Shown: positions 1 through 61,573 of the stretch, one piece after another
Numbering within the stretch: the stretch's first letter is position 1
Layout of the letters: each line of letters begins with the position of its first letter
Source of the DNA: Chloroflexia bacterium
GTDB taxonomy: Bacteria; Chloroflexota; Chloroflexia; QHBQ01; JAICKM01
Length of the DNA: 61,573 nucleotides
Direction: 5' to 3'
Assembly: GCA_035693165.1 (NCBI GenBank)
Contig: DASSGZ010000649.1
Location: 1-61,573, forward strand
Notes under the pieces: model-generated
Database searches by the model: none
Seen by the model: only the letters and a program-made list of their open reading frames with translations
What the model was told of the DNA's origin: nothing
Position numbers and translations under genes: made by a program

Positions 1-151
1 GCGTTGGGCAGCCACTTGGTGGCGGTGATCCAGCCGTGGGCGGAGTGCGACGCCCGCCGGCGTCCCCGGCACTCACGCCGTCGAACAGGGACGGCACAGC
101 AGAAAGGGTGCCGCCGCCCGGTAAGTGCGTGAGCCAACGGCGGTTCATGGG

Positions 152-290
152 CACCGCAGAGACGCAGAGGACGCAGAGATCATTAAACCAAATTGAGTTT
201 AAGCTCCTTCCGGCCTACCGAGTCGGTAAAGTAGGCTGACTCTTGATCTAACCATATCCGAATCTCTGCGTCCTCTGCGCCTCTGCGGTG
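152..290. repeat. Inverted repeat with 29-bp arms (CACCGCAGAGACGCAGAGGACGCAGAGAT and its complement, 1 mismatch) around an 81-bp spacer; family F1 (GCAGAG/GCGAAG triplet hairpins)
   Basis: Arms read at 152-180 and 262-290. Related units occur at 31643-31745 and 33224-33296. Confidence 0.85.
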
Positions 291-338
291 CCTATACGTG
301 GCTGCCAGGCGCTACCGGTTGCGGGCGCGGGGGCTTTC

Positions 339-347
339 TGCTATGCT
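339..347 (+). promoter_or_regulatory. Candidate extended -10 promoter (TGCTATGCT) for the 420..962 gene
   Basis: TGn-TAnnnT motif about 75 nt upstream of the start. The same TGCTATnnT box follows the other two F1 hairpins. Confidence 0.35.
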
Positions 348-419
348 TAGACCACGCGGATTCGCGCTCCGGCATCCCGGCAACCGGGCGGCGGACCTCA
401 GAAGGAAGGGGATCAACTT

Positions 420-962
420 ATGGCCGCATTGGCCGATGAACTTCGCGAACATGGCACCGCGATACTCGATGAATTGATGCACCGCGCTCCGCAGGAGTTG
501 AAGGGCACCCTGTACGACGAAATGAACAAGCAGAAAATCCTCCGCGCGCGCTACGCGAACGTGCTGGAAGTCATCACCGATTATGTGCAGACGCAGGATG
601 TGGCTCTGTTCCGCCAGCATCATATCATCATCTTCATGCAGCGCTACTATCTCGACATCGACGCCGGGAACCCGCTCACGCCCCGCTTGATCAACTGGCG
701 CACGCGGGAAATCGAGCGCTCAGTCAATATGTATCTAGAGGTGCTCAAGCAGTTCACCTCGCCGAAGTACCATACCCAGTTGGAGACGATCTTCGGCTCC
801 GTGCGCCTGCTGATCCACCAGATGGGCACCTTCTTGCTGGTGAACATCGATAAGCTCAAAGACCGCATCCCGCGCGTGAAGATGGCCGGGATCGAATACG
901 GACCCGACAGCTCCTTCGATATCGATCCGCAACACTGGCCGCGCGTCGGCAGCCAGACCTGA
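420..962 (+). CDS. Hypothetical cytoplasmic protein (180 aa), no family recognised
   Basis: ATG preceded by GAAGGAAGGGG. G/C-rich third codon positions. The antisense ORFs are Arg/Pro-rich shadows. Confidence 0.65.
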   Translation: MAALADELREHGTAILDELMHRAPQELKGTLYDEMNKQKILRARYANVLEVITDYVQTQDVALFRQHHIIIFMQRYYLDIDAGNPLTPRLINWRTREIERSVNMYLEVLKQFTSPKYHTQLETIFGSVRLLIHQMGTFLLVNIDKLKDRIPRVKMAGIEYGPDSSFDIDPQHWPRVGSQT

Positions 963-988
963 TCGCAGGCGATAGGCGGTAACAAGCA

Positions 989-1016
989 AACGGCCGGACC
1001 CGAGGGTCCGGCCGTT
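989..1016. terminator. GC-rich hairpin between convergent genes (AACGGCCGGACCC-GA-GGGTCCGGCCGTT)
   Basis: 13-bp perfect stem read directly. No strong U-tract. Confidence 0.45.
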
Positions 1017-1183
1017 GCCGTTGGCGCTGCCGCCGGTGAGTCCGGCGGCGCGGTGGGCGGGCACCATCCGATCAGAGATCGCAGGCGCCCGTAGTGCGGT
1101 AGGTGTCGCGCGACCGGCGCGGGGCCGATCGCGCGGGTGGGGGTTCAGGGGCGGCACACGGAGCGCCGTCCCTGGACCTGGGG

Positions 1184-4100
1184 TTACGGGTTCTTGCCGG
1201 CAGCCGGCTGCGCAGGGGCGCAGGCGTTCGGGAAGAACGTCTGGGAGGCCACCTTGCTGACCTGGCCGCGGGTGATGTTGTTGAAAGGCCGATAGTAGAG
1301 GCCGGGGCACGGCTCGCCGGGGCCACCGCAGGTGTAGCCGTTGATCACGCCGTGCAGCGACAACCGCTCGATGAACACATAGAACGGGTTGGCCGCGGGC
1401 ACGTCGCGGAACGTCTGGCCGGTGGGCGTCTCGTTGTAGCCGGCGGCGTTAGCGTCGATCTTGGCGAGCTGGCCACGCGTGACGGGCAGTTCCCAGCGGA
1501 AGCAGGGGGTCCCGGTCGGGCAGTTGGCTGCCGTATCGTAGCCGCTGATCGCCCCCGTCGCCGCCAGCCGCTCGATGTAGACATAGAACGGGTTGCTGGC
1601 GGGCACGTCGGTGAACGTCTGGCCGGTCACGGTGGCGTTCAGCCCGGCGGAGTTGGCGATGATCTTCGACACCTGGCCGCGGGTCACGTCGTTCGTCCAG
1701 CGGAAGGTGTTGTCGCTATAGCCGCTGATGATGCCGCGGCAATAGAGGCACTGGATGTACTGGTAGAACGGGTTGAACTCATCCACGTCCGTAAACGGCA
1801 GCGGGCAGTTCACCGGGGTGCTGGTCGCCGTCGGCGGCGCGCTGGTCGCCGTAGCCGCAGGCGCGGTGGCCGTCGGCGGAACCGTGGTCGCGGTCGCCGT
1901 GGATCCCGGCGGAACCGTCGGCGGCACGGCTGTGTCGGTCGCGGTCGGCGGCACGGCGGTGCTGGTCACCGTCGGCGGCACAGCGGTGTTGGTCGCGGTC
2001 GGCGGCGCGCTGGTCACCGTCGGCGTCGGCGTGCCGTTGGGGCAGGTCGCGGTGATGGTTACGGTGACGTCATCGACCCACCAGCCGGTGGCGGCCACCG
2101 ACGAGTCGTTGGCTTCGCGGAAGCGGAAGCGCACGTTGTTCTGGCCGGCATAACTCATCAGGTTGACCTGGACGTTGACGAAGCTACCGGTCGAACCGAT
2201 GGTACCGCTCCAGGCCTGGCGCCCGCCGATCGGGCTGCCGAAGCTAGTGGAGATGGTAGAGTTATAGCCGCCGGTGATGAAGGTCGGCACGGTCGTGGAC
2301 CAGGTGCTGCCACCGTCGGTCGAGAATTCCAGCACGCCTCCGTCGAACGTGTTCTCCAGGGCCACGCGGTGCCAGAAGGACAGCACGGCGCTGGTGGCGC
2401 CGGCCGGGACGGCGAAACCGTTGGTCAATTCCAGCCGCTGGTCGGAGATGTTGTTACGGTCGGGTGCAAAGGCGCTTTGGGTGCCGCTGTGTTTGTCGGT
2501 GGTGACGGCGGCCCAGCCGCAGCCGCCGGGCGCGCAGGTAGCCACCGCCGAGGCGAAGCCGCCTAGCCCCGTCTCAAACCCTTCGCTCACGGGCGTCAGC
2601 AGCACGCACGGCGTGGATGTGGCCGTCGGGGTCGAGGTGGACGTCTGAGTCGGCGTGGCCGTCGGCGGGGTGCCGGTCACGGTCGGCGTGGGCGTGCCGA
2701 GGGTACAGCCGGGGAACTTGAAGTTGCCGATGCGAGTCTTCCAGTTGAAGCTGCTATTGGTTGCGTAGTACTCGCTGGTATACCAGAAGGTGCAGTCGTC
2801 GACCGGGTCGACGGTGATGTCGCTGTAGTCGCCCCAGCGGCTGCCGGTGCCGGTCTGGCTGCCCGCGCCGGCGAACAGCGTGGCTTCGCCTTGAGCCAGT
2901 TGGTTCAGCGGGTCGCCGACCAGCCGCCCGGCGTAGCGGATCTCCGGGTGGATGCTGGCGCTCGACGCGCTGAAGCCGACGGCCAGGTTACCCTGCGTGT
3001 CCTGGGCGGCGCTCGCCATCCAGCGCCAGGTGGTATCGGGCTGGTAGGTGCTTTCCTGATGGACCGTCACGGGGCCGGCGGTGACGTTGCGCAGCTCGAA
3101 CCAGCGCACGCCGGCCACGCCGCTGCTGCTCACCGTGTAGTTGCCCACCAGCGACTCGTGCGTGCCGAAGTTGCGATAGGCCAGCCGGAACATCAGCCGG
3201 TCGGCGATGGCATCGAGGGCCGTGCTCGGCGCCAACTGGGGCACACAGGCGCGGGTGGTGGGGCAGAGCAGGGTGAAGGGCGCGGCGGTCGGCGAGGCAA
3301 ACGTCGTCCAGGTGGAGTTAGCCGGCGTGGCGAAGTCCACATGGAAGTGGTAGGTGTCGTAGTTGCCGGTGGTGCCGGGGAAGGCGACGAAGCTGTTGGG
3401 CGCGCCCGCCGGGGGCAGCGTCGAGCCGTCGAGGTCCGCCGGCAGGATCGGGTCGACGTTGCTGCCCATGGGGGCGTTCAACGTGATAAAGGTAGCGGCC
3501 TGCCCGGCGAGCATCTTGGCGCGGTCAAACGCGAACGGCTGCGGGCCGAGATAGGCCGTGCCGCTGGAGTTGAAGATGTTCATGCTCATGTAATAGGCAT
3601 CCGGCCAGACGCCCAGGTGCGGGTAGTCGAAGAAGTTGCTGCCCAGGTGGAACCCGTAGCGGTAGTAGCTGCCGGTCGCATCGCTGGTTTGCGAGATCGC
3701 GATGCACTCATCGGTGATGGTGCTGCCGCCCGCGAACTGGCTAATCAGCCAGCGGTTGGCGATCTGGTCGTAGAGCACGACAGGGTCGCCCGCGCCGCCG
3801 GTTTCGCAGACGCCGCCGAAGCCGCTCCAGAGGGTCGCGATGCCGACCGGGCCGAACACCGATGCGCCGGTGGTCTTATTCCAGACCTGCACGCCCTCGT
3901 TGACCATCTGGACATACTGGGTGGCGCCGACTTCGCCGTTGGTGTCGGGCGGGGCGCAGTTGCAGCCCACGCCGGGGAAACCGATGCCGTCGAAGTTGAG
4001 AATGGTGCCGGGCATGGCCAGCGGCGCCAGCAGGCTCTGCACCACCGTGTCCACGCCGTTCTTGTGATTGAGGGCTAGCGCCCAGTTGGGGGGCGCTTCC

Positions 4101-4351
4101 TTCTCTTTCTCACCCTTGGTGACGACGGGGGGAATCGAACGCAGCGCCGGCGAGGTGTCGTTGTGGTAGGAGGCGGTCTGCACCATGCCGTTCGCCAGAT
4201 TCGTCACGGCGCCGGTGCTGGTCACGGCATTGGTCGCGCCGGCCTTAAATGGCGCGGCGGCCAGGGTGCCATTGACCATCGTGCCCAGGCCCAGCACGGT
4301 CAGCAGCGCCACACACGCCGCCGCTAAGTACCGCCAGGTACTTTTCTTCAT
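1184..4351 (-). CDS. Secreted cell-surface protein, paralog A. Order: signal peptide, ~500-aa Cys-containing N-terminal domain of unknown function, Thr/Pro linker, ~190-aa MAM/jelly-roll-like domain with an Asp-box (STDGGSTW), Thr/Pro linker, three C-terminal SLH domains
   Basis: N-terminus [31 protein letters not shown] signatures FTDV..NPFY..GIISGY..TRGQ occur three times. RBS GGAATGGAG upstream. Confidence 0.9.
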   Translation of the reverse strand: MKKSTWRYLAAACVALLTVLGLGTMVNGTLAAAPFKAGATNAVTSTGAVTNLANGMVQTASYHNDTSPALRSIPPVVTKGEKEKEAPPNWALALNHKNGVDTVVQSLLAPLAMPGTILNFDGIGFPGVGCNCAPPDTNGEVGATQYVQMVNEGVQVWNKTTGASVFGPVGIATLWSGFGGVCETGGAGDPVVLYDQIANRWLISQFAGGSTITDECIAISQTSDATGSYYRYGFHLGSNFFDYPHLGVWPDAYYMSMNIFNSSGTAYLGPQPFAFDRAKMLAGQAATFITLNAPMGSNVDPILPADLDGSTLPPAGAPNSFVAFPGTTGNYDTYHFHVDFATPANSTWTTFASPTAAPFTLLCPTTRACVPQLAPSTALDAIADRLMFRLAYRNFGTHESLVGNYTVSSSGVAGVRWFELRNVTAGPVTVHQESTYQPDTTWRWMASAAQDTQGNLAVGFSASSASIHPEIRYAGRLVGDPLNQLAQGEATLFAGAGSQTGTGSRWGDYSDITVDPVDDCTFWYTSEYYATNSSFNWKTRIGNFKFPGCTLGTPTPTVTGTPPTATPTQTSTSTPTATSTPCVLLTPVSEGFETGLGGFASAVATCAPGGCGWAAVTTDKHSGTQSAFAPDRNNISDQRLELTNGFAVPAGATSAVLSFWHRVALENTFDGGVLEFSTDGGSTWSTTVPTFITGGYNSTISTSFGSPIGGRQAWSGTIGSTGSFVNVQVNLMSYAGQNNVRFRFREANDSSVAATGWWVDDVTVTITATCPNGTPTPTVTSAPPTATNTAVPPTVTSTAVPPTATDTAVPPTVPPGSTATATTVPPTATAPAATATSAPPTATSTPVNCPLPFTDVDEFNPFYQYIQCLYCRGIISGYSDNTFRWTNDVTRGQVSKIIANSAGLNATVTGQTFTDVPASNPFYVYIERLAATGAISGYDTAANCPTGTPCFRWELPVTRGQLAKIDANAAGYNETPTGQTFRDVPAANPFYVFIERLSLHGVINGYTCGGPGEPCPGLYYRPFNNITRGQVSKVASQTFFPNACAPAQPAAGKNP

Positions 4352-4655
4352 GAGTCTCCATTCCTTTCAAAAAGTCCCATGTCCCAGAGGCAAGACGTAG
4401 GTGAGAGCGGGTCTCTGCCTCCGTTGGTACACAAACCGCCGGTAGGCGGCATCAGGAATTCCCGGCCCGGCAGGCCAGACGGCGCGGAGTAGCGCGAGGG
4501 ATCTCCAGCAGGCTCCTTTCTTGTCCCGTGCTTCCGGAAGGCATACAGGATCTTATCACCCGTCCGCGGCCTGGTGGACGGCGGACGCGTCTATCGAAAA
4601 GCCCAGCGAAGGCGCCAACTCGATTTGGATAACCGTTTATCCGGAAGATATATAC

Positions 4656-4685
4656 ATTATAGTCGGCTACTGCTGAGACTGTCAA
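4656..4685 (-). promoter_or_regulatory. Consensus sigma70-type promoter for paralog A: TTGACA, 18 nt, TATAAT
   Basis: The minus strand reads TTGACAgtctcagcagtagccgacTATAAT. This implies a ~300-nt 5' leader. Confidence 0.65.
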
Positions 4686-4727
4686 CTCAATATACAGCGG
4701 ATAGTAGCCGCGCTTCGCATAGCCCTT

Positions 4728-4757
4728 TAGTACCATGCTCCTAGTACGATGGTACTA
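4728..4757. promoter_or_regulatory. Inverted repeat TAGTACCAT-12 nt-ATGGTACTA with a third CTAGTAC in the spacer, upstream of the paralog A -35
   Basis: Perfect 9-bp arms read directly. AT-rich TAGTAC boxes in a GC-rich genome. Confidence 0.5.
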
Positions 4758-4842
4758 GCGGCCGCGCGGATGACGAGGATCGCCGTGAGGATTGCGCCCC
4801 GGCTCATGGAGCCGGCGGCATCCCGAGGGGATGAATTGAGGC

Positions 4843-4880
4843 GGCGGGGGCCGATCCTCCGCGAAAGATCGGCCCCCGCC
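4843..4880 (-). terminator. Hairpin terminator downstream of paralog B (14-bp perfect stem GGCGGGGGCCGATC / GATCGGCCCCCGCC)
   Basis: Lies 14 nt past the paralog B stop on the minus strand. Confidence 0.6.
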
Positions 4881-4893
4881 TGGTCAAAGCGGG

Positions 4894-7800
4894 TTAAGGT
4901 GTGCGCACGGATATCTGCGCGGGCGCGCAGTTCAGCGGGAAGAAGGTCTGCGCCGCGACCTTGCTGACCTGGCCGCGGGTGATGTTCGCGTTGGGCCGGA
5001 AGTAGAGACCGGGGCAGGGCTCGCCCGCCGCGCCGCAGGTGTAGCCGTTGATCACCCCATGCAGCGACAGCCGCTCGATGAACACATAGAACGGGCTGGC
5101 CGCGGGCACGTCGTTGAACGTCTGGCCGCTGGGCGTCTCGTTATAGCCGGCGGCATTGGCGTCGATCTTGGCGAGTTGGCCGCGCGTCACGGCCAGTTCG
5201 GGCCGGAAGCAGGGCACCCCCGTCGGGCAGTTGGCCGCCGTGTTGTAGCCGCTGATCGCGCCGGTCGCCACCAACCGCCCGATGAACACGAAGAACGGGC
5301 TGCCCGGCGGCACGTCGGTGAAGGTTTGCGTGGTGATGGTGGCGTTGAGGCCCGCCGCGTTGGCGATGATCTTCGACACCTGGCCGCGCGTCACATCGGC
5401 GCTCCAGCGGAAGGTGTTGTCGCTGTAGCCGGAGATGATGCCGCGGCAGTAGAGGCACTGGATGTACTGGTAGAACGGGTTGAACTGGTCCACGTCCGTG
5501 AACGGTAGCGGGCAGTTCACCGCCGGCGTCGCCGTCGCCGTGGGCGTACGGGTCGGGGGCACCGGAGTGCGCGTGCGGGTCGCCGTGGGCGTGGGCGTAT
5601 TCGTGCAAGGCGTGCGGATCGTGACGCTGACGTCATCAACCCACCAGCCGGTGGCGACCGCCGACGTATCGTTGGCCTCACGGAAGCGGAAACGCAGGTT
5701 GCTCTGCCCGGCATAGGCTATCAGGTCCACCTGGACGTTGACGAAGTTGCCGGTGGAGCCAATGGTGCCGCTCCAGGCGTGTCGCCCGGCGATCGGGCTG
5801 CTGAACCCGCTGGAGATGGTGGCGTTGTAGCCGCCGCTGATGAACGTGGGATCGCTGGTGGTCCAGGTGGCGCCGTTATTGGTGGAGAACTCCAGCACGC
5901 CGCCGTCATAGCCGTTCTCCAGGGCCACGCGGTGCCAGAAGGAAAGCACGGCGCTGGTGGCGGTGGCCGGGATGCTGAGGCCGCTGCTCAACTCCAACCG
6001 TTGGTCCGAGATATTGGCGAGGTCCGGGGCATAGGCCGCATGCGTGCCGCCGTGTTTGTCGCTGGTGACGGTGGTCCAGCCGCAGCCACCGGGCACGCAG
6101 GTGGCGACCGCTGAGGCAAAGCCCCCCAGCCCGCTCTCAAAGCCTTCCGTCAGCGGCGTCGTATTCACGGCGCAGGCCGTCGGCGTGGCGGTCGGCGTCC
6201 GGGTGGCGGTGGGCGGGGTGCCGGTCACGGTCGCGGTCGGCGTGCTGAGGCTGCAGCCGGGGAACTTGAACGCCCCGATGCGCGTGCGCCAGCCCACGGA
6301 GCTGGTGGTCGGCAGATACTGGTTCACGTACCAGAAGGTGCAGTCGTCCACCGGGTCAACCGTCATGTCGGTGTAATCGCCCCAGCGGGCCGAGCCGGTT
6401 TGCGAGCCGGTGCCTTCGATGAGCGAGGCTTCGCCCTGCGGCATCTGGCTCAGCGGATCGCTCGCCAGCCGCCCGGTGTAGCGGATGCTGGGGAAGACGG
6501 TGGTGCTGGACGCGCTATAGCCCAGGGCCATGTTGCCGTTGGCGTCCATGGCAATGCTGCCCATCCAGCGATGGATGCCGTCGGTGAGTCCGGGCGCATA
6601 CGTACTTTGCTGGTAGATAACGGGGCTGCTGTTCGGGCTGCGCAGTTCATACCAGCGCACCCCGGCCACCTGGCCGCTCGGCCCGGTCCCCGCATCCACG
6701 GACTGGTTGGTCACCAGCGACTCGTAGGTGCCCATGTTACGGTAGGCCAGCCGGAACAGCGGGCGCTGGCGGATCGATTGAATATCCACCTTCTGCGACG
6801 TCATGGGCTGCGGGATGCAGTCGCGCGAGCCGGGCGAGCAGGGGAAAGCAGAGTTGAAGGGCGCGGTGGGCAGGGTATTCGCCAGCACGAAGGTGGAGTT
6901 CGCCGGGGTCCCGAAGTCGACGTGGAACTTCCAGAGCGTGAGGGCATCCTGCGGCGCGCCGTAGGGCCCGTTGTTGTCCATCGAGCCGACAAAGTACTCC
7001 GGGTTGCCGGCGGGCGGCAGCGTCATACCGTCCAGGTCGGCGGGCAACAGGCCGTCGCCGACGGTATAGGCCGGGCTGGGCGGCACGAGGAAGGAAAGCA
7101 GTTGCGGGTTCGGATTGCCGGCCAGCATCTGGGCACGGTTGGCTGCGTAGGCGCCGACGCCCTGGAAGACGCTGGGGTTACCGGCGAATTCGCGCGTGCT
7201 GATGTAGTAGGCATCCGGCCCCATGCCGTACTTGGGATAATCCGGGAAGTGCGTACCGGTCGAGAACGCCCACCGGTAATAGGCCCCGGTCGGATCGGCG
7301 GTTTGCGACAGGGCCACGCAGTTATAGTAGTTGGGCCCGCTGGCGGTGAACTGGCTCAGCAACCAGCGGTCGGCCAGTTGGTCGTAGAGTACGATCGGAT
7401 CGCCGGCGTTCTCGACCTGGCACGGGCCGCCAAAGCCGGCCCACAGGGTATTGTTGGCCGCCGGCCCATAGAGCGACGTGCCCGTCTTGCTGAAGATCTG
7501 GAAGCTCAGGTTGGTCATGACCACGTAGTGGTTGCGCCCCACCTCGCCGTTGGGATCGGGCGGCGAGACACTCGACAGGTTGCCCGGCCCATCGAAGTTG
7601 ACACCGGGCGTGGGCATGGCGAGCGCGCCCAGCAGCTTCTGGACTGCGGAATCCAGTTCTTTGGGGCTGCGGCCGGCGCGGGCCGGCAGATCGCGATTTT
7701 CGTTCTCGCGCAATTGCCCCGTGCCGGGCGCAACCGGGGCGATGCTGCGTAACGGGGGCGACACGTCGAACTGGACCGCGGTGCGCACCCCTTCGTAGAC

Positions 7801-7941
7801 GCCCGTGATGGGCGCGTCGGCGGCGCCGGCGGCTCGCGCCCCCGATGAATCCCCGCTGCGCCAGGCCAACCCGGCCAGGATCACCACCGCCACGGTCAAA
7901 ACTACCCAGACACTTATGCGATGCCGAAGCTGGAGTATCAT
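4894..7941 (-). CDS. Secreted cell-surface protein, paralog B (divergent copy). Same architecture as A: unknown N-terminal domain, MAM-like domain, three SLH domains
   Basis: Signal/TM segment VWVVLTVAVVILAGLAW. Shared motifs [48 protein letters not shown] triple present. RBS AGGAAGGA. Confidence 0.9.
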   Translation of the reverse strand: MILQLRHRISVWVVLTVAVVILAGLAWRSGDSSGARAAGAADAPITGVYEGVRTAVQFDVSPPLRSIAPVAPGTGQLRENENRDLPARAGRSPKELDSAVQKLLGALAMPTPGVNFDGPGNLSSVSPPDPNGEVGRNHYVVMTNLSFQIFSKTGTSLYGPAANNTLWAGFGGPCQVENAGDPIVLYDQLADRWLLSQFTASGPNYYNCVALSQTADPTGAYYRWAFSTGTHFPDYPKYGMGPDAYYISTREFAGNPSVFQGVGAYAANRAQMLAGNPNPQLLSFLVPPSPAYTVGDGLLPADLDGMTLPPAGNPEYFVGSMDNNGPYGAPQDALTLWKFHVDFGTPANSTFVLANTLPTAPFNSAFPCSPGSRDCIPQPMTSQKVDIQSIRQRPLFRLAYRNMGTYESLVTNQSVDAGTGPSGQVAGVRWYELRSPNSSPVIYQQSTYAPGLTDGIHRWMGSIAMDANGNMALGYSASSTTVFPSIRYTGRLASDPLSQMPQGEASLIEGTGSQTGSARWGDYTDMTVDPVDDCTFWYVNQYLPTTSSVGWRTRIGAFKFPGCSLSTPTATVTGTPPTATRTPTATPTACAVNTTPLTEGFESGLGGFASAVATCVPGGCGWTTVTSDKHGGTHAAYAPDLANISDQRLELSSGLSIPATATSAVLSFWHRVALENGYDGGVLEFSTNNGATWTTSDPTFISGGYNATISSGFSSPIAGRHAWSGTIGSTGNFVNVQVDLIAYAGQSNLRFRFREANDTSAVATGWWVDDVSVTIRTPCTNTPTPTATRTRTPVPPTRTPTATATPAVNCPLPFTDVDQFNPFYQYIQCLYCRGIISGYSDNTFRWSADVTRGQVSKIIANAAGLNATITTQTFTDVPPGSPFFVFIGRLVATGAISGYNTAANCPTGVPCFRPELAVTRGQLAKIDANAAGYNETPSGQTFNDVPAASPFYVFIERLSLHGVINGYTCGAAGEPCPGLYFRPNANITRGQVSKVAAQTFFPLNCAPAQISVRTP

Positions 7942-8187
7942 ATGTGCTTTTTTCCTTCCTGAGATCTAGAGTGGCAGGTCACAGGTGGCGCGCACCGTCC
8001 GCTACGCGGTGCAGAAGCAGCCCCAATAACGATAAAGCGGTATGTCCCCTGAGAGTTACCATCGCCAACGAGGCGGGTGAGCCGGCAGGCGTGGAGTGTG
8101 CCGGATTGTGGAAGGTAGATCGTTTGCGCGGAGTGTGTCGATAGAGACGGGATACAACAAAGCGCCGTTGGACGCGAAGACCGGATT

Positions 8188-8217
8188 AGTATAATCTTTA
8201 CAGGCTTTTACCGTCAA
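8188..8217 (-). promoter_or_regulatory. Promoter for paralog B: TTGACG, 18 nt, TATACT
   Basis: The minus strand reads TTGACGgtaaaagcctgtaaagatTATACT. This implies a ~240-nt leader. Confidence 0.55.
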
Positions 8218-8269
8218 GACCAGCGCGAGGAGCCGGGCGCCGCAGGGCATCGATGCCGGCGACGGGCAG

Positions 8270-8304
8270 GGCAGGGCGCGATTCGGGTAGAATCGCGCCC
8301 TGCC
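8270..8304. terminator. 14-bp perfect hairpin (GGCAGGGCGCGATT-CGGGTAG-AATCGCGCCCTGCC) between paralog C and the paralog B promoter; resembles repeat family F5
   Basis: Stem read directly. Lies downstream of the paralog C stop. Confidence 0.5.
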
Positions 8305-8358
8305 GAGACTCTTTTCCTACGGGCCGGGAGGCGCTGGGCGCGCCCCCGGCAGATCAGG

Positions 8359-11300
8359 TTAGCGGGTCGGGCGCACGGGCACCTGGCCCGGCGCGCAGTT
8401 CAGCGGGAAGAACGTCTGGGACGCCACCTTGCTGACCTGGCCGCGGGTGATGTTGGCAAACGGGCGGAAGTAGAAGCCGGGGCACGGTTCGCCGGGCCCG
8501 CCGCAGGTGTAGCCGCTGATCACCCCGTGCAGCGCCAGCCGTTCGATGTAGACATAGAATGGGTTGGCCGCAGGCACGTCCACGAAGCTCTGCGTGGTCG
8601 GGCCGGGCGTCTCGTTGTAGCCCGCCGCGTTGGCGTCGATCTTGGCGAGTTGGCCGCGCGTCACGGCCAGTTCGGGCCGGAAGCAGGGCACCCCCGTCGG
8701 GCAGTTCGCCGCGGTGTCGTAGCCGTTGATGTAGCCATGGCCCGCCAGCCGTCCGATGTAGACATAGAACGGGCTGCCCGGCGGCACGTCGGTGAACATC
8801 TGGCCGCTGACCGCGTCGGTGAGGCCGGCGGAGTTGGCGATGATCTTGGCGACCTGGCCGCGCGTCACGTCGGCGGTCCAGCGGAAGGTGTTGTCGCTGT
8901 AGCCGGAGATGATGCCGCGGCAGTAGAGGCACTGGATGTACTGGTAGAACGGGTTGAACTGGTCCACGTCCGTGAACGGCAGCGGGCAGTTCACCGGCGT
9001 CGCCGTCGCGGCGGGCGCGGTGGCCGTGGCCGGAACAGTGGTCGCCGTTGCGGGCACCGTCGTGGCCGTGGCAGTCGCCGTCGCACCGGCCGGCGCCGTA
9101 GCCGTGCTGCTAGGCGGCACCACGGTCGTGTTGGTGGCGGTCGGCGGCACGGCGGTATCCGTCGGCGTCGCCGTGTTCGTCGGCACCGGCGTGTCCGTCG
9201 GCGTGTTCGTCGGCGTATTGGTCGCCGTAGCCGTATCCGTCGGCGTGTTCGTCACCGTCGGCGTGTTGGTTGGCGTATTGGTCGCCGTAGCCGTATCCGT
9301 CGGCGTATTGGTGGCTGTTGCCGTGTTGGTTGGCGTGCTGGTGGCCGTGGCCGTGTCCGTCGGCGTATTGGTGGCTGTTGCCGTGTTGGTCGGCGTGTTG
9401 GTCGCCGTGGCTGTGTTGGTCGGCGTGGCCGTGTTGGTCGGCGTGTTGGTCACCGTGGGTGTCGCGGTGGCCGGCGGGCAGGTGAACTGCACCGTATCGA
9501 TGCCGATGTAATCCGAACGCGCGCCGGTCGGGCCGCCGTTCTCGACGAAGTAGCGGAAGGCGAGCCGGCCCGTGGTGGGCGCCCCGATCCCGCTCAAGGT
9601 CACGGTGTACTGCGTCCAGGTATTCGGGTAGCCGCTGGTGGTGTAGGTGGGGTTGATGTCGAGCAGGAGCGTGGTGAAGTCGCCGACGCTGGTGGTCGTG
9701 CTGCCCACATTGGTGCTGCTGCCGTTCGTGCTCATGCGCACCTGCAGCCGGTCCGGGTATGCCGGCGAGTCGACCGTCCGCGTCCAGAAGGTCAGTTGGG
9801 CGCCGTTTTGCAACAACAGCGGCGCGGTCAGCAGCCAGTTGCTGATCGTCCCAGTGCCCGCGGTGTTGTTGAAGTTGGTGCCGATGTAGGCGTTGGTGGC
9901 GCCGGCTTGCGCGGGGAAGACGGTTGGATTGCCCTGGAACCACCCCGTCGTGCCCACCGGGTTGCTGTTGTTCTGCATGAACCAGCCCGGCAAGTTGGCG
10001 ATGTCGTTAAAGCCCTCGGTCTGGCTGCAGACCGGGTTGGGGGTATTGGTGGCGGTGGGCGTCCTGGTCGCCGTGTTCGTGGGCGTGGCGGTCGGCGGGG
10101 TGCCGGTGGCCGTCGGCGTCGCGGTGGCGGCAGCGCAGCCGGGGAACTTGAAGTTACCGATGCGGGTTTTCCAGTTACTGGTGCTCGTGGTGGCGTAATA
10201 CTCGGTCGTGTACCAGAAGGTGCAGTCGTCCACGGGGTCGACGGTCAGGTCGCTGTAGTCGCCCCAGCGCCCGCCCGCGCTGGTCTGGCTGCCGGTGCCG
10301 GCGAAGAGCGTGGCTTCGCCCTGGGCCAGTTGGTTCAGCGGGTCGCCCACCAGCCGCCCGGCGTAGCGGATCTGGGGGTTGATACTTGCGCTCGACGCAC
10401 TGAAGCCGACGGCCAGGTTGCCCTGTGTGTCCTGGGCCGCGCTGGCCATCCAGCGCCACGTGGTGTCAGGCTGGTAGGTGCTTTCCTGGAACACCGTCAT
10501 CGGCCCGGCGGTGACGTTGCGCAGCTCGAACCAGCGCACGCCGGCCACGCCGCCGCTGCTGACGGTGTAGTTGCCGATCAGCGACTCATGCGTGCCGAAG
10601 TTGCGATAGGCCAGCCGGAACATCAGCCGGTCGGCCAGGGAGTCGAGCTTTTGAGTGGTCCCCGCCTGGGGCACACAGAGGGAGTTAGTCGTACATAACT
10701 GCGTGAAGGGCGCGGCTGCGGGGGCGGCAAACACGGTCCAGGTGGAGTTGGCCGGCGTAGCCCAGTCCACGTGGAAGTGGTAGGTGTCGTAGTTGCCGGT
10801 GTCGGGGAAGGCGACGAAGCTGTTGGGCGCACCCGCCGGGGGCAGGGTCGAGCCGTCCAGGTCCGCTGGCAAGAGCGGAGCGAAGCTGCTGCCCATGGGA
10901 GCTGTCAGCGTAACGAAGCCGGCGGGCTGCCCGGCGAGCATCTGGGCGCGGTCGAAGGCGAACGGCTGCGGGCCGAGATAGCTGGTGCCCGCCGCGTTGA
11001 ACACGTTCATGCTCATGTAATAGGCGTCGGGCCAGACGCCCAGGTGCGGATAGTCGAAGAAGTTGGACCCCAGGTGGAACCCGTAGCGATACCAGGATCC
11101 GGTGGCGTCGCTGGTCGTCGAGATGGCGATGCACTCGTCGGTGATCGGAACATTACCGGTCGGACTGGCGAATTGCGAGACGAGCCAGCGGTTGGCGAGC
11201 TGGTCGTAGAGCACGACCGGGTCGCCGAAGCCGCCATTCTGGCAGGCGCCGCCGAAGCCGCTCCAGAGCGTGGAAATGCCCACCGGGCCCAGCACCGAGA

Positions 11301-11778
11301 CGCCGGTGGTCTTATTCCAGACCTGCACGCCCTCGTTGACCATCTGGACATACTGGGTGGCGCCGACTTCGCCGTTGGTATCGGGCGGGGTGCAGTTACA
11401 GCCCACGCCGGGATAGCCGATGCCGTCAAAGTTGAGGATGGTGCCGGGCATGGTCAGTGGGGCCAGCAGGCTCTGCACCACCGTGTCCACGCCATCTTTA
11501 TGCTTGAGGACCACCGCCCAGTTGCGGGGTGCTTCCTTCTCGGTTTCGGGCTTGGCGGCCACGGGCGGGATCGAGCGCAACGCGGGCGAGGTGTCGTTGT
11601 GGTAGGACGACACGGCCACCATGCCGTTCGCCAGGTTCTGGCCGCGGGCGGAGGTATTCCCCCCGCTGCCGGTGATGGGTGCGGCGGCCAGGGTGCCGTT
11701 GACCATCGTGCCCAGGCCCAGCACGGTCAGCAGCGCCACACACGCCGCCGCTAAGTACCGCCAGGTACTTTTCTTCAT
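8359..11778 (-). CDS. Secreted cell-surface protein, paralog C. The N-terminal domain is close to A, the middle domain is different (choice-of-anchor-J-like, tentative), the Thr-rich repeat linker is very long, and three SLH domains follow
   Basis: The first 34 aa are identical to A. Motifs [19 protein letters not shown] and [21 protein letters not shown] triple present. Confidence 0.9.
9000..9480 (-). repeat. Coding tandem repeats ([10 protein letters not shown] / [10 protein letters not shown] units) forming the Thr/Pro/Asn/Ala linker of paralog C
   Basis: Near-identical GTCGGCGTATTGGTGGCTGTTGCCGTGTTGGT blocks recur on the plus strand. Confidence 0.85.
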
Positions 11779-12091
11779 GAGTCTCCATTCCTTCCTTTAA
11801 GGTAAGTCAAGCGATCAGGGAACTGCGAACAGTAAGGGGGTGCCCCAATAAAGCGAAGCTACAATGATTGCGGGTATACAAATCTGCGTCGCGAGGCGTC
11901 CGTGGGCACAAGCGGACGGCGGGGAGTAGCGCAGGCGCTCTCCGGCAGACTCCTTTGCGGCCGCCTACCCGCCAAGAGGTAGGTTCGGGCCGGTTACCCA
12001 GACGCCATTCTGCCTTGCCAGATGCAGACATGAGGGGAGGCCGGGGGATATGCAAGAAGTAGGGAACAGACACAACGGTAGAGACTACTGA

Positions 12092-12121
12092 ATCATAGCG
12101 CAGGAACGATTGCGCGGTCAA
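12092..12121 (-). promoter_or_regulatory. Promoter for paralog C: TTGACC, 18 nt, TATGAT
   Basis: The minus strand reads TTGACCgcgcaatcgttcctgcgcTATGAT. This implies a ~305-nt leader. Confidence 0.55.
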
Positions 12122-12132
12122 GAAAAATCGAC

Positions 12133-12170
12133 TAGTACTAATGCCAATTTCGAACCACCAATTAGTACTA
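12133..12170. promoter_or_regulatory. Two copies of the palindrome TAGTACTA within a 10-bp-arm inverted repeat (TAGTACTAAT-18 nt-ATTAGTACTA), just upstream of the paralog C -35
   Basis: Read directly. Same TAGTAC half-site as upstream of paralog A. Confidence 0.5.
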
Positions 12171-12323
12171 TCCTGCATGCTGGTAAGGGCCAGGGCACGA
12201 GGCGATGCGGGCGTACCGGACGGGCGCGCCCACCGGGGGATCGGCGGCGGACGGTGCGGCCGCGGGGCAACAAAAAGCGCCACCCCCGCGCAGAGGGGTG
12301 GCGCCTGGCGAGCCGGGCCGCGG

Positions 12324-13580
12324 CTACGGCGTGGGCGTGGCCGTCGGAAGCATCGGATCGGGCACGGTCACGACCGGCTCCGGGCTGCCGCTGGGCGACG
12401 GAGTCACGGTCGCCGCGGCAGTCGTGGTCGCTGCTGCGGTGGTGGTCGCCATCGGCGTCGTAGTGGCCTCCGCCGTGGTGGTCGCCATCGGCGAGGTGGT
12501 CGCCGTCACGGTGCCGCCCGGCATCACTGTTTCGCTCGGCGACGGGCTGGCCTCCGGTTCGGCAGTGCCGGTCGCCTCCGCGGTGCCGGTCGGGACGGCG
12601 GTACCGGGCGTGCCGGTGACAGCGAACGTGGGTTGGACGGTCGCGGCCGGGGTGCCGGTGTTGCAGTTGCCCGCGCCCTTGTAGCGCCAGTCGTAATAGT
12701 GCTGGCCGATGTTCGCCATCTCGACCTGCCAGCCGTCCGGGTTGGTCGGCACGTAGGTGAGCGCGCGCCGCTCGTACATCTGGATCATCACCGGCGTCAG
12801 ATTGCCGGCGATGGTGGCCTTGGTCCAGTAGGCTTCGCTGATCGGGCGCCCGCTGGCATAGAACCAGGGATTGATCACCTGGGTATTGGTAATCGTGTCG
12901 TTCATGTACACCGGGCCGGTCTGATTCAGGAAGTCCCAGAAGACCTTCGGGATGTTGTGCTTGGTCACCGTATCGAAGTAGGCATTCACGGTCCCGCTGA
13001 TGACGTTCATGGGCGGGTTATCGCTCACGTTGCCGTCATGATCGATGGTCTCGGTCACGCCCTGGCCGGTGCGGTCGTCGGCGAAATGGTCGCCCAGGGT
13101 CGTATTGCTGACCTTTTGCATCGCCCAGTAAGTGGGCGCGTTGGTGTCGCCGGGATCCCCCGTCGTGGGGATGCACGCGGGATAGCGGGTCACATATTCG
13201 TTGGTCCCCACCTGCATGCGCCCCGAAATCAGTTCCACCGTGAGCAGGCCATTGGTCACGTAGAAGGGATCGTTGGGGTTGCCCGCCGGATTATTTAACT
13301 CCATGCGGCTCTTGTCGAAATATTGCACCAGGCGCGTCCCGCCCTGCAAATCGCGCACCTCTTCGATCAAGCCGGGGGTGTTCGGTGACGGGCCCCAGAA
13401 CCAGGTCCGGTTGACGGTATGGTTGGCGACGGGAAAATCGGTGCGCGCCCACACGCCGCGGAATGCCGGGTCGGCAAATGGGATCGGTTCGGCGGCGGCC
13501 GTGGCGGTGGCAAAGTGCATCCCGACAAACAAAGCCGGCACGCTCAGCAGGGACACCCCCGCCAGCACGCGTCGTTTCAT
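12324..13580 (-). CDS. Secreted protein of unknown function with a C-terminal Thr/Pro/Ala-rich tail and no SLH
   Basis: Start moved to the internal ATG (MKRRVLAGVSLLSVPALFVG, signal-like) behind AAGGAGG. The ORF-track start at 13700 lacks an RBS. Confidence 0.8.
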   Translation of the reverse strand: MKRRVLAGVSLLSVPALFVGMHFATATAAAEPIPFADPAFRGVWARTDFPVANHTVNRTWFWGPSPNTPGLIEEVRDLQGGTRLVQYFDKSRMELNNPAGNPNDPFYVTNGLLTVELISGRMQVGTNEYVTRYPACIPTTGDPGDTNAPTYWAMQKVSNTTLGDHFADDRTGQGVTETIDHDGNVSDNPPMNVISGTVNAYFDTVTKHNIPKVFWDFLNQTGPVYMNDTITNTQVINPWFYASGRPISEAYWTKATIAGNLTPVMIQMYERRALTYVPTNPDGWQVEMANIGQHYYDWRYKGAGNCNTGTPAATVQPTFAVTGTPGTAVPTGTAEATGTAEPEASPSPSETVMPGGTVTATTSPMATTTAEATTTPMATTTAAATTTAAATVTPSPSGSPEPVVTVPDPMLPTATPTP

Positions 13581-13938
13581 GGTAGTCACAGTTTCGTTCC
13601 TCCTTGCGCTGTTATACCGAAAAGGGATTTGGGCGACTCCCAAAACTGCTGCACCAGCACGGGTCGTCGCGGCATGCACCAGGAGAGCGCGGAAGTACAC
13701 CCGCAGTCCTGGCTCCCTATCGGGTTAAACGGCAAGCAAGTTGCGTACCACATCCGCTAGTAGCCGCCGGTTGAAGGAACGAAATTGTGCAAAAGGCAGC
13801 CACATCCACACCATTGAGCCGCTACCGGAAGTCGCAGTGCTCTACCCGATCTGTGCTGAATAAGCGAAGTCAAGTATTACGAGAAGCTGTGATTCTGCTA
13901 ATTGTCTACCACAGATCTTCACAGCTTTTTCATGTTGC

Positions 13939-13956
13939 ATTGCTATACTTAGCAAT
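13939..13956. promoter_or_regulatory. Palindrome ATTGCTA-TACT-TAGCAAT overlapping a weak TTGCAT/TATGAT promoter-like pair in the low-GC spacer
   Basis: Read directly. The hexamer spacing (15 nt) is suboptimal. Confidence 0.3.
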
Positions 13957-14088
13957 ATGATCTTATGACTTCACTACCCTGTTTCTAGCCTGATTCAGGA
14001 TGCAAGATGCCTATAGCTTGCGTCTCAGGTTCTGAATCATGCGAGTTGGATAGGCAACGAGCAAACCTACTGGGATAAAGATCCGGCT

Positions 14089-14481
14089 ATGAAAGAACGG
14101 CTTACGAATGATCAGATCGCGCTTCTAACTATCGACCTGTTGCTCTTCGCAGGCGGTGCGCTTGCCCACTCGGGCGTAGCGATTCCCCTCGGGTTCGGTA
14201 CCTGGGTAGAACCTGTGATTGTGCCTGCAGCAATTGTCGAAGGAGCGGGCGCGGTGGGCCTGGCGGCTACCCTGCTGGGTATCGCAAGCCGCAACGCCTG
14301 GGCGGCGTCGCTTGCGTGGTGGGTCCTCTGGTACTGCTTCGCAGGAGTGCTCTGGGGCATGGCGCGGCTTGCGATGAGCTCTATCCCGGCAGCCCGCACT
14401 GTCACGAACGATTTCCTGCACATTGCCATGACCTTGGTGACCACGATTACACTCGTGCGAATAGCAAGTCGGCGCGATTGA
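14089..14481 (+). CDS. Small integral membrane protein (about 4 TM), unknown function
   Basis: Hydrophobic segments. Lower GC than the surroundings. Weak RBS. Confidence 0.6.
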   Translation: MKERLTNDQIALLTIDLLLFAGGALAHSGVAIPLGFGTWVEPVIVPAAIVEGAGAVGLAATLLGIASRNAWAASLAWWVLWYCFAGVLWGMARLAMSSIPAARTVTNDFLHIAMTLVTTITLVRIASRRD

Positions 14482-14502
14482 ACCGACTAAAGGAGTTAAG
14501 CC

Positions 14503-14892
14503 ATGAACAACCCAAGCGCACTATCCCTGGCCGCCAAGCTGACCATAATCGGCCTGCTTATCGCAGCCGCCGGCATCTCCACCCTGTTTCTCACCAATAG
14601 CGTTAACGTACCGGCCATCCCGGTAGGACCGATCCTCCTGCTGCTGACGGCCGGGCTGGTGGCGCTGGGACCGTGGCGGTGGACGCCCGTTGTCGGCATC
14701 GCCCTGTCGGTCGCGCTACTTGTCGGCGCCTTTATAGCGCCCGGCTTATTCGATCGCCTGAGCAACCCGGCCCAGCTAGGCGGATTCGCCGGCACAGCGA
14801 TCCAGATGCTGGGAATCATGATAGCTATCGTCGCCGGCACCTTCGCCACTGTGCAGAATTATCAACCCCGGACCTCCGCCACGAACACATAG
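14503..14892 (+). CDS. Small integral membrane protein (about 4 TM), unknown function
   Basis: AAAGGAG RBS 7 nt upstream of the ATG. Hydrophobic segments. Confidence 0.7.
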   Translation: MNNPSALSLAAKLTIIGLLIAAAGISTLFLTNSVNVPAIPVGPILLLLTAGLVALGPWRWTPVVGIALSVALLVGAFIAPGLFDRLSNPAQLGGFAGTAIQMLGIMIAIVAGTFATVQNYQPRTSATNT

Positions 14893-14997
14893 TCGGCGAT
14901 AAAAATAGCTGCGCCGGCCAGTCGTGACCGGCGCAGCCCCAGGGTAATTGACGTGTAGTGCGGCGCAGCCCCAGGCAGCACAATACCTCGCACGCGG

Positions 14998-15888
14998 CTA
15001 CTTGCCCGCCAACCGCGCCACCACCGGCGCGAAGTTCTCCACCTGGGTGTCGGAAATCTGGATATAGGAGAAGCCGTAGCGCGCCCGCTCGTCTTCCAGG
15101 GCCACGACCGCCTGATCGATGGTCAGCGGGCGCTTGGGGATGGGTGGCCCGCCCGCTTGCTGGGCGAGCGGCGCGGGGCTGTCGGACACGGCGATATCGT
15201 AGCGCGTCTGGCACAATTCGATCCCGGCGAACCGGTCGCCCGCCGCCGCGCGGATCCATCCCACCTTTTCGTCCAGCGATACGTCCGTGGGATCCGGCCC
15301 CTGGGGCGTGTATTTGAGTGTAGGCGCGATCATCTGCGCTTCCCGCGCGGCAAAGGTCAGCATCCGTTTGCCGCTGCTGCCGACGAAGATCGGCGGGTGG
15401 GGCTGCTGCACCGGTCTGGGCAGGCCCGGCAGATCCTTCACCGAATAATAGCTGCCGCTGAACGAGACCCGATCCTCGGTAAACAGCCGCTTGATCAGCC
15501 GCAACGCCTCTTCGAAGCGCGACACGCGCACGCCGGGCGGGTCGAAGGGCAGGCCCAGTTGCTCATACTCGCCATGGCCCACTCCGGCGCCCAGGCCCAA
15601 CTCGAAGCGCCCGCCCGACAGCACATCGAGCGTGGCGGCCTCGCGCGCCAGGATCACCGGGTGCCGGTAGTCGTTGGCGAAGACGTAGCTGCCGACGCGC
15701 AGCGTAGTAGTGGCCGTGGCCGCCGTCGCCAGCGCCGCGATCGGCGCCAGCCCGCCCAGCGAGGGCCGGTCGGGCATCAGCAACGTCGCGTAGCCGAGCG
15801 CCTCGGCCCGCCGCGCCAGGTCGATCCAGCCGTCGCGTCCGCGGCCCATGCCGCTGCTCACCACGCCAAAGCGAAACGGATTGGGCAT
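14998..15888 (-). CDS. LLM-class (luciferase-like) flavin/F420-dependent oxidoreductase
   Basis: MPNPFRFGV..., LGYATLLMPDR, GRFELGLGAG motifs. Start moved to the ATG behind GAAGGAGGA. Confidence 0.8.
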   Translation of the reverse strand: MPNPFRFGVVSSGMGRGRDGWIDLARRAEALGYATLLMPDRPSLGGLAPIAALATAATATTTLRVGSYVFANDYRHPVILAREAATLDVLSGGRFELGLGAGVGHGEYEQLGLPFDPPGVRVSRFEEALRLIKRLFTEDRVSFSGSYYSVKDLPGLPRPVQQPHPPIFVGSSGKRMLTFAAREAQMIAPTLKYTPQGPDPTDVSLDEKVGWIRAAAGDRFAGIELCQTRYDIAVSDSPAPLAQQAGGPPIPKRPLTIDQAVVALEDERARYGFSYIQISDTQVENFAPVVARLAGK

Positions 15889-16056
15889 TCTCGTATCCTC
15901 CTTCACAGAAAGAGATCGAACATTCTCGTATCAACCCTTATAGACTATGGATACGCCCGCGGCGCTGGAAAAGCATCACGCAGCCGCAGCATCACGCCGC
16001 CCGCCGGCGCAGGCGGCGACGATTCACAGCACAGCAAAGACCTTGCCGCCCGGCGG

Positions 16057-16086
16057 TTGACAAACGCGCGGGCCATCGGCTACGAT
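16057..16086 (+). promoter_or_regulatory. Promoter TTGACA, 18 nt, TACGAT upstream of osmC-like gene
   Basis: Read directly: TTGACAaacgcgcgggccatcggcTACGAT. Confidence 0.55.
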
Positions 16087-16134
16087 TAGAGGCCAGGGTG
16101 AAAACCACCCGCAAAGAAAGGCTAGTTCAGGGAA

Positions 16135-16668
16135 ATGGACGCGACTACTGTTACCTACACGCCGCAGCCGCCGCAGGGCGGGCCGGCGGAATCGCTGGCC
16201 GCCGCGCTGGCCGAACCGCTCTTGACCGGCCCCCACGTGGGCGAAGCTGTCGTCAACCTGCAAGATCCCGCCGGGATGACCTTCCGGGCCGTGCCGCCGT
16301 CGGGCCACGAGGTGATCATCGACACCGACCCCAGCCACGGCGGGCGGAGCAGCGGACCGGAGCCGCTGGAATTGCTGCTGCTGGCGCTGGCGGGCTGCAC
16401 CGGCATCGACGTGATGTCGATCATGCGCAAGAAGCGCCAGGTGGTGACCGATTACCGCATCCGCGTGGCCGCCGAGCAGCGCCAGGAACACCCGCAGATC
16501 TACACGCGCATCGTGGTGCAGCACATCCTCAGCGGCCCCCATCTCGACCCGGCGGCGGTCGCCCGCTCGGTGGAGTTGTCGGCCTACAAATATTGCCCGG
16601 TCAGCGCCATGCTCGGCAAGGCGTGCGAACTCACCCACCAGTACCGCATCGTGACCACCGGCTTGTAA
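16135..16668 (+). CDS. OsmC/Ohr-family peroxiredoxin-like protein
   Basis: GPEPLELLLLALAGCTGIDVMSIMRKKRQ and C-terminal YKYCPVS motifs typical of the OsmC family. Confidence 0.8.
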   Translation: MDATTVTYTPQPPQGGPAESLAAALAEPLLTGPHVGEAVVNLQDPAGMTFRAVPPSGHEVIIDTDPSHGGRSSGPEPLELLLLALAGCTGIDVMSIMRKKRQVVTDYRIRVAAEQRQEHPQIYTRIVVQHILSGPHLDPAAVARSVELSAYKYCPVSAMLGKACELTHQYRIVTTGL

Positions 16669-16697
16669 ATCGGGGCCGAATCTGGTACAATTAGGGC

Positions 16698-17168
16698 GTG
16701 AGCAAGCGTGAGGACGGTCGCCGGGACCTTGCGGTGAACCGCAAAGCGTTCCACGACTATAGTATCGAAGAAACCCTGGAAGCCGGCCTGGTGCTGGTGG
16801 GGTCCGAGATCAAGTCCTTGCGCGATGGCAAAGCGAACCTGCGCGAGAGCTATGTGCGCGTGGAGGGCGGCGAAGCCTGGTTGATCAATGCCCACATCGG
16901 GGCCTACCCCCAGGGGGGCACACACTTCAACCACGAGCCGTTGCGGCGGCGCAAGCTGCTGTTGCACGGGAACGAGATCATCTATTTGCGGGCGAAGGTC
17001 GAGCAAAAGGGGTTGACCCTGGTGCCGTTGCGCATCTATCTGGCGCGCGGCAAGGCCAAACTGGAGATCGCCGTCGCCCGCGGGAAAAAGCTCTACGACA
17101 AGCGCGAGGCCCTGGCCGAGCGCGATGCCCGGCGCGACATGGAACGTGCCGTGCGGGGCAAAGCCTGA
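16698..17168 (+). CDS. smpB: SsrA-binding protein SmpB
   Basis: NRKAFHDYSIEETLEAGLVLVGSEIKSLR...HEPLRRRKLLLH, and a tmRNA gene immediately downstream. GTG start. Confidence 0.95.
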   Translation: MSKREDGRRDLAVNRKAFHDYSIEETLEAGLVLVGSEIKSLRDGKANLRESYVRVEGGEAWLINAHIGAYPQGGTHFNHEPLRRRKLLLHGNEIIYLRAKVEQKGLTLVPLRIYLARGKAKLEIAVARGKKLYDKREALAERDARRDMERAVRGKA

Positions 17169-17182
17169 TACAGGCGCCACCT

Positions 17183-17539
17183 GGGGATGCATGGCTTCGA
17201 CAGGGGGCGAGGTTAGGTAATTGCAAGCCGAGGCGCTCTCACCTCGTGAATCCAGAGCAAACAACAACCGGCAAACAGCCTGTTGCTCTCGCTGCCTAGT
17301 ACCAACTAGCTCCGGCGACGTCCGCCCGTTCTCTTCCTGGTAGAACGGATCCGGGCGCCATGAACCAGGATGCTGCCGCGGGGACCGCCTGATAACCGCG
17401 ACAAAAGACCATCGGGCTGGCGAACCGGCTCTCCGTCCGTGGAGGTCCGGTGAGTGACTCAAATATACGCGGACTAAGCTTGTAGCATATTATCGGCTGA
17501 GCTTTCTGGACGGGGGTTCGATTCCCCCCATCTCCACCA
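17183..17539 (+). ncRNA. ssrA: tmRNA (SsrA), one-piece
   Basis: 5' GGGGAUGCAUGGCUUCGAC pairs with the 3' CAUCUCCACCA end and includes a G3:U wobble. T-arm GGGGGUUCGAUUCCCCC. The tag ORF ends ...GKQPVALAA with TAG at 17297-17299. Confidence 0.93.
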
Positions 17540-17543
17540 TCCG

Positions 17544-17585
17544 AAAAGCCGGTTGCGCCCCACACGAGGCGCCGCCGGCTTTTTG
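17544..17585 (+). terminator. Rho-independent terminator after tmRNA (AAAAGCCGG...CCGGCUUUUU)
   Basis: Imperfect GC-rich stem followed by TTTTT. Confidence 0.8.
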
Positions 17586-17741
17586 CTTGTCCGGCGGGAG
17601 TGTAAGCCGGATTCCAGGCGCAAGGGCAGACTTTCCCTATAATAGATTGTGGAACGGCTTACCAGGTTACGACTGGGAGATATGTGGTAGGCTGCCGTCC
17701 TGGATTACGTGCGAGAGAGGAAGGAAACTGTGGTTATTACG

Positions 17742-18332
17742 ATGGATCGCTTCGCGCAGGGTATGACCTTTGAGGAATACGTGGCGCAAATGAGCGAGAA
17801 CCGCGACAAGTTTATGGCGAACTACGAGAAGGTCCAGATCAGCGCCGCCGACCGGGCGGGCATCTGCGGTATCGGCGTGCCGTTGAACGTGCTGATCCTG
17901 ACCGAGGATTGGTGCGGCGACGCGCTCACCTATGTGCCCGTGCTGGGGCGGTTGGCGGCCTGCGCCGGCAACTGGAACCTGCGCATCTTCAAACGCGACG
18001 AGAACCTCGACCTGGCCGACCAGTACCTCAACTTCGGCAAGTTTCGCTCGGTGCCGGTCGTCGTCTTCTTCGACGAGCAGATGCATGAACTGGGCCGCTT
18101 CATCGAGCGCCCGGCAGCCGTCAACCGCGAGCGCCAGCAGGTGATCGACGCCATCGCCCGCGAGCACGTCGAAGTCCAGCCGGGGCTGCGCTACAACGAC
18201 CAGAGCGACGCCGGCAAAGATCGGCTGGCCGGGCCGTTGCGCGAACTGCGCCTGAGCCGTCAGGCCGCGTGGGAACAGGCCGCCATCGACGAGGTTTGCG
18301 CCGCGCTGGCAAACGTCCGCGCCGCCGCCTGA
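17742..18332 (+). CDS. Thioredoxin-fold family protein (WCGD motif)
   Basis: LTEDWCGDALTYVPVLGRLA. The start is ambiguous: ATG 17742, GTG 17730 or GTG 17709. Confidence 0.75.
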   Translation: MDRFAQGMTFEEYVAQMSENRDKFMANYEKVQISAADRAGICGIGVPLNVLILTEDWCGDALTYVPVLGRLAACAGNWNLRIFKRDENLDLADQYLNFGKFRSVPVVVFFDEQMHELGRFIERPAAVNRERQQVIDAIAREHVEVQPGLRYNDQSDAGKDRLAGPLRELRLSRQAAWEQAAIDEVCAALANVRAAA

Positions 18333-18360
18333 TCTCGCGCAGCCGCGTCAAGCCTGCACC

Positions 18361-18395
18361 GATGCCGCCTACCCCCGGCAGGCGGCATCTTTTTG
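18361..18395 (+). terminator. Rho-independent terminator (GATGCCGCC...GGCGGCATC then TTTTT)
   Basis: 9-bp stem plus T-run, 29 nt after the stop. Confidence 0.75.
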
Positions 18396-18410
18396 CCGCC
18401 GATTTGCCCG

Positions 18411-18514
18411 TGCAGGGACCGGTTTCAGCCCGGTCCGCCCGATAGAATCGTGTACGGGCGGATTTCAAACCGGCCCGCGCGCCTGGCGCTGTAGGGGCCG
18501 GTTTCAAACCGGCT
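18411..18514. repeat. Three tandemly spaced copies of repeat family F2 (TGTAGGGGCCGGTTTCAAACCGGCC-type hairpin)
   Basis: Copies at 18411-18436, 18451-18476 and 18490-18514. Further copies at 26203-26232 and 59118-59147. Confidence 0.85.
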
Positions 18515-18557
18515 CATCGCCCATCGATCCCCTGGGCTGTGCGAAAGGAGACATCCC

Positions 18558-19049
18558 GTGGCCGACAAACCCCTTCCCACCGCGCAGGTGCTGACCATGC
18601 TTGCCGCCGCGCCACCCCGCATCGCCGCGCTGACCGCCGGGCGCGACCCCGCGCAACTGCGGGCCCGCCCCGCCGCCGAGGAGTGGTCCGCCAACGAGGT
18701 GCTGGCCCATCTGCGCGCGTGTGCCGACATGTGGGGCAACTGCATCATGGCGATGATCGCCGAGGACAGGCCGACCCTGCGCGCCGTCAACCCCCGGACG
18801 TGGATCGACAAAACGGACTATCTCGAACAGGCATTTCAGCCTTCGCTGGATGCCTTTACGACGCAGCGCGCCGAGCTATTGGCTGTCCTGGAGCCGTTGC
18901 CGCCCGAAGGGTGGGCACGGAGAGCGACCGTGACCGGGGCGGGCAAGGCCCTCGAACGGACGGTGCGGTTCTATGCGCAGTGGCTCGCGACGCACGAACG
19001 GCCGCACCTGAAGCAGATCGGACGCATCGTGAACGCGCTGCCCAGGTAG
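18558..19049 (+). CDS. DinB-family (four-helix metal-binding) protein
   Basis: EWSANEVLAHL...HERPHLKQI. GTG start behind AAAGGAG. Confidence 0.75.
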   Translation: MADKPLPTAQVLTMLAAAPPRIAALTAGRDPAQLRARPAAEEWSANEVLAHLRACADMWGNCIMAMIAEDRPTLRAVNPRTWIDKTDYLEQAFQPSLDAFTTQRAELLAVLEPLPPEGWARRATVTGAGKALERTVRFYAQWLATHERPHLKQIGRIVNALPR

Positions 19050-19092
19050 CGCCGACTACCGATCCGAATCGCGGGGTATGTCGCTCGGTGGG

Positions 19093-20295
19093 CTAGCGGT
19101 GGGCGAAGAAGGCGCGCAGGCGGGCCAGAGCCTCGTCCAGCACGGGCACGGGGGCCGAGCCGTAGGACAGGCGCAGATGCCCCGCCCCCGCCGCGCCGAA
19201 GGCCGTGCCCGGTATGGTCAGTACGCCGGCCTCGCGGATCAAGAGCGGCGCCAGTTCGTCCACCGGCGGGCCATCGAGCACGCGCACGAAGGCGAAGATC
19301 GAGCCGAAGGTCTCCTGCCAGTGCAATTGGGGGATGGCGGCCAGCCCGGTCGCCAGCGCCGCTCGGCGCGTCGCAAGTTCGGCGCGTTGGGCGGCCAGCA
19401 GCGGATAGTAGTCCGAGTCGAGCGCGGCGGCCACAGCCCGCTGGCTGATCACCGGGGCGCAGATGACCAGCGTGTCATGCACCTTGAGCGCGGGCCCGGC
19501 CACCTCCGGCGGGGCGAACAGGTAGCCGACGCGCCAGCCGGCCATGCCGAAGCTCTTGGAGAAGCTGCCCACCGTGACCACATGGGGCCGCAGCGCCGGG
19601 TCGGCGGCCAGCGAGTAGTGCCGCGCCGCGCCGAAAACGAAGTACTCGTAGGTCTCGTCCACGATGATGGTGACGTTCCGCGCGGCCAGTTCGCGGGCGC
19701 AGGCGACGAGCGCCGCCGGATCGGCCACCGCGCCGGTCGGGTTGCTGGGCGTGGTCAGCACCACTGCGCGGGTCGCGGGCGTGATGTGCGGCGCCAGCCG
19801 CTCCCACGTCAGTTGGAAGCCGTCGTCGGGCGAGAGGGGCGCCTCCACGCTGGTCAGCCCGCAGAGATGCGCGGTCATCTCATGGTTGAAGTAGTAGGGC
19901 GAGGGCAGGACGACCGTATCGCCCGGATCGGTGCAGGTGAGCAGGGCCAGCGCGATGGCCTGGTTGCCGCCTGCGGTGACGATGATCTCGCGCTCCGGGT
20001 CGACGGCGATCCCGGCGGCGCGGTGCCACTTGCGGGCGATGGCCGCGCGCAACTCCGGCAGCCCGGCGTCGGGGCTGTAGGTATGCGTGGCGGGATCGGC
20101 CAGCGCGGCGCGCGCCGCTTCCAGCGCGGCGGGCGGCGGCGGAAACGCGGCCACCCCTTGCCCCAGGCTGATCACCGCGCGCCCCGCGGCCCGTTGCGCT
20201 GCCGCCACCGCCTCCAGGTGGTCGATGATCGGCGTCGCGGTCGTCTGCACTCGTCTGGATACGTACACCGGCTCTTGCGCCTCCTCTAAAAACAA
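19093..20295 (-). CDS. PLP-dependent aminotransferase, class I/II
   Basis: SFSKSFGMAGWRVGY lysine motif, TTPSNPTG, DETYEYF. Confidence 0.88.
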   Translation of the reverse strand: MFLEEAQEPVYVSRRVQTTATPIIDHLEAVAAAQRAAGRAVISLGQGVAAFPPPPAALEAARAALADPATHTYSPDAGLPELRAAIARKWHRAAGIAVDPEREIIVTAGGNQAIALALLTCTDPGDTVVLPSPYYFNHEMTAHLCGLTSVEAPLSPDDGFQLTWERLAPHITPATRAVVLTTPSNPTGAVADPAALVACARELAARNVTIIVDETYEYFVFGAARHYSLAADPALRPHVVTVGSFSKSFGMAGWRVGYLFAPPEVAGPALKVHDTLVICAPVISQRAVAAALDSDYYPLLAAQRAELATRRAALATGLAAIPQLHWQETFGSIFAFVRVLDGPPVDELAPLLIREAGVLTIPGTAFGAAGAGHLRLSYGSAPVPVLDEALARLRAFFAHR

Positions 20296-20345
20296 AAAGT
20301 CGCGCCGCCCGCGCGACCTGACTCCTCACCGGTTACCACCGCCCC

Positions 20346-20441
20346 GGCGACGAGACTCTTCGCGCCGCTCAGAGTGACAACGGCCCCGACGCCCGCTGCA
20401 CGGCGACGAGACTCTTCGCGCCGCTCAGAGTGACAACGGCC
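20346..20441. repeat. Two direct 40-bp copies (period 56) of repeat family F3 (GGCGACGAGACTCTTCGCGCCGCTCAGAGTGACAACGGCC)
   Basis: Identical copies at 20346-20385 and 20402-20441. An inverted pair lies at 48277-48352. Confidence 0.9.
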
Positions 20442-20460
20442 TAACACACCCCTTTGCAAA

Positions 20461-20491
20461 ACTGACCACTGACCACCGACCACTGACCACT
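20461..20491. repeat. Heptanucleotide tandem array (ACTGACC/ACCGACC, about 4.5 units), family F4
   Basis: Read directly. The reverse-complement array (GGTCAGT)n is at 61243-61272. Confidence 0.85.
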
Positions 20492-20496
20492 CGTCG

Positions 20497-22389
20497 CTAC
20501 CAGCGGACGCGGACATCGCCCTTGCGGCGGGTGACGCGGACCTCGTCAAGGTGTTCGAGGAAGGGCACGGCGTATTTGCGCGTGGTGTTGAACAGGTCGC
20601 GCAGGTCGGCCACGGCGATGCTGCCCCGCGTGTCGATCACGTCCAGCACGCGGGCTACCATGCGGTCGTAGGTGGCGCGGTCGTAGTAAATATCGCCGCT
20701 CACCTTGACCAGGTCGCCGCGGTCGAGCAGCGCCGCCGTCACCTCGGGATCGAGGCCCACGTCGGCGGGGTCGGGCGGACTCGTCGGGTCGGCGGCGAAG
20801 GCGGCCTGCAGGCGGCGCACCTGCTCGGCCTGCGCGGGCGTGAACTGCACGGTGTGTTCGGGCAGGCGGAAGGTGGTCGGGTCTTCGGCCAGTACGCCGG
20901 TGGCGACGGCGCGCGCCACCACGGCGCTGTAGACCTTGGGGGTGAGACCCAGGCGGCTCTTGAGTTCTTCCTTGCTCGGCCCCCGGCGCAGCGGGTACTG
21001 CGCGTGGTAGCGGCCCACCGCCTCGCGCATCCGGCCGACCAACGCGTTCCAGGCTCCCAGGCTCATAATCAGCGCGGTCGGCGGGGGCAGGGTATCGGTG
21101 CCTTCGGCGGGCGGCGCGCCCAGGCGGACGACATCGCCGCTCGCCAGCGTGGCGGCCAGAGCGGCGCGCCCGGCGTCGGCGGGCAGCCCGGTCGCCTCCA
21201 GGGCCGCCTTAACCTCGCGCGCTTCGCCGCCCAGCGCCTGCACCAGCAGTTCCTCCGGTGTGCCGCGCTCGCGCGTTTCCAGCGCCCGCAAGGTCGCCGA
21301 ATCGAACCGCCGGTGGCGGCGCGGCTGCGCGTCGATGACGATCCCGCCGCCGAGGGTCAGCGAGGGCGACGCCTGGCGCAGGATGAAGCGGTCGCCCTTC
21401 ACCACGGCCACCGGCTCGGCCAGGCGCAGCGTCACCCAGCCCGCGTGGCCCGGCTCCAGCTTCTCGGTGTCCAGCAGCGTCACGCGGCACGAGCTTTCGG
21501 CGGCGCCCGCGAAGAAGTCGAGCAGGGCGTTTTGGGCCAGGGGCTTGGGCGCATCGGCCAGCAGGTGCAGGCGGGCGTCGATGCGCACGGTGGGTTGCAG
21601 CCAGCCCGGCGTCGTCACCACCTGTCCGCGCCGCAGATCCTCCACGGCCAGCCCGCCCAGGTTCACGGCCACCCGGCTGCCGGGCGCCGCCGTCTCGGTC
21701 TTGTGCTTGTGGCTTTGCAGGCCGCGCACCCGGCTGTGCAGCCCGCCGGGCACCACCTCGACCTCCTGCCCGATCTGCAGGCTGCCGTCGTTCAGCGTGC
21801 CGGTGACGACGGTGCCGAAGCCCGCCACGCTGAACACGCGGTCGATGGGCAGGCGCGGGTGGCCCTTGTCGAGCCGGGGCGTGGTCCCGGCCAGCAGCGT
21901 GGCGATCGCCGCCTTGAGCTCCGGCAATCCCTCGCCCGTGCGGGCCGACACGGCGACCAGCGGCGCCCCGGCCAGCGTCGTGCCAGCCAGCCGGTCGCGC
22001 ACTTCTTCCCGCACCAGGTCGAGCCAGTCGGCATCCACCAGGTCGCGCTTGGTCAGCACGACCAGGCCGCGCTCCACGCCCAGCAGATCCAGGATGTTGA
22101 GGTGCTCATCCGTCTGGGGCATCGGCCCCTCGTCGGCGGCGATCACCAGCAGCGCGGCGTCGATCCCGCCCACGCCCGCCAGCATGTTCTTGATGAAGCG
22201 CTCGTGGCCCGGCACGTCGACAATCGAAACCTCGGGTCCGCCCGGCAAGCGAAGCCAGGCGAAGCCGAGGTCGATGGTCATTTCCCGTTCTTTTTCTTCT
22301 TGCAAGCGATCCGGATCGATCCCGGTCAGCGCCTTAACCAGCGTGGATTTGCCGTGGTCGACGTGACCGGCGGTGCCCAGTACATACAT
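20497..22389 (-). CDS. selB: Selenocysteine-specific elongation factor SelB
   Basis: [45 protein letters not shown]-domain, ~630 aa with winged-helix-type C-terminal extension. Confidence 0.88.
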
Positions 22390-22392
22390 GCC

Positions 22393-23697
22393 CTAGGACA
22401 GTCCGGGCGCGCGCAGCATCATATAGGCGATGAGCACGAACAGTTGCACAATCGCCGCGGCACCGCCCGCCATGATCGCCTGGTTCTGAGTGATGCGATA
22501 CAGGCGCTGGGTAAACAGCAGGGTCAGGTAGGTCGTCCAGCCCAGCGCCCCCAGCCAGACCAGGAACACCAGGATGAACGGCGCTTTGATCGCGATCAGG
22601 GCGAAGATGACGACAAAGCCGAGCATGCGCGGCAGTTCGAGATAGGGATAGGTGTTCAAGGCCACCTGGAACTCGCCGTGGCCCAGCACGGTCTCGCCCA
22701 CGGCCTGAATCGCCAGCGCGACGAAGGGCAGTTCCAGCAACCCGAGCGCCAGCAGGCCGAAGGTGCCCAGCACCAGGCTGCCGGTGCTGCTGGTCAGGAT
22801 CGGGATGCCGCCGTTGACCAGGTTGTCGATCAGGAACAAGATGACCGGCACCAGCGTGATGCCGAGCTGCATGCGGATCAGTTGCGACCGCGGGATCGTG
22901 GGCCGCTCTTCGAGGTTCATCAGCGGTGAGCTCACCTCGCCCTCGGTGAACCCGGCCACCTTGGTCAGCGTGCCCATGGGGTTGAAGGCCATCTGCACGA
23001 CCGGCATCGGCACATCTTCGACCAGCAGATCTTCGACCCGCGTGCCGGGGACGGCGCGCATGCGCGCATCCAGGATGCTACGGGTCAGGTCGTCGAAATC
23101 CTTGATGTCCGAGGTATAGAAAAACCCGGACTTGGCGCCCAGCCCGGCCAGCAGCGAATAGACGATATGCTCGGGCGAGAGCGGCGCCCCGGCATATTGC
23201 ACGAAGACGACGTAGCGGTCGCCCGGCAGAGCCATCGAGTGCAGCTTGACGATGCGTTGCCAGGGCAGCGTCCGCCAGCGCACGAACTCGGTCACAGCCA
23301 GACCGTCCGAGCGCACTTCCAGGCTGGGTAGAGCGTCGGCGATCAGCGCCCCGGCGACCACGCTGAACAGCAAACTGGCGAAAGCCGTGATCAGCAGCAA
23401 CACGCTGTAGACGCTGAAATTGGACAGCAACTGGACGAAGCGCCCCAGCGTGTTGACCAGGTTCAGCACGCTGAGCAAAATCAGAGCATAGCCCACCAGC
23501 CGCAACGGCAGCCAGAAGCGGGTCGGGTAGCGGAACCGCTGGCCCTTCTCGGCGGCGGCGGAAGCGGCAGCGCCCGGATATCCGGGCACCACGTACGTCG
23601 GCCCCACGGGGGCGCTAGGAGTACCCACGCGGCGCGGCATGGTCTTAGAAGCACCCGCCGCCACCGGCGCGGGCTTCTTGCGGAATAATGTAGGCAC
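22393..23697 (-). CDS. Polytopic integral membrane protein, unknown function (about 9 TM). Its stop lies 3 nt from the selB start
   Basis: GTG start behind AAAGGAGGG. Multiple hydrophobic spans. Confidence 0.8.
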   Translation of the reverse strand: MPTLFRKKPAPVAAGASKTMPRRVGTPSAPVGPTYVVPGYPGAAASAAAEKGQRFRYPTRFWLPLRLVGYALILLSVLNLVNTLGRFVQLLSNFSVYSVLLLITAFASLLFSVVAGALIADALPSLEVRSDGLAVTEFVRWRTLPWQRIVKLHSMALPGDRYVVFVQYAGAPLSPEHIVYSLLAGLGAKSGFFYTSDIKDFDDLTRSILDARMRAVPGTRVEDLLVEDVPMPVVQMAFNPMGTLTKVAGFTEGEVSSPLMNLEERPTIPRSQLIRMQLGITLVPVILFLIDNLVNGGIPILTSSTGSLVLGTFGLLALGLLELPFVALAIQAVGETVLGHGEFQVALNTYPYLELPRMLGFVVIFALIAIKAPFILVFLVWLGALGWTTYLTLLFTQRLYRITQNQAIMAGGAAAIVQLFVLIAYMMLRAPGLS

Positions 23698-23750
23698 GGG
23701 GATCCCTCCTTTGTCGGACCGGGCGGACTCCGGTCGTCCTTAATCCCTTC

Positions 23751-23780
23751 AGTTTATCATGAGCTTACCGCATTTGGCAA
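23751..23780 (-). promoter_or_regulatory. Promoter TTGCCA, 18 nt, TAAACT for the membrane-protein/selB operon
   Basis: The minus strand reads TTGCCAaatgcggtaagctcatgaTAAACT. Confidence 0.45.
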
Positions 23781-23974
23781 TAGCCCATTTGGGTCAGATG
23801 GGCCTGGGAAGAGTGCGCCGGCCCGGTGTGCGGCGCGGGATGCCATCCCACATCACATCAACGAAAATACCTTCACGAAGCCTTCATCACAGGTGCAATC
23901 CGCCGGCTAGACCGCCCGCCCAAGCCGCCGCAGGTGCCGGGGATCGCCCCGATGTGGAAGGGGCCTGCCAAATG

Positions 23975-23983
23975 TGGTACAAT
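23975..23983 (+). promoter_or_regulatory. Extended -10 (TGGTACAAT) upstream of the XPB-like helicase
   Basis: Read directly. Weak -35. Confidence 0.4.
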
Positions 23984-24121
23984 ACGATGCTGCCCTTTGG
24001 GGCGCGCGCCGGATAGCTTGCTACGATGCGATCTGCCACGGTGCGGATCACATAATGCGCCTGGCCCATGTAACGGCGCACCGATCCGGCGCGAATGTTC
24101 AAGGAAAACGAGGTCTCCCGC

Positions 24122-26170
24122 ATGCCCTACAACCCGGCCAATCCGCTCATCGTGCAAAGTGATCGCTCGATCTTGCTGGAAGTCGATAACCCGCTCTACG
24201 AGGCGGCCCGCGACGACCTGGCGCGCTTCGCCGAACTGGAGAAGAGTCCCGAACACATCCATACCTACCGCGTCACGCCGCTGTCGCTGTGGAACGCCGC
24301 CGCCTCGGGATCAACCGCCGCCGAAATCGTCGCCGCGCTGACCCGCTACAGCAAGTTCGACCTGCCCGGCAACGTCCTCGCCGACATCGAAGACTACGTC
24401 GCCCGCTTTGGCCGGGTCAAGCTGCTGGTGGATGATGCGGGGCGGCTGGTGCTGCGCTCGACGGACACGCTACTCATTACCGAGATCCAGCGCAACTCGC
24501 ACACGCGGCTCTTCCTGCGCGGGCGGATCGACGACCAGACGCTGGAAGTCGACCCGGCAGCGCGCGGGCATATCAAGCAGGCGCTGGTCGAGTTCGGCTA
24601 TCCGGCGGAGGACCTGGCGGGCTATGTTGACGGCGAGGAACTCAGCTTCGAGTTGCGCCCGGTGACCACCGGCGGCGAGCCGTTCGATCTGCGCCACTAC
24701 CAGCGCGACTCGGTCGGCGCCTTCTGGGCGGGCGGCAGCAGCCAGGGCGGCAGCGGCGTGATCGTGCTGCCCTGCGGCGCGGGCAAGACGGTGGTCGGCA
24801 TGGGCGCCATGGAAAAGGTCCAGGCGCGCACGCTCATCCTGGCCCCCAGCACCTCGGCGGTGCGCCAGTGGATCCGCGAACTGCTCGATAAGACGACGTT
24901 GACGGCGGACCAGGTGGGCGAGTACACGGGCGAGCACAAAGAGATCCGCCCGGTGACGGTGACCACCTACCAGATCATGACCTACCGGCCCTTCACAGTG
25001 AACGAAACGACAGGCGAACTGGGCGAGTTCCCGCACTTCCAACTGTTCACCAACCACAACTGGGGCCTGATCATCTACGACGAGGTCCATCTGCTGCCCG
25101 CACCGGTGTTCCGCGTCACCGCCGAGATCCAGGCCCGCCGCCGCCTCGGCCTCACCGCCACCCTGGTGCGCGAGGACGGGCGCGAGGAAGATGTCTTCTC
25201 GCTGATCGGGCCGAAGAAGTTCGACGTGCCCTGGAAAGATCTGGAACAGCAGGGCTGGATCGCCACCGCCGAGTGCGCGGAGATCCGCATCAAACTGCTG
25301 CCCAGCGAGCGCCTGGACTACGTCATGGCCGAGGACTCGCGCATCAAGTACCGCATCGCCGCCGAGAACCCGCTCAAGTTGGATGTGCTGATGGCCCTGG
25401 TCGAGCAGCACCGCGACGACAATGTGCTGGTCATCGGGCAGTATATCGAGCAGTTGAAGCAGATCGCCGCCCAGTTGCAGGCCCCGCTGATCACCGGCAA
25501 GACGCCGAACCACGAGCGCGAAACGCTCTACCGCGATTTCCGCGAGGGGCGCATCAAGCTGCTGGTGGTCTCCAAGGTGGCGAACTTCGCCATCGACCTG
25601 CCCGACGCCAACGTGGCGATCCAGGTGTCAGGGACGTTCGGCTCGCGCCAGGAAGAAGCCCAGCGGCTGGGCCGTATCCTGCGACCCAAGGCCGACGGCG
25701 GCCCGGCGCATTTCTACACGCTGGTCACGCGCGACACCAAGGACCAGGACTTTTCGGCCAATCGCCAGCTCTTCTTGACCGAACAGGGCTACCGCTATAC
25801 AATCATGGACGCGCACGACATCGTGCCCGACGTGGAGGCCAAGGTGGCCGCGGAACAGCGCCTGCTGGAGCAGGAGGGCGCCGATGCGTTGCGCGCGCGG
25901 GCACAAGAGCGCCGCAAGGCGCTGCTGAACGGCAGCGAGGACGGGGACGACGAGGACGGCGCGCCGCGCAACGGGCGCAAGGCGGCCACCACCGCCCCGG
26001 CGCCCGCCGACGGCACGAAGAAACGCCGGGGCCGCCCGCCGAAGGTCCGGCCCGAGACCGTTCAGGCGAGCGATGCACCCGCGCCCGCCACGAACGGCGC
26101 CACCCCGCACGCCGGGGGCAACGGCACCGGATCCGAGCGGAGCCGGGGCAGCCTGCGCCTGGTCAAATAG
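24122..26170 (+). CDS. XPB/ERCC3-type SF2 DNA helicase with a C-terminal basic tail containing an AT-hook-like KKRRGRPPKV
   Basis: N-terminus PLIVQSDRSILLEVDNPLYEAARDDLARFAELEKSPEHIHTYRVTPLSLWNA as in bacterial/archaeal XPB. GAGKT Walker A, DEVH box. Alternative ATG at 24095. Confidence 0.85.
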   Translation: MPYNPANPLIVQSDRSILLEVDNPLYEAARDDLARFAELEKSPEHIHTYRVTPLSLWNAAASGSTAAEIVAALTRYSKFDLPGNVLADIEDYVARFGRVKLLVDDAGRLVLRSTDTLLITEIQRNSHTRLFLRGRIDDQTLEVDPAARGHIKQALVEFGYPAEDLAGYVDGEELSFELRPVTTGGEPFDLRHYQRDSVGAFWAGGSSQGGSGVIVLPCGAGKTVVGMGAMEKVQARTLILAPSTSAVRQWIRELLDKTTLTADQVGEYTGEHKEIRPVTVTTYQIMTYRPFTVNETTGELGEFPHFQLFTNHNWGLIIYDEVHLLPAPVFRVTAEIQARRRLGLTATLVREDGREEDVFSLIGPKKFDVPWKDLEQQGWIATAECAEIRIKLLPSERLDYVMAEDSRIKYRIAAENPLKLDVLMALVEQHRDDNVLVIGQYIEQLKQIAAQLQAPLITGKTPNHERETLYRDFREGRIKLLVVSKVANFAIDLPDANVAIQVSGTFGSRQEEAQRLGRILRPKADGGPAHFYTLVTRDTKDQDFSANRQLFLTEQGYRYTIMDAHDIVPDVEAKVAAEQRLLEQEGADALRARAQERRKALLNGSEDGDDEDGAPRNGRKAATTAPAPADGTKKRRGRPPKVRPETVQASDAPAPATNGATPHAGGNGTGSERSRGSLRLVK

Positions 26171-26202
26171 CGGCGGCAAGCCGCAGCGGCGCTTATTCGG
26201 CG

Positions 26203-26232
26203 GTGTAGGGGCCGGTTGCAAACCGGCCCGCC
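26203..26232. repeat. Family F2 repeat copy (GTGTAGGGGCCGGTTGCAAACCGGCCCGCC)
   Basis: Read directly. Confidence 0.8.
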
Positions 26233-26279
26233 GCGGCAGCACGGTAGGGACTGCTAGCCCAATCCAGAGGAGGAAAGCT

Positions 26280-27650
<1,371 letters not shown>

Positions 27651-27688
27651 ATCCGCCGGGCTGACCGACTATCGCAAAGGAGACTGCG

Positions 27689-28921
27689 ATGCGCCGCGGT
27701 GAAGATTTGATGGAAAGCTGGCAGTGGGACCGTGAGATGGGCCTGGATGCCGAGGTAATTGCGGCGGGACGCCGGCAAATCGCCGCCGCGCTCGATACGC
27801 TGGAGACGCTCCTCGACAACCCTAGCGCCCGCACGAATGATCTGTATTCCGCCGGTTTCAGGCTGTCGATGGGACAAGGGGTGGTGGGCCTGCTGCCGGA
27901 GGATCGGGCGCGCGCCGAAGCCCTCTATCGCCGCGTCTTTGCCGCGGGAGGCGCGGGCAGCCGGTATATGCAGGAGGGATTGCTCTTGCTGCTCGCGGCC
28001 ACGGAAGATGCGGCGTCCATTCCCTTCTGGCTGGAAATCGTCGATTGGAACCGGCCCCGCGACCAGGCTGGGGCGATCCGGCGCCGGATCGCCCCGGCGG
28101 CGCTGGCCCGGCTCGCCGCCCGGCGGAATGTGCCGGAGGCATATGCTGCGCTGCGGACGCTGCTCCACCACCCGCATCCGGAAGTCCGCGCCTTGAGCGC
28201 CCGCGACCTGAGCCGCGCCTACTGGGAAGTCGAACGCCCCCTGCCCCCAGAGGTGGCCGACGAACTGGCGGACCTGGCGCTGCATGACAAAGACTTTATG
28301 CCCCGCTTCGAGGCGCGAGAGGCGCTCCACGCCGCCGGGCTGCCCCTGTCGCCGGGCAACCTCGGCGGCAGCTACACCTTTAAGGTCAAACCGCGCCGCA
28401 CCACCGGGATCAACCGCACGATTGAAGTGCTCTCCCAGCAAAGCCTGGACGATCTCCATCTTGCCATCCAGGACGCCTTCGACTGGGACAACGATCACCT
28501 GTACTCGTTCTATCTGACCACCGGCGCGAACCGCGACGATTACGAGATCGCCTGCGCCATGGCGGAGGGCGACTGGTCCGGCAGCCCATTCCTCCAAATC
28601 GGCGCCCTTGGCGATGGGCCGGAGCCTGCGGGGAGCGCGAACGGCGACGAGGACGACGAAGCCGGGGGTGGCCCGCTGACGACCGCCGATGCCGTGATCG
28701 GTGCGCTGGGTCTGGGCCTCAAGCACAAATTCATCTACCTGTTCGACTACGGGGATCAGAACGAGTTCGAGGTTCAGGTGGTGAGCATCCAAGCGCACGC
28801 CGCGCCCGGCGACTACCCGCGCATCGTCGCCAGTGAGGGGAAAGCGCCCGCGCAATATGCGGTGTGGGACGACGAGGAGGACGAGGGCTACGAGGACGGC
28901 GACGACTCGGACGATGCGTGA
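27689..28921 (+). CDS. Fusion protein: HEAT-like N-terminal repeats plus a C-terminal pRiA4b ORF-3-like (PRiA4_ORF3) domain and an acidic tail
   Basis: LDDLHLAIQDAFDWDNDHLYSFYL...KFIYLFDYGDQNEF signature. AAAGGAG RBS. Confidence 0.7.
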   Translation: MRRGEDLMESWQWDREMGLDAEVIAAGRRQIAAALDTLETLLDNPSARTNDLYSAGFRLSMGQGVVGLLPEDRARAEALYRRVFAAGGAGSRYMQEGLLLLLAATEDAASIPFWLEIVDWNRPRDQAGAIRRRIAPAALARLAARRNVPEAYAALRTLLHHPHPEVRALSARDLSRAYWEVERPLPPEVADELADLALHDKDFMPRFEAREALHAAGLPLSPGNLGGSYTFKVKPRRTTGINRTIEVLSQQSLDDLHLAIQDAFDWDNDHLYSFYLTTGANRDDYEIACAMAEGDWSGSPFLQIGALGDGPEPAGSANGDEDDEAGGGPLTTADAVIGALGLGLKHKFIYLFDYGDQNEFEVQVVSIQAHAAPGDYPRIVASEGKAPAQYAVWDDEEDEGYEDGDDSDDA

Positions 28922-29793
28922 GCGCCGCTGTCCCCGCTGATGTGCTGACCCTGGCGGGCGGGCTGCTGCGGCTGAGCACGCTGCCCGCCGGGCTGCTGCT
29001 GGGGGGCGGCGCGGGAGCCGGGCTGTTGCTGCGGCACCTGGGCCGCGACCCCGGCGCCGTCGCGCAGGCCGGGCGCCGCCTGGCCCGCCCGCTGCTGCTG
29101 ATCCTGATCGTCGCGCTGGTGCCGCTGGCCGTGGTCGAGACGCTGCAACAGACCGGCGCGCCGTTAGACGCGGCCTTGCTGACCGATCTGCTGCCCTACA
29201 TGCTGGGGAACACGTTGTTCGGCGTGGTCTGGGCGGCGCACGCGGCGATCCTGAGCGTGCTCTGGGCGCGCCTGCGCGCCGGGCATGCACCGGGCCTGGT
29301 GGGGGCGCTGGCCTTGCTGGTGGCCTGGCCGCAACTGGGCCACCTGGCGCCCAACTTCGCCATCCTGGACCCGGACACGCTGCTGGAGCTGGGCTGGCTG
29401 GGTGTGCACCGCGCCGGGGCCGCGCTCTGGCCCGGTACGCTGGCCGTGTTGCTGGCCTGGAGCCGGGCCGGGGGTCCCGCTCAGCGGCCCTGGGGCGCGG
29501 CGTTCTTCCGGCTGGCCTTGCCGGGCGCCGGGCTGTTGCTCGGCGGGGCGGCGGGCGTGCTGCTGGACCATGGCGGCGTGGCGACGCTCACCGGGGGCAC
29601 GCTGTTCGGCAGCCTGGTGCTGATTAAAATTGTGCTGCTGCTCGCTCTGCTCGGCCTGGGCGCCTGGCATTTCCGGCGCTACCGGGGTGCCGCCGCGCCC
29701 ACCCGCGGCACGCTGGCGGCGGAGGTGGCCGTCGCCGGGGCCGCCGTCGCCCTGGGCGCGATTCTGGGCGTGCTGCCGAGTCCCGGCAGCTAA
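28918..29793 (+). CDS. Integral membrane protein, CopD-like (tentative)
   Basis: GTG start overlapping the upstream stop (GTGA). About 8 hydrophobic spans. The ORF-track N-terminal Arg/Gly stretch is discarded. Confidence 0.55.
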   Translation: MSAAVPADVLTLAGGLLRLSTLPAGLLLGGGAGAGLLLRHLGRDPGAVAQAGRRLARPLLLILIVALVPLAVVETLQQTGAPLDAALLTDLLPYMLGNTLFGVVWAAHAAILSVLWARLRAGHAPGLVGALALLVAWPQLGHLAPNFAILDPDTLLELGWLGVHRAGAALWPGTLAVLLAWSRAGGPAQRPWGAAFFRLALPGAGLLLGGAAGVLLDHGGVATLTGGTLFGSLVLIKIVLLLALLGLGAWHFRRYRGAAAPTRGTLAAEVAVAGAAVALGAILGVLPSPGS

Positions 29794-29821
29794 CCCGCCT
29801 TGCTGGAGCCGGTTTGTGCCT

Positions 29822-31009
29822 ATGTTCTCCAAGCGCACCACCTGGAACCTCACCGGCAATGCCTGGGCCGCCCTGGCCGCGCGCAAGCGCGCGGCCGGTA
29901 CGTCGCTGCTGGACCTGACCGAGTCCAATCCCACCCGCTGCGGCTTCGACTACCGGGACGCGGGCCTGGATGCCCTGGCCGATCCGGCAGCCGTGCAGTA
30001 CCGGCCCGCCCCGCGGGGGCTGCCGGACGCCCGCGCCGCCGTCGCCGCCTATTACGCCACGCACGGCCTGGCCGTCGATCCCGAATCGGTGATCCTGACG
30101 GCCAGCACCAGCGAGGGCTACAGCTACCTGTTCAAGCTGCTGGCCGACCCCGGCGACGACGTGCTGGCCCCCCTACCCAGCTACCCGCTGTTCGAGTACC
30201 TGGCCCAACTCGACGGCGTGCGCCTGGCGCCCTACCCGCTGCGCTACGACGGCGCCTGGTTTATCGACTTCCCGGCCCTGGAGGCGGCAATCACTCCGCG
30301 CACGCGCGCCGTCATCGTCGTCCACCCCAACAACCCGACCGGGGCCTTCCTGAAGCAGGACGAACTCGCCCGCCTCGTGGTGATCTGCCGGGCGCACGAC
30401 CTGGCGCTGATCTGCGACGAGGTCTTCCTCGACTACGCCTACGGTCCTGACCCGGCGCGCGCCCCCTCGCTGGTGGCCGGCGGTGAGGTGCTGACCTGCA
30501 CGCTGAGCGGGCTATCCAAGCTGGCCGGGCTGCCGCAGGTCAAGCTGAGCTGGATCGTGCTGACCGGCCCCCCGGCCCTGCAAGCAGCGGCCCTGGCCCG
30601 CGCCGAGGTCATCGCCGACACCTACCTGTCGGTGAGCACGCCGGTGCAACTGGCGCTCCCGGCGCTGCTGGGCAACGGCGCCGCGCTGCGCGCCCGGATC
30701 CAGGCACGCATCACCGCGAACCGCCGGGCGCTCGATGCCGCGCTGGCCGGCGACTTGCCGCTGCGCGCCTTGCCCGCCGAGGGTGGCTGGTATGCCACGG
30801 TGCAGGTGCCCGCGATCTTGAGTGAAGAAGCCTGGGCACTGGCCCTGCTGACCGAAGACGATCTGCTGGTACACCCCGGCTACTTTTTCGACTTCCCGTT
30901 TGGCTGCCTGCTGGTGCTCAGCCTGCTCCCGCCGCCGGACGTGTTCGCCGCGGGTGTGGCGCGCCTGATGCGCCGGGTAGCGGCGGTCTCAGCAGCGGAA
31001 GATCGGTGA
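29822..31009 (+). CDS. PLP-dependent aminotransferase (alanine/aspartate transaminase-like)
   Basis: MFSKRTTWNLTGN...LLDLTESNPT, HPNNPTG, LSGLSKLAGLPQVKLSW. Internal ATG chosen. Confidence 0.85.
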   Translation: MFSKRTTWNLTGNAWAALAARKRAAGTSLLDLTESNPTRCGFDYRDAGLDALADPAAVQYRPAPRGLPDARAAVAAYYATHGLAVDPESVILTASTSEGYSYLFKLLADPGDDVLAPLPSYPLFEYLAQLDGVRLAPYPLRYDGAWFIDFPALEAAITPRTRAVIVVHPNNPTGAFLKQDELARLVVICRAHDLALICDEVFLDYAYGPDPARAPSLVAGGEVLTCTLSGLSKLAGLPQVKLSWIVLTGPPALQAAALARAEVIADTYLSVSTPVQLALPALLGNGAALRARIQARITANRRALDAALAGDLPLRALPAEGGWYATVQVPAILSEEAWALALLTEDDLLVHPGYFFDFPFGCLLVLSLLPPPDVFAAGVARLMRRVAAVSAAEDR

Positions 31010-31033
31010 CTCGCTAGTGCAAAGGAGAATCCC

Positions 31034-31627
31034 ATGAGCGCAACTTCCCCGGTACCGCAATCCGTGATCGACGAATTCGTCGGCGTGGCGCACGGCGACT
31101 TCCAGCGGTTGCAAGAACTGCTCGTCGAGTACCCCGCCGTGCTCAACGGCGACGCCACCTGGCACGAAACGGCCATCGAGGCCGCCGCGCAGATGGGCCG
31201 GGTCGATATAGTCGAATATCTGCTGGCGGCGGGCGCGCCCCTCGACATCTGTACAGCGGCCATGCTCGGGCGTCGCGCGGATGTCGCCGCCGCCCTGGAC
31301 GCCGACCCCGCCGCCGCCCACGCCACCGGCGCGCACGGCATCCCCGTGCTCTACTACCCGGCCATCGCCAACCACCCGGCCATCGCCGAAGATCTGCTGG
31401 CGCGGGGCGCCGAGGTGAATGCAGGCGCGGGCGGCAATACGCCGCTGCATGGCGCGGCCATGTTCGGGCAGCCGGAGATGGCCGCCTGGCTGCTGGCCCA
31501 CGGCGCCGACCCGGCAGCCCGCGACTACAACGGCAAGACCCCGCTGGAAGTCGCCCTGGACAGCAACCAGGCGGCCGTCGCCGATCTCCTCCGCGCCCAC
31601 TCCCCCGCGCCGGGCAACGAAGTGTGA
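31034..31627 (+). CDS. Ankyrin-repeat protein
   Basis: GNTPLHGAAMFGQPEMAAWLLAHGADPAARDYNGKTPLEVA. AAAGGAG RBS. Confidence 0.88.
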   Translation: MSATSPVPQSVIDEFVGVAHGDFQRLQELLVEYPAVLNGDATWHETAIEAAAQMGRVDIVEYLLAAGAPLDICTAAMLGRRADVAAALDADPAAAHATGAHGIPVLYYPAIANHPAIAEDLLARGAEVNAGAGGNTPLHGAAMFGQPEMAAWLLAHGADPAARDYNGKTPLEVALDSNQAAVADLLRAHSPAPGNEV

Positions 31628-31642
31628 GCGGCGGTTTATGCT

Positions 31643-31745
31643 CACCGCCGAGGCGCAGAGGACGCAGAGATTCCAAATTTCAGCGCGAAGACGCGAAGGA
31701 CGCGAAGATTATTGATACAAGTTTTATTCTTCGCGTCTTCGCACT
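31643..31745. repeat. Composite F1 element: a GCAGAG-type unit followed by a GCGAAG-type hairpin (GCGAAGACGCGAAG...CTTCGCGTCTTCGC)
   Basis: Read directly. Confidence 0.85.
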
Positions 31746-31793
31746 GAGGATAGCCCCGTATCCCGGCGGCGCATAGCATCCGGCGGGCGCGTT

Positions 31794-31802
31794 TGCTATA
31801 AT
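31794..31802 (+). promoter_or_regulatory. Extended -10 TGCTATAAT upstream of the DUF2236-like gene
   Basis: Perfect TGnTATAAT about 50 nt after the F1 hairpin. Confidence 0.5.
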
Positions 31803-31988
31803 TACCCTGTATATCCTGGGGCCGGCCATCCCCGGCCCGCGTAACTTCGCCCGCGCTACCCGGCATCCACAAAGCAGGTTGCGTAAGCAGTGGCTGCGGG
31901 GCACCTTAGCGCTACCCCCGGTGCGGCTGACGGCACAGGAACTGGGGGAATCGCGCAACGACGACCCATCTGAACAGGGAGAACGGCT

Positions 31989-33167
31989 GTGAAATATACC
32001 GACGAGTTTCTGGATGCGCTGCGCCAGGAGGGCGACCCGCTGGCCGACCGCGTGATCGCCGAGGTCCACGCCACGGGGGCGGTGGGCGCGGTCAACGCGG
32101 TGCTGCGGCAACTCATGGAGAACGACCAGCCGATCCCGGAAAACCTGCCGCCCCTGGTCCACGAGTACCTGCGCATTACCGACAACCCGCCGGCCTGGAT
32201 GGACCCGGCGCGTATGGCGCGGGCCAACGGCTTCTTCGAGAGCCACGGCATGCATATCAGCCTGGTCATGTCCACGGCAGGCATGATCGAATGCTACGCC
32301 GCGCGCAAGGCCGTCAAGGTGCTCGACTTCACCCATCAACTGGATCACCCGCAGCGCCGCATGGCCGAGACGGCGCAATTCTGCCTGCACATGATGAGCC
32401 CGCAGGCCTTCGCCCCGAACGGCAAATTCATCCCCGCCACGCAGAAGGTGCGCCTGATGCACGCTGCCTTCCGCCACCTGATCCTGCAAAGCGGGCGCTG
32501 GCCGCTGGACGAATTGGGCGTGCCGATCTGCCAGGAAGATCTGCTGGGCGCGTTACTGTTGTTCAGCACCGAGGTGCTCACCGGCCTGGAGCGGCTGGAA
32601 GTGCCGGCCACGCCGCAGGAAGCCGACGACTACTATTATGTCTGGCGTGTCGTCGGCGAGATGATGGGCATCCGCCCCGACGCCATTCCCGAAACACTGG
32701 CCGAGGCACAAGCACTCAACGCCGTGCTGCGCGCGCGCCATTTCGGCCCGTCGGACGAAGGCCGGCGCCTCACCAAGTGCCTGCTCGACATGTACGACGA
32801 CTTGATCCCCGGCGAGATGGTCGACGGTATCATGCCCGCCCTGGTGCGCATCATCACCGGCGACCAGATCGCCGACTGGATGGGCGTGCCGCGCAACGGC
32901 TGGAGCTGGGTGGCGCGCGGACTGATGCGCTTCAGCGCGGCGCTCGAAGAGCTACAGGACGATAACCACCTGGTGCGTGGCGTGCTGGACAAGGCCGAGT
33001 GGGCTATCGTCAACGGCCAGTTCCTGGTGCTCAACGGGCGGCGCAAGATCCACTACGAGATCCCCGACGAACTGCGCATCGCCTGGAAGCTGGACGAACC
33101 GGCCCAGCCGATCACGCGCTGCCCCTATCACCACGAAGCCCCCGCGCTCGACGCGACCAAAGGCTAG
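31989..33167 (+). CDS. MpaB/DUF2236-family oxygenase-like protein (tentative)
   Basis: GDPLADRVI...; KVRLMHAAFRHL block. GTG start behind GGGAGAA. Confidence 0.6.
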   Translation: MKYTDEFLDALRQEGDPLADRVIAEVHATGAVGAVNAVLRQLMENDQPIPENLPPLVHEYLRITDNPPAWMDPARMARANGFFESHGMHISLVMSTAGMIECYAARKAVKVLDFTHQLDHPQRRMAETAQFCLHMMSPQAFAPNGKFIPATQKVRLMHAAFRHLILQSGRWPLDELGVPICQEDLLGALLLFSTEVLTGLERLEVPATPQEADDYYYVWRVVGEMMGIRPDAIPETLAEAQALNAVLRARHFGPSDEGRRLTKCLLDMYDDLIPGEMVDGIMPALVRIITGDQIADWMGVPRNGWSWVARGLMRFSAALEELQDDNHLVRGVLDKAEWAIVNGQFLVLNGRRKIHYEIPDELRIAWKLDEPAQPITRCPYHHEAPALDATKG

Positions 33168-33223
33168 CCGCCGCCCCTCCCGGCCTGCGCCTGCATACAT
33201 TTCATCACAAGCGGTGTAGCTTT

Positions 33224-33296
33224 ACCGCGAAGACGCGAAGTGCGCGAAGATTAGCACCAGTATAAACAATCTTTGCGTGCTGCGCGCCTTCGCGGT
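33224..33296. repeat. F1 element, GCGAAG type, imperfect 29-bp arms
   Basis: ACCGCGAAGACGCGAAGTGCGCGAAGATT ... AATCTTTGCGTGCTGCGCGCCTTCGCGGT. Confidence 0.8.
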
Positions 33297-33327
33297 GCAT
33301 TTGTGCACGGATGTCAAATGCCGATTC

Positions 33328-33357
33328 TTGACACTGTGCGCGGATAGGTGCTATAAT
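33328..33357 (+). promoter_or_regulatory. Consensus promoter TTGACA, 18 nt, TATAAT heading the sbcD / giant-protein cluster
   Basis: Read directly: TTGACActgtgcgcggataggtgcTATAAT. Confidence 0.65.
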
Positions 33358-33454
33358 CGCCTGTATACTCAACATAATGTGAGCCGGCGTGCCGGGGGCT
33401 GTCCTGTGTGCCTGGCGCCGCCGGAAACCCGCCCACCCACGGAAAGCACACCAG

Positions 33455-34690
33455 ATGATCCGTATCCTGCACCTGGCCGACATACACCTGGGTATGGAAA
33501 ATTACGGCCGGGTGGACCCGGCGACCGGCCTGTCCAGCCGCCTGGGCGATTTCCTCGCCAGCCTCGACACCGCGCTCGACTACGCCATCGACCATGCGTT
33601 TGACCTGGTGTTGTTGGCCGGGGATGTCTACAAGAACCGCGACCCCAGCCCCACCATCCAGCGCGAGTTTGCCCGCCGCATCCACCGCCTGTCCGCCGCG
33701 GGCATCCCCACTTTTCTGCTGGTCGGCAACCACGACCTGCCGAATACCTGGGCCCGCGCGCACACGGTCGAGATCTTCGACACGCTGGCCGTGCCCAATG
33801 TCTGGGTGGCGCGCAAGCCCGGCGTCGTCCAGATCCCCACGGCGCACGGGCCTGTGCAAATCGCCGCCCTGCCCTGGGTCACACACCACACTCTGCTGAC
33901 CAAGGACGAGTATCGCAGCTATTCGCACCGCGAACTCAACGGCATCCTGGCCGATAAGGTCGAAGCCTTGATCGACGGTATGATCGACGAGCTCGACCGC
34001 GCCCTCCCCGCCATCTTCACCGCGCACGCGGCCATCGACATCGCCAAGACCTCGTCGGAGCACAGCATGATGCTCGGCGACGACCTGGTGCTGCCGCTGA
34101 GCCTGGTGGCCCGCCCGGAGTTCGACTATGTGGCGCTGGGCCACGTGCATAAGTACCAGGTGTTGCACAAGCACCCGCTGGTGGTCTATCCCGGCAGCCT
34201 CGAACGCATTGACTTCGGCGAAGAGCGCGACCCCAAGGGCTTTGTGACGGTCACGCTCGACGAGACCTGCCCGCGCGGCGAGCGAGCCATGGCGCACGAG
34301 TTTCACGAGGCGGGCGCGCGGCGCTTCCTGACGGTGGAAGTGCATACCAACGGCGGCAATCCCAATGAAACCGTCCTTCGCAAGCTCGCCGCGCGGGCCG
34401 ACGATATTCGCGGGTCCATCGTCCGGGTTGTGATCAAAACCACGGCGGAGCAAGAATCGCTGCTGCGCGACGACGAGATCCGTAAGGCGCTGAGCGAGGC
34501 GGCATATATTGCCTCGGTCAGCCGCGAAGTGGACGCGCCGCAACGCACCCGGCTGGGCGGGCACGCCATCGAGCAACTGACCACCCGCCAGATCCTGGAA
34601 CTATACTGCGCCAGCGCCAAGATCGCGCCGGACCGCACGGCGACCCTGCTGAAATATGCGGACGAGTTGATAGGCGACCCGGCCGAGTGA
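33455..34690 (+). CDS. sbcD: Mre11/SbcD-family metallophosphoesterase nuclease
   Basis: MIRILHLADIHLG, LLAGDVY, LVGNHD, GHVH motifs. Internal ATG chosen. Confidence 0.85.
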   Translation: MIRILHLADIHLGMENYGRVDPATGLSSRLGDFLASLDTALDYAIDHAFDLVLLAGDVYKNRDPSPTIQREFARRIHRLSAAGIPTFLLVGNHDLPNTWARAHTVEIFDTLAVPNVWVARKPGVVQIPTAHGPVQIAALPWVTHHTLLTKDEYRSYSHRELNGILADKVEALIDGMIDELDRALPAIFTAHAAIDIAKTSSEHSMMLGDDLVLPLSLVARPEFDYVALGHVHKYQVLHKHPLVVYPGSLERIDFGEERDPKGFVTVTLDETCPRGERAMAHEFHEAGARRFLTVEVHTNGGNPNETVLRKLAARADDIRGSIVRVVIKTTAEQESLLRDDEIRKALSEAAYIASVSREVDAPQRTRLGGHAIEQLTTRQILELYCASAKIAPDRTATLLKYADELIGDPAE

Positions 34691-34723
34691 CGTGCGGCGC
34701 GTGGCGCTTCCTGAAACGGTACC

Positions 34724-37700
34724 TTGCCCATGGCTGATCGCTCGCTGAGCAATATAACCCTGCAGGACGCCTACAGCCGCGCGCAAGCCGCGCTCGAAGG
34801 CGGCGACAGCCCCCGCGCTGTCGCCATCACCCAGCACATCCTGCGCTATTATCCCCAGTATATCGACGCCTACCGCCTGCTGGGCGAGGCCTACCTGGAG
34901 TTGGGCCGGCCCGAGGAAGCGATGCGCTTCTTCACCCACGTGCTCAACGCCGACCCCCAGAACGTGCTGGCCCACATTGGCCGCGCCATTATCGCCGAAG
35001 ACCACCACCAGGTCGACATCGCCATCGACGAGTACGAGCGCGCCTTTGAGATCGATCCGAGCATCACCGAACTGCGCGGCGAGTTGCTGCGGCTCTACGC
35101 CATCCGCTACGGCAGCGCGGGCGCCGCGATCCGCACCACGCCGAGCGGTCTGGCCTATGTCCACCTGCGCGCCGGGCTGCGCGACGCGGCCATCAGCGAA
35201 CTCGGCTATGTGGCCCAGGTGCGCCCCGACCGCTGGGATGTCGAGGTGGCGCTGGCCGAGGCCCTCTGGCGCAACGAGCAGTTGGACGAGTGCGCCGCCG
35301 TCGCCGGGGATATCCTGGCCGGCCACCCGGCCTGCGTGAAGTGCAAGTGGCTGCTGGGCTACCTTCATTGGAGCAGCGGGCGCACCGAGAGCGGGCGGCA
35401 ATACCTGATGGACGCCGTGGCCCTCGACCCGGCCTACCGCATCGCCAATGCCGTCTGGGACGCCACGCCCTGGCCCGTGGACCGGCGCATCACCCGCGCG
35501 CAAACCGCCATGGTGCCCGGCTGGACGCAAGAGGAACTGGTCGGCAGCGACCTGGACATCAGCGTGGCGCTGCCGCCGGAACCGCCTGCCTCTAAAGAGG
35601 CACCCGCCGCGCCTGGCGGATCGCGCCGCGTGACTCAGAAATTCGACACCCGCCCGCCCCTGCCCGGTGAGTCGCGCCGCGTGACTCAGAAATTCGACAC
35701 CCGCCCGCCCCTGCCCGGCCAGACCTCCGAACTGACCCCCGCGGAAGAAGTCCCGGCCCCGCCCGCGGCGGCCGCGGAAGCGCTGGAGTGGGACAGTATC
35801 CTGAGCAGCCCGGATGCGCCCGCCCCCTTCGACCTCGACTGGTTGGACGACTGGGCCGCCGCCGCCGAAACCACCCCCGCTGCGCCCGCGCAATCGGCCC
35901 ACGCCACGCTGGAGTTCGAGGCAATCGCGCCTCCCGCCGCCGAGGATAGCGCCCCCCCGCCGGACACGCTGGTCGTCACGCCCGCGCCGGAAGCCGCATC
36001 GCTCGCCATGCCGGTGGAGGCATCAGAGCCGGAAGCCGCTGCGGGCGCCGTGGCAGCAGAAGTAACGGCGCCGGAAGCCCCCCTCCCCCTGGCCGGAGCG
36101 GCAGCAGCAACGGCGCCGGAAGCCCCCCTGGCCGAAGTGGCAGCAGCAGCGGAGCCGGAAGCCGCGCTGGTCGAAACTGATGGTATCACCGAGCAAGAAG
36201 CCACCGAGATCGCAGTGTTCCCGGTCTCGCCTGCCGAGGCCGCGCCTGCCGGGCCGCCCGCGGATGAGGCCGGGTTGCCCGCCGCCGAGCCGGACGGCTT
36301 CCTGGCGTGGCTCAGCGAACCTGCGACAGGCGCGCCGCAAGCGGAGGAGATCGAGGCAGGACCGGCCGAGGATATAGCGGAGGCCAGTGACGCCGCCGAG
36401 TCGCCCGCGGCCCAGGCCGGCATGTTCCCCGCCTGGCTGGACGAACAGCCCGCAGATTCCGGCGCCGCCCCCCCCGCCGAGGGCGAAGACGCGGCGGTAC
36501 CGATCACGGAGTCGTCCTCCGCGCAGCCCAGCATGTTCCCTGAGTGGATGGGTGCGCCGGCCAATGGCGTGCAAGAAGCCGTCCCGGCGGAGAGCGCCGC
36601 CGGCGAGGCAACTGCTAATGTTGTAGAAGCAGCCGCCCCGGCAGAGAGCGCCGCCGATGTGGCCGCAGCGGAGCCGGCGGATCAAGCTGAAGCCGGCGTC
36701 CCGGCGCCCGCCCGGCATCAGGTCGTCCACCTCTTCCCGGCCTGGCTGGAAGAAGCTACGAGCGACGACGAAGACGAGTCGGACCTGGAGATGCTGCCCG
36801 CCTGGATGCGCGAGGCCGGCCCGCTCGAAGCCGGCACCCCGGCTGCAGCAGCCGAGACGACAGCAGATGCGCAAGTCGCCTCGGCGGACGCCGCCATCCC
36901 GACCGAGCACGCCGAGGAGGCCGTGCCCGCCGCGCCTGTCCCGGCGGACGCCCTCAGCTTGATCACCGCCGAGCAGGAAGCGCCGGCGATACTCACCGGC
37001 GAGGAACCCGTCGCCAGGGTAGCGGGGGATCAGGAAGTACCACCAGCGATCTCCCCGGAGGAACCGACTCCGTTTGCAGCGGCGGCGCAAGAGGACGGCG
37101 CGGATATGATGGTCCCGGCGCCCACCGAAGCGGCATCCGCAGATGAAAGTCCGCTGATTGGCGAACCCGCGCTGCCGATTATGGAGCCGGCCCTGGCGGA
37201 AGCCGAAGCAGGCGCGCCCGCCCAGGTCGAGATCATAGTGGCCGAGTCCGGGGCCGAAAGCGAACCGGCCGCCGTGGCCGCGAGTGACCCGGACGCCGCT
37301 ATCCTGCCCGACGATCTGTTCCCGGCCTGGCTGGAGGAGATCGAGCGCAGCGCAGCGACCGGCGCAACCGAAGCCCAAGCGGCCGGGGCCACGGCGCCGG
37401 AAACGACTGCTGAGGAAGCAGCGCCGGCAATGGCCACCCCGCCGGAAGCGAGTACCGAGGAAGCAGCGCCGGTAATGGCCGCCGCAGTGCCGGAAGCCCT
37501 GCCGGCTGAGGAGCCGCAGGCCGGCGTGCCGGAAGCGATGTCTGCGGACGACGTGCAGGCCAGTGCGGCCCCGCCCGAAGCGATGCCTGCTGAGGACGCG
37601 CAGGCGAATGAGGCCGCGCCCGAAGCGCTGCCTGCCGCGGACATACAGGCGAGTACTGTCGCACCGGAAAACGTACCGGCTCAGGGCGTGCCGGCCAATG

Positions 37701-40700
37701 ATGTTGCGCCGGAAGACGTGCCGGCTCAGGGCGTGCCGGCGAATGATGTTGCGCCGGAAGCGCTGCCCGCCGCAGACGCGGACTTTATAGTCGAACCGGC
37801 CACCCCACCGTCCGCAACGGCTGCCACGTCCGAACCCGGTCCTGCGGCGATGGCCGGCGCGGACCGCGTGACGGAGTCTGCGGCGCAGCTTTCTCCCAGC
37901 GAAGACGAGACGTTTCCGGCCTGGATGAGCGAGACCGGCGCGGCCAGTTTGCCGGTGGTTGTCGCGCCTGATGTGCCGGAAGCCGAAAGCGCCGAATCGG
38001 CGGATCGCGAACCGGCCCCTGCGGCGCCTCCCGCGCCGGTGGCCTCCGCGGAGGCCACCGGGATCGCGGCGTCCGCGCCGGGCGATATGCCGCAACCGGA
38101 GATCGACGCGAGTGCAGCGGCGGAAACCGCGTCGGCACAAGAGGCGGCCCCCGAGACGCCGGCAACGGAAGCGAGTGTGCTGCCGGACTGGCTCACCGAA
38201 GCAGTGAACGTGCAGACGCCGGAGGCGACCGGTGCCCCCACGCCGCTGGCGCTCGATGAAGAAACCCTGTTCGCCGCCGACCACACGCTGGGCGGACAGG
38301 CCGGCGAGATCCCCATCGCCGACGACCTCTTCCCCGCGTGGTTGGAGGCCGGCCCTTCCGGCGCGCTGGACGGCGGCGAACTACCGCCCCCGCTTGCGGC
38401 TCAGGTTCCGCCTGAAACGCCGGTTCGGGAAGACAACTCATTGCCACCGATGGTCGCGGCGGAGGATGCCGCCTTCCCCGCTGGGCAAGATGCTGCGGCA
38501 TCTGCACAACCGGCCGGCTTTGCAGAGGCGGCGGGCACACCGGACACGACGAGCACAGCGCAAGCTGCGGCGCCGGGCCTGGCCGCGGGCAGCGCCGAGC
38601 ACATCCCCGCCCCACCTGACACCAGCAAAGAGGCGGACGCGTTCCCGGCGTGGATGGCCGGCTCGTGGTTTGAGGTCGCGGTCGCCCCGGCGCCCGGCGA
38701 GCCCAGCGCGGAACCGCTGGTGATTGTGCCGGAGAGTGCGATAGAGTCCTCCACGGAACCGGCGCCGCCGGTCGAGGCCGGGGCGAACCTCCCGGCGACC
38801 GAGGCCGCCCAGGCCGCCACGCCGGAGGCAGCAGGTGAGGCCTCGGTCGCCGAAGCGGCAGCAGCGGAGAATGAGCTAATCGGGGCGCCGGGCTTCGTCG
38901 TGGCCGGCGATTCGGCGCCGGTCGTGAGCTACTCCGCCGAGGCCACGCCGGAAGCCGCCGACCCGCTGCACGAGGAGATCCTCGATTGGCCGGCGGCCGC
39001 CGAGGGCAGCCCGGATGCTGCCGAAGCCGATCATCCCACCGAACCGGACCCGACGCCGGAAGAGACCGCCGCGCCACCGGTCCTTGCCGCAGCCGCCGAA
39101 CCGCACGATATGCACCCCAGCGAGTCCGCGCCGGACGCCGCAGCGGCGGCGGACACCGAAAGCGCCGGACTGGTGTCGCCCCATGCGGCCGAAGCCGAGG
39201 GCCCGGCCCTATCCGTACTGGCCGGCCCCGAGCCGGGCGTTGGCGCCCCCTCTACCCCCGGCAGTGCCCCCGCAGATGCCGCCGCTGCGCCGCCGGTAGA
39301 TGCCGCCGCCGGAGAAGCCATCGCGGAAACCGCCGCCCCGGCGCCGGATGCGTCTGCCGGGACAGCGGAATCGAGGCCGGCCCCCGCCCTACTCCCCGCG
39401 TTAGATCATTTTGCCAAAGTGGGCTATAATCATGCCGACGACTCACAGGTTCCAGACGACACGGCAGCACCCGGCCCCCCGCTCACCCCGGCAGGCACGA
39501 CCGGCGCCGATGCCGGACCTGGCGAGCGACCGGCAGCCGTCGAAGCCGGTCACCTGCCCGATGGAGCGGTGGAGCATGGCGCGCCCGCCGCAGGCCAAGC
39601 AGCTTTCGCGACCTCAGAGGAGGACAACATGGCTCCAAGCTACAAGGAAGACGACGATCAAGAGCGCCAGTTCGACTTCGACTGGGATCGCGATGCTCTG
39701 CCCGACTATCTCAAGCCCTTCCTCATGAATGAGACTCCCGGCCAGCCGGGACAACCGCCAGCGCCCGCCGCGCCGGCCGGTCCCACGGCCGGCGCCGCGC
39801 CGCCCGCAGGCCGGCCCATGCCGCCCGCGCCGGGGGCCGGGGGCCCAGGGAGCAACGACTTTAACCTGGATCTGGATAACATTCAGCCGTTTGATTTCGG
39901 GGCCCCGCCCCCGGCGCCGTCGCCCGGCCCCGCCACGCCGATCCGGCCGCTGTCCGCAACCCCGCCGCCAGTGGCCCCACCGCCGCAACAGTCGCCGGGT
40001 GGATTCAACGAGAGCGATTTCGGCGGTGTGCAGCCCTTTAACTTCGGCGCGCCCGCCGGCCCAGGGGGCGGCGATGAGTTCGATTTCGGCAGCGAAGCGC
40101 TGCCATCGTGGTTAGGATCGGGTGGCAACGCCGGCCCCGCGTTCAGTTTCGACACGTCCGCCGGCCCGCAGGCCACCGAGCCGGCGCCGGGGCCTGATTT
40201 AAGCAGTCCGGGGATTCCCGATTGGCTGCGCACCCCGGAAACGGAGACGCCCCAGGCCGCCCGGCCCGGTCCGGCCGCGCCCCCGCCCCCGGCCGCGCCC
40301 GGCGGCGACTTCGACTTTGGCAGCGAGGCGCTGCCGTCCTGGTTGAGCGCGAGCGCCGCGCCGGCCCCGCCCGCCGCGAACGATTTCGGCGATGTGCAGC
40401 CCTTTGACTTCGGTGCCCCCGCGGGCCAGGGCCAGCCCCAGCCCTTCGACTTCGGCGCCCCCGCGGGCGGTCAGGGCCAGCCGCAACCCTTTGACTTCGG
40501 CGCCATGGCCGGCGGCGGCCCGCAGCCGTTTAACTTCGGCGCGCCCGCCACTCCCGAGCGCGGCCCCGCCCCGGCCCCGTCGCAGGAGTTTGACCTGGGC
40601 GGCGTCCAGCCATTTGATTTCGGTGCCCCGGCCACGCCTGCGCCGCCCGCCGCGCAAAGTACACCCGGTGGGCCGGCCCCAGGCGGCGACTTTGACTTTG

Positions 40701-43700
40701 GCGGCATCCAGCCGTTTGATTTCGGCGGCACCGCCGCGCAGGCAGGCGAAAGCGCCGCGCCGCAGGCAGCCGGGGCGCCCGGCGAGTTTGATTTCAGTAT
40801 GGTCGAGTCGTTCGACTTCCGGGGTCCCGGCGCCACGCCGTCCGCGGGCGGCGCCAATGACTTTGATTTCGGGGGCGTCCAGCCGTTTGACTTCGGCGGG
40901 GCACCGGCCGGCGGCGAGATGGCGGGCGATGTGAGCGATGTCGATGACTTTATCGACTTCCTGAGCGTGGGCGCGGGCAACGCCGCGCCTGCCGTGCCCG
41001 CGCCCGACGAGTTCGCCTTCGACCTGGGCGGCGACGTGCAGCCCTTCTCGCTGGAAGGCATGGGGTTGGGCAGCACGCCCGGCGCCCCCAGCCCGGCCTT
41101 CGGCGCGCCCCCCGCGCCCGGCCCGGCCTTCAGCGCCCCGCCCGCGCCCATGGCCGGCGCGCCGGCAGGCGGCGTGCGGCTGCCCGCGGGCCCCGGTCCC
41201 GAGGAGATGGGCAGCCTGGCCGGCGACGAATTCAGCTTCGAGCCGTTCATGTTTGATGCCGCGGGCGGCGCCGCCCCGCCCGCTCCGTCCGCCCCGCCGG
41301 CCTTCAACCAGGCGCCCGCCATGCCCACGTCGCCCTTCAATCCGGGGTCGGCATTTGCGAACCGCGCGCCGGCGGATGTGCCGCCCGGCCTGGAGGATCT
41401 GCCCGATCTCCAGCCCTTCTCGTTCGAGGGCCTGGATGCGACCGGCGATCAGGGCTATGGGTTTGACTCCGGCGCCGGGGGCCAATCCTTTGGCCGGCGC
41501 GCGACCGATCGCGGGGAAACCAGCCGTAGCGGCATGGCCTTCAACCTGGAAGAAGAAACCAACGCCCCCGCCGGGGATGTGCATAGCTTCTCGTGGCAGC
41601 GCCGCAGCACGCCGGCCCGCGAACCGGCCCATGCCCCGGAGGCGCCCGAGACCGCTGGATCTATCTTCGCCAAGGCGCGCAAGCGCAAGGAGGAGCTGGA
41701 ACAAACCCTGCGCCAGGAGGCGGAAGCGCGCGGCGAGGTCTACACGCCCCCGCCGGTGGCCGCGAACCTGCACCCGGAGGAAGCCGCAGAATTGAGTTAC
41801 TGGCCCAATCTGGACGAAGAAGAGGCTGTGGCGAGCGCGCCGGCCCAACCGGCGGTCCAACCCTTTGACTTTACCGCCGTGGCCGGTCCCACGCCCGCCG
41901 ATGTCGCCCAGGATATGGCGAGCCTGCAACTGGCGCCGTTCGAGTTCGAGGAAGAAGGCCCGCCCGCCGCCGGATCGCCGACTATCCAGTTGCCGGAGGA
42001 AAGCGCGCAAGCGAGCGCCCAGGCCCCCGCGGCGCCCCAGTTCGCCGCCGACCAGACAATCCAGGTGCCGTTGCAGGATCAGGCCGGCCTGGAGGCCGGC
42101 GCCCCGGCCATGCCCGAGCCGTTTGCCTTTGAGGCCGCGGAGATCCCTGCCGAAATCCAGCCCTTCTCGTTCGATCTGGGCGCAGAGGCGCAGGCCGCGC
42201 CCGCCGAGGCGCAAGCCGCCTCGCCGCCTGCCGAACCCTTTGCCTTTGAAGCCCCGGAACCCGGCGCCGCCCCGGTTGAACCGTTCGCCTTCGAGGTCCC
42301 GGCCGGCGGTCCCACCGCCGTCCAACCCTTCACTTTCGAAGCCCAGGAAGGCCCGCCGCCGGCTGTCGAACCGTTCACGTTTGAGGTCCAGGAAAGCGCC
42401 GCCGCCACCGCCGAACCTTTTGCCTTTGAGCCGGAGGCCGGCGAGGCTGCGCCTGTCCAGCCCTTCAGTTTCGAGGCCCAGGAAACCGAAGCGGCCGCCG
42501 TCCAGCCCTTCAGTTTCGAGACCCAGGAAAGCGAAGCGGCCGCCATCGAGCCCTTCAGTTTCGAGACCCAGGAAACCGAAGCGGTGGCTGTCCAGCCCTT
42601 CACCTTCGAGGCCCCCGAGGCCGGCGCGCCGGTGGAGCCGTTCGTCTTTGACACCGCCGCTCCGGCGGAATCTGCCGCGCAAGCCGCGCCCGTTACTGCC
42701 GAGGCCCCCGAGGCTGCCGCGCCCGCAGTGGAACCCTTCGCCTTCGATATGACCGAAGCGCCGGAGGCTCCCGCCGTCGAGCCGTTCACCTTCGACATGG
42801 CGGAGAGCGTTGCGCCGCCCACCTTCGAGCCCGCGGAACCGAGTGCCGCGGCGCCGCAGGCGGAAGCCGCCCCGCAGGAAGCCGCAGCGGGCGAATTGCT
42901 CTGGAGTATCCCCGTCGCCGAAGCGGGTAACGCACCCACGGCGGAAGCCACCGCCACCGGCGGCTTCGGCGAGGAAGTGGCGCCCGGCGAATTCGACTTC
43001 AGCGGCCTCCAGCCGTTTGACCTTGGGGCGCTGGACCTCACGCCCGAAGAACGCGCCTACCTCACCGGCGAGGCAGCCGCCGCCGAGGCGGCGCCCGCTG
43101 AGGTAAGTGCGCAGGCGCCCGCCGAACCCGCCGCCGTCGCGGCGCCGGAGGAGCCGGCGGGGATTCCCGAACTCCAGTTGCAGCAGACCGAACCCGCCGG
43201 CCCCATCGAGCCGTTCAGCTTCGATATGACTGAGTTTGAGCCGCCCGCCGCCGAACCGCCCGCGATGGACCTGGGCGGGGTGCCGCCCGCCGAGGCGCCC
43301 GGCTACGAGGCCGGCGCGCCCACGGCCACGGTCGAACCGGTCGAGTTCGGCATGAGCGAGGCGAGCGAAGCCGCCACGGTCGAGCCGTTCGAGTTCGACA
43401 CGGAAGCCGCCGCGCCCGCGCCCGCCGAGCCGTTCCAGTTCGAGCCGTTCCAGTTCGAGCCGGAAGCGCCGCCCGCGCCGGAGCCGGTCGAGATCGAGGC
43501 AGAGGCCACCGAAGACGAAGCGGCGCTACCGTTCAGCTTCGAGGCCTCCGCCGAGCCGGCCGTCACGCACTACGAAACCACGACGCGCACCGGTACCGGG
43601 CCGCTGGCCGCCGAAACCTGGGCGGAAATTCCGGCCGCCGGCGCCTTCGACTTCAGCGGGGTCGAGATGGACCAGGCACCCACCGAACCCGCCGTGGCCG

Positions 43701-44224
43701 AGGCGCCCGAACCCGCCGTCGCCCAGGCGCCTGAACCCGTCGTCGCGCAGGCGCCTGAAGCGCCCGCCGCCGAGGCGCCCGTGGAAACCCCCGCGCCGGT
43801 GCCCCCGGCCCCTGTGGCCGAGGCGCCTGCCCCTAAAGAGGCATCGAAAGAGGCACCGGTGGCCGCCCAACCGGCCCCGGTCCCGGTCGCGCCGCCCGCG
43901 CCGGCGGGGGGCTCCATCGACGACCTGGCCCGCCATCTGCGCGAGAACCCGGACGACACCGCCGGGCGCCTGGCCCTGGCGATCGGCTACGAGCAACGCG
44001 ACGACATCTCGCGCGCCGCCGAGCAATATCGCCTGCTGATCAAGGGCCGCAATGTGCCGGAAAATCTGCTCGACATCGTGACGGGCAACCTGCGCGATCT
44101 GGTCGAGGCCCAGCCCGATAATCCATCCTTACATCGCCTGCTGGGCGACGCCTACATGAAACAGGGCCAGTACCAGATGGCAATCGCCCAGTACAACTGG
44201 TTGCTGACCAAGGGCACACGCTAG
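34724..44224 (+). CDS. Giant (3,166 aa) acidic low-complexity protein with TPR-like N-terminal (~270 aa) and C-terminal (~100 aa) caps; no family recognised
   Basis: Single uninterrupted frame with G/C-rich third positions. TPR-like YIDAYRLLGEAYLELGRPEEAMRFF and LLGDAYMKQGQYQMAIAQY. Start is TTG 34724 or ATG 34730. Confidence 0.85.
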   Translation: MPMADRSLSNITLQDAYSRAQAALEGGDSPRAVAITQHILRYYPQYIDAYRLLGEAYLELGRPEEAMRFFTHVLNADPQNVLAHIGRAIIAEDHHQVDIAIDEYERAFEIDPSITELRGELLRLYAIRYGSAGAAIRTTPSGLAYVHLRAGLRDAAISELGYVAQVRPDRWDVEVALAEALWRNEQLDECAAVAGDILAGHPACVKCKWLLGYLHWSSGRTESGRQYLMDAVALDPAYRIANAVWDATPWPVDRRITRAQTAMVPGWTQEELVGSDLDISVALPPEPPASKEAPAAPGGSRRVTQKFDTRPPLPGESRRVTQKFDTRPPLPGQTSELTPAEEVPAPPAAAAEALEWDSILSSPDAPAPFDLDWLDDWAAAAETTPAAPAQSAHATLEFEAIAPPAAEDSAPPPDTLVVTPAPEAASLAMPVEASEPEAAAGAVAAEVTAPEAPLPLAGAAAATAPEAPLAEVAAAAEPEAALVETDGITEQEATEIAVFPVSPAEAAPAGPPADEAGLPAAEPDGFLAWLSEPATGAPQAEEIEAGPAEDIAEASDAAESPAAQAGMFPAWLDEQPADSGAAPPAEGEDAAVPITESSSAQPSMFPEWMGAPANGVQEAVPAESAAGEATANVVEAAAPAESAADVAAAEPADQAEAGVPAPARHQVVHLFPAWLEEATSDDEDESDLEMLPAWMREAGPLEAGTPAAAAETTADAQVASADAAIPTEHAEEAVPAAPVPADALSLITAEQEAPAILTGEEPVARVAGDQEVPPAISPEEPTPFAAAAQEDGADMMVPAPTEAASADESPLIGEPALPIMEPALAEAEAGAPAQVEIIVAESGAESEPAAVAASDPDAAILPDDLFPAWLEEIERSAATGATEAQAAGATAPETTAEEAAPAMATPPEASTEEAAPVMAAAVPEALPAEEPQAGVPEAMSADDVQASAAPPEAMPAEDAQANEAAPEALPAADIQASTVAPENVPAQGVPANDVAPEDVPAQGVPANDVAPEALPAADADFIVEPATPPSATAATSEPGPAAMAGADRVTESAAQLSPSEDETFPAWMSETGAASLPVVVAPDVPEAESAESADREPAPAAPPAPVASAEATGIAASAPGDMPQPEIDASAAAETASAQEAAPETPATEASVLPDWLTEAVNVQTPEATGAPTPLALDEETLFAADHTLGGQAGEIPIADDLFPAWLEAGPSGALDGGELPPPLAAQVPPETPVREDNSLPPMVAAEDAAFPAGQDAAASAQPAGFAEAAGTPDTTSTAQAAAPGLAAGSAEHIPAPPDTSKEADAFPAWMAGSWFEVAVAPAPGEPSAEPLVIVPESAIESSTEPAPPVEAGANLPATEAAQAATPEAAGEASVAEAAAAENELIGAPGFVVAGDSAPVVSYSAEATPEAADPLHEEILDWPAAAEGSPDAAEADHPTEPDPTPEETAAPPVLAAAAEPHDMHPSESAPDAAAAADTESAGLVSPHAAEAEGPALSVLAGPEPGVGAPSTPGSAPADAAAAPPVDAAAGEAIAETAAPAPDASAGTAESRPAPALLPALDHFAKVGYNHADDSQVPDDTAAPGPPLTPAGTTGADAGPGERPAAVEAGHLPDGAVEHGAPAAGQAAFATSEEDNMAPSYKEDDDQERQFDFDWDRDALPDYLKPFLMNETPGQPGQPPAPAAPAGPTAGAAPPAGRPMPPAPGAGGPGSNDFNLDLDNIQPFDFGAPPPAPSPGPATPIRPLSATPPPVAPPPQQSPGGFNESDFGGVQPFNFGAPAGPGGGDEFDFGSEALPSWLGSGGNAGPAFSFDTSAGPQATEPAPGPDLSSPGIPDWLRTPETETPQAARPGPAAPPPPAAPGGDFDFGSEALPSWLSASAAPAPPAANDFGDVQPFDFGAPAGQGQPQPFDFGAPAGGQGQPQPFDFGAMAGGGPQPFNFGAPATPERGPAPAPSQEFDLGGVQPFDFGAPATPAPPAAQSTPGGPAPGGDFDFGGIQPFDFGGTAAQAGESAAPQAAGAPGEFDFSMVESFDFRGPGATPSAGGANDFDFGGVQPFDFGGAPAGGEMAGDVSDVDDFIDFLSVGAGNAAPAVPAPDEFAFDLGGDVQPFSLEGMGLGSTPGAPSPAFGAPPAPGPAFSAPPAPMAGAPAGGVRLPAGPGPEEMGSLAGDEFSFEPFMFDAAGGAAPPAPSAPPAFNQAPAMPTSPFNPGSAFANRAPADVPPGLEDLPDLQPFSFEGLDATGDQGYGFDSGAGGQSFGRRATDRGETSRSGMAFNLEEETNAPAGDVHSFSWQRRSTPAREPAHAPEAPETAGSIFAKARKRKEELEQTLRQEAEARGEVYTPPPVAANLHPEEAAELSYWPNLDEEEAVASAPAQPAVQPFDFTAVAGPTPADVAQDMASLQLAPFEFEEEGPPAAGSPTIQLPEESAQASAQAPAAPQFAADQTIQVPLQDQAGLEAGAPAMPEPFAFEAAEIPAEIQPFSFDLGAEAQAAPAEAQAASPPAEPFAFEAPEPGAAPVEPFAFEVPAGGPTAVQPFTFEAQEGPPPAVEPFTFEVQESAAATAEPFAFEPEAGEAAPVQPFSFEAQETEAAAVQPFSFETQESEAAAIEPFSFETQETEAVAVQPFTFEAPEAGAPVEPFVFDTAAPAESAAQAAPVTAEAPEAAAPAVEPFAFDMTEAPEAPAVEPFTFDMAESVAPPTFEPAEPSAAAPQAEAAPQEAAAGELLWSIPVAEAGNAPTAEATATGGFGEEVAPGEFDFSGLQPFDLGALDLTPEERAYLTGEAAAAEAAPAEVSAQAPAEPAAVAAPEEPAGIPELQLQQTEPAGPIEPFSFDMTEFEPPAAEPPAMDLGGVPPAEAPGYEAGAPTATVEPVEFGMSEASEAATVEPFEFDTEAAAPAPAEPFQFEPFQFEPEAPPAPEPVEIEAEATEDEAALPFSFEASAEPAVTHYETTTRTGTGPLAAETWAEIPAAGAFDFSGVEMDQAPTEPAVAEAPEPAVAQAPEPVVAQAPEAPAAEAPVETPAPVPPAPVAEAPAPKEASKEAPVAAQPAPVPVAPPAPAGGSIDDLARHLRENPDDTAGRLALAIGYEQRDDISRAAEQYRLLIKGRNVPENLLDIVTGNLRDLVEAQPDNPSLHRLLGDAYMKQGQYQMAIAQYNWLLTKGTR
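35621..35722 (+). repeat. Near-perfect 51-bp tandem duplication inside the giant gene (SRRVTQKFDTRPPLPG x2)
   Basis: The copies start at 35621 and 35672. The 48 nt encoding SRRVTQKFDTRPPLPG are identical and only the trailing codon differs (GAG vs CAG). Confidence 0.95.
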
Positions 44225-44233
44225 GGGACTGTA

Positions 44234-44725
44234 ATGCCTGATCGAACTACCGGCCCCGAGGGCGGCATCGCCGACCTGAGCATGGCCGACATCACCGCCG
44301 TCGACCGGCCCACGCTGGGGCCGGCGGCCGCGGTGGCCGCGTTCCGCGCGATCCGGCTCGGCGCTCTGGGCACCGTGGCCGGGTCGGGCCTGAACGGTGC
44401 CGTCTACCTGGCCGGGCGCCGCTGGGCGCAGAGCCTGACCTTCACCACCCCGGCCGATCTGTTTCGCACGCTGGCCGAACTCCGCCTGGGGGTGCCGCGC
44501 GTCGTGAACCAGAGCGCTGACAGCATCGAAATCGAACTGGCGGAAACTCTGAGCGCCGCGGGCTTGCCCGCCGTGGGCGAGCCGTTGTGCCACTTCGAGG
44601 CCGGGTTTCTGGCGGGCGCGCTGGCTACGCTGACCGGCAAGCGCGTCCAGGTGCGCGAAACGACCTGTTGGGGCACCGGCGGGCACCGGTGCGTCTTTGT
44701 CGCAAAACTCGAACCCCGCACGTGA
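44234..44725 (+). CDS. V4R (4-vinyl-reductase-type) domain protein
   Basis: CHFEAGFLAGALATLTGKRVQVRETTCWGTGGHRCVF Cys pattern. Begins 9 nt after the giant gene, behind AGGGGA. Confidence 0.75.
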   Translation: MPDRTTGPEGGIADLSMADITAVDRPTLGPAAAVAAFRAIRLGALGTVAGSGLNGAVYLAGRRWAQSLTFTTPADLFRTLAELRLGVPRVVNQSADSIEIELAETLSAAGLPAVGEPLCHFEAGFLAGALATLTGKRVQVRETTCWGTGGHRCVFVAKLEPRT

Positions 44726-44772
44726 CCGGGCGGGGTTCCGCTTAATCTGGTAGCCTACGGGAGGGCAACTGA

Positions 44773-45120
44773 GTGAGGAAAATCGTCGAAGATCTGATTC
44801 GCATCGACGGCGTAATCGGCGGCCTGCTGGTGGGCAAAGACGGCCTGGTGGTGTCGAGCACCCTGCTGGAAGATGAAGATGCCGAGGTCCTGGGCGCGAT
44901 GTCCGCCGCCATGTTCGGGACCATCGCCAAGGCCGCCGAGCGGATCGGCGTGGGGGCTCTGCGCGACACGATCATCGAAGCCGCCGAGGGATCGATCCAG
45001 TTAATCGAGGCCGAGGATCTCATCCTTGTCGTGATCACCGAGCGGGGCGTGAACCTGGGTATGATTCGGATCGAGATGCGCAAAGCCGCCAAGCGCGTCC
45101 GTGAAGAAATCCCGATGTAG
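44773..45120 (+). CDS. Roadblock/LC7 (MglB-like) domain protein
   Basis: IDGVIGGLLVGKDGLVVSS...EDLILVVITERGVNLGMIR. GTG start behind GGGAGGG. Confidence 0.82.
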   Translation: MRKIVEDLIRIDGVIGGLLVGKDGLVVSSTLLEDEDAEVLGAMSAAMFGTIAKAAERIGVGALRDTIIEAAEGSIQLIEAEDLILVVITERGVNLGMIRIEMRKAAKRVREEIPM

Positions 45121-45170
45121 CCGGGGCACCGCGCACCATACCTGACCCTACTTGAAGGAGTTTTATCGCT

Positions 45171-45620
45171 TTGGAACGTACGCTTATTATCCTGAAACCC
45201 GACGCCGTGCAGCGGGGCCTGGCCGGCGAGATCCTGAACCGGCTGGAGCGCCGGGGCTTGAAGATCGCCGGCATGAAGATGATGCAGGTCAGCCCCGAAC
45301 TGGCGAAAGAACACTATGCCGAGCATGTCGGCAAGCCCTTCTATAACGGCCTGATCGAGTATATCACCTCCTCGCCGGTGGTCGTGCTGGTGCTGGAGGG
45401 CAAGAACGCCGTCGCCATTTCGCGCAGCACCATCGGCGCCACCAATCCGGCCAACGCCGCCCCCGGCACCATCCGCGCCGACCTGGCCGTCGAGACGGGC
45501 CGCAACCTCATCCACGGGTCTGCCGACCCGGAAGCCGCCGCCCGCGAAGTGAGCCTCTGGTTCAAGGACGACGAACTGACCTCGTGGCCGCGCGATACCG
45601 ACCGCTGGATCCAGGAGTAA
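45171..45620 (+). CDS. ndk: Nucleoside diphosphate kinase
   Basis: ERTLIILKPDAVQRGL...NLIHGSAD. TTG start behind GAAGGAG. Confidence 0.93.
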   Translation: MERTLIILKPDAVQRGLAGEILNRLERRGLKIAGMKMMQVSPELAKEHYAEHVGKPFYNGLIEYITSSPVVVLVLEGKNAVAISRSTIGATNPANAAPGTIRADLAVETGRNLIHGSADPEAAAREVSLWFKDDELTSWPRDTDRWIQE

Positions 45621-45630
45621 GCCCGCCCCG

Positions 45631-47832
45631 GTGACCACGAACTCTGTGCCGGCCCCGCCCGCGGGAGAGACCCTCGTGGCGCGGGGCCGGCGCGCCGCAC
45701 TTGCTCGCCTGTCCCCCCGCACGCATCCGGACCTGTTCATCGCCGCCGGCATCTTTGCCGCGGCGCTGCTGGCGCGCGCCTGGGGCGTCCAGTGGTCCCT
45801 GCCCTACGTGGGCCATGTGGACGAGCCGAAGATCGTCGACTCGGGCGTGCAGATCGTCAAGACGGGCGATCTGAATCCCCACCTGTTCATCTGGCCGTCA
45901 TTGGTCATCTACATCCAGGCGCTGATCTACAAGCTCAATCTACTGTGGGGCACCTGGCGCGGCTACTACGTGGGGCCGCAGTCGCTGCCCGACCAGAACC
46001 ACATCTTCGCCCTGGCGCCCGGCCTCTACCTCTGGGGGCGCACCTTCAGCGCGCTGGTGGGCGCCGCCGCCGTGACCGGTTGCTTCGCGCTGGGCCGGGC
46101 CATGTTCGGGCGCGCGGCAGGCATCCTGGCGGCCTTCCTGCTGCTGACCTCGCCGCTGCACGTCGAATACTCGCACTACCTTGTCACCGACGTGACGGTA
46201 GGCGCCTGCGGGTTGCTGGCGCTGGCCCTCGCCTGGCGGCTGGCGACGCACCCCGGTCGCCGCGTCGCCCTGCTGGCCGGGGCCGCCGTGGGCCTCTGCA
46301 CGGCGGCCAAATACAACGGCCTCTATATCGCCCTGCCGGTGGGCATCGCCTGGCTGCTGGCCTGGCGGCGGCTCCATCGCGGCGATCCCCGCCCGGCCAC
46401 GAGCGGGCGCTGGCTGCTCGTCGCGCTGGGCATGGTAGTCGCCGCCGCCGCCGTCTTCCTGATCACCAACCCCTACGTGATCCTCGACTGGACCCACTGG
46501 TCGCGCGGCTTCGTCTTCCAGGTCAACGCCTACCTGCCCGCGAACACCGTGGGCCAGATCGCCACGGCCTTCGGCAAACAGGTGGACGCCCTCTGGACCA
46601 CCGATACGGCCCTGCTGGCGGCGGGGCTGGCCGGCAGCCTGGTGCTGCTGGTCGAGGCGATCCGCCAGCGGCGCAGCAATGCGAATCTGGTGCGCGCCGC
46701 CTGGCTGCTGCTGCCCTTCCCGCTCGCCTACACGCTCGCCATGAGCCGCTTCACCGAGATCTTCGAGCGCAACCTGATCATCACCCTGCCCTTTGTCTGC
46801 CTCGCCTTCGGCTACGGCGCCGCCCGCGTGGCGGAGGTCGTCGCGCCGCGCCTGCCGTCGCGGGCGCGGGTCGCATGGGCGGTGCCCGCCGTGGCCGCCA
46901 TCCTGGGACTGCTGGTGGTCGCGGAACCCGCCCGCCGGGTGTTCAATTTTGACGAGTATATGGGCAAGACCGAGAGCCGCAACGCCGCCTGGGCCTGGCT
47001 GCAGGGCGAGCTGCGCGCCGGGCACCGCGCCGCGGTGGAGTTGCACACGCTGCAAACCTGTGCGCCGCCGCCCTGGAATTGCCCCGCGCCCGATGTCCTG
47101 GCGCCCAATACCCCGCTCACCGAGCACCCGCCGATCTGGTACGCCAACCACGGCTACGATTATGTGCTGCTCGTCGGGCAGGAGATCGCTTACGTGGGCA
47201 ACCCCGACAAGGAGGGTCGCCGCCCGCCCGCCCAACTGGCGCCCTACCTGGCCTTGCCCGAAGTGCGCCGCTTTGCCGGGGACGCCGAGAACGGCAAAGG
47301 CCCAACCGTCCGCGTGCTACGCGTGCTCGATAGCCTGCAGACGATCCTGGGCGTGACCCCCAGCGGGGCGCACTTCGGCCCGGTCGCCGAACTGTGGGGC
47401 TACAACCTCGCGCCGCTGCCCACGGCGGGCGTCGCCTACGACCCATCCGCCGCGCCGCCGCCGGCCAAGGCCTACCGGCCCGGCGCCGCCGCCGGGGTCA
47501 CGCTCTACTGGCGCGCGCTGCCCGGCGCGGCCACCACGCCGGGCAACTGGACCGTGGCGCTGCACCTGAACGACCGCACCGGCAAAACGGTTGCCCAGGT
47601 CGATGTGCAGCCCATCAGCAGCGGCCATATCCGCCCCGTCAGCGACTGGTACGCCAACGAGTTCCTGGTCGGGGCCTATAACATCCCCCTGCCCCCGACG
47701 CTGGCCCCCGGCGCCTACAACCTGACCCTGGCGCTCTACAACGCCCCCACCGGCCCCGGTCTCCCGGTGGAGCAGACCGGCCAGGCCCCGGCCCCCGTCC
47801 TCGACCTCGGCACGATCCAGGTCACACCGTAG
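45631..47832 (+). CDS. GT-C fold membrane glycosyltransferase, family 39 (PMT/ArnT-like), with a ~250-aa C-terminal soluble domain
   Basis: About 11 TM spans. Acidic VDEPK in the first loop after TM1. GTG start 10 nt after ndk. Confidence 0.65.
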   Translation: MTTNSVPAPPAGETLVARGRRAALARLSPRTHPDLFIAAGIFAAALLARAWGVQWSLPYVGHVDEPKIVDSGVQIVKTGDLNPHLFIWPSLVIYIQALIYKLNLLWGTWRGYYVGPQSLPDQNHIFALAPGLYLWGRTFSALVGAAAVTGCFALGRAMFGRAAGILAAFLLLTSPLHVEYSHYLVTDVTVGACGLLALALAWRLATHPGRRVALLAGAAVGLCTAAKYNGLYIALPVGIAWLLAWRRLHRGDPRPATSGRWLLVALGMVVAAAAVFLITNPYVILDWTHWSRGFVFQVNAYLPANTVGQIATAFGKQVDALWTTDTALLAAGLAGSLVLLVEAIRQRRSNANLVRAAWLLLPFPLAYTLAMSRFTEIFERNLIITLPFVCLAFGYGAARVAEVVAPRLPSRARVAWAVPAVAAILGLLVVAEPARRVFNFDEYMGKTESRNAAWAWLQGELRAGHRAAVELHTLQTCAPPPWNCPAPDVLAPNTPLTEHPPIWYANHGYDYVLLVGQEIAYVGNPDKEGRRPPAQLAPYLALPEVRRFAGDAENGKGPTVRVLRVLDSLQTILGVTPSGAHFGPVAELWGYNLAPLPTAGVAYDPSAAPPPAKAYRPGAAAGVTLYWRALPGAATTPGNWTVALHLNDRTGKTVAQVDVQPISSGHIRPVSDWYANEFLVGAYNIPLPPTLAPGAYNLTLALYNAPTGPGLPVEQTGQAPAPVLDLGTIQVTP

Positions 47833-47899
47833 CCGGGCGCCTGGATCTGTAGGGTTGCGCGTATTATCGTGGCGTTACCCCGGAGATCGGGGTAAGAGG

Positions 47900-48004
47900 G
47901 GCAGGCGCGATCAATCGCGCCGCTACGCACGAGGCGTATCACTCTGCGCCACCGGGCCGTTATCTAGGCATATTTCGTAGCGGCGCGATTGATCGCGCCT
48001 GCCG
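47900..48004. repeat. Perfect 28-bp inverted repeat (GGCAGGCGCGATCAATCGCGCCGCTACG / complement) around a 49-nt spacer; family F5
   Basis: Arms at 47900-47927 and 47977-48004. Each arm contains its own GCGCGA-TCAA-TCGCGC hairpin. Confidence 0.9.
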
Positions 48005-48045
48005 CCTCACCGGGATGCTGGGATTGCATCCCACAGGAGGGTCGG

Positions 48046-48255
48046 ATGAACCAGCCTCCGCAACTCACCGCGATTATTGAGCGCCAGGACAACGCCTACA
48101 TTGCGCTATGCCCGGAACTCGATATCGCCAGCCAGGGTGACACGGTTGAGGAAGCGCGCCGTAATCTCGCCGAAGCGCTGGAGTTGTTCTTTGCGGTTGC
48201 CGATGCTGGCGAAGTGGCGCTCCGGCTGGGAGCGCATCCCCTTGAGGGTGAATGA
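48046..48255 (+). CDS. hicB: HicB-family (UPF0150) antitoxin-like protein, 69 aa
   Basis: LTAIIERQDNAYIALCPELDIASQGDTVEEARRNLAEALELFF. ATG behind AGGAGGG. Confidence 0.75.
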   Translation: MNQPPQLTAIIERQDNAYIALCPELDIASQGDTVEEARRNLAEALELFFAVADAGEVALRLGAHPLEGE

Positions 48256-48276
48256 GTATCGCTTTCTGGTCTTCCT

Positions 48277-48352
48277 TGTCATGCTGAACGTAGTGAAGCA
48301 TCTCGTCTTGTACCCCGACGGGACGAGACTCTTCGCTGCGCTCAGAGTGACA
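48277..48352. repeat. Inverted pair of F3 units (TGTCATGCTGAACGTAGTGAAGCATCTCGTC / GACGAGACTCTTCGCTGCGCTCAGAGTGACA)
   Basis: 31-bp imperfect arms with a 14-nt loop. Confidence 0.85.
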
Positions 48353-48430
48353 AGGGCCACTCCCAGCCGTTCTGAGCCTGCGCCGGTCAGGCCGCAGTAG
48401 CCCGTCGATTCCAACACGACAATAGAGAGG

Positions 48431-48451
48431 CCGCACCCGGAACGGGTGCGG
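48431..48451 (-). terminator. Hairpin (CCGCACCC-GGAAC-GGGTGCGG) followed by a U-rich tract on the minus strand, downstream of the S8 protease gene
   Basis: 8-bp stem. The minus strand continues UCUCUAUUGUCGUGUU. Confidence 0.5.
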
Positions 48452-48508
48452 TCTCGTCGTTGGCCGGCTGGGGCGGAGCGGCGCGCAAGGCGCCGCCCCG
48501 CCGGGGCG

Positions 48509-50935
48509 TTACGGGTTGCGGAGCGCAGCCTGGCTGGGCGCGCAGTTCAGCGGGAAGAAGGTTTGCGAGGCTACCTTGCTCACCTGCCCGCGGGTGATGT
48601 TGGCGTTGGGCCGGTAGTAGACTCCTGGGCAGGGCTCGCCGGGGCCGCCGCAGGTGTAGCCGCTGATCACGCCGTGCAGCGACAGCCGCTCGATGAACAC
48701 ATAGAACGGGTTGGCCGCGGGCACGTCGGCGAACGTCTGGCCGCTGGGCGTCTCGTTATAGCCGGCGGCGTTGGCGTCGATCTTGGCGAGCTGGCCGCGC
48801 GTCACCGGCAGTTCCCAGCGGAAGCAGGGCACGCCCGACGGGCAGTTGGCCGCCGTATCGTAGCCGCTGATCGCCCCCGTCGCCGCCAGTCGCTCGATGT
48901 AGACGTAGAACGGGTTGCTGGCGGGCACGTCGGTGAACGTCTGGCCGCTGACGGCCGCGTTCAGCCCCGCGGAGTTGGCGATGATCTTCGACACCTGGCC
49001 GCGGGTCACGTCCACGCCCCAGCGGAAGGTGTTGTCGCTATAGCCGCTGATGATGCCCCGGCAGTAGAGACACTGGATGTACTGGTAGAACGGGTTGAAG
49101 GAGTCCACGTCGGTGAACGGCAGCGGGCAGTTCACCGGGGTGGCCGTGGCGGCGGGCGCGGTCGGGGTGGCCGTCGCACCGGCCGGCGGCGTAACCGTCG
49201 GCGGAGCCGGGGTGGTCGTCGCCGCGACGCCGGTGGGCGTCTCCGTCGCGGTCGCCGGCAGCGCGGTCGCGGTCGCCGGCGGCACGGTGACCGTCGGTGG
49301 GACGGCGGTATGGGTGGCCGTCGGCGGCACGGCGGTGGCCGTGGCCGTGGCGGTCGGCGGAGTGCCGGTCACAGTCGGCGTGGGGGTGGCGGCACCGTTG
49401 ACGGCGGCCAGCGCGTCGATCCGCCCGTAGCCAAAGTGGTTGTTCGGGATCGTGGTGTAGGGAATACCGCCGCAGGACGTGGCGCCCGTCGTAACCAGCA
49501 CGGTCGGGTTCGCCGTCTGCTCCAGCAGCGCCTTCGTGGCGGCGATCTGGCGCACCAGATCGGGCCGGGCCGACCAGAGCAGGGCCACCACGCCGACGAC
49601 GTGCGGCCCGGCCATCGAGGTGCCCGACAGGCTGGCGTAGCTCGTCGTGCCCGAGTAGTAGGCGGAGCGCACATTCACGCCGGGCGCCGAAATGTCGGGC
49701 TTGCGCCGGTTGGAACCGTCTACCGTCACCGGGCCGCGGCTGCTGAAGCTCGCCAGGGTGTTGCTGCTGTTGTAGGCACCGGTGCTGAACGCCGCGCTGT
49801 AGATGGCGGGCGGATCGCTGACGGAGGAGCAGGAACTGCCGCTGTTACCCGCCGACGCCTCGACGAAGATGCCGGACGCCTCCGTACTTTCGACGATCGT
49901 CTGTAGGGTCGTGGCCGCGCACCCCTCACTGGTGGGGCAACCCCAACTGTTGTTCATCACATGCGGGCGCCGGGCCGGGTCCGGGTTTTGACCGTTCAGA
50001 TCGTATGGTGCTATGAAGAACTGGAAACACTCGGTATACGTGGCCGGGGTGCCGTTGCCCTGGTCCATGTTGCGGCAGCCGATCCACTTGGCGCCGGGGG
50101 CCACGCCGATCTGATTCCCGCCACCGTCGTCGCCGATCACGGTGCCGGTGGTATGGGTGCCGTGCCCGTCATCGTCGCAGGGGAACGGCGAGTTGGCGCC
50201 GCAGATGCCCCCGCCGCTGTGGACGGAGTCATGCCAGTTGTAGTTGTGGTCGGCGGTGGTGCCGTTCCAGCCGCGATAATGGCCCTTGAGGGCCGCGTGG
50301 TCCCAGAGCATGCCGGTGTCCTGGTTGGCGATAACGATGCCTTGGCCGGTATAACCCAGCGCCCAGACCGCCGGCGCGTTCACATTCGCCACGCCCCACT
50401 CGACCGCGCCCGGCACCGCCGGGGCCGTGCTCTCGCCCTGCGGCGCGCGCACCGGGTCGCTGATGCCGGCGAAGGGCGCGTTGGACTCGATGGCGCGCAC
50501 ATCGTCGCGCGCGGCCAGCGCGTCGATCAGGGCGCGGTCGCCGGTGGTCATAATGACGTTCGCCACCCAGAACGACTGGTAGGTGCGGCCCTGGGCGCGC
50601 AGGAACGCCTGGAGCGGGCCCTGCGTGCGCGCCGCCGTGTCGCGCAGGGTGTTATAGACAAACCAGCCGCGCGCATCCTGGTCGCGCATGTTGTACGCGC
50701 TGCTCAGGTCGGCCTGCTCGGCCAGCAGAATCACGATCGGGGCGCTGGCGCCGTTCGCGGTGGCGCGCAACACCTCGGGGGCAATCGTGACCGGCCCGCG
50801 CGCCGCGGGCGCCACCTGGCCGGCGGCCAGGCCCGGCGAAATCATGCCGGCCAGATCGAACACGGACAGCGCCAGCAAGGCCGTCAGCGCCCACGCGGCG
50901 AATGCCCGCCGCCGGAGTCGTAGGGGTCCCTTCAT
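48509..50935 (-). CDS. Secreted subtilisin-family (S8) serine protease with I9-like propeptide, Thr/Pro linker and three C-terminal SLH domains
   Basis: Catalytic motifs NQDTG, HGTHTTG, SGTSMAGPH. The SLH cassette is almost identical to paralogs A-C. Start moved to MKGPLRLRRRAF behind GGAAGGAG. Confidence 0.9.
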   Translation of the reverse strand: MKGPLRLRRRAFAAWALTALLALSVFDLAGMISPGLAAGQVAPAARGPVTIAPEVLRATANGASAPIVILLAEQADLSSAYNMRDQDARGWFVYNTLRDTAARTQGPLQAFLRAQGRTYQSFWVANVIMTTGDRALIDALAARDDVRAIESNAPFAGISDPVRAPQGESTAPAVPGAVEWGVANVNAPAVWALGYTGQGIVIANQDTGMLWDHAALKGHYRGWNGTTADHNYNWHDSVHSGGGICGANSPFPCDDDGHGTHTTGTVIGDDGGGNQIGVAPGAKWIGCRNMDQGNGTPATYTECFQFFIAPYDLNGQNPDPARRPHVMNNSWGCPTSEGCAATTLQTIVESTEASGIFVEASAGNSGSSCSSVSDPPAIYSAAFSTGAYNSSNTLASFSSRGPVTVDGSNRRKPDISAPGVNVRSAYYSGTTSYASLSGTSMAGPHVVGVVALLWSARPDLVRQIAATKALLEQTANPTVLVTTGATSCGGIPYTTIPNNHFGYGRIDALAAVNGAATPTPTVTGTPPTATATATAVPPTATHTAVPPTVTVPPATATALPATATETPTGVAATTTPAPPTVTPPAGATATPTAPAATATPVNCPLPFTDVDSFNPFYQYIQCLYCRGIISGYSDNTFRWGVDVTRGQVSKIIANSAGLNAAVSGQTFTDVPASNPFYVYIERLAATGAISGYDTAANCPSGVPCFRWELPVTRGQLAKIDANAAGYNETPSGQTFADVPAANPFYVFIERLSLHGVISGYTCGGPGEPCPGVYYRPNANITRGQVSKVASQTFFPLNCAPSQAALRNP

Positions 50936-51059
50936 TACGGTTTGTGTTACTCCTTCCCTGTGATAAAACCGGAACCGATAGATCGCCGCACAACGGGGAT
51001 TTAGGGCTGTCCCGAATGGGCCGCGGCAGGCAGACAAACTGCGCGGGACATAGGCGCAT

Positions 51060-51087
51060 ATTATATGAAATACCCTGCACCTGTCAA
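51060..51087 (-). promoter_or_regulatory. Consensus promoter TTGACA, 16 nt, TATAAT for the S8 protease gene
   Basis: The minus strand reads TTGACAggtgcagggtatttcaTATAAT. Confidence 0.6.
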
Positions 51088-51150
51088 ATGTCGGGCTCGG
51101 CCTGGCGGTCCCTGGCCGGAATTGTCGGGAATTGGGACAAAATCACCATC

Positions 51151-51179
51151 TTGACAGGCGTATATAAAGGGTATATCAT
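51151..51179 (+). promoter_or_regulatory. Promoter TTGACA, 17 nt, TATCAT for rny (~200-nt leader)
   Basis: Read directly: TTGACAggcgtatataaagggtaTATCAT. Confidence 0.6.
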
Positions 51180-51384
51180 GGTAGCCAAATCATGCTGCCA
51201 CACCTTACCATCGGCGTGGCGGCAACGGGTTCGCATGTAGTCAGGGCCGGCACCCCAGGCAGCCGCCGGTTTGCCTGCCGGGCACGTATCCAGCGGATAC
51301 GCCGTTCGGGACCGGACGCGGTCCTGCTTCGTTATCACCGCCTTAGTCCATCGAACCTTAAAAACTGCATAGGAGGAGTAACAG

Positions 51385-52959
51385 ATGCCAGATCTCATCT
51401 GGTGGGGTATCACCGTGTTACTGCTGGTGGTGGAAGCCATCGGGATAGCGGTCTACCTCACCCGAAAGACGGCGGCCGCGACGCAGCAACAGATCGCTCT
51501 CGTCGAAAAAGACGCGGCCGGCCGCATCCGCCAGGCACAAGAGGAGACCCAACGCGCCCAGGAAGACGCAAAGACCCGGCAAAAAGAGATGGTGCTGCAA
51601 GCGCAGGAAGAGCGACTACGCATGCGCACCGAGATCGAAGCCGAGTTCCGCGACCAGCGAGTCCAGCTCCAGACCATGGAGCAGCGGCTCCAGCGCAAGG
51701 AAGAAACGCTCGACCGCAAGATCGAGGCGCTGGATAGCCGGGAACGCAAGATCCAGGCGCGGGAGAAAGAAAGCGAGCAAGTCAAAGCGCAGCTCGAAAA
51801 CGCCCAGCAAGAACAGCAACGCACCCTGGAACGCATCGCCGGGATGTCCGCCGAGGAGGCGGCCGCCCGCCTGATGCAGCAGGTCGAGCAAGAAGTCGCG
51901 CAAGATGTCGCTCGCCGCGCACGGGAACTTGAGCTACAACTCAAGGAAGAAGCCGATATCCGGGCGCGCAAGGTTATCTCCATTGCCATTGCGCGCGCAG
52001 CGTCGGACTATGTGCCCGAAATCACCGTCACGACGGTCCCGCTGCCGAACGAAGAAATGAAAGGCCGCATCATCGGCCGGGAGGGGCGCAACATCCGCGC
52101 CATCGAACGGGCCACCGGGGTCGACCTGATCATCGATGAAACACCAGAATCCATCACGTTGTCGGCCTTCGACCCGGTGCGCCGGGAAGTTGCCCGGCGC
52201 ACCCTGCAAAAACTGATCGCCGACGGGCGCATCCACCCCGCGCGCGTCGAAGAAGTGGTCGCCAAAGTCCAGCAGGAGATGGATGTCCATATCCGCGAAG
52301 AAGGCGAACGGGCGGCCTACGAGGCCAATGTCCAGGGCCTGCACCCGGATCTGATCAAACTGCTGGGCCGGCTTTCCTTCCGGACCAGCTACGGCCAGAA
52401 CCAGTTGCACCACGCCATCGAGTCGTCGCGCATCGCCGCGGCGATTGCCGCGGAAATCGGGGCGGATATCAACGTCGCCAAAACGGCTACGCTGCTCCAC
52501 GATATCGGCAAGGCCGTCGACCACGAGGTCGAGGGACCGCACGCCTTAATCGGGGCCGATATCGCCCGGCGGTTGGGCCGGTCACAGAAAATCGTGCACG
52601 CCATCGCCGCCCACCACTCCGAGGAAGAGCCGCAAACGGTCGAAGCCTGGATCGTCCAGGCCGCCGATGCGCTCTCCGGGGGCCGGCCCGGCGCCCGCCG
52701 CGACAGTGTGGAACACTACACCAAGCGGCTCGAAGCGCTGGAGGGGGTCGCCAATTCGTTCGAGGGAGTCGAGCGGTCGTATGCGATCCAGGCCGGACGC
52801 GAAGTCCGCATCCTGGTCAAACCCGATCGTATCGACGATCTCGGCGCGATGCGCCTGGCCCGCGACATCGTGAAGAAGATCGAGGAAACCCTTGAATATC
52901 CCGGTCAAATCAAAGTGACTGTTATCCGCGAGACACGGGCCGTCGACTTTGCCAAGTAA
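51385..52959 (+). CDS. rny: Ribonuclease Y
   Basis: N-terminal TM, long charged coiled region, KH ([23 protein letters not shown]) and HD ([12 protein letters not shown]) domains. Confidence 0.93.
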
Positions 52960-53209
52960 CCCGGCTCCGGTTTCGGCTACTCTCCGCCGCCGCCCCTGCG
53001 GTCGGGGCGCGGTGGCGGAGGGGGGTTCAGGGGTCCGCCGTAGGAGGCCGGCACACCCCATCAGTACACCAGGGCACCCGCCATCGACCAGTGAACTGCG
53101 CGTTAACCTCTTCTTCGTTTCCCCGCCCCCACCGGCTGCCGCCGCGTGGGTTGTATCCACCACCGGCGGGCCGGCACTGACCGGCTGTGCAAAGGAGCAG
53201 TGTAAATCT

Positions 53210-53689
53210 ATGGGCCGTATCTACGATGACCTCAACCTCAAAGACATCAAGATCGAACCCGGTGTTCGTTTCCCTCCCGAACCCGACACCGAAAGCCGGA
53301 GGGCCTCGACACTCAAGCTGGAGACTCCTATGGACCGGACCCACGAGACCCTGCGCGCCGTCCCCCTGCAGCCCCTGCATAGTGCGCCCAGCCTGGATGG
53401 CGCCCTGGAAGCCCCCGACGAGGGGGAAGAAGTCTTAAAGGTATCCGCGCATTCGCGCCCCAGCGCCGTGGCCGGCGCCATCGCCGGGGTCGTCCGCCAC
53501 GCCGGCCGGGCCGAGGTGCAGGCGATCGGGGCGGGCGCCACCAACCAGGCGATCAAAGCAGTCGCGATTGCCCGTGATTATCTGACCCCCGACGGCATCG
53601 ACATCGTCTGCGTGCCGGCGTTCATCGACGTCACCATCGCGAACGAAGAGCGGACCGCCATTCGCCTGGTGATCGAGCGGCGCGGCTAA
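53210..53689 (+). CDS. spoVS: SpoVS-family protein with an N-terminal extension
   Basis: LKVSAHSRPSAVAGAIAGVV...AIGAGATNQAIKAVAIARDYL...VCVPAFIDV..EERTAIRLVIE. No in-frame ATG/GTG/TTG lies closer than MDRTHE (53330), so the extension is at least 35 aa. Confidence 0.8.
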   Translation: MGRIYDDLNLKDIKIEPGVRFPPEPDTESRRASTLKLETPMDRTHETLRAVPLQPLHSAPSLDGALEAPDEGEEVLKVSAHSRPSAVAGAIAGVVRHAGRAEVQAIGAGATNQAIKAVAIARDYLTPDGIDIVCVPAFIDVTIANEERTAIRLVIERRG

Positions 53690-53829
53690 GCCCCGCATCG
53701 CACCCACCCGGATCCCGTGTACCGGTATAGTGCCTCCTGTGCCGGTCGCCGGATCCTGAGTAAACCCCGCCCTTGCGGTCTCCCCGCCAGGCCGGGGTTT
53801 TTGTTTTGCCGCTAGCCGAAAGGATTCTC

Positions 53830-54681
53830 ATGGGCAAACTCGATCTGCATACCCACACGACCGCTTCCGATGGGCGCCTGGCGCCCGCCGCGCTGGTAGC
53901 CCTGGCGGGCCAGGTCGACGTCACCACCCTCGCCATCACCGACCACGACACGACGGATGGCCTGGCCGAAGCCCGCGCGGCGGCCGGCGCGGCGGGGGTC
54001 GAGATCATCACCGGCATCGAGTTCGGCTGCGATATGCCGCACGGCGAGGTCCACATGCTCGGCTACCTGTTTGACGCCACGCACCCGGCGCTGCGGGCGC
54101 GCCTGGCCTGGCTGCGCGAGGGCCGCGTCGAGCGCGGGCGGGCGATGGTCGCCAAGCTCAACGCCCTGGGGCTGCCGATCCGCTGGGAGCGCGTGCAGGC
54201 GATCGCCGGCGCCGGCTCGGTGGGCCGGCCCCATGTGGCCCAGGCGCTGATCGAGGCCGGGGTGGTCGCCGACACCAACGAGGCGTTCAGCCGCTACCTG
54301 GCCTGGGGCGGCCCGGCCTATGTGCCCCGCCGCCGCCTCACCCCGCCCGATGTGATCGCCCTGATCCGCGAGGCGGGCGGCGTCGTCTCGCTGGCCCACC
54401 CGGCGCACATCCCCGATCTCGAAGCCCAGCTCGCGCCCCTGGCCGCAGCCGGGTTGGCCGGGCTGGAAACCTACTACGGTGAATACGATGCCCCGACCGT
54501 CACCTGGCTGGCCGGGCTGGCCGCGCGCTTCAACCTGGTGCCCACCGGCGGCAGCGACTACCATGCCCGCGAAATCAAGGACCACGCCATGCTCGGCGCC
54601 GGCCCGCCCGTGCCGCTCGACACCGTCGCCCGCCTGCGCGAACGCTTGCCGGCAGCCGCCATCCCGGAGGCCCAGCCATGA
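53830..54681 (+). CDS. PHP-domain metal-dependent phosphoesterase (TrpH/YciV-like)
   Basis: MGKLDLHTHTTASDG...AITDHDT...SLAHP...GGSDYH. Confidence 0.85.
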   Translation: MGKLDLHTHTTASDGRLAPAALVALAGQVDVTTLAITDHDTTDGLAEARAAAGAAGVEIITGIEFGCDMPHGEVHMLGYLFDATHPALRARLAWLREGRVERGRAMVAKLNALGLPIRWERVQAIAGAGSVGRPHVAQALIEAGVVADTNEAFSRYLAWGGPAYVPRRRLTPPDVIALIREAGGVVSLAHPAHIPDLEAQLAPLAAAGLAGLETYYGEYDAPTVTWLAGLAARFNLVPTGGSDYHAREIKDHAMLGAGPPVPLDTVARLRERLPAAAIPEAQP

Positions 54682-55190
54682 CCCTGCCCGCCCACGACTA
54701 CCTGGAAACCCGCGGCATCCCCCATGAGCGGCGCAGCTTCCCCGTCGAGATCGAGAAGGGCGCCGCCTCGGTGGCCCGCGCGCTCGGCTTCCGCGAGCGC
54801 CAGATGGTCAAGACGCTGATCTTTGAAACCGACCAGGGGGAAAGGGTGTTGATCATGCTGGGCGGCGACCAGAACGCCATCTCCGGCCATCTCAAGAAGG
54901 CCCTCGGGTCGCGCAACATCCGCATGGCGAGTCCGGAAGCGGTCATCGCGACGACGGGCTATGCCATCGGCTCTATTCCGCCCTTCCACTGGCAGCCCGC
55001 CGGCTTTCGCTCGTTCCTGGAAGAATCGCTGCTGGCCGAGCCGATCCTGGGCGTGGGCGCCGGGCAATGGGGCGAGGAAATCCTGATCACGCCGGCCCAC
55101 CTGATCGCCGCCACCGGCGCCCAGGTGGTGAACCTGACCGATCGCGACCGCCCTGTCGTTCCGGTGGACTCCGGCCCCGCCGCGGGCTGA
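54678..55190 (+). CDS. YbaK/EbsC-family aminoacyl-tRNA deacylase-like protein
   Basis: ATGA overlap with the upstream gene. MVKTLIFE...GYAIGSIPPF pattern. Confidence 0.7.
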   Translation: MTLPAHDYLETRGIPHERRSFPVEIEKGAASVARALGFRERQMVKTLIFETDQGERVLIMLGGDQNAISGHLKKALGSRNIRMASPEAVIATTGYAIGSIPPFHWQPAGFRSFLEESLLAEPILGVGAGQWGEEILITPAHLIAATGAQVVNLTDRDRPVVPVDSGPAAG

Positions 55191-55225
55191 CGCCTCGGCG
55201 CCGGGCCACGCAGATCCCCGTTAAT

Positions 55226-55264
55226 AAAAGAGCGCGATCCCTGTCGGGGGATCGCGCTCTTTTT
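55226..55264. terminator. Bidirectional rho-independent terminator (AAAAGAGCGCGATCCC-TGTC-GGGGATCGCGCTCTTTT)
   Basis: Perfect stem flanked by an A-run and a T-run between convergent genes. Confidence 0.85.
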
Positions 55265-55281
55265 GTGCCTGAGACCCGCGG

Positions 55282-58275
55282 TTACGGGTTGCCCAGCGCG
55301 AGGTAGACGATTTTGGCGACCTGGCCGCGCGTGGCTTCGCGTTCGGACCGGAAGGTGCCGTCGGCGTAGCCGGAGATGATGCCGTGGCCGTAAGCCGTCT
55401 CGATGTAGCTGTAGAAGGGGTGGCCGGGCGGCACGTCGCTGAAGTGGCCCACCGCCGGGTTGGCTAACGGCCAGCCCTGGGCCAGCACCACGATCTTGCA
55501 GATCTGGCCCCGGCTCACGTTGGCCGAGGGGTGGAAGGTGCCGTCGGCGTAGCCGGAGATGATGCCGTGGGCGTAGGCCGTCTCGATATAATTGTAGAAA
55601 GGATGGCCCGGCGGCACGTCGCTGAAGTGGCCCTGGGCCGGACTCGCCAGCGGCCAGCCGTTGCTCAAGACCACCACTTTGGAGAGTTGGCCGCGCGTCA
55701 TGTTGGCGCCGGGGCGGTAGGTGCCGTCGGCGTAGCCGGAGATCACGTTGCGGCACGCCAGGTAGGTGACGGGTGTGTAGAAGTAGTCGGCCGGGTGCAC
55801 GTCGCTGAAGGTGATGGCGCAGGGGCCGGGTGTGGGCGTGTGGGTGGGCGCCGGGGTGGCCGTGGGCACGCCGCCGATGGGCGTCGGCGTGGGCGTGGCG
55901 AAGATGCCGCCGCAGGCCACCGCGTCAATCGAGGTCAGCACGATGCCGTTGTAGCCGCCGGTCGCCAGCAGCAGGTGGCCATTGCTGGCGTAGGCCGCGG
56001 CCAGGGTGCGCCGCGCGGTCGCCAGCGGCGCCAGCGGGGCCCATTCGCCGGTGGCCGGGTTATAGCGTTCGCCGCTAGCCTGGGGAGTGAACCAGCCGCC
56101 GCCGAACACGTACAGGTAGCCGCCGCAGGGCAGACCGCTGTCCAGCCCGATGGCCGCCGCGCCGCCGCGCGGGGTTTGCAGCGGCGCGCCCTGGCTCCAG
56201 CTATTGCTCGCCGGATCATAAATCTGCACCGTCGCCAGGTCGACCGGCGCGGTCACGTTGGTGATCCCGCCGATGGCGTAGATGCGCCCGTTGACCGCGG
56301 CGGCGGCCAGGAAGACCCGCGCCGTCGGCATGTCGGCGCCGCGTGACCAGCGCGTGCCCGCGGGCTGGGCCGGGTCGTAGATATACACCGTGCGCGTGCT
56401 GGTGACGTTGTCCGAGCCGCCGATGACATAGAGCTTGCCGCCCAGCCCCACGACCCCGGCGCCGTAGCGCGGCGCGGGCAGCGGGTCGCTGCTGACGATG
56501 GTGGCGCCGTCGGTGGGCGGGTGGTAGGTCTGCAACACGCTCACGGCAGTGTTGCCGTTAAAGCCGCCCGGTAAGTAAATCGTGTCACCCAGCAGCCCGG
56601 CGCCCACGTTGCTTACCGGCAGCAGCAGGGACCGTCGCGGCGTCCAACTGTCGGCCCGCGCGTCGTACTCCTCGATCGGCAGGTCCATGTCGTTGTTGGT
56701 GGTCACGCCGCCCAGCAGGTAGACGCGCCCGTTGGCCGGGTAATCGACCATGGCGTGGCGCTGGCGCGGTTCCGGCAACGGGTGCCGCTGGACCTGGCTG
56801 CCGTTAAAGGTGGTGAACTGCGCGGTGCCGTAGTAGTTGCACGATCCGCTGCTCTGGGCGCTGGCCGTCACCACCACCACATCGGCCTCGCCTGCCTGCG
56901 ACGTGGTGGGGATGGTCACCTGCACCGTCACGCTGATGCCCGCGCCCGGCGCCATGACCCCGGTGTGCTGCGGCGATACCGTCGTCGGCCAGGAGTTCCC
57001 CGCGGTCGTCAGATTGAAACTGGTGGCCGTGCCGCTCTGGTTATAGAGGCTGGTGGTGTAGGTCTTGACGCTGCCCGCCGTGCCCGACGCCGACCCCGAA
57101 TCGGGCACGAAGTCGGCGCCGGTGGAGTTGAGCAGGGTGGTCAGGCGCACGCTTTCGCCCAGCGGGAAGGCCGGGTTGGTCGATTGCACCGTCAGCGTGG
57201 TGACGTTGGTCGAGCCGATGGGCGACCCCGGCGGCACGTTCACCACCACCTCGAACGGCACGCTGAGACCGGGCGAGATCACCCCGGTGTCGAGGGGAGC
57301 CACCGTCGAATGGAACAGCGGGTTGCTATCCACCACCGCAAGGCTGAAGGCGACGCCCACCGTGGCCGGGTTGACGACCCGCCCGTTGAAGACGGCGTTG
57401 TTGCATCCGGCGATGTTCGCCGTCTGGTTGCCGGGGTTGACCAGGGCCACGAAGCGCACCGCGCGGCCCGCATTAAGCGCGCTCTCCTCGAAGCTGTACA
57501 TGATGCCCGTCGTTTGCGCGTAGTTCTGGATGCCGACCGTCGCGCTCGTGCCCGTGGCGCGCAGCCCATCGACCGCGGCGTACTCGAAGTCGATCTGGTT
57601 GCTGTTTTCGTGGAACTGGATCTCAAACGTGACCGAGCCGTTCTCGTGATAGAACCCGACATTGCGCCACTCCACCAGGAAGGTGCGCGTGGGGGCCGTG
57701 CCGATCACGTCGGTGTAGACGCCGCCGGACGCCGGGCTGTCCGGGATCACCAGGTCGTCCCAGAACGGAGCGATCAGCGCCGGCGGGGCCACGGCATTGG
57801 GCAGCCGCAAGTTCGTCCAGCAATCGACAGTATCGCAGTAACCCTGCGGGATATAGGCGATACCGTTGGCGTCGAGGGTCAGCGTGAACGAGGTGCGGTC
57901 GTAGATCGTCACGGCGAACGGCAGGGTAATGGTCTGGGTCACCTCGTCACCGGTCATATCGGGCAGCACATTGCCGGCGGCGATGTAGTTGTACGCCGGG
58001 CCGTTCGGCTCGGTGTTGTCGCTGACCATGTAGCCGTAGGCGTCCGGCCCGACCTGGCGCAGCGGGGTCGCGGTGCTCTGGCCGGGCATGTCCTGGGCGG
58101 CGAGCGGCGGGCGCGGCGGGACATCCTGCGGTTTGGGCGGGCGGGTGGGGGCCGCCGCGGCGGACAGCGGGGCGCCCATGGCCGCCTCGCGGCCCCCGGC
58201 GGCGGCGAACACGGCCAGGACCAGCAAGACAGCCGCGAGGAGCATCCCGCCCCACAGCATGCCGCGATTACGCAT
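55282..58275 (-). CDS. Secreted Kelch-repeat beta-propeller protein with an N-terminal unknown domain, Ig-like repeats and three C-terminal SLH domains (a divergent SLH lineage)
   Basis: Repeated ...GG..G......V..YDP....W... Kelch-like blades. SLH FSDVPPGHPFY..GIISGYADGTF..TRGQ occurs three times. Start at MRNRGMLWGG behind GGAAGGAG. Confidence 0.85.
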   Translation of the reverse strand: MRNRGMLWGGMLLAAVLLVLAVFAAAGGREAAMGAPLSAAAAPTRPPKPQDVPPRPPLAAQDMPGQSTATPLRQVGPDAYGYMVSDNTEPNGPAYNYIAAGNVLPDMTGDEVTQTITLPFAVTIYDRTSFTLTLDANGIAYIPQGYCDTVDCWTNLRLPNAVAPPALIAPFWDDLVIPDSPASGGVYTDVIGTAPTRTFLVEWRNVGFYHENGSVTFEIQFHENSNQIDFEYAAVDGLRATGTSATVGIQNYAQTTGIMYSFEESALNAGRAVRFVALVNPGNQTANIAGCNNAVFNGRVVNPATVGVAFSLAVVDSNPLFHSTVAPLDTGVISPGLSVPFEVVVNVPPGSPIGSTNVTTLTVQSTNPAFPLGESVRLTTLLNSTGADFVPDSGSASGTAGSVKTYTTSLYNQSGTATSFNLTTAGNSWPTTVSPQHTGVMAPGAGISVTVQVTIPTTSQAGEADVVVVTASAQSSGSCNYYGTAQFTTFNGSQVQRHPLPEPRQRHAMVDYPANGRVYLLGGVTTNNDMDLPIEEYDARADSWTPRRSLLLPVSNVGAGLLGDTIYLPGGFNGNTAVSVLQTYHPPTDGATIVSSDPLPAPRYGAGVVGLGGKLYVIGGSDNVTSTRTVYIYDPAQPAGTRWSRGADMPTARVFLAAAAVNGRIYAIGGITNVTAPVDLATVQIYDPASNSWSQGAPLQTPRGGAAAIGLDSGLPCGGYLYVFGGGWFTPQASGERYNPATGEWAPLAPLATARRTLAAAYASNGHLLLATGGYNGIVLTSIDAVACGGIFATPTPTPIGGVPTATPAPTHTPTPGPCAITFSDVHPADYFYTPVTYLACRNVISGYADGTYRPGANMTRGQLSKVVVLSNGWPLASPAQGHFSDVPPGHPFYNYIETAYAHGIISGYADGTFHPSANVSRGQICKIVVLAQGWPLANPAVGHFSDVPPGHPFYSYIETAYGHGIISGYADGTFRSEREATRGQVAKIVYLALGNP

Positions 58276-58451
58276 CTTCAGCTCCTTCCAGACAGGAGGG
58301 TGGGGATGAGACCACCCGAGAGGGAACAACGACGGCACGGGTTGCGTTGCGCGGTGGCCTCGGTGGAGGCGCGGATGGCGCCGGGCGGCGCCAATTGCAA
58401 CTAGCTAGAGTATACCAAATCAAACGCGCGGGCGGGAGGGCAAACGGCGAC

Positions 58452-58477
58452 GGCCCCGGTCTGCCGGAGCCGGGGCC
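58452..58477 (-). terminator. Hairpin GGCCCCGG...CCGGGGCC downstream of the 58504..58962 gene
   Basis: 8-bp stem. Weak U tract. Confidence 0.4.
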
Positions 58478-58503
58478 GCAATGCACGAGAGGAACGCCGG
58501 AGG

Positions 58504-58962
58504 CTAGCGCAGGCCGGCGGGCCGGCTGCTCAGGCCGCGCCCGGTGCCGGCGGCGGGGCGCATCTTTTCGAGTTGTTGCGTGGTGTACTGGGCGCTGATG
58601 AACATGCGCGAGGGCAGCCAGCGGGCCAGGGCATGCGAAATCTGCGGGCCATAGGCCGCCTTGCGCAACTTCTCCAGAAATTGCGCCAGCTCCTGATTAT
58701 CCATCTCCGAGAACGCGGTCTGGTTGCTCTCGAACATCCGCTGGACGAGGCGCCAGACATCGAGCGCCTGCCGCGTATCGGTGGAGCCGTACCCGGCGAG
58801 CGCGCCGCTCTCCGTTTGCGCGAGCGCATCGCGCACCACTTCTAACCGCGCCGCGGGCCGCAGGCCGCGCCCGCCTTCCGAAAGCAAGCCCAACGCGCAA
58901 AGCTGGTTCAGGCCGCGCGCCAGCTCGCCCGCGATCACATGGGCATCCGTCCGGGTTGTCAT
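58504..58962 (-). CDS. Hypothetical protein (152 aa)
   Basis: ATG behind AGGAAGGA. Coding-like third-position bias. Confidence 0.65.
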   Translation of the reverse strand: MTTRTDAHVIAGELARGLNQLCALGLLSEGGRGLRPAARLEVVRDALAQTESGALAGYGSTDTRQALDVWRLVQRMFESNQTAFSEMDNQELAQFLEKLRKAAYGPQISHALARWLPSRMFISAQYTTQQLEKMRPAAGTGRGLSSRPAGLR

Positions 58963-59117
58963 CCGCCGTTCCTTCCTGTGCTGCGAGTGATCTGCAAATA
59001 CCCCGCGCAGCCAGCCGGCGTGGGGGGTCCGCTCTTAAGTGTAGCAGACCGCGACAAAGCAGGCAATAGCCTATTGGTACCAAGTAGATCCTAGAAATTG
59101 GCTATTGTAATTGGGCG

Positions 59118-59147
59118 TTGTAGGACCCGGTTGCAAACCGGCCCGCC
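59118..59147. repeat. Family F2 repeat copy (TTGTAGGACCCGGTTGCAAACCGGCCCGCC)
   Basis: Read directly. Confidence 0.8.
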
Positions 59148-59232
59148 GCCCCGTGGACTCACGGTGGGAACGATGCGGCGGGGCGGCTCCCACGCGGAAG
59201 CCGCCCCCGCCAGGGTGTGGTGCCGGATAGCG

Positions 59233-61098
59233 CTAGCTACCGAGCGAGCCGCTGCCTCCGCTGGAGGTCGACGGCCCCATCGACATCGATTCGCCGGTGG
59301 GCTGCTGGCCCAGGTTCATGTCGGTCGTGGAGACGGCGGGTAGCCCGACCTCCTGGCCCGGATCGCCGGTGGCCGCGCCGCCGACGCCCTTGCCCTGCTC
59401 CAGATTGCCCATAGCGCCGCTGCCGGATGCGCCGCCGGTCGGGCTGCCCCACCCGCCGGTGCCGCCGGCCATACCGGGCGTGGTGCCCCGCTCTTCGTCA
59501 ATCGGGCGCACCGACTCGTCCTGCATGCCGCCGGAGACGGCCCCGGTCGTCTGGGCCGGCGTGCCCGCGCCCACGGCGCTACCGGTCGCGCCGCTGCCGC
59601 CGGTTGTGTCGCCGGGCGTGCTGCCGGTGGTGCCGCCGGTCTGCGCGGCGGCGCTGCTGCCGCGGTCCACGGAGCCGGCGCCGCTATCCGTGCCGGAGGT
59701 GCCGGTCGTCGGGTAGGACGTGCCCGCATTGCCGCTGCTCGCCCCGCCGGGCGTCTCGCCGGGGGTTATCCCGTAGCCCTCGTAGCCGGCGGCTTCATTG
59801 GAGTAGAGCGAAGGGCCGGTCACGCCCGCCGTATCCGTGCCCGCGATGCTCGCGGTGCCGGTGGGCGCGCCCGCCCCGGTCAGGCCGCTGCCGCCGGTGG
59901 CGTTATCGGGTTGGTTGGCGCCGGCGGGCGTGTTGCGCACGGCGCCCTGTTGGCTACCCCCACCGGAGGTGGAGTCCAGCCCGGCGGCGGCCCCGCTGTC
60001 CATCGCCACGCCGGTCGCATTATCGGCGGTGGCCCCGCTCCCGGTATCGCCGCCCGCCGACCCCGCGTTGGTGTCGGAGAAGCCGGTGGCGCCCGGTTCC
60101 GGCACGATGTCCGTGCCGGCGTAGTTGTGATGCGACCCGGAGACCGGCATGGGCGGCCCGGCGCCGGCGGTTTCGTCGACCGGGGGCACGCCGAAGCCGT
60201 GCTGGGCTTCGCCGCTGTGGACGCTCAGGTCGCGTGAATCGGCGCCGATATCCCCGGCCTGCGACGGCAAACTGGCGTTGGCGCCGCCCGGCCCCATCGA
60301 TCCGATGATTGTCTCTTCGCCCGGCACCGGGGTTTCCTGGCCCATGCTGCCGCTGCGCAAGGAGCCGCCGAGCGACCCGCTGCCGGCGCCGCCGGTGGCA
60401 TATTCGCCGCCGCCTTCCGAGCCGCCCTGCATTGCGCCCGAACGCGACATGGGCGCGGCATCGTGGGGGCCGGTCGCCCCGGTCATACCGGCGGCGGCCG
60501 CCGAGGCCATGCTCGCGGCGCCCGCCGCGCTTACGCCGCTCGTGACCCCGCTGCCGCTCTGCCCGGCGCGCATGGAACTGGGGCTGACCGTGCCCGCATT
60601 CCCGGCGCCCATACTCTCACTGGTCGCGCCCTGCCCGCCGGTGCCGCCGGCCTGCGCCTGGGCGCCGGTCTGCGCCTGGGCGGCCTCGCCCTCGGTGCCT
60701 TCGGCCAGCCGCTTGAATTTCTCCAGGTCGGCCTCCACGCTGCGCGACATCTCGTGCGTCACCGTGTCGAGCACGCCCTCAAACCAGTTCGGGTGGTACT
60801 CGATCACCACCTGCATCATGGTCACATTGCCCTGCTCGGCCAGGTTCACCGCGCCCGCGTTTTCCTCGCCCTCGACCGAGCGCCACGTCACCGAGCGGTT
60901 GGGCACCAGACCCACGACTCGAGCATCCCACTCGCGGTTGCGCAGGCCCACCTTGGCCTTCCAATGATAGGTATCGTCGCTCACCTTCGTGACCGACTCC
61001 ACATGGCTCATGAAGCGCGGAAAGTTTTCAAAATCGGTCCACAGGGCATATACGGTACTGACTGGGGCATTGACCACCAGTTCTTTCTCAACCCGCAT
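59233..61098 (-). CDS. SRPBCC (cyclase/dehydrase-type) domain protein with a ~470-aa Gly/Ser/Thr/Ala-rich low-complexity tail
   Basis: MRVEKELVVNAPVSTVYALWTDFENFPRFMSHVESV.... GAGGAGG RBS. Confidence 0.8.
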   Translation of the reverse strand: MRVEKELVVNAPVSTVYALWTDFENFPRFMSHVESVTKVSDDTYHWKAKVGLRNREWDARVVGLVPNRSVTWRSVEGEENAGAVNLAEQGNVTMMQVVIEYHPNWFEGVLDTVTHEMSRSVEADLEKFKRLAEGTEGEAAQAQTGAQAQAGGTGGQGATSESMGAGNAGTVSPSSMRAGQSGSGVTSGVSAAGAASMASAAAAGMTGATGPHDAAPMSRSGAMQGGSEGGGEYATGGAGSGSLGGSLRSGSMGQETPVPGEETIIGSMGPGGANASLPSQAGDIGADSRDLSVHSGEAQHGFGVPPVDETAGAGPPMPVSGSHHNYAGTDIVPEPGATGFSDTNAGSAGGDTGSGATADNATGVAMDSGAAAGLDSTSGGGSQQGAVRNTPAGANQPDNATGGSGLTGAGAPTGTASIAGTDTAGVTGPSLYSNEAAGYEGYGITPGETPGGASSGNAGTSYPTTGTSGTDSGAGSVDRGSSAAAQTGGTTGSTPGDTTGGSGATGSAVGAGTPAQTTGAVSGGMQDESVRPIDEERGTTPGMAGGTGGWGSPTGGASGSGAMGNLEQGKGVGGAATGDPGQEVGLPAVSTTDMNLGQQPTGESMSMGPSTSSGGSGSLGS

Positions 61099-61242
61099 TT
61101 GGAACCTCCTCGTTCAGTTTGGCAGGTGCCGTCTCCGGCCAGTGCCCTCTGCGGAAGGTCGCCCACCGGCGGCATGCCCGCGTCACTGGCCCTGATGCCG
61201 CCGTGTGAGCAAGAAACATGCCTATCCGAGTGCTGAGTACAA

Positions 61243-61272
61243 GTGGTCAGCGGTCAGTGGTCAGTGGTCAGC
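61243..61272. repeat. Heptanucleotide tandem array (GGTCAGY)n, family F4, overlapping the 3' end of the GNAT gene
   Basis: GTGGTCAGCGGTCAGTGGTCAGTGGTCAGC read directly. Confidence 0.85.
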
Positions 61273-61573
61273 GCGGCGAAGGATTCGCGAGTGATGGCGT
61301 AGCGGGCTACGCCGAGGCCGTAGTGCTGGGCGAGACCCTGGTATTCCATGCCGAGCTTTTCCATGACGCGGGTGGAGGCGCGGTTGGTGGGGACGGCCAC
61401 GGCGACGATGCGCGGCAGGTGCAGTTGCTCGAAGCCGAAGTGCAGGCAGGCGCGCGCCGCCTCGGTCGCCAGGCCCTGACCCCAGTACGGCTCGTCAAGC
61501 AGGTAGGCCACCTCGACCTCGTCCGTCTCCTCCAGCGGGAACAGCCCGGCCTGCCCGATCAGCGCGCCGGTCG
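61254..61573 (-). CDS. GNAT-family N-acetyltransferase (RimJ/RimL-like), 5'-truncated by the window edge
   Basis: ...VAYLLDEPYWGQGLATEAARACLHFGFEQLHLPRIVAVAVPTNRASTRVMEKLGM. The frame stays open to the window end. Confidence 0.8.
   Translation of the reverse strand, partial: TGALIGQAGLFPLEETDEVEVAYLLDEPYWGQGLATEAARACLHFGFEQLHLPRIVAVAVPTNRASTRVMEKLGMEYQGLAQHYGLGVARYAITRESFAALTTDH

What the first reader, a model, noticed from the sequence alone, without database searches (positions are those of the whole stretch)
33328..47832. Compact six-gene same-strand cluster behind a perfect TTGACA-18-TATAAT promoter
The gene order is SbcD-like nuclease, giant scaffold, V4R, Roadblock, ndk, GT39 glycosyltransferase. 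The gaps are 33, 9, 47, 50 and 10 nt. I see no hairpin terminator inside the cluster. The only strong promoter-like element is at 33328-33357, right after an F1 repeat hairpin. This combination of functions (DNA-end nuclease, disordered scaffold, GTPase-type regulators, NTP supply, membrane glycosyltransferase) matches no operon I know. It may be one unit or an accretion of two.
Basis: partly seen in the sequence, partly recalled or inferred. Interest (0 to 1): 0.7.

Follow-up and report, generated by a model that had tools for sequence, protein, structure and literature searches.

The report
Giant TPR scaffold–Roadblock–ndk gene cluster
The six-gene cluster is real and probably one transcript, but its conserved part is a huge, mostly disordered acidic scaffold protein paired with a small Roadblock regulator and usually the NDP kinase gene, an unstudied module of filamentous Chloroflexota; the nuclease and glycosyltransferase at the ends are later additions.

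Summary
Six same-strand genes (sbcD, a 3164-aa TPR-capped disordered protein, V4R, Roadblock/LC7, ndk, a PMT-type GT-C glycosyltransferase) follow a perfect TTGACA-18-TATAAT promoter. Gaps are 33/39, 9, 47, 50 and 10 nt, and large hairpins bracket the cluster.

Comparative synteny shows a layered accretion, not one ancient unit. The anchor is a Chloroflexota protein family with a ~250-aa N-terminal TPR domain, an acidic disordered region carrying aromatic motif arrays, and a C-terminal TPR (555 representatives at E<=1e-30). No study of it turned up.
- **Roadblock** sits directly downstream of the long forms in every lineage where that side could be read, including Herpetosiphon aurantiacus. 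It is always 115 aa and 66-96% identical.
- **ndk** follows in 10 of 11 lineages and is directly adjacent in the short-form loci.
- **V4R** occurs only in the window's clade.
- **sbcD** is upstream only in the window's species and one other lineage.
- **The glycosyltransferase** occurs only in the closer sub-clade.

No small GTPase and no sbcC lie in the 61.5-kb window. My best reading is a cytoplasmic scaffold–Roadblock(–V4R) hub co-expressed with NDK. That mechanism is inferred, not shown. I rate it moderately interesting and a new variant of orphan MglB-like systems.

The parts
33224..33296 (+). Long imperfect hairpin (REP-like element with CGCGAAG sub-repeats) between the upstream MpaB/Lcp-like gene and the promoter. 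It probably insulates or terminates upstream transcription.
   Evidence: fold of 33168-33327, -65 kcal/mol, z = -4.5.: this region has diverged in L019 while the promoter is conserved.
33328..33357 (+). Sigma-70-type promoter TTGACA-18-TATAAT with TG before the -10.
   Evidence: 12/12. (3 perfect sites in the window, 0 expected). (identical in L019).
33358..33454 (+). Spacer from the -10 to the sbcD ATG. It contains the inferred transcription start, about 7 nt after the -10, and a ~90-nt 5' leader.
   Evidence: about 4 mismatches in 150 nt against L019.: not significantly structured (z = -1.4).
33455..34690 (+). sbcD/Mre11-type nuclease, 411 aa, with intact phosphoesterase motifs (DIH, GD, GNHD, GHVH). 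No sbcC lies next to it.
   Evidence: TIGR00619 156 bits; T. maritima Mre11/SbcD 8e-21; no SbcC-type P-loop anywhere in the window.
34730..44224 (+). Giant scaffold gene, 3164 aa from ATG 34730. The protein is 22.7% Ala, 14.6% Pro and 10.6% Glu, with net charge -432.
   Evidence: the family is defined.
34730..35500 (+). N-terminal TPR domain of the giant (aa 1-257, about 6.5 repeats). This is the family-defining module.
   Evidence: profile hits at 1e-107 to 1e-40, then a gap to generic TPR at 1e-19.: 555 representatives at E<=1e-30.: pLDDT 92.: generic peptide-binding TPR superhelix.
36425..40345 (+). Part of the disordered region carrying 12 [FLMIV]-P-x-W-[LM] motifs. The family logo is [DE]x[ED]G-L-P-[DSA]-W-L.
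39629..39724 (+). Conserved island MAPSYKEDDDQERQFDFDWDRDALPDYLKPFL inside the disordered region.
   Evidence: 71% identical in L009, 45% in L014, 56% in L032.: present in P0147, P0150 and P0151.
39887..43660 (+). Array of 35 [PSA]-F-x-F motifs (QPFDFG and EPFxFE types). Part of it is built from 45-nt tandem repeats, for example 42320-42614.
   Evidence: (D9, D12).
41588..41704 (+). Family-wide 'SWQ ... SIFAKARKRKEELEQ' basic island, the only basic patch in the acidic region.
   Evidence: present in 10 of the 14 family members inspected.
43907..44221 (+). C-terminal TPR-like domain of the giant.
   Evidence: 76-78% identity in the close clade, 57% in L004/L009, 51% in L032, 36% in Herpetosiphon, 31% in L012.
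44234..44725 (+). Stand-alone V4R protein, 163 aa, with a C119/E142/C145/C153 zinc-site pattern.
   Evidence: PF02830 75.7 bits; Cys invariant in 24 sequences; the four residues align with the C/E/C/C columns of PoxR; model matches MJ1460, YslB, MopR/PoxR and Bet3/TRAPPC3.
44711..44738 (+). 9-bp hairpin spanning the V4R stop codon, with no U-tract. It could be a processing, stability or attenuation element.
   Evidence: present in the window, L001, L005, L006, L008 and L010, with one compensatory pair (C-G to A-T) in L005.
44773..45120 (+). Roadblock/LC7 protein, 115 aa. It is the most conserved gene of the cluster.
   Evidence: PF03259; Asgard Roadblock 4e-9, CvnB5 4e-6, MglB 8e-4; gap-free alignment of 8 lineages, 55 of 115 columns invariant, 66-96% identity.
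45171..45620 (+). ndk, nucleoside-diphosphate kinase, 149 aa. It matches the equivalog model of the canonical housekeeping NDK.
   Evidence: NF001908 202 bits, cut-off 155.
45631..47832 (+). GT-C glycosyltransferase (PMT/PMT_2 type), 733 aa, with a ~300-aa non-matching C-terminal part.
   Evidence: 58-66% identity in complete orthologues of the clade, absent in L004/L009.: the Herpetosiphon PMT_2 neighbour is not an orthologue.
47896..48007 (+). Large inverted repeat (39-nt arms) 64 nt after the last stop codon. It is the likely 3' boundary of the unit.
   Evidence: I4; fold of 47833-48045, -130.5 kcal/mol, z = -8.3.

Best explanation
In this genome the six genes are most likely one sigma-70-driven transcript running from the promoter at 33328 to the hairpin near 47900. 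In evolutionary terms the unit is a mosaic.

Its functional core is a Chloroflexota-specific scaffold protein. It has a peptide-binding TPR domain at each end, and between them about 2.8 kb-worth of strongly acidic disordered chain studded with repeated aromatic short motifs (LPxWL and PFxF) plus a few conserved islands. A 115-aa Roadblock/LC7 protein is encoded directly after it.

I propose the following mechanism; every step is inferred.
1. Roadblock dimers dock on the scaffold, most plausibly on its PFx[FL] motif array or its TPR ends.
2. In this clade a zinc-site V4R (Bet3/TRAPPC3-fold) ligand-binding protein joins them.
3. The result is a multivalent cytoplasmic hub that positions or regulates an NTPase encoded elsewhere, most likely an MglA-type small GTPase.
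4. NDK is co-expressed and supplies NTP.

sbcD at the front and the GT-C glycosyltransferase at the back are lineage-specific passengers that share the promoter here.

What is shown: gene content, the promoter, the layered synteny, the existence of the family, and the domain folds. What is inferred: co-transcription, physical Roadblock-scaffold binding, the GTPase client, and NDK as a local NTP source.
For: Unit in this genome:
- Perfect promoter, 0 expected by chance.
- Promoter and leader conserved in L019.
- Short gaps, with Shine-Dalgarno-like sequences before four of the five downstream genes.
- No canonical terminator in any gap.
- Bracketing hairpins.
- Similar short gaps in relatives.

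Core versus passengers:
- giant -> V4R -> Roadblock -> ndk occurs in six lineages of Chloroflexia genomes assembled from metagenomes.
- Herpetosiphon aurantiacus CP000875.1 has receiver - giant (1757 aa) - Roadblock (32-nt gap) - ndk.
- L032 has giant (2171 aa) - Roadblock (14-nt gap) and nothing else of the cluster.
- Short-form family members sit directly upstream of ndk in three of three loci with otherwise different flanks, once with a 4-nt overlap.
- Roadblock is far more conserved than its neighbours: 66-96% identity against 40-62% for the N-TPR.
- PFx[FL] arrays are present in all four long forms that have a Roadblock neighbour and absent from eight short forms, none seen with a Roadblock neighbour.

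Family-level function:
- Roadblock/MglB proteins are NTPase regulators, and 328 'orphan' MglB homologues are known, none characterised (PMC4316618).
- The V4R fold equals the TRAPPC3/Bet3 fold and carries a Zn site and a ligand cavity (PMC10933270).
Against: - There are no transcript data, so weak internal promoters inside the 9.5-kb gene cannot be excluded. In L004/L009 the Roadblock-ndk spacer is about 205 nt and contains a TGGTACAAT extended -10-like site, so ndk can be separately transcribed in some relatives.
- No small GTPase lies in the 61.5-kb window or next to the cluster in Herpetosiphon or L032. Only Obg lies four genes away in Herpetosiphon.
- The Roadblock protein lacks the MglB N- and C-terminal extensions.
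- ndk matches the equivalog model of the housekeeping enzyme, so its position may have no mechanistic meaning, and it is missing from L032.
- The co-occurrence of PFx[FL] arrays with Roadblock is confounded by phylogeny (4 long forms against 8 short forms).
- Relatives of the Herpetosiphon/Oscillochloris type carry a sigma-70 region 1.1 domain. That points towards RNA polymerase rather than a GTPase.
Confidence: 0.45

Rival explanations
1. Co-transcribed but functionally unrelated genes. The cluster is a string of housekeeping and miscellaneous genes (sbcD, ndk, a glycosyltransferase, a TPR protein, two small proteins) that share a strong promoter. The conserved order reflects vertical inheritance and selection for co-expression only.
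For: - ndk matches the equivalog model of the canonical housekeeping enzyme.
- sbcD, V4R and the glycosyltransferase come and go between lineages.
- ndk is absent from L032.
- In the close clade the conserved order simply continues into RNase Y, SpoVS and a PHP-domain gene.
Against: - giant -> Roadblock and TPR -> ndk both persist across orders or classes while every flanking gene changes.
- The gaps are tight: 14-32 nt, and a 4-nt overlap in L012.
- Roadblock is extremely conserved, with a fixed length of 115 aa.
Confidence: 0.25
2. A hub for nucleic-acid machinery. The hyper-acidic scaffold acts as a nucleic-acid mimic or a platform for RNA polymerase, repair or RNA-decay enzymes. The nuclease SbcD upstream and NDK (NTP regeneration) would then be genuine partners.
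For: - A Sigma70_r1_1 domain (PF03979, 37 and 26.6 bits, cut-off 22.5) is embedded in the disordered region of the two family members scanned (a Herpetosiphonaceae and a Ca. Oscillochloris protein); a matching segment is found by profile in three more, including H. aurantiacus.
- The scaffold has net charge -432.
- sbcD -> giant adjacency is kept in L014 at about 46% identity.
- RNase Y follows the cluster in the close clade.
Against: - The region 1.1 domain is absent from the window clade.
- sbcD is absent upstream in Herpetosiphon, L032 and the short-form loci.
- Roadblock and V4R have no known role with nucleic acids.
Confidence: 0.12
3. A cell-envelope, gliding or glycosylation module. The scaffold and Roadblock would organise a membrane glycosyltransferase, with NDK supplying nucleotide-sugar precursors, for sheath, S-layer or slime production in a filamentous glider.
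For: - The GT-C glycosyltransferase is on the same strand with a 10-nt gap and is conserved in five lineages of the clade.
- PMT_2-type genes also lie near the locus in Herpetosiphon and L017.
- Many SLH-domain envelope proteins are encoded in the window.
Against: - The glycosyltransferase is absent in L004/L009 and L032.
- The Herpetosiphon PMT_2 is on the opposite strand and is not an orthologue: no tblastn hit to the window sequence at E<=0.01.
- The scaffold's N-terminus (MADRSLSNITLQDAY) shows no hydrophobic signal-peptide stretch on inspection; no predictor was run.
Confidence: 0.08
4. An anti-phage defence or mobile island built around an SbcD-like nuclease.
For: The cluster is bracketed by repeat hairpins. 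It contains a nuclease and a giant repetitive gene.
Against: - No PADLOC model matches any of the six proteins.
- Base composition is continuous with the flanks.
- The core is inherited vertically across Chloroflexota.
Confidence: 0.02

Closest known systems
MglA/MglB polarity switch (Myxococcus, Thermus) and 'orphan' MglB homologues (Wuichet & Sogaard-Andersen 2014, PMC4316618)
   Same: A small Roadblock/LC7-fold protein (PF03259) with PDB sequence matches to MglB. Like the 328 orphan MglBs, it has no GTPase gene within four genes. It occurs in gliding filamentous bacteria.
   Different: It is 115 aa against about 160 aa for MglB, so it lacks MglB's terminal extensions. It is paired with a giant TPR/disordered protein and ndk rather than with MglA. 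No GTPase is linked to it in any locus examined.
Streptomyces conservon (CvnA-D)
   Same: It contains a Roadblock protein; CvnB5 (PDB 3leq) matches at 4e-6. It is a multi-gene unit that combines a Roadblock protein with signalling parts.
   Different: There is no histidine-kinase-like CvnA, no DUF742 CvnC and no CvnD GTPase. A TPR scaffold, V4R and NDK are present instead.
Eukaryotic and Asgard Roadblock / TRAPPC3 (V4R-fold) GTPase-regulator platforms: Ragulator, TRAPP (PMC10933270)
   Same: A Roadblock-fold protein and a V4R/Bet3-fold protein with a Zn site are encoded side by side. The closest solved Roadblock is an Asgard protein, 7f8m. The V4R model matches Bet3/TRAPPC3 chains.
   Different: This is a bacterial system with stand-alone minimal domains. 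No GTPase, longin or other TRAPP/Ragulator subunits are present. The V4R is closer to MJ1460, YslB and PoxR than to TRAPPC3.
Disordered-chain-plus-Roadblock assemblies (dynein intermediate chain with LC7; LAMTOR1 around Roadblock dimers) and PEX5-type 'aromatic motifs + TPR' receptors. These are architectural analogies from my own knowledge.
   Same: A long disordered chain with repeated short aromatic motifs is combined with TPR peptide-binding modules and a Roadblock dimer partner. The N-TPR model retrieves PEX5 and OGT TPR domains.
   Different: There is no sequence homology beyond generic TPR. Binding between Roadblock and the scaffold has not been demonstrated here.
SbcCD / Mre11-Rad50
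   Same: The first gene is a bona fide SbcD-subfamily phosphoesterase with intact motifs.
   Different: No sbcC or rad50 lies next to it or anywhere in the window. A TPR scaffold gene occupies the position where sbcC usually sits.

Membership tests
SbcCD nuclease (SbcD subunit) | Calcineurin-like phosphoesterase domain with motifs DxH, GD, GNHD, H, GHxH, and a score above the SbcD subfamily cut-off | tested here: met
   (PF00149 61 bits; TIGR00619 156 bits, cut-off 77.65); motifs read in the translation
SbcCD nuclease (SbcD subunit) | Adjacent sbcC (Rad50-like ABC ATPase) partner gene | tested here: not met
   The next gene is the TPR giant. No SbcC-type Walker A occurs in any frame of the window. 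Neighbouring ORFs have other Pfam assignments.
MglB-type Roadblock GAP | Robl_LC7 domain | tested here: met
   (PF03259 56.2 bits, cut-off 23)
MglB-type Roadblock GAP | MglA-family small GTPase encoded within four genes (coupling criterion of PMC4316618) | tested here: not met
   Only SelB and an XPB helicase carry P-loops in the window. None lies next to the cluster in Herpetosiphon or L032.
MglB-type Roadblock GAP | MglB length of about 160 aa with N- and C-terminal extensions | tested here: not met
   The protein is 115 aa in all 8 lineages. It aligns to residues 33-126 of a 160-aa MglB.
Streptomyces conservon | CvnA sensor kinase-like, CvnC (DUF742) and CvnD GTPase genes next to the Roadblock gene | tested here: not met
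   none of these domains occurs in or around the cluster
V4R / Bet3 (TRAPPC3) superfamily | V4R domain and two-layer alpha/beta fold | tested here: met
   PF02830 75.7 bits; pLDDT 67; Foldseek hits to MJ1460, YslB, MopR/PoxR and Bet3, probability 1.0, TM 0.55-0.6
V4R / Bet3 (TRAPPC3) superfamily | Cys/Glu zinc site tying the beta-sheet to the last helix, as in PoxR/MopR | tested here: met
   C119, E142, C145 and C153 align with the C/E/C/C columns of PoxR. The three Cys are invariant and E142 nearly invariant in 24 homologues. That these PoxR residues are the Zn ligands is from my own knowledge, and metal binding itself was not tested.
V4R sensors of the PoxR/MopR/MsvR type | Fusion to an output domain (AAA+/sigma-54 activator or HTH) | tested here: not met
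   It is a stand-alone 163-aa protein. NF053755 MsvR scores 46 bits against a cut-off of 220.
Nucleoside-diphosphate kinase | NDK domain above the equivalog cut-off | tested here: met
   (PF00334 192 bits; NF001908 202 bits, cut-off 155)
GT-C glycosyltransferases (PMT/GT39 or ArnT-like) | PMT or PMT_2 domain above the gathering score | tested here: met
   (PMT 38.2 bits against 22.7; PMT_2 35.1 bits against 26.1), over residues 133-272 only
GT-C glycosyltransferases (PMT/GT39 or ArnT-like) | Assignment to GT39 specifically (protein O-mannosyltransferase) | tested here: inconclusive
   Both models hit the same ~140 residues with similar scores. TIGR03663 is far below its cut-off.
Chloroflexota N-TPR / disordered / C-TPR scaffold family (unnamed; annotated only as 'tetratricopeptide repeat protein') | ~250-aa N-terminal TPR domain matching the family profile, clearly separated from generic TPR proteins | tested here: met
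   family 1e-107 to 1e-40, next hits 1e-19; 555 representatives at E<=1e-30, mostly matching residues 2-245
Chloroflexota N-TPR / disordered / C-TPR scaffold family (unnamed; annotated only as 'tetratricopeptide repeat protein') | Acidic disordered middle with aromatic motif arrays, the SWQ...FAKLRRRKEEL basic island, and a C-terminal TPR module | tested here: met
Single operon | One promoter, no internal terminators, one transcript | not testable with these tools
   The sequence is compatible with this, but transcript data are needed.

The most novel reading that the evidence does not exclude
The giant TPR-capped disordered protein is a Chloroflexota-wide multivalent scaffold, possibly condensate-forming. 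Its LPxWL and PFxF motif arrays would recruit clients. Together with a dedicated Roadblock dimer, and in this clade a TRAPPC3-fold V4R sensor, it would form a bacterial counterpart of the eukaryotic Ragulator/TRAPP-type platforms. Such a platform would control an unlinked small GTPase for polarity, division or gliding of filaments, with NDK channelling GTP locally. The LPxWL motif resembles the FtsZ C-terminal peptide (D-I-P-x-F-L-R). That resemblance is recalled from memory and was not tested, but it would make a link to cell division possible.
Probability: 0.15. Interest if true: 0.85.

Novelty: new variant of a known kind. Interest (0 to 1): 0.55.

Why it matters
Roadblock/LC7 and V4R (Bet3/TRAPPC3-fold) proteins are the prokaryotic relatives of key eukaryotic GTPase-regulator platforms. 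Hundreds of 'orphan' bacterial Roadblock proteins have no known partner (PMC4316618).

This locus gives one such orphan a strongly conserved genomic partner. That partner is a large, previously unremarked family of giant, acidic, motif-rich TPR scaffold proteins found across Chloroflexota, including the culturable Herpetosiphon aurantiacus (ABX06854.1). If the two proteins form a complex, this would be a tractable bacterial model for how Roadblock dimers work on disordered multivalent scaffolds. It would also assign a first function to a family with at least 555 sequence clusters.

The work also shows that the striking 'nuclease + scaffold + regulators + NDK + glycosyltransferase' combination is mostly a lineage-specific accretion. 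It should not be read as one machine.

Tried and rejected
- **Defence system:** PADLOC gave no hit for any of the six proteins (the earlier one search failed on a frame error).
- **Known RNA elements:** Rfam found only spurious microRNA-model hits on the terminal hairpin. The 5' leader is not significantly structured.
- **GTPase or SbcC in the window:** a P-loop scan of all six frames found only SelB and an XPB-type helicase.
- **Glycosyltransferase as part of the conserved core:** the Herpetosiphon PMT_2 neighbour is on the opposite strand and has no detectable similarity to the window sequence. The gene is absent in L004/L009 and L032.
- **Sigma-70 region 1.1 domain in the window's giant:** a profile built from five relatives finds nothing in the window clade.
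- **V4R relative in Omnitrophota (L011):** it is a V4R-GGDEF fusion and is unrelated to this cluster.
- **Broad metagenome scan:** it failed with the divergent N-TPR alignment because no conserved peptide was available. The narrower alignment recovered only one true relative, L019.
- **Function from the TPR fold:** the N-TPR fold search returned only generic TPR superhelices with TM about 0.4, so it gives no functional clue.
- **Literature:** searches for the module (TPR + ndk + Chloroflexi; Roadblock + Herpetosiphon; NDK + MglB; region 1.1 + TPR) found nothing relevant.
- **sbcD upstream of the L009 giant:** only 163 nt are available there, so this could not be decided.

Full report
**1. Observation**

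The window (61,573 bp, 68% GC) carries six plus-strand ORFs at the stated coordinates.
- sbcD: 33455-34690. The mechanical ORF opens at GTG 33389, but ATG 33455 gives MIRILHLADIHLG and aligns from position 1 of the SbcD model.
- A giant ORF: 34724/34730-44224. ATG 34730 is the likely start, because the 96-97%-identical homologue P0029 begins MADRSLSNITLQ.
- V4R 44234-44725, Roadblock 44773-45120, ndk 45171-45620, and a PMT-like gene 45631-47832.

The gaps are 33 (39 from the ATG), 9, 47, 50 and 10 nt. GGGGA, GGGAGGG, GAAGGAG and AGGAG Shine-Dalgarno-like sequences precede V4R, Roadblock, ndk and the glycosyltransferase.

Pfam and NCBIfam confirm every label:
- TIGR00619 sbcD at 156 bits (cut-off 77.65);
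- TPR models only at residues ~1-125 and ~3120-3160 of the giant;
- V4R at 75.7 bits; Robl_LC7 at 56.2 bits; NDK equivalog NF001908 at 202 bits;
- PMT at 38.2 bits and PMT_2 at 35.1 bits.

The promoter TTGACA-18-TATAAT at 33328-33357 is a 12/12 match with a TG before the -10. The window holds three perfect TTGACA-N16-18-TATAAT sites where shuffles give none. One of the others lies directly upstream of the minus-strand S8 peptidase gene, so perfect consensus promoters look like a real feature of this organism.

In contig L019 (SbcD 92% identical, N-TPR 96%) the promoter and the ~90-nt leader are almost identical to the window. The hairpin region just upstream has diverged.

The upstream hairpin (33224-33296) and a 39-nt-arm inverted repeat after the last gene (47900-48003) bracket the cluster. 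The terminator scan finds no site in any intergenic gap; its six plus-strand hits over 32000-49500 all lie inside coding sequence and have weak T-runs. It recurs in five related loci, with one compensatory pair in L005.

**2. What the giant protein is**

The 3164-aa product is 22.7% Ala, 14.6% Pro and 10.6% Glu, with net charge -432. Its 2765-aa middle part holds only 49 Lys+Arg.

It begins with a ~257-aa TPR domain, which AlphaFold2 models at pLDDT 92 as about 6.5 repeats. Foldseek retrieves only generic peptide-binding TPR superhelices such as consensus TPR, OGT and PEX5. It ends with a ~105-aa TPR-like module.

Between the two lie:
- 12 [FLMIV]PxW[LM] motifs and 35 [PSA]FxF motifs (QPFDFG and EPFxFE types), partly generated by 45-nt tandem repeats;
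- a conserved island, MAPSYKEDDDQERQFDFDWDRDALPDYLKPFL;
- a basic island, FSWQ...SIFAKARKRKEELEQ.

A profile of the N-TPR domain separates a clean family (E from 1e-107 to 1e-40) from generic TPR proteins (1e-19 and weaker). An exhaustive HMMER search finds 555 50%-identity representatives at E<=1e-30. Most carry the domain at residues ~2-245 and are 300-2800 aa long.

Named members are all Chloroflexota: Herpetosiphon aurantiacus ABX06854.1/A9AXD4, Ca. Oscillochloris fontis, a Chloroflexus sp., and Anaerolineae and Chloroflexia genomes assembled from metagenomes. All are annotated merely as 'tetratricopeptide repeat protein'.

The long members I inspected fall into sub-types.
- The window clade has LPxWL motifs, PFxF arrays and the DW..LPDYL island.
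- A Herpetosiphon/Oscillochloris type has 8-19 copies of PFSLxDLGLSxEEIAxL. Pfam finds an embedded sigma-70 region 1.1 domain (PF03979) above its gathering score in the two members of this type that were scanned, and a profile finds the matching segment in three more.

The region 1.1 domain is not detectable in the window clade. The basic island and the C-terminal TPR are shared across sub-types.

**3. Comparative synteny**

- *Close clade.* Contigs carrying V4R homologues (57-96% identical) show C-TPR end -> V4R -> Roadblock -> ndk in six distinct Chloroflexia lineages (L001-L010). The glycosyltransferase and then RNase Y follow in the closer lineages. In L004/L009 an opposite-strand PIN gene follows ndk instead.
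- *Upstream side.* sbcD precedes the N-TPR in L019 (same species level) and in L014 (SbcD C-terminus 45% identical, N-TPR 47%).
- *Herpetosiphon aurantiacus* (complete genome, L031). The order is HNH - single-domain response regulator - giant (1757 aa) - Roadblock (115 aa, 66% identical, 32-nt gap) - ndk (60% identical). A PMT_2 gene follows on the opposite strand. It has no detectable similarity to the window sequence.
- *L032.* A 2171-aa family member (N-TPR 44% identical by tblastn) is followed after 14 nt by Roadblock (71% identical). None of the other cluster genes is present.
- *Short forms (302-513 aa).* These have no PFx[FL] arrays, and in the three loci whose downstream side could be read they have no Roadblock neighbour. 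There they sit immediately upstream of ndk in three of three loci whose other flanks all differ, once with a 4-nt overlap (L012, L017, L018).

So the layers are: TPR scaffold -> ndk across classes of the phylum; long scaffold -> Roadblock across Chloroflexia; V4R only in the window clade; sbcD and the glycosyltransferase peripheral.

Roadblock is the most constrained component. It is exactly 115 aa in all eight lineages, with 55 invariant columns and 66-96% identity, where the N-TPR is only 40-62% identical.

**4. The small proteins**

*Roadblock.* It matches solved Roadblock proteins from Asgard archaea (7f8m, 4e-9), Streptomyces CvnB5 (4e-6) and MglB (8e-4). It covers only residues ~33-126 of the 160-aa MglB, so it lacks MglB's extensions. 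By the criterion of Wuichet and Sogaard-Andersen (an MglA gene within four genes) it is an 'orphan'. That paper counted 328 orphans, none characterised.

*V4R.* The family is narrow: 28 hits, 6 genomic loci. It has three invariant Cys and a near-invariant Glu that align with the C/E/C/C columns of PoxR. The AlphaFold model (pLDDT 67) retrieves MJ1460, YslB, MopR/PoxR and Bet3/TRAPPC3. This fits the published V4R-TRAPPC3 relationship and the ligand-cavity idea (PMC10933270; PMC2253512).

*Other points.* No small GTPase is encoded in the window; the only P-loops belong to SelB and an XPB-type helicase. There is no sbcC either.

**5. Mechanism**

*Shown:* a strong conserved promoter, tight spacing, and a conserved scaffold-Roadblock(-ndk) neighbourhood.

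*Inferred:* the genes form one transcript here, and the Roadblock dimer is the physical partner of the scaffold. Three points support the second inference.
- Roadblock is extremely conserved, as expected for a protein with several constrained interaction surfaces.
- Its position directly after the scaffold gene is invariant.
- PFx[FL] arrays occur in all four long forms that have a Roadblock neighbour (35, 18, 14 and 31 copies) and in none of eight short forms.

The third point is confounded by phylogeny. By analogy with dynein intermediate chain-LC7 and LAMTOR1-Roadblock assemblies (my own knowledge), Roadblock dimers could clamp helical or aromatic motifs of the disordered chain. V4R would add a small-molecule or redox input in this clade. 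NDK, kept next to the scaffold gene across the phylum, would supply NTP. The client NTPase is unknown.

*Against this reading:*
- The sigma-70 region 1.1 domain in relatives points to RNA polymerase rather than a GTPase.
- ndk matches the equivalog model of the housekeeping enzyme.
- L032 lacks ndk.
- In L004/L009 a ~205-nt Roadblock-ndk spacer with an extended -10-like TGGTACAAT suggests separate ndk transcription there.

**6. Comparison and novelty**

The locus fails the membership tests for a coupled MglA/MglB system, a conservon and an SbcCD operon. It passes the domain-level tests for SbcD, Roadblock, V4R, NDK and GT-C. No PADLOC defence model matches, and no Rfam family is present. Literature searches found no description of the scaffold family or of the scaffold-Roadblock-ndk arrangement.

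I therefore classify it as a new variant of the orphan-Roadblock kind of system. It rests on a large uncharacterised scaffold family, and this genome has added accessory genes to it.

**7. Verdict**

Interest is moderate (0.55). The six-function combination is largely fortuitous. The conserved giant-scaffold/Roadblock pair is a genuine, testable lead, and culturable organisms are available to test it.

Noticed in passing
Relatives P0153 (aa 794-861) and P0155 (aa 1030-1096) by Pfam; P0162, P0169 and P0181 (Herpetosiphon aurantiacus ABX06854.1) by profile only: Herpetosiphon/Oscillochloris-type members of the scaffold family carry a sigma-70 region 1.1-like domain in the middle of the acidic disordered region. 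Pfam scored it above the gathering cut-off in the two members scanned (PF03979); a profile built from the segment finds it in the other three. It is flanked by 8-19 copies of a PFSLxDLGLSxEEIAxL motif. This suggests a link to RNA polymerase. The domain is absent from the window clade.
   Followed up: partly
window 48046-48255 (+): A small 69-aa ORF between repeat hairpins downstream of the cluster. It gives sub-threshold HicB/UPF0150-like antitoxin matches (22.7 bits against a cut-off of 27.3). No toxin partner was identified.
   Followed up: partly
window 48509-51037 (-), 51060-51087 (-); also ~1186-2100, ~4893-5900, ~8361-9500: An S8 subtilase + SLH gene, driven by another perfect TTGACA-16-TATAAT promoter, is inserted between the glycosyltransferase and RNase Y; related contigs lack it. 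About 0.7 kb at its 3' (low-coordinate) end, encoding the C-terminal part of the protein, has three further copies (roughly 70-88% identical) spaced about 3.5-3.7 kb apart at the start of the window.
   Followed up: partly
window 147-295, 31643-31673, 33224-33296, 47900-48003, 48270-48350: REP-like long hairpins built from short internal repeats (GCAGAG and CGCGAAG types) sit in several intergenic regions and bracket the cluster. The 47.9-kb one triggers spurious Rfam microRNA hits.
   Followed up: partly
window 4656-4685 (-): The third perfect consensus promoter in the window (TTGACA-18-TATAAT). Its target gene was not examined.
   Followed up: no
window 44711-44738; L001, L005, L006, L008, L010 equivalents: A conserved hairpin spans the V4R stop codon, with one compensatory base-pair change in L005. 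It could be an RNA processing or stability element inside the operon.
   Followed up: partly
L004 and L009, Roadblock-ndk spacer (~205 nt; L009 7181-7384): In the more distant relatives the spacer has expanded, is highly structured (about -88 kcal/mol), and contains an extended -10-like TGGTACAAT. This suggests ndk has its own promoter there.
   Followed up: no
L031 7398-7790 and L015 969-1337; L017 6830-7978: In Herpetosiphonaceae a single-domain response-regulator receiver, preceded by an HNH gene, lies directly upstream of the scaffold gene. In L017 a receiver-histidine kinase does. This may indicate a phosphorelay input. There is no homologue in the window.
   Followed up: partly
window 24095-26170 (+), 20497-22389 (-), 22393-23697 (-): The upstream neighbourhood includes an XPB/ERCC3-type helicase, SelB (so the organism probably uses selenocysteine) and a Yip1-domain membrane protein. 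None is linked to the cluster in relatives.
   Followed up: no

What the first reader, a model, noticed from the sequence alone, without database searches (positions are those of the whole stretch)
34724..44224. 3,166-aa TPR-capped, hyper-acidic, repeat-motif protein of no recognisable family
One uninterrupted 9.5-kb frame with clear G/C third-position bias.
- Only the first ~270 aa and last ~100 aa look folded, and both look TPR-like.
- The ~2,800 aa between them are dominated by Ala/Pro/Glu/Gly/Asp with very few Lys/Arg.
- The middle is not random. By my manual count it carries 32 P-F-x-F motifs, about 10 more [DEA]-F-x-F motifs and about 14 [FLI]-P-x-W-[LM] motifs.
- That is the layout of a multivalent short-linear-motif scaffold.
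- The nearest architectural analogies I know are FimV/HubP-type polar hubs (acidic repeats plus a C-terminal TPR) and RomR-like polarity scaffolds. This protein has no TM, LysM or receiver domain.
- I cannot assign it to any described system.
Basis: partly seen in the sequence, partly recalled or inferred. Interest (0 to 1): 0.88.

Follow-up and report, generated by a model that had tools for sequence, protein, structure and literature searches.

The report
Giant TPR-capped acidic motif-array scaffold
This is a real 3,164-residue gene, the longest member found here of a widespread but unstudied Chloroflexota protein family in which two TPR caps bracket a very acidic disordered chain studded with about 60 short aromatic docking motifs, and it always sits next to a Roadblock/LC7 gene and nearly always close to an NDK gene.

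Summary
The frame 34724-44224 is open, and the likely start is ATG 34730, giving 3,164 aa. It has a confidently folded N-terminal TPR solenoid, a roughly 100-aa C-terminal TPR unit, and about 2,800 disordered residues with net charge -420. Motif counts are 32 PFxF, 10 [DEA]FxF and 12 [FLI]PxW[LM], all but the weaker [DEA]FxF class far above shuffled expectation.

"No recognisable family" is only half right. No curated model exists. But the protein belongs to a large Chloroflexota family with the layout N-TPR, variable acidic linker with motif arrays, C-TPR. That family has 555 representatives at E<=1e-30, ranging from 388 to 2,805 aa.

Members carrying PFx[F/L] arrays are followed by a highly conserved Roadblock/LC7 gene in every locus checked, usually then by ndk. 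Anaerolineae members carry only PhiPxW[LM] arrays and are followed directly by ndk in four of the five loci checked. V4R is a recent insertion in the window's own clade.

New finding: a conserved internal Shine-Dalgarno plus ATG (39629) precedes a conserved mid-element. In the closest relatives the gene is split exactly there.

The function has not been tested. My best guess is a multivalent cytoplasmic scaffold whose PFxF sites dock Roadblock dimers. It is not a FimV/HubP or RomR homologue.

The parts
33328..33357 (+). Perfect sigma-70-type promoter match (TTGACA, 18-nt spacer, TG-TATAAT). Likely start of the transcription unit.
   Evidence: 12 of 12 hexamer positions match. No other + strand promoter-like site was found before the giant gene. 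This is a consensus match only.
33389..34690 (+). sbcD (Mre11-type nuclease subunit). Its stop lies 39 nt upstream of the giant gene's ATG.
   Evidence: Pfam Metallophos, and NCBIfam TIGR00619 sbcd at 155.9 bits against a cut-off of 77.65. The same gene sits upstream in L001-L007, L045/L049 and L053. It is absent upstream in Chloroflexus L050 and in L052.
34730..44224 (+). The giant gene: 3,164 aa from the ATG (3,166 from TTG 34724), about 320 kDa, net charge -432.
   Evidence: Start inferred from homologues.
34730..35473 (+). N-terminal TPR solenoid (aa 3-250, about 7 helical hairpins). This is the family-defining domain.
   Evidence: Pfam TPR_16/TPR_2/TPR_19 at E 1e-14 to 1e-16. AF2 pLDDT 89.9, pTM 0.88. 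39-78% identity to orthologues.
35474..35578 (+). Post-TPR segment that folds back on the N-terminus. It includes the conserved P-W-P and 'VPGW' stretch.
   Evidence: AF2 shows a beta bridge between residues 9-10 and 261-262. The same feature appears in the P0005 model, between 14-16 and 261-263.
35579..39628 (+). Zone A: Ala/Pro/Glu-rich acidic linker (about 1,350 aa, net charge about -227) with 9 [FL]P[AED]W[LM] motifs. The 51-nt 'ESRRVTQKFDTRPPLPG' unit is duplicated at its start.
   Evidence: This zone is about 440 aa in P0248 and about 570 aa in L004, so it accounts for most of the extra length.
39617..39631 (+). Internal Shine-Dalgarno (GAGGAGG, 39617-39623) plus the conserved ATG at 39629. 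A putative internal translation start, or a fossil gene boundary.
   Evidence: It is the only one of 45 in-frame ATGs with a full GAGGAGG at proper spacing. The same AGGAG-plus-ATG arrangement occurs in L001-L007, L053 and L054, although the encoded residues differ (SEED, MKEN, DKEN, EQEN). In L001 and L002 the upstream ORF stops about 45 nt earlier, and a second ORF in another frame starts at this ATG.
39629..39739 (+). Conserved mid-element MAPSYKEDDDQERQFDFDWDRDALPDYLKPF (aa 1636-1672).
   Evidence: 57-84% identical in L001-L007 and present in P0004. The FDWE..ELPDYL core is kept in members only 25-30% identical overall.
39740..41587 (+). Zone B: Gly/Pro-rich linker with 20 FxF motifs, 13 of them FxFG ('VQPFDFGAP', '[DE]FDFG'), plus 3 [LI]PxWL motifs.
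   Evidence: Near-identical 'GVQPFDFGG' arrays occur in L003, L004, L001 ORF2 and P0248.
41588..41758 (+). Conserved 'FSWQ ... SIFAKARKRKEELEQTL' element, the only non-acidic (net charge +1) stretch of the middle. It is likely helical.
   Evidence: [FY]SWQ occurs exactly once in all 10 complete members scanned that have an adjacent Roadblock gene (11 with the window), and in 23 further representatives. The S[IL]F[SAE]K part is matched in 7 of the 10.
41759..43873 (+). Zone C: Glu/Ala/Pro-rich linker with 23 FxF motifs, mostly '[VI][EQ]PFxF[ED]'. One run of 11 copies has steps of 14-15 aa. There is a single conserved 'FDFSGLQPFDLGALDLTPEERAYL' element.
   Evidence: The landmarks YWP, LWSIP, TPEExAYL and FDFSGxxM are colinear with L004 and L042. 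The DNA copies are only 60-87% identical and differ at synonymous sites.
43874..44221 (+). C-terminal TPR unit (aa 3051-3166), ending ..HRLLGDAYMKQGQYQMAIAQYNWLL.
   Evidence: Weak Pfam TPR_11/TPR_20 hits. End-to-end homology to the C-termini of P0005 (3e-13), P0287 (2e-16) and L004-L011. 95% identical in the independent contig L046.
44234..44725 (+). V4R-domain protein (163 aa), starting 9 nt after the giant gene's stop. A clade-specific insertion.
   Evidence: Pfam V4R at 3e-21. Present only in L004, L041, L042 and L046.
44773..45120 (+). Single-domain Roadblock/LC7 protein (115 aa), the conserved partner gene.
   Evidence: Pfam Robl_LC7 at 3e-15. Orthologues are 62-100% identical and lie directly downstream of the family gene, or after V4R, in 20 other loci. 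Closest solved relatives by sequence: Roadblock-domain entries 7f8m, 7yh1 and 9jue, then CvnB5, then MglB.
45171..45620 (+). Nucleoside diphosphate kinase (ndk), the neighbour most widely conserved across the family.
   Evidence: Pfam NDK at 5e-57. It lies downstream in 16 of the 18 other Roadblock-adjacent loci that extend past Roadblock, and is not detected in L006 and L007. It directly follows the family gene (12-22 nt gaps where gene calls are given) in Anaerolineae-type loci L014, L034, L036-L038.
45631..47832 (+). PMT/GT39-like membrane glycosyltransferase, starting 10 nt after ndk. Possibly the last gene of the unit.
   Evidence: Pfam PMT and PMT_2. Conserved only in the nearest relatives L041 and L042.

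Best explanation
The ORF is a genuine gene for a cytoplasmic 'beads-on-a-string' scaffold. A roughly 245-aa N-terminal TPR solenoid and a roughly 100-aa C-terminal TPR unit bracket a hyper-acidic disordered chain. That chain has been inflated by repeat amplification to about 2,800 aa.

**Contents of the chain**
- Two classes of short aromatic docking motifs:
  - about 12 [FL]P[A/D/E/S]W[LM];
  - about 47 PFx[F/L]/FxF sites, in a Gly/Pro-rich FxFG flavour and a Glu/Ala-rich PFxF[E/D] flavour.
- Three single-copy conserved elements:
  - the mid-element FDFDW..LPDYLKPF;
  - FSWQ..SIFAKxRKRKEE;
  - QPFDLGALDLTPEERAYL.

**Proposed mechanism (inferred)**
- The PFx[F/L] array recruits many copies of the dimeric Roadblock/LC7 protein encoded just downstream. 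The precedents are LAMTOR1 wrapping Roadblock dimers in Ragulator, and the disordered dynein intermediate chain binding LC7.
- This concentrates whatever NTPase that Roadblock regulates. The co-operonic NDK would regenerate GTP locally.
- The PhiPxW[LM] array, which the branch without an adjacent Roadblock gene also carries, recruits a second partner that is not yet identified.
- The TPR caps anchor or oligomerise the assembly.
- The locus probably also yields a separate C-terminal product (M1636-R3166) from a conserved internal ribosome-binding site.

**What is shown:** gene reality, family membership, domain folds, motif enrichment and conservation, synteny, and the internal SD/ATG with gene fission in relatives.

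**What is inferred:** every binding partner and the cellular role.
For: **Reality and fold:**

**Family**
- Five close hits at E<=1e-50 when the window's N domain is the query.
- At least 401 clusters when the 392-aa mini-member P0005 is the query.
- 555 representatives at E<=1e-30. The 77 complete ones have a median length of 1,234 aa and a maximum of 2,805 aa.
- The C-terminal TPR unit is homologous across the family.

**Motifs conserved, spacers not**
- 'VQPFDFGG' arrays in L003, L004 and P0248.
- 'PFSLEELGLSxEEIAxL' arrays, at least 19 copies in Kouleothrix-like L052 and 26 in Chloroflexus L050, and also in Herpetosiphonaceae.
- 'KPFSFE' in 35 copies in P0287.
- The motif-coding DNA copies differ at synonymous sites.

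**Motif content tracks the neighbouring gene**
- All 12 complete proteins from the PFx[FL]-bearing branch, the window's included, sit next to a Roadblock gene.
  - The 10 relatives scanned carry 8-26 PFx[FL].
  - The window carries 35.
  - P0287 carries 35 and P0368 carries 11.
- The four truncated fragments inspected also show the arrays.
- In 123 Anaerolineae-type proteins, none has two or more PFx[FL], while 90 of 123 carry PhiPxWPhi.
- None of the five Anaerolineae-type loci with known context has a Roadblock gene next to the family gene.

**Partner conservation and operon**
- Roadblock is more conserved (62-96%) than the TPR domain (39-78%).
- Operon-like spacing of 9-50 nt, a single consensus promoter, and no strong + strand terminator-like site in the intergenic gaps.

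**Precedent for disordered chains binding Roadblock dimers:** established knowledge of Ragulator/LAMTOR1 and of dynein IC-LC7. LAMTOR2 and MglB appear among the sequence relatives.

**Internal start:**
Against: - No interaction was tested, and no multimer prediction was possible with these tools.
- The link between motif type and an adjacent Roadblock gene is phylogenetically confounded. It amounts to essentially one or two evolutionary events.
- AF2 of the mini-member P0005 did not dock its single PAWL motif onto the TPR domain (pLDDT 42-46). That gives no support for intramolecular TPR-motif binding, and no information about binding in trans.
- No small GTPase gene lies in the window.
- Chloroflexus has a separate canonical MglA locus elsewhere, listed in PMC3000849 apparently with its own mglB. 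The target of this Roadblock is therefore unknown.
- Many orthologues carry a sigma-70 region 1.1-like domain that this model does not explain.
- ndk linkage may reflect gene-order inertia only.
Confidence: 0.4

Rival explanations
1. A self-associating, FG-nucleoporin-like phase. The aromatic FxFG and PFxF[E/D] 'stickers', set in Gly/Pro-rich and charged spacers, bind each other or the alpha-solenoid TPR caps of neighbouring molecules. The result would be a condensate or brush in the cytoplasm of these filamentous bacteria. Roadblock and NDK would be clients rather than the main ligands.
For: - 13 FxFG and 26 FxF[E/D] motifs at steps of about 13-15 aa in the tight runs, in two spacer flavours (Gly 17%/Pro 19% against Glu 16%/Ala 26%). 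This recalls cohesive and charged FG domains.
- Receptor-like TPR solenoids sit at both ends of every family member.
- Motif number scales from 1 to about 60 across the family. That is what a valency-tuned system would show.
Against: - A net charge of -420 with almost no Lys/Arg argues against homotypic cohesion without counter-ions or a basic partner.
- AF2 gave no confident motif-TPR docking in P0005.
- Herpetosiphonaceae and Chloroflexus orthologues use a longer, helix-prone 'PFSLEELGLSPEEIAQL' unit. That looks like a specific binding site rather than a generic sticker.
- The model does not explain why an adjacent Roadblock gene tracks the PFx[FL] arrays.
Confidence: 0.2
2. A polyanionic nucleic-acid mimic or nucleoid/RNA-polymerase-associated factor. 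The hyper-acidic chain competes with DNA or RNA for basic surfaces, for example RNA polymerase or repair nucleases such as the co-transcribed SbcD. The motifs would tether it to those machines.
For: - 33 of about 132 family representatives, plus L009, L050 and L052, contain a Pfam Sigma70_r1_1-like domain. In sigma-70 that acidic domain occupies the DNA channel.
- sbcD lies directly upstream, apparently under the same promoter, in several distant lineages.
- Extreme acidity.
- A helicase gene follows ndk in L053 and L054.
Against: - The window protein and its whole clade lack the r1.1-like domain.
- sbcD adjacency is absent in Chloroflexus, in the Kouleothrix-like locus and in Anaerolineae loci.
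- Aromatic motif arrays are not a feature of known DNA mimics.
- No nucleic-acid-related domain is found in the protein itself.
Confidence: 0.12
3. A division or cell-wall-associated scaffold that works by mimicking the FtsZ tail. The [FL]PAW[LM] motifs, usually preceded by acidic residues and followed by Arg in Anaerolineae members, imitate the conserved FtsZ C-terminal peptide (..LDIPAFLRK..). They would then engage FtsZ-tail receptors such as FtsA or SepF multivalently.
For: - Pattern resemblance: Phi-P-A-aromatic-L in 9 of the window's 12 motifs, and 'EEVPDWLRxL' in Anaerolineae members. [quoted passage not shown]
- An FtsW/RodA-family gene lies two to four genes downstream of ndk in L050, L051 and L052.
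Against: - This is a resemblance only.
- The FtsZ tail of these organisms could not be retrieved.
- Trp replaces Phe.
- The motif is internal and repeated rather than C-terminal.
- No division gene is adjacent in the window.
Confidence: 0.1
4. A non-functional product: an assembly artefact, a pseudogene, or a chance open frame in GC-rich, low-complexity DNA.
For: - High-GC DNA gives long spurious ORFs. The minus strand holds ORFs of 753 and 827 aa inside the region.
- Residues 406-1635 have no near-identical independent assembly.
- The exact protein is not on record in the public gene-position collection searched.
Against: - The chance of an open frame this long is about 1e-23.
- Both ends are confirmed by independent contigs at 95-96% identity (P0001, L046).
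- Internal landmarks are colinear with L004, L042 and P0248.
- The repeats are diverged (60-87%), so they are not prone to collapse in assembly.
- Full-length orthologues of 1,200-2,805 aa occur in 50 or more lineages.
Confidence: 0.02

Closest known systems
Uncharacterised Chloroflexota 'tetratricopeptide repeat protein' family (for example the 1,739-aa protein of the Chloroflexus genome GCA_000516515.1, and the 392-690-aa Anaerolineae proteins P0005 and P0019)
   Same: - Homologous N-terminal TPR domain (35-78% identity).
- Homologous C-terminal TPR unit.
- Acidic disordered linker with PhiPxW[LM] and/or PFx[F/L] arrays.
- The FSWQ/IFxK element.
- Roadblock and/or ndk immediately downstream.
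   Different: - The window protein is the longest seen: 3,164 aa against a maximum of 2,805 aa among the 77 complete representatives.
- It combines both motif classes.
- It lacks the sigma-70 r1.1-like domain present in many Chloroflexales and Herpetosiphonales members.
- It has V4R inserted before Roadblock.
- The family has no curated model and no published function that I could find.
Ragulator LAMTOR1 (p18) and the dynein intermediate chain: disordered chains that bind Roadblock/LC7 dimers (from established knowledge)
   Same: A disordered polypeptide is paired with a Roadblock-fold dimer. The Roadblock encoded here is a single-domain protein related in sequence to LAMTOR2 and MglB.
   Different: - No sequence homology of the disordered chain.
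- Tens of repeated sites here rather than one or two.
- Bacterial, TPR-capped and hyper-acidic.
- Binding is not demonstrated.
FimV/HubP polar hubs
   Same: A long acidic, repeat-rich cytoplasmic region with a TPR-like C-terminal end, and the idea of a hub that recruits several clients.
   Different: - No signal peptide, LysM domain or transmembrane segment.
- No match to any FimV C-terminal model.
- The N-terminus is itself a TPR solenoid.
- Different phylum.
RomR-MglC-MglB polarity module of Myxococcus
   Same: An acidic, Pro-rich disordered scaffold working with Roadblock-fold proteins.
   Different: - No receiver domain.
- No mglA nearby.
- The Roadblock here is a distinct 115-aa paralogue. 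PMC3000849 lists a separate C. aurantiacus MglA homologue, apparently with its own mglB.
FG-nucleoporin domains (FxFG type)
   Same: Regularly spaced FxFG/FxF motifs in disordered spacers of two flavours. There are 13 exact FxFG.
   Different: - Bacterial, with no pore-anchoring domain.
- Far more acidic.
- The motif core is PFxF with a conserved preceding [VI][QE]P.
- This is an analogy of pattern only.

Membership tests
Chloroflexota TPR-linker-TPR family (uncurated) | N-terminal ~245-aa TPR domain with the signature ..QHxLxYYP..YRLLGEAYLE..ERAFE..P...R.EL.RLY..ALAEALWR | tested here: met
   - P0001: 96% identity.
- L001 and L002: 76-78%.
- L004: 62%.
- P0005: E 2.6e-51.
- 555 representatives at E<=1e-30, most aligned over residues 2-241.
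Chloroflexota TPR-linker-TPR family (uncurated) | C-terminal ~100-aa TPR unit ending ..(H)R(L/V)LGDAY.K.G....A...Y.W.L at the very C-terminus | tested here: met
   tblastn and BLASTP give E 3e-13 to 2e-39 against P0005, P0287, L004, L006, L007, L009 and L011.
Chloroflexota TPR-linker-TPR family (uncurated) | Acidic disordered linker carrying arrays of PhiPxW[LM] and/or PFx[F/L] motifs | tested here: met
   12 PhiPxW[LM] and 35 PFx[FL] motifs, enriched 20- to 400-fold over shuffles. The same motifs occur in orthologues.
Chloroflexota TPR-linker-TPR family (uncurated) | Roadblock/LC7 and/or ndk directly downstream | tested here: met
   The window order is TPR gene, V4R, Roadblock, ndk. Roadblock follows the family gene in 20 other loci. 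ndk follows the family gene directly in four distinct Anaerolineae-type loci.
FimV/HubP | N-terminal periplasmic LysM domain plus a transmembrane segment | tested here: not met
   No LysM hit in Pfam at E<=1. The maximum 19-residue hydropathy is 1.18, so no TM segment.
FimV/HubP | FimV-type C-terminal domain (NCBIfam/TIGRFAM FimV C-terminal models) | tested here: not met
   The NCBIfam scan of the whole protein at E<=0.01 returned only generic TPR-containing models, all far below their cut-offs, and no FimV model.
RomR | N-terminal response-regulator receiver domain | tested here: not met
   No Response_reg hit in Pfam at E<=1.
MglB (tested for the neighbouring Roadblock gene) | An adjacent mglA small-GTPase gene, and an MglB-length (~160 aa) protein | tested here: not met
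   - No small GTPase in the 35 window ORFs scanned; SelB is the only GTPase found.
- The protein is 115 aa.
- MglB scores only E about 1e-3, against 4e-9 for the top Roadblock-domain entry 7f8m.
- PMC3000849 lists a separate MglA homologue in C. aurantiacus.
FG nucleoporins | FG-repeat domain attached to a nuclear-pore anchoring domain, and binding by transport receptors | not testable with these tools
   FxFG-like repeats are present (13 FxFG), but there is no anchoring domain. The comparison is of pattern only.
SbcC/Rad50 (considered because the gene occupies the position after sbcD) | Split ABC ATPase head with a long coiled coil | tested here: not met
   No SMC/AAA/SbcC model hit in Pfam or NCBIfam. 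The middle is Pro-rich (16%), which is incompatible with a coiled coil.

The most novel reading that the evidence does not exclude
The family would be a previously unrecognised bacterial organising system. A TPR-capped polyanionic chain carries FG-nucleoporin-like FxF arrays, up to about 60 sites here. It polymerises Roadblock/LC7 dimers, and with them an NTPase and NDK, into a cytoplasmic assembly or condensate in filamentous Chloroflexota.

That would make it a prokaryotic counterpart of Ragulator- or dynein-IC-type assemblies of a disordered chain with Roadblock dimers. Valency would be tuned by repeat amplification, and a programmed internal start would produce two cooperating halves.
Probability: 0.15. 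Interest if true: 0.85.

Novelty: new variant of a known kind. Interest (0 to 1): 0.6.

Why it matters
- **An undescribed family.** A well-conserved protein family of Chloroflexota, including the cultivated genus Chloroflexus and Kouleothrix-like and Herpetosiphonaceae genomes, has no description at all. This window holds its most extreme member.
- **A testable pairing.** The family offers a natural series from 1 to about 60 copies of defined linear motifs between the same two folded caps. It is tightly linked to a Roadblock/LC7 protein whose partner is unknown. The hypothesis 'disordered motif array docks Roadblock dimers' can be tested directly with peptides and with existing cultures. A positive result would give a bacterial precedent for the eukaryotic Ragulator and dynein-IC arrangement.
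- **Annotation.** The internal ribosome-binding site and the fused/split polymorphism show how a giant 'single' ORF may encode two products. That affects how such genes should be annotated.
- **If the scaffold idea is wrong.** The finding still defines a family, its conserved elements and its operon for future work.

Tried and rejected
- **Curated families.** I looked for a named family in Pfam and NCBIfam. Only generic TPR models matched. PrsT, MamA and PilW scored far below their cut-offs.
- **Fold search.** The P0005 model against the PDB gave only designed consensus TPRs and OGT/SPY TPR domains at TM below 0.3. No specific relative emerged.
- **Intramolecular docking.** I asked whether AF2 docks the PAWL motif onto the TPR domain in the mini-member. 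The motif region had pLDDT 42-46, so there is no evidence either way.
- **Small GTPase partner.** I searched the window for one. The only GTPase is SelB.
- **Extra domains.** None was found in the window's clade beyond TPR. The sigma-70 r1.1-like domain seen in other clades is absent here.
- **Exact record.** The exact protein is not on record in the public gene-position collection searched.
- **FtsZ tail.** I looked for ftsZ in all held loci to compare its tail with the PAWL motif. None is present.
- **Literature.** Six searches found nothing about this family or this operon.
- **SbcC/Rad50 analogue.** I considered this because of the gene's position after sbcD, and rejected it (no ATPase, Pro-rich middle).
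- **Chance SD-like site.** I considered that the internal SD-like sequence is only a by-product of Glu codons. This is partly countered by three points:
  - It is the only ATG with a full SD in the gene.
  - It is kept under different amino-acid contexts.
  - It serves as the real start in the split relatives.

Full report
**1. The observation**

The frame 34724-44224 (+) is open for 3,166 codons.
- The other five frames across the same 9.5 kb carry 13-66 stops. At this base composition the chance of such an open frame is about 1e-23.
- Homologues begin at the equivalent of the ATG at 34730. The 96%-identical fragment P0001 starts MADRSL, so the product is most likely 3,164 aa.
  - In residues 271-3060, K+R = 50 and D+E = 470.
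- In 2,000 shuffles that keep regional composition:
  - PFxF averages 1.5 (maximum 7).
  - [FLI]PxW[LM] averages 0.03.
  - [VIL][QE]PFx[FL] averages 0.03, against 23 observed.
  - [DEA]FxF alone is not significant (mean 3.5, maximum 11).
- There is no hydrophobic segment compatible with a membrane span.
- Pfam finds only TPR models, strong at residues 15-120 and weak at 3112-3160.
- AlphaFold2 of residues 1-285 with a 54-sequence alignment gives pLDDT 89.9 and pTM 0.88. It shows 14 helices up to about residue 243 and a short strand pairing between residues 9-10 and 261-262.

**2. It belongs to a family**

- Searching with the N domain found few close relatives. One hit, the 392-aa P0005, is a natural 'mini' version: N-TPR, a 40-residue acidic linker with one PAWL motif, then a C-terminal TPR unit homologous to the window's last 100 residues (E 3e-13).
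- Searching with P0005 returned at least 401 clusters. Where a source names them, they are Anaerolineae or other Chloroflexota. Most are 380-690 aa, and the only descriptive name any source gives is 'tetratricopeptide repeat protein'.
- Their linkers carry 3-12 copies of '[EG][VI]P[DE]W[LM][RQ]xL'.
- An exhaustive phmmer search of 1.8 billion representatives with the window's N domain gave 555 proteins at E<=1e-30. Of the top 150, 77 are complete family members with a median length of 1,234 aa and a maximum of 2,805 aa. The window protein is therefore the longest found, but not different in kind.
- AF2 of P0005 gives pLDDT 91.8. Both TPR parts are confident and the linker is disordered. Foldseek finds only generic TPR solenoids.

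**3. Anatomy of the middle**

The 'disordered' region is zoned and colinear with orthologues.

| Zone | Residues | Character |
|---|---|---|
| A | ~286-1635 | Ala/Pro/Glu-rich, with nine [FL]P[AED]W[LM] motifs |
| Mid-element | 1636-1672 | MAPSYKEDDDQERQFDFDWDRDALPDYLKPF |
| B | 1673-2288 | Gly/Pro-rich, 20 FxF motifs (13 FxFG), plus three [LI]PxWL |
| FSWQ element | 2289-2345 | FSWQ...SIFAKARKRKEELEQTL, the only non-acidic stretch |
| C | 2346-3050 | Glu/Ala-rich, 23 '[VI][EQ]PFxF[ED]' motifs |
| C-TPR | 3051-3166 | C-terminal TPR unit |

- Zone A is about 440 aa in P0248 and about 570 aa in L004, so it supplies most of the extra length.
- The mid-element is 57-84% identical in L001-L007. Its core is kept in members only 25-30% identical overall.
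- [FY]SWQ occurs exactly once in all 10 complete relatives with an adjacent Roadblock gene that were scanned. The IFxK part is matched in 7 of those 10.
- Zone C includes a run of 11 copies with 14-15-residue steps. It also holds one 'LQPFDLGALDLTPEERAYL' element. That is the single-copy counterpart of the 'PFSLEELGLSPEEIAQL' unit, present in 26 copies in a Chloroflexus genome and at least 19 in a Kouleothrix-like contig.
- The common core is therefore PFx[F/L].
- At the DNA level the copies are only 60-87% identical and differ at synonymous positions. That argues for selection on the peptide motif and against assembly artefacts.

**4. Gene neighbourhood**

- In the window the order is, all on the + strand with gaps of 9-50 nt:
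  - a perfect sigma-70 consensus promoter (33328-33357);
  - sbcD;
  - the giant gene;
  - V4R;
  - Roadblock/LC7;
  - ndk;
  - a PMT-like glycosyltransferase.
- The scan found no + strand terminator-like site in the intergenic gaps. The + strand matches it did report all lie inside coding sequence.
- Roadblock follows the family gene, directly or after V4R, in all 20 other loci of the PFx[FL]-bearing branch that I examined:
  - five GTDB genomes;
  - nine of nine metagenome contigs found by searching with Roadblock itself;
  - Chloroflexus GCA_000516515.1, a second MAG and a Kouleothrix-like contig;
  - the two distant giants P0287 and P0368.
- Roadblock orthologues are 62-100% identical, more conserved than the TPR domain (39-78%).
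- V4R occurs only in the window's nearest relatives (L004, L041, L042, L046).
- ndk was detected in 16 of the 18 other Roadblock-adjacent loci that extend past Roadblock. In L054 two genes intervene. It was not detected in L006 and L007.
- ndk directly follows the short Anaerolineae-type genes in four of the five loci checked, at 12-22 nt where gene calls give the gap. The fifth, L039, has a methyltransferase there instead.
- sbcD lies upstream in several lineages but not all.
- Motif content tracks the neighbour:
  - None of 123 Anaerolineae-type proteins has two or more PFx[FL], while 90 of 123 carry PhiPxWPhi.
  - All 12 complete proteins with an adjacent Roadblock gene, the window's included, carry 8-35 PFx[FL].
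  - The window's clade carries both motif classes.

**5. An internal start and a gene split**

- In L001 and L002, the closest GTDB relatives, the first ORF stops about 45 nt before the mid-element. A second ORF in another frame starts at the ATG of MAPSY. It is preceded by GAGGAGG. P0249 is a third instance of the short first product.
- In the window, the same GAGGAGG-N5-ATG lies inside the continuous frame (ATG 39629). It is the only one of 45 in-frame ATGs with a full Shine-Dalgarno.
- The same arrangement (AGGAG 6-12 nt before a conserved Met) is kept in L003-L007, L053 and L054, although the encoded residues differ: SEED, MKEN, DKEN, EQEN.
- I read this as a conserved internal ribosome-binding site. 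The locus likely makes a C-terminal product (M1636-R3166) as well as, or instead of, the full-length chain. This is inferred, not shown.

**6. What it most likely does**

The shown facts fit a multivalent scaffold.
- I propose that the PFx[F/L] array docks the co-encoded Roadblock dimer. Disordered chains binding Roadblock dimers are known from Ragulator (LAMTOR1) and from the dynein intermediate chain (established knowledge). LAMTOR2 and MglB are sequence relatives of this Roadblock.
- NDK in the same unit could supply GTP to whatever NTPase is regulated.
- The target is not the canonical MglA system. PMC3000849 lists a separate C. aurantiacus MglA homologue, apparently with its own mglB, and no small GTPase lies in the window.
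- The PhiPxW[LM] motif resembles the FtsZ C-terminal peptide DYLDIPAFLRKQAD (PMC4117426). This is a lead only. I could not retrieve a Chloroflexota FtsZ.

Rivals are:
- an FG-like self-associating phase;
- a polyanionic nucleic-acid mimic, suggested by the sigma-70 region 1.1-like domain in 33 other family representatives and by sbcD co-transcription;
- an artefact, which is essentially excluded.

**7. Comparison with known systems**

- FimV/HubP and RomR membership fail on their defining domains.
- The Roadblock is not a canonical MglB.
- FG nucleoporins are an analogy of pattern only.
- No curated model and no paper describing the family or the operon was found.
- I classify it as a new variant of a known kind, a disordered multivalent hub. 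It is the longest member found here of a real but undescribed family.

**8. Verdict**

The gene is real and conserved, and it is interesting mainly for two reasons. It defines an unstudied, widespread Chloroflexota family, and it offers a directly testable pairing between a motif array and Roadblock. It is less exceptional than 'no recognisable family' implied. Interest 0.6.

Noticed in passing
window 39617-39631; L001 7089-7138; L002 12254-12309: A conserved internal Shine-Dalgarno plus ATG lies inside the giant ORF. In the closest relatives the gene is split into two ORFs in different frames at exactly this point. P0249 is a third example of the short first product.
   Followed up: yes
L009 aa 795-862; L052 aa 1116-1180; L050 aa 1111-1174: Herpetosiphonaceae, Kouleothrix-like and Chloroflexus orthologues carry a Pfam Sigma70_r1_1-like domain in the middle of the acidic linker (37, 30.5 and 21.9 bits; cut-off 22.5). 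phmmer finds it in 33 of about 132 family representatives but not in the window protein.
   Followed up: partly
window 33328-33357: Perfect sigma-70 consensus promoter (TTGACA, 18-nt spacer, extended TG-TATAAT) upstream of sbcD. It suggests that sbcD, the giant gene, V4R, Roadblock, ndk and the PMT-like gene form one transcription unit.
   Followed up: partly
window 33389-34690: sbcD has no sbcC next to it. The position usually taken by sbcC is occupied by the giant TPR gene. This arrangement recurs in L001-L007, L045/L049 and L053.
   Followed up: partly
window 17183-17539: tmRNA gene (Rfam 168.8 bits; ARAGORN tag peptide GKQPVALAA*).
   Followed up: yes
window 1184-4351, 4894-7941, 8359-11778, 48509-51037, 55282-58338 (all - strand): Five large (842-1,139 aa) SLH-domain proteins lie in one 61-kb window. 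One has a subtilase domain and one has Kelch repeats. Three of them are tandem paralogue-like genes at 1.2-11.8 kb.
   Followed up: no
window 35611-35712: Near-perfect 51-nt tandem duplication encoding 'ESRRVTQKFDTRPPLPG' twice, just after the N-TPR domain. It is the only basic, Lys/Arg-containing repeat in zone A. It is also duplicated in the 96%-identical P0001.
   Followed up: partly
L050 11383-12507; L051 11383-12507; L052 15137-16495: An FtsW/RodA/SpoVE-family gene lies two to four genes downstream of ndk in Chloroflexus and Kouleothrix-like loci. The window has no equivalent.
   Followed up: no
L053 13102-15471; L054 16452-18418: A DEAD/Helicase_C/WHD_HRQ1/MZB helicase gene follows ndk in the two distant giant members.
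   Followed up: no
L046 570-1057: In an independent contig nearly identical to the window, V4R aligns as two pieces in different frames (aa 1-112 and 110-163). This suggests a frameshift or a sequencing error there.
   Followed up: no
window 34724-34730: The giant gene's likely ATG start has no recognisable Shine-Dalgarno upstream (gaaacggtaccttgcccATG), whereas Roadblock, ndk and the PMT-like gene do.
   Followed up: no
window 20497-22389 (-), 24095-26170 (+), 51385-52959 (+), 52949-53689 (+), 31034-31627 (+): Other genes identified by Pfam while surveying the window: SelB, an XPB/ERCC3-type helicase, RNase Y, a SpoVS-domain protein with a 160-aa N-terminal extension, and an ankyrin-repeat protein.
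   Followed up: no

Follow-up and report, generated by a model that had tools for sequence, protein, structure and literature searches.

An FxFG block in a giant Chloroflexia TPR protein: a proposed lineage-specific amplification of a short linear motif

Introduction

The endocytic accessory proteins Eps15, epsin and AP180 carry arrays of DPF/DPW and FxDxF motifs that bind the appendage domains of AP2. There are precedents for small folded proteins that read disordered scaffolds or bind small-molecule ligands: the MglC roadblock dimer binds the acidic C-terminal region of RomR, an IDR-containing scaffold (PMC10329633), a hydrophobic pocket in the V4R domain of PoxR-type sensors accommodates a phenol ring, and palmitate is the ligand of TRAPPC3 (PMC10933270). 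Here we analyse a 61,573-nucleotide stretch of Chloroflexia DNA (the window; contig DASSGZ010000649.1), in which a sequence-only reading had likened a block of F-x-F-G motifs to the FxFG repeats of nucleoporins. We find that the presence of such arrays tracks two small downstream adaptor genes, not any nuclear-pore relationship.

Results

The block lies in a giant ORF (GC3 0.80 versus GC2 0.58), laid out as a TPR cap, a disordered linker of about 2800 aa with arrays of short motifs, and a second TPR cap (Table 1). Pfam matches were to TPRs and confined to both ends, and neither a signal peptide nor a transmembrane segment was found in the ORF (maximum 19-residue Kyte-Doolittle hydropathy, 1.18). 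Orthologs were present in 12 or more Chloroflexia contigs, and a profile search with the N-terminal TPR domain retrieved about 100 Chloroflexota clusters at E < 1e-40, with the best E down to 1e-105. The C-terminal cap is 34-73% identical among orthologs, and the AlphaFold2 model of the homolog P0005 has pLDDT > 90 across the N-terminal TPR and the counterpart of the C-terminal one. The giant protein is a member of a Chloroflexota-wide TPR-linker-TPR family with ndk directly downstream; ndk is the invariant neighbour and ancestral downstream partner gene of this family, adjoining the TPR gene also in loci L005, L013, L023 and L024. Most members are short (about 290-440 aa), whole-protein length runs from 318 to 3166 aa with a roughly tenfold variation of the linker, and it is within Chloroflexia that the linker has grown into motif arrays. 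The upstream SbcD-like gene (155.9 bits against TIGR00619, cut-off 77.65) is conserved in position in the closer Chloroflexia orthologs (L001, L002, L004-L008, L020 and L025).

Table 1. Features of the locus, in window coordinates
Feature	Position	Strand	Basis or detail
SbcD-like metallophosphoesterase, 34 nt upstream of giant ORF	33389-34690	+	NCBIfam TIGR00619 sbcd
Giant TPR-linker-TPR ORF, 3166 aa	34724-44224	+	ORF list
N-terminal TPR domain, aa 1-262, family-defining	34724-35509	+	Pfam TPR_16/TPR_19 and related models
Acidic Ala/Pro/Glu linker, net -169, ~12 W-class motifs [FL]P[AED]W[LM]	35825-38671	+	motif map, composition
Shine-Dalgarno-like GAGGAGGA, then in-frame ATG (Met1636)	39611-39631	+	candidate internal start
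Conserved island MAPSYKEDDDQERQFDFDWDRDALPDYLKPFL, directly 5' of FxFG block	39629-39727	+	60-90% identity, 8 loci
FxFG block, aa 1723-2058	39890-40897	+	9 QPF[DN]FG and 4 [DE]FDFG, Gly/Pro/Ala spacers
Window-specific tandem triplication of QPQPFDFGAPAGGQG unit, 45-nt period	40396-40528	+	Tandem Repeats Finder, 78-87% match
Single-copy F-class islands DDFIDFLSV, FDLGGDVQPFSLEG, GDEFSFEPFMFD, LEDLPDLQPFSFEGL	40958-41443	+	conservation
Basic helix SIFAKARKRKEELEQTL	41654-41710	+	predicted by AlphaFold2, pLDDT > 90
Acidic array, ~22 [EQ]PFxF[ED] motifs, mostly 15-residue period, net -107	41864-43546	+	motif map
C-terminal TPR cap	43889-44224	+	Pfam TPR_11/TPR_20
V4R-domain protein, 163 aa	44234-44725	+	Pfam V4R 3e-21
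Roadblock/LC7 protein, 115 aa	44773-45120	+	Pfam Robl_LC7 3e-15
Nucleoside diphosphate kinase (ndk)	45171-45620	+	Pfam NDK 5e-57

All 13 F-x-F-G motifs of the protein fall within the FxFG block, where three LPSWL/IPDWL motifs are interspersed among them. The four peptides quoted in the sequence-only reading (IQPFDFGAPPPAP, VQPFNFGAPAGPGGG, QPQPFDFGAPAGGQG and GGVQPFDFGGAPAGG) are all present in the translated ORF, and both motif classes that it described are there, but the count is nine P-F-x-F-G, not about eleven, plus four [DE]-F-[DE]-F-G; of the interval it gave (39880-41470), the part beyond the block, to 41470, holds F-x-F[DES] variants. The x residue is D in 11 motifs and N in two. The array is non-random: 13 F.FG matches compare with 0.85 +/- 0.90 in composition-matched shuffles of the segment, with a maximum of 6 among 20000 shuffles, and QPF[DN]FG occurs nine times against 0.001 under shuffling. 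Recent duplication does not account for most of the array, because only three copies have recently been tandem-duplicated in the DNA; when aligned to L001 and L020, the window protein carries this triplication as an insertion. The array is very rare, with only three matches in 1.84 billion representative proteins, all from the TPR-linker-TPR family, and a metagenome scan for tandem QPF[DN]FG matched, outside this family, six J-domain proteins. These carry GGQPFDFGG...GYGPFDFGS between the J domain and DnaJ_C, as would suit a block that imitates the DnaJ-class Gly/Phe-rich region and recruits or modulates Hsp70 (DnaK). We regard such mimicry as highly improbable: the J-domain proteins hold only two copies each, the operon contains no J domain or chaperone gene, the likeness is a six-residue motif that may be convergent, and the acidic context is unlike that of typical DnaK-binding peptides.

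The low charge attributed to the block holds for its G/P/A/Q-rich spacers, which are uncharged, but not for the whole, which is 11% D+E and 1% R with no K (net charge -31 over 336 aa). Its disorder is predicted by AlphaFold2, with pLDDT < 50 over almost the entire block. Phe makes up 11% of residues, spaced 8-56 residues apart, and the fraction of charged residues is 0.12. This composition, the flexible spacers and the predicted disorder would suit a nucleoporin-like cohesive FG domain, in which homotypic Phe-Phe contacts would form a hydrogel or condensate acting as a selective phase without folded partners. PAFSF/PAFDFG variants also occur in the window protein and L003, and yeast Nsp1 repeats read PAFSFG. 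Cohesion of this kind is nevertheless unlikely. Given the net charge, the lack of Lys and the Asp inside 11 of the 13 motifs, FG chains should repel each other, and Pfam nucleoporin FG models gave no match to the FxFG zone at E <= 1.

Conservation of the motif also argues against the nucleoporin reading. Motif positions align across the window protein, L001 and L020 while the spacers drift, with 39 of 62 F/W residues identical and motif columns 52% identical versus 31-39% for spacers, so the lack of positional conservation that the sequence-only reading named as a ground for refutation does not apply. Across orthologs the core reads [VI]-[QE]-P-F-x-[FL], then G, E or D, and copy number ranges from 0 to about 45. 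Among 90 orthologous instances, the residue after F-x-F is G in 50% and E/D in 41%, otherwise also S, and distant orthologs from other genera have LQPFSLDDLGL (pattern PF[ST][LF][DA]DLGL) in place of FxFG. The same core is present in orthologs whose N-terminal TPR domain is only 40-60% identical, and within the window protein it recurs about 25 times at aa 2381-2941, in a strongly acidic Ala/Glu context where a 45-nt tandem of 6.5 copies (42320-42614) lies inside the [EQ]PFxF[ED] array. Glycine is thus no fixed part of the motif, and with the [VI]-Q-P flank conserved, recognition by a folded pocket fits better than generic cohesion. The FxFG block is a local variety of a short, putative docking motif, [VI]-Q-P-F-x-F, that recurs through the disordered middle of the protein. 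We take it to have arisen by the amplification, in this lineage, of a conserved short linear motif that is acidic and di-aromatic, [VI]-[QE]-P-F-[DS]-[FL], and often has [DE]-F-D-F-G-G in front. The linker could instead be an entropic spacer or elastomeric tether, in which length and flexibility matter and the motifs, with no specific partner, arose incidentally as a Pro/Gly/aromatic unit was duplicated in tandem, as its variable length, the tandem duplication still visible in the DNA and the Pro/Gly/Ala-rich composition would allow. We consider this quite unlikely, since the motif is kept in most copies despite DNA-level divergence, motif positions and the V/I-Q-P flank, unlike the spacers, are kept from genus to genus, and arrays and adaptor genes are lost together.

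Other linker elements are conserved as well. The MAPSYKEDDDQERQFDFDWDRDALPDYLKPFL island (AlphaFold2 pLDDT about 78-80) is also found in P0003 and P0012, the F-class islands are the same or nearly so in the window protein, L001 and L020, and the basic helix, kept in L002, L003, L005, L007 and L008, is predicted to be the sole confidently structured element mid-protein. The compact ortholog L005 (830 aa) retains both TPR caps, the MAPSYKEDDDQERQFDFDWDRDALPDYLKPFL island, the helix, the F-class islands as single copies and only one degenerate unit, DGFDFSGVQPFDSSG. A GGAG-type element lies 8-11 nt 5' of the Met1636 ATG in 8/8 orthologs, any such Shine-Dalgarno-like element precedes only 3 of 45 in-frame ATGs, and in L020 and L025 the gene is split at this point; the conserved ATG is possibly an internal start.

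W-class motifs occur in the short homologs P0005-P0007 and even in minimal family members without adaptor genes, both caps are kept in every member, and the best structural matches to the TPR domains, which are classical peptide-binding modules, are the TPRs of PEX5, OGT and APC. It is conceivable from this that F- and W-class motifs bind the groove of the protein's own N-terminal TPR, C-terminal TPR or both, either in cis, as auto-inhibition, or in trans, to build a polymer or network. Such self-assembly seems improbable to us: in the AlphaFold2 model of a minimal homolog the PDWL segments are isolated short helices (pLDDT about 60) that are not confidently docked, and the caps are unlikely to be the F-class receptor because four members that retain both caps lack PFx[FL] arrays.

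Next to the scaffold gene, the V4R protein has the PoxR-type C...ExxC-x7-C motif and in the PDB matches, weakly, the phenol sensors CapR, PoxR and MopR, and the Roadblock protein matches Asgard Roadblock, CvnB5 and MglB structures. The latter is far more conserved than the TPR domain (69-94% identity in 8 loci versus 40-77%). Across 13 loci, representing perhaps 3-4 evolutionary events, we scored arrays at thresholds of at least 8 copies for PFx[FL] and at least 10 for FxFG. PFx[FL] counts were 8-35 in all nine loci where Roadblock comes directly after the scaffold gene, and 0 in all four without it; FxFG counts were 10-16 in the three V4R loci (the window, L003 and L025) and 0-2 in the ten loci without V4R. 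The V4R gene was found only in loci with FxFG arrays, which also have Roadblock. In a neighbour-joining tree of SbcD-like plus N-terminal TPR sequences (200 bootstraps; outgroup L004, close to L003), L005 is nested with the window, L001 and L025 (200/200), and L002 is their sister. L005 has lost V4R, Roadblock and all arrays, and L002, a frameshifted long-read assembly that was stitched for counting, has lost V4R and nearly all FxFG while keeping Roadblock and PFSF[DE] motifs. Their tree placement makes these losses independent, and two apparent co-losses of arrays and adaptor genes support a link between them. Missing adaptor genes could sit elsewhere in genomes that lack them in the operon. 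The correlation may also reflect mere shared ancestry of a large operon variant.

Discussion

Multivalent docking sites for a folded partner, an option that the sequence-only reading had raised, is the one that the comparative data favour, and the V4R and Roadblock proteins that it named are the best receptor candidates. Our preferred explanation, held at somewhat less than even confidence, is that FxFG/PFx[FL] motifs form an array at which the downstream adaptors dock multivalently, amplified in the scaffold linker of this lineage. The scaffold would be a cytoplasmic TPR-linker-TPR protein whose motifs act as 'stickers' in its disordered linker, read by the small and usually dimeric products of the genes immediately after it. 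PFx[FL] motifs as a whole would have the Roadblock/LC7 dimer as their putative receptor, and the Gly-rich FxFG flavour (peptides such as QPFDFG and DFDFGGVQPFDF) would have the V4R dimer. Dimeric receptors on a ligand with 30-45 sites could line up like beads on a string, or cross-link into a network or condensate, with the TPR caps holding the assembly at its ends. We infer the motif binding, the stoichiometry, the network and the cellular role alike; a GTPase- or NTP-linked organising hub is a guess prompted by the presence of a Roadblock gene and by ndk as the constant neighbour. Two observations count against the docking model: the Roadblock protein carries a net negative charge of its own (about -6), which is awkward for a binder of acidic motifs, and the window contains no small GTPase gene.

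The closest relatives of the window protein are Chloroflexota proteins annotated only as 'tetratricopeptide repeat protein', which share the homologous N-terminal TPR, the C-terminal TPR and the downstream ndk. Typical members have a short linker with 0-3 PDWL motifs, whereas the window protein has >60 motifs, and its locus has two extra adaptor genes inserted before ndk. DnaJ/CbpA-type proteins share QPFDFGG/GPFDFG in a Gly-rich flexible segment, but they have a J domain with just two copies next to it, whereas the window protein has at least 13 copies and no J domain. FG nucleoporins (Nsp1, Nup153) resemble the window protein in their numerous F-x-F-G cores within a long disordered stretch, in a Phe content of about 10%, in motifs that lie some 10-50 residues apart, in a Pro that is often found two positions ahead of the first Phe, and in anchoring to alpha-solenoid modules (TPR in our case). 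They differ in that the window zone has no sequence homology or Pfam match to them, is acidic and Lys-free with Asp as the x residue, varies in G across orthologs, has a core that includes [VI]-Q-P and persists in non-Gly contexts, and stands in no pore, karyopherin or NTF2 context.

Endocytic arrays are generally similar in having short Pro/Asp/Phe/Trp motifs by the dozen within a disordered segment and in interleaving F-type and W-type classes, and what we propose here is the kind of docking that they show, multivalent and of low affinity, with a small folded domain as receptor; however, they are eukaryotic, use DPF or FxDxF where the window motif is QPFDF, and have beta-sandwich/platform ear receptors. 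In RomR-MglC-MglB of Myxococcus, Ragulator p18-LAMTOR, dynein intermediate chain-LC7 and Nup159 DID-LC8/Dyn2, small dimeric proteins of the Roadblock or light-chain type recognise a scaffold that is disordered and in part acidic. No partner GTPase is seen in the window. The Roadblock gene lies directly downstream of the scaffold gene, and by analogy its product may bind the scaffold. Those scaffolds offer one or a few sites (5-6 in Nup159), whereas the window protein would offer 30-45.

The FxFG block lies within a single giant gene

The FG-repeat-like interval falls inside one forward-strand open reading frame (ORF) of 3,166 amino acids, bounded by tetratricopeptide repeat (TPR) caps. We regard this ORF as a real gene on the basis of its codon-position GC content (0.80 at position 3 versus 0.58 at position 2), the Pfam TPR domains at both of its ends, and orthologs from at least 12 Chloroflexia contigs that share both its ends and its internal islands; the codon-position GC and the conservation of caps and islands rule out a spurious ORF in GC-rich DNA. 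Neither a signal peptide nor a hydrophobic segment was found in the ORF, in which the top 19-residue hydropathy is 1.18. The protein carries more than 60 motifs of at least two classes, including an F-class (PFx[FL]-type) and a W-class ([FL]P[AED]W[LM]-type). The PFxF core occurs 32 times and in several zones, so QPFDFG is the Gly-context version of that core.

Features of the window and of related loci (window coordinates unless a locus is named; L-numbers are loci from other genomes or metagenomes)
Feature	Position	Details
SLH-domain proteins	1184-4351, 4894-7941, 8359-11778, 48509-51037, 55282-58338	all - strand
SbcD-like metallophosphoesterase	33389-34690	34 nt upstream of giant gene; TIGR00619 above cut-off
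Giant ORF	34724-44224	+ strand
N-terminal TPR domain	aa 1-262	
51-nt tandem duplication	35621-35718	perfect; encodes ESRRVTQKFDTRPPLPG twice
Ala/Pro/Glu linker	35825-38671	~12 W-class motifs
Conserved island upstream of FxFG block		MAPSYKEDDDQERQFDFDWDRDALPDYLKPFL
Shine-Dalgarno-like element and Met1636	39611-39631 (Met1636 at 39629); L025 3830-3890; L020 about 7252	
FxFG block	39890-40897 (aa 1723-2058)	Gly/Pro/Ala spacers; 3 LPSWL/IPDWL motifs interleaved
Single-copy islands after FxFG block		DDFIDFLSV, GDEFSFEPFMFD, LEDLPDLQPFSFEGL
Basic helix	41654-41710	SIFAKARKRKEELEQTL; AlphaFold2 pLDDT > 90
Acidic array		~22 [EQ]PFxF[ED] motifs, 15-residue period
C-terminal TPR cap		last element of giant ORF
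V4R gene	44234-44725	
Roadblock/LC7 gene	44773-45120	
ndk after TPR gene	45171-45620; L005 12474-12923; L013 4954-5562; L023 5076-5525; L024 5303-5752	
Frameshifted giant gene of L002	10001-17715	656-kb long-read contig; no V4R

All 13 F-x-F-G sequences of the protein (nine QPF[DN]FG and four [DE]FDFG) fall within the 336 residues of the FxFG block, and every peptide cited in the sequence-only reading, which had counted about 11 motifs of the P-F-x-F-G type, was found in the translation. The array is not a product of chance: composition-preserving shuffles of the segment (n = 20,000) gave 0.85 +/- 0.9 F-x-F-G sequences with a maximum of 6, and only 0.001 QPF[DN]FG motifs were expected in these shuffles. 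A recent 45-nt tandem duplication accounts for three motif copies only, indicating that the remaining copies have kept the motif despite divergence of their DNA. In an AlphaFold2 model of residues 1630-2330, which drew on few available homologs, the block had pLDDT < 50, so that multiple F-x-F-G cores lie in a region predicted to be disordered. The local exceptions were the upstream island (~78-80), IPDWLRTP (~70) and the basic helix. The spacers are rich in Pro (20%), Gly (17%) and Ala (16%), but the low-charge context first ascribed to the block did not hold up, as the block is acidic, with a net charge of -31 and no Lys.

The basic helix is the sole confidently folded element within the middle 700 residues. 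Both L012 (as SIFARLKQRR) and L005, which is a compact ortholog, retain the helix, and a nucleic-acid, membrane or coiled-coil contact may be its role. Directly past the N-terminal TPR domain is a doubled basic motif, which is also present in P0001, a 96%-identical fragment.

Orthologs conserve PFx[FL] rather than FG

A genome-collection scan with a narrower N-terminal TPR (N-TPR) alignment yielded 12 Chloroflexia loci, to which L015, L020 and L025 were added through a metagenome scan and contig look-up. Five loci (L001, L003, L004, L020 and L025) have 8-16 FxFG copies at the matching site past the island. When the window protein was aligned with those of L001 and L020, the motifs were in register and the spacers unlike, with identities of 52% in motif columns versus 31-39% in spacers and with 39 of 62 F/W residues identical; the window protein also had a specific tandem insertion of three units. 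Motif positions are therefore conserved among these three proteins, and the proposal of a meaningful array survives the comparison. The same conservation leads us to disfavour the idea that the linker is a pure entropic spacer.

Across 90 orthologous PFx[FL] instances, the motif reads V/I (70%), Q (72%) or E (18%), P, F, D (52%) or S (19%), and F (87%) or L (13%), and the second aromatic is followed by G in 50%, E in 28%, D in 13% and S in 7%. The post-island zone of L007 and L008 consists mostly of eight GLPSWL motifs, plus LQPFSFDD, and the Roseiflexaceae/Chloroflexaceae orthologs carry 13-19 copies of [LT][QTA]PF[ST][LF][DA]DLGL. Judged from these sequences, it is [VI]-Q-P-F-x-[FL] and not F-G that makes up the conserved grammar. 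Homotypic, FG-like cohesion of the block into a meshwork, which had been proposed alongside docking, is accordingly disfavoured by the non-conserved G, as well as by the charge of the block and its conserved flanks. The family behaves as a short-linear-motif scaffold would: motif sequence and position are conserved while spacers diverge, and the number of PFx[FL] copies ranges from 0 to 35, with a recent tandem triplication, while the TPR caps are kept in all orthologs.

Tandem QPF[DN]FG is rare outside the family

We searched for the block elsewhere, limiting the searches to the QPF[DN]FG-type flavour, so that the counts that follow are not a census of all bacterial FxFG arrays. A full HMMER search against 1.84 billion representative proteins gave three matches, all fragments or orthologs of the giant-protein family; a word-indexed search for homologs of this zone gave one, to the upstream island and not to the repeats, which on its own bears little on rarity; and no Pfam or NCBIfam model matched the block. 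A metagenome-wide scan for tandem QPF[DN]FG found nine loci, comprising two orthologs, six J-proteins with two copies each, and one frame without a recognisable protein that we take as a chance match. No description of the giant-protein family or its motif was found in the literature, an absence that is no proof.

DnaJ/CbpA-type proteins were thus the only other protein location found for tandem QPFDFG. These high-GC metagenomic proteins (L014, L016, L017, L019, L021 and L022) have a J domain and DnaJ_C, with GGQPFDFGG...G[YQ]GPFDFG in the G/F region. That all six share GGQPFDFGG...GPFDFG would fit a chaperone handle like the DnaJ G/F region, but we disfavour this explanation because a J domain is absent from both the giant protein and its operon. 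The G/F region sits between the J domain and the DnaJ C-terminal domains in the motif-sharing J-proteins, whereas the giant protein has no such arrangement.

A TPR-linker-TPR family next to ndk

By its N-TPR domain, its C-terminal TPR (C-TPR) domain and its nucleoside diphosphate kinase gene (ndk), the window protein is a member of a Chloroflexota TPR-linker-TPR/ndk family. A profile search with the N-TPR domain (~250 residues) gave about 100 clusters at E < 1e-40 with 32-97% identity, and the domain thereby defines a family found across Chloroflexota, whose members are usually 290-440 residues long and annotated merely as 'tetratricopeptide repeat protein'; C-TPR identity among orthologs is 31-73%. 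One complete homologue of 513 residues, P0005, consists of a TPR domain, three EEVPDWL motifs and a second TPR domain, with AlphaFold2 pLDDT > 90 for both caps and < 50 for the linker. Binding of the F- and W-class motifs to the protein's own TPR caps is disfavoured, because some family members have caps but no arrays and because PDWL segments are not docked in the AlphaFold2 model.

The ndk gene lies directly 3', past any inserted adaptor genes, in all contexts examined except L007 and L008 (the window, L002, L003, L005, L009, L010, L012, L013, L023 and L024 among them). Conservation of this gene pair across distant Chloroflexota suggests an unexplored functional link between the TPR-linker-TPR family and nucleoside diphosphate kinase. 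In L013 the two genes overlap by 4 nt. In Chloroflexia, a Roadblock/LC7 gene, 69-94% identical across loci, is inserted between them, and a V4R gene is additionally inserted in the window, L003 and L025. The SbcD-like gene keeps its position in closer relatives (L001, L002, L004-L008, L020 and L025), and no SbcC-like ATPase was found near the window copy.

The W-class motif, [DE][DE]-[IVLF]-P-x-W-[LM] (for example, DDLFPAWLEE or EEVPDWLRELK), occurs family-wide, including in the homologues P0005-P0007, and is present also without Roadblock or V4R. It is similar to the peptide conserved at the C terminus of FtsZ (D-I-P-x-F-L-R); with ndk as an invariant neighbour, this similarity may point towards a connection with GTPases or the cytoskeleton. 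The five large SLH-domain proteins in the window, which include a subtilase and a Kelch-propeller protein, indicate an organism with an SLH-anchored cell surface.

Arrays co-vary with the V4R and Roadblock genes

We counted motifs at 13 loci grouped by the adaptor genes downstream. Loci with both V4R and Roadblock (the window, L003 and L025) had 15-35 PFx[FL] and 10-16 FxFG motifs; those with Roadblock only (L002, L007, L008, L009, L010 and L012) had 8-19 and 0-2; and those with neither (L005, L013, L023 and L024) had none of either. Our case for the motifs being adaptor-protein ligands draws chiefly on this co-variation, which comprises few evolutionary events and includes L002 as a frameshifted assembly. 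Reading through the L002 gene requires 3-4 frame changes: either the gene is decaying, or the assembly has homopolymer errors in its GC-rich repeats.

A neighbour-joining tree of the SbcD-like and N-TPR sequences (200 bootstraps) placed L005, whose protein has 830 residues, within the clade of the window, L001 and L025 in 200 of 200 replicates, with L002 as sister to that clade and L004, which is close to L003, as the outgroup. The most parsimonious history would have this group descend from an ancestor with V4R, Roadblock and FxFG arrays. L005 would then have lost V4R, Roadblock and all arrays while keeping the caps, island and helix, and L002 would independently have lost V4R and almost all FxFG motifs while keeping Roadblock and PFSF[DE] motifs. 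Because arrays and the two adaptor genes are gained and lost together in this natural experiment, it offers a testable hypothesis in which V4R would be the receptor of FxFG and Roadblock that of PFx[FL].

Roadblock proteins are homodimers as a rule, and V4R proteins share their fold with Bet3 of the eukaryotic TRAPP complex and have a pocket for an aromatic ring. In the mechanism we propose, V4R would read the FxFG flavour (peptides such as DFDFGGVQPFDFGG and QPFDFGAPAGG) and a Roadblock dimer would read PFx[FL] motifs (LQPFSFEGLD, VEPFAFEAP and the Chloroflexaceae LQPFSLDDLGL). A dimeric reader and a ligand with 30-45 sites would be expected to form bead-on-string or cross-linked assemblies, which is why we favour heterotypic multivalent docking. 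With V4R and Roadblock named as candidate receptors on genomic co-occurrence, we place this docking model slightly short of an even chance, and are more confident that the motifs are functional docking motifs in general. There is precedent for each adaptor: MglC, a bacterial Roadblock protein, binds the acidic C-terminal region of RomR, a scaffold with an intrinsically disordered region (PMC10329633), and V4R domains (PoxR family, TRAPPC3 fold) are dimers with a hydrophobic cavity holding a phenol ring or lipid (PMC10933270). The Zn-type C...ExxC-x7-C motif is still present in the window V4R, for which a PDB sequence search gave weak matches to the phenol sensors CapR, PoxR and MopR. A fold search with the minimal homologue and PDB sequence searches returned generic TPR, Roadblock and V4R relatives and no specific function. 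If confirmed, heterotypic docking would give a bacterial V4R protein a peptide-reading role, a Roadblock protein a scaffold-binding role outside Myxococcus, and filamentous Chloroflexia a new heterotypic condensate or scaffold system; if there is no binding, the locus remains a clear case of a disordered linker that lengthens and shrinks quickly within a TPR-ndk operon that is itself conserved.

A possible internal start at Met1636

A GGAG-type Shine-Dalgarno-like element lies 8-11 nt 5' of the in-frame ATG at which the MAPSYKEDDD island begins in eight of eight orthologs, and it is kept even where the encoded residues differ (SEED versus MKEN). L020 and L025 are independent assemblies of a single species, and in both a frameshift or split interrupts the gene immediately 5' of the Met1636 equivalent, from which a 1,383-residue product is called. 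Met1636 could thus mark an internal start or a two-gene arrangement, and, given the conserved element and the split, the FxFG block may lie near the N terminus of a separate product.

Comparison with known motif systems

Of the nucleoporin FxFG grammar seen in the sequence-only reading, the multiple F-x-F-G cores in a predicted disordered region stand, but the conservation of FG, the spacer chemistry and the sequence-family membership do not. FG nucleoporins conserve the FG dipeptide as their functional element, whereas G is not conserved in the window protein family, in which deeper orthologs have PFS[LF]DDLGL. FG-domain spacers are typically rich in Ser/Thr/Asn/Gln or mixed in Lys/Asp/Glu and are not net acidic, a chemistry that differs from the acidic Pro/Gly/Ala spacers here. 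Neither the whole giant protein nor the FxFG zone matched nucleoporin FG-repeat Pfam models at E <= 1 or an NCBIfam model, and no karyopherin, NTF2 or pore-scaffold gene was found within the window. We class the giant protein among multivalent short-motif scaffolds and not with relatives of nucleoporins.

Two other peptide systems were compared. The sliding-clamp-binding motif (QL[SD]LF) was rejected, as its hydrophobic register does not match Q-P-F-[DS]-F. The C-terminal tip of SSB, DFDDDIPF, resembles DFDFGGIQPF and may be a lead, but the giant-protein motif is internal and has one extra residue before Pro.

Disordered proteins that carry long arrays of conserved short linear motifs are typical of the way eukaryotic cells are organised, as in nuclear pores, endocytic hubs and dynein light-chain hubs, and to our knowledge such arrays are barely documented in bacteria. 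We regard it as unlikely, if worth stating, that the locus encodes a complete bacterial 'repeat-and-reader' system, in which a giant disordered scaffold with Phe-motif arrays, true FxFG among them, would be joined by V4R and Roadblock/LC7 dimer readers into a cross-linked cytoplasmic network or condensate. If true, prokaryotes would have a functional counterpart of FG-repeat/receptor or light-chain-hub systems, built from fold families that eukaryotes use in trafficking.
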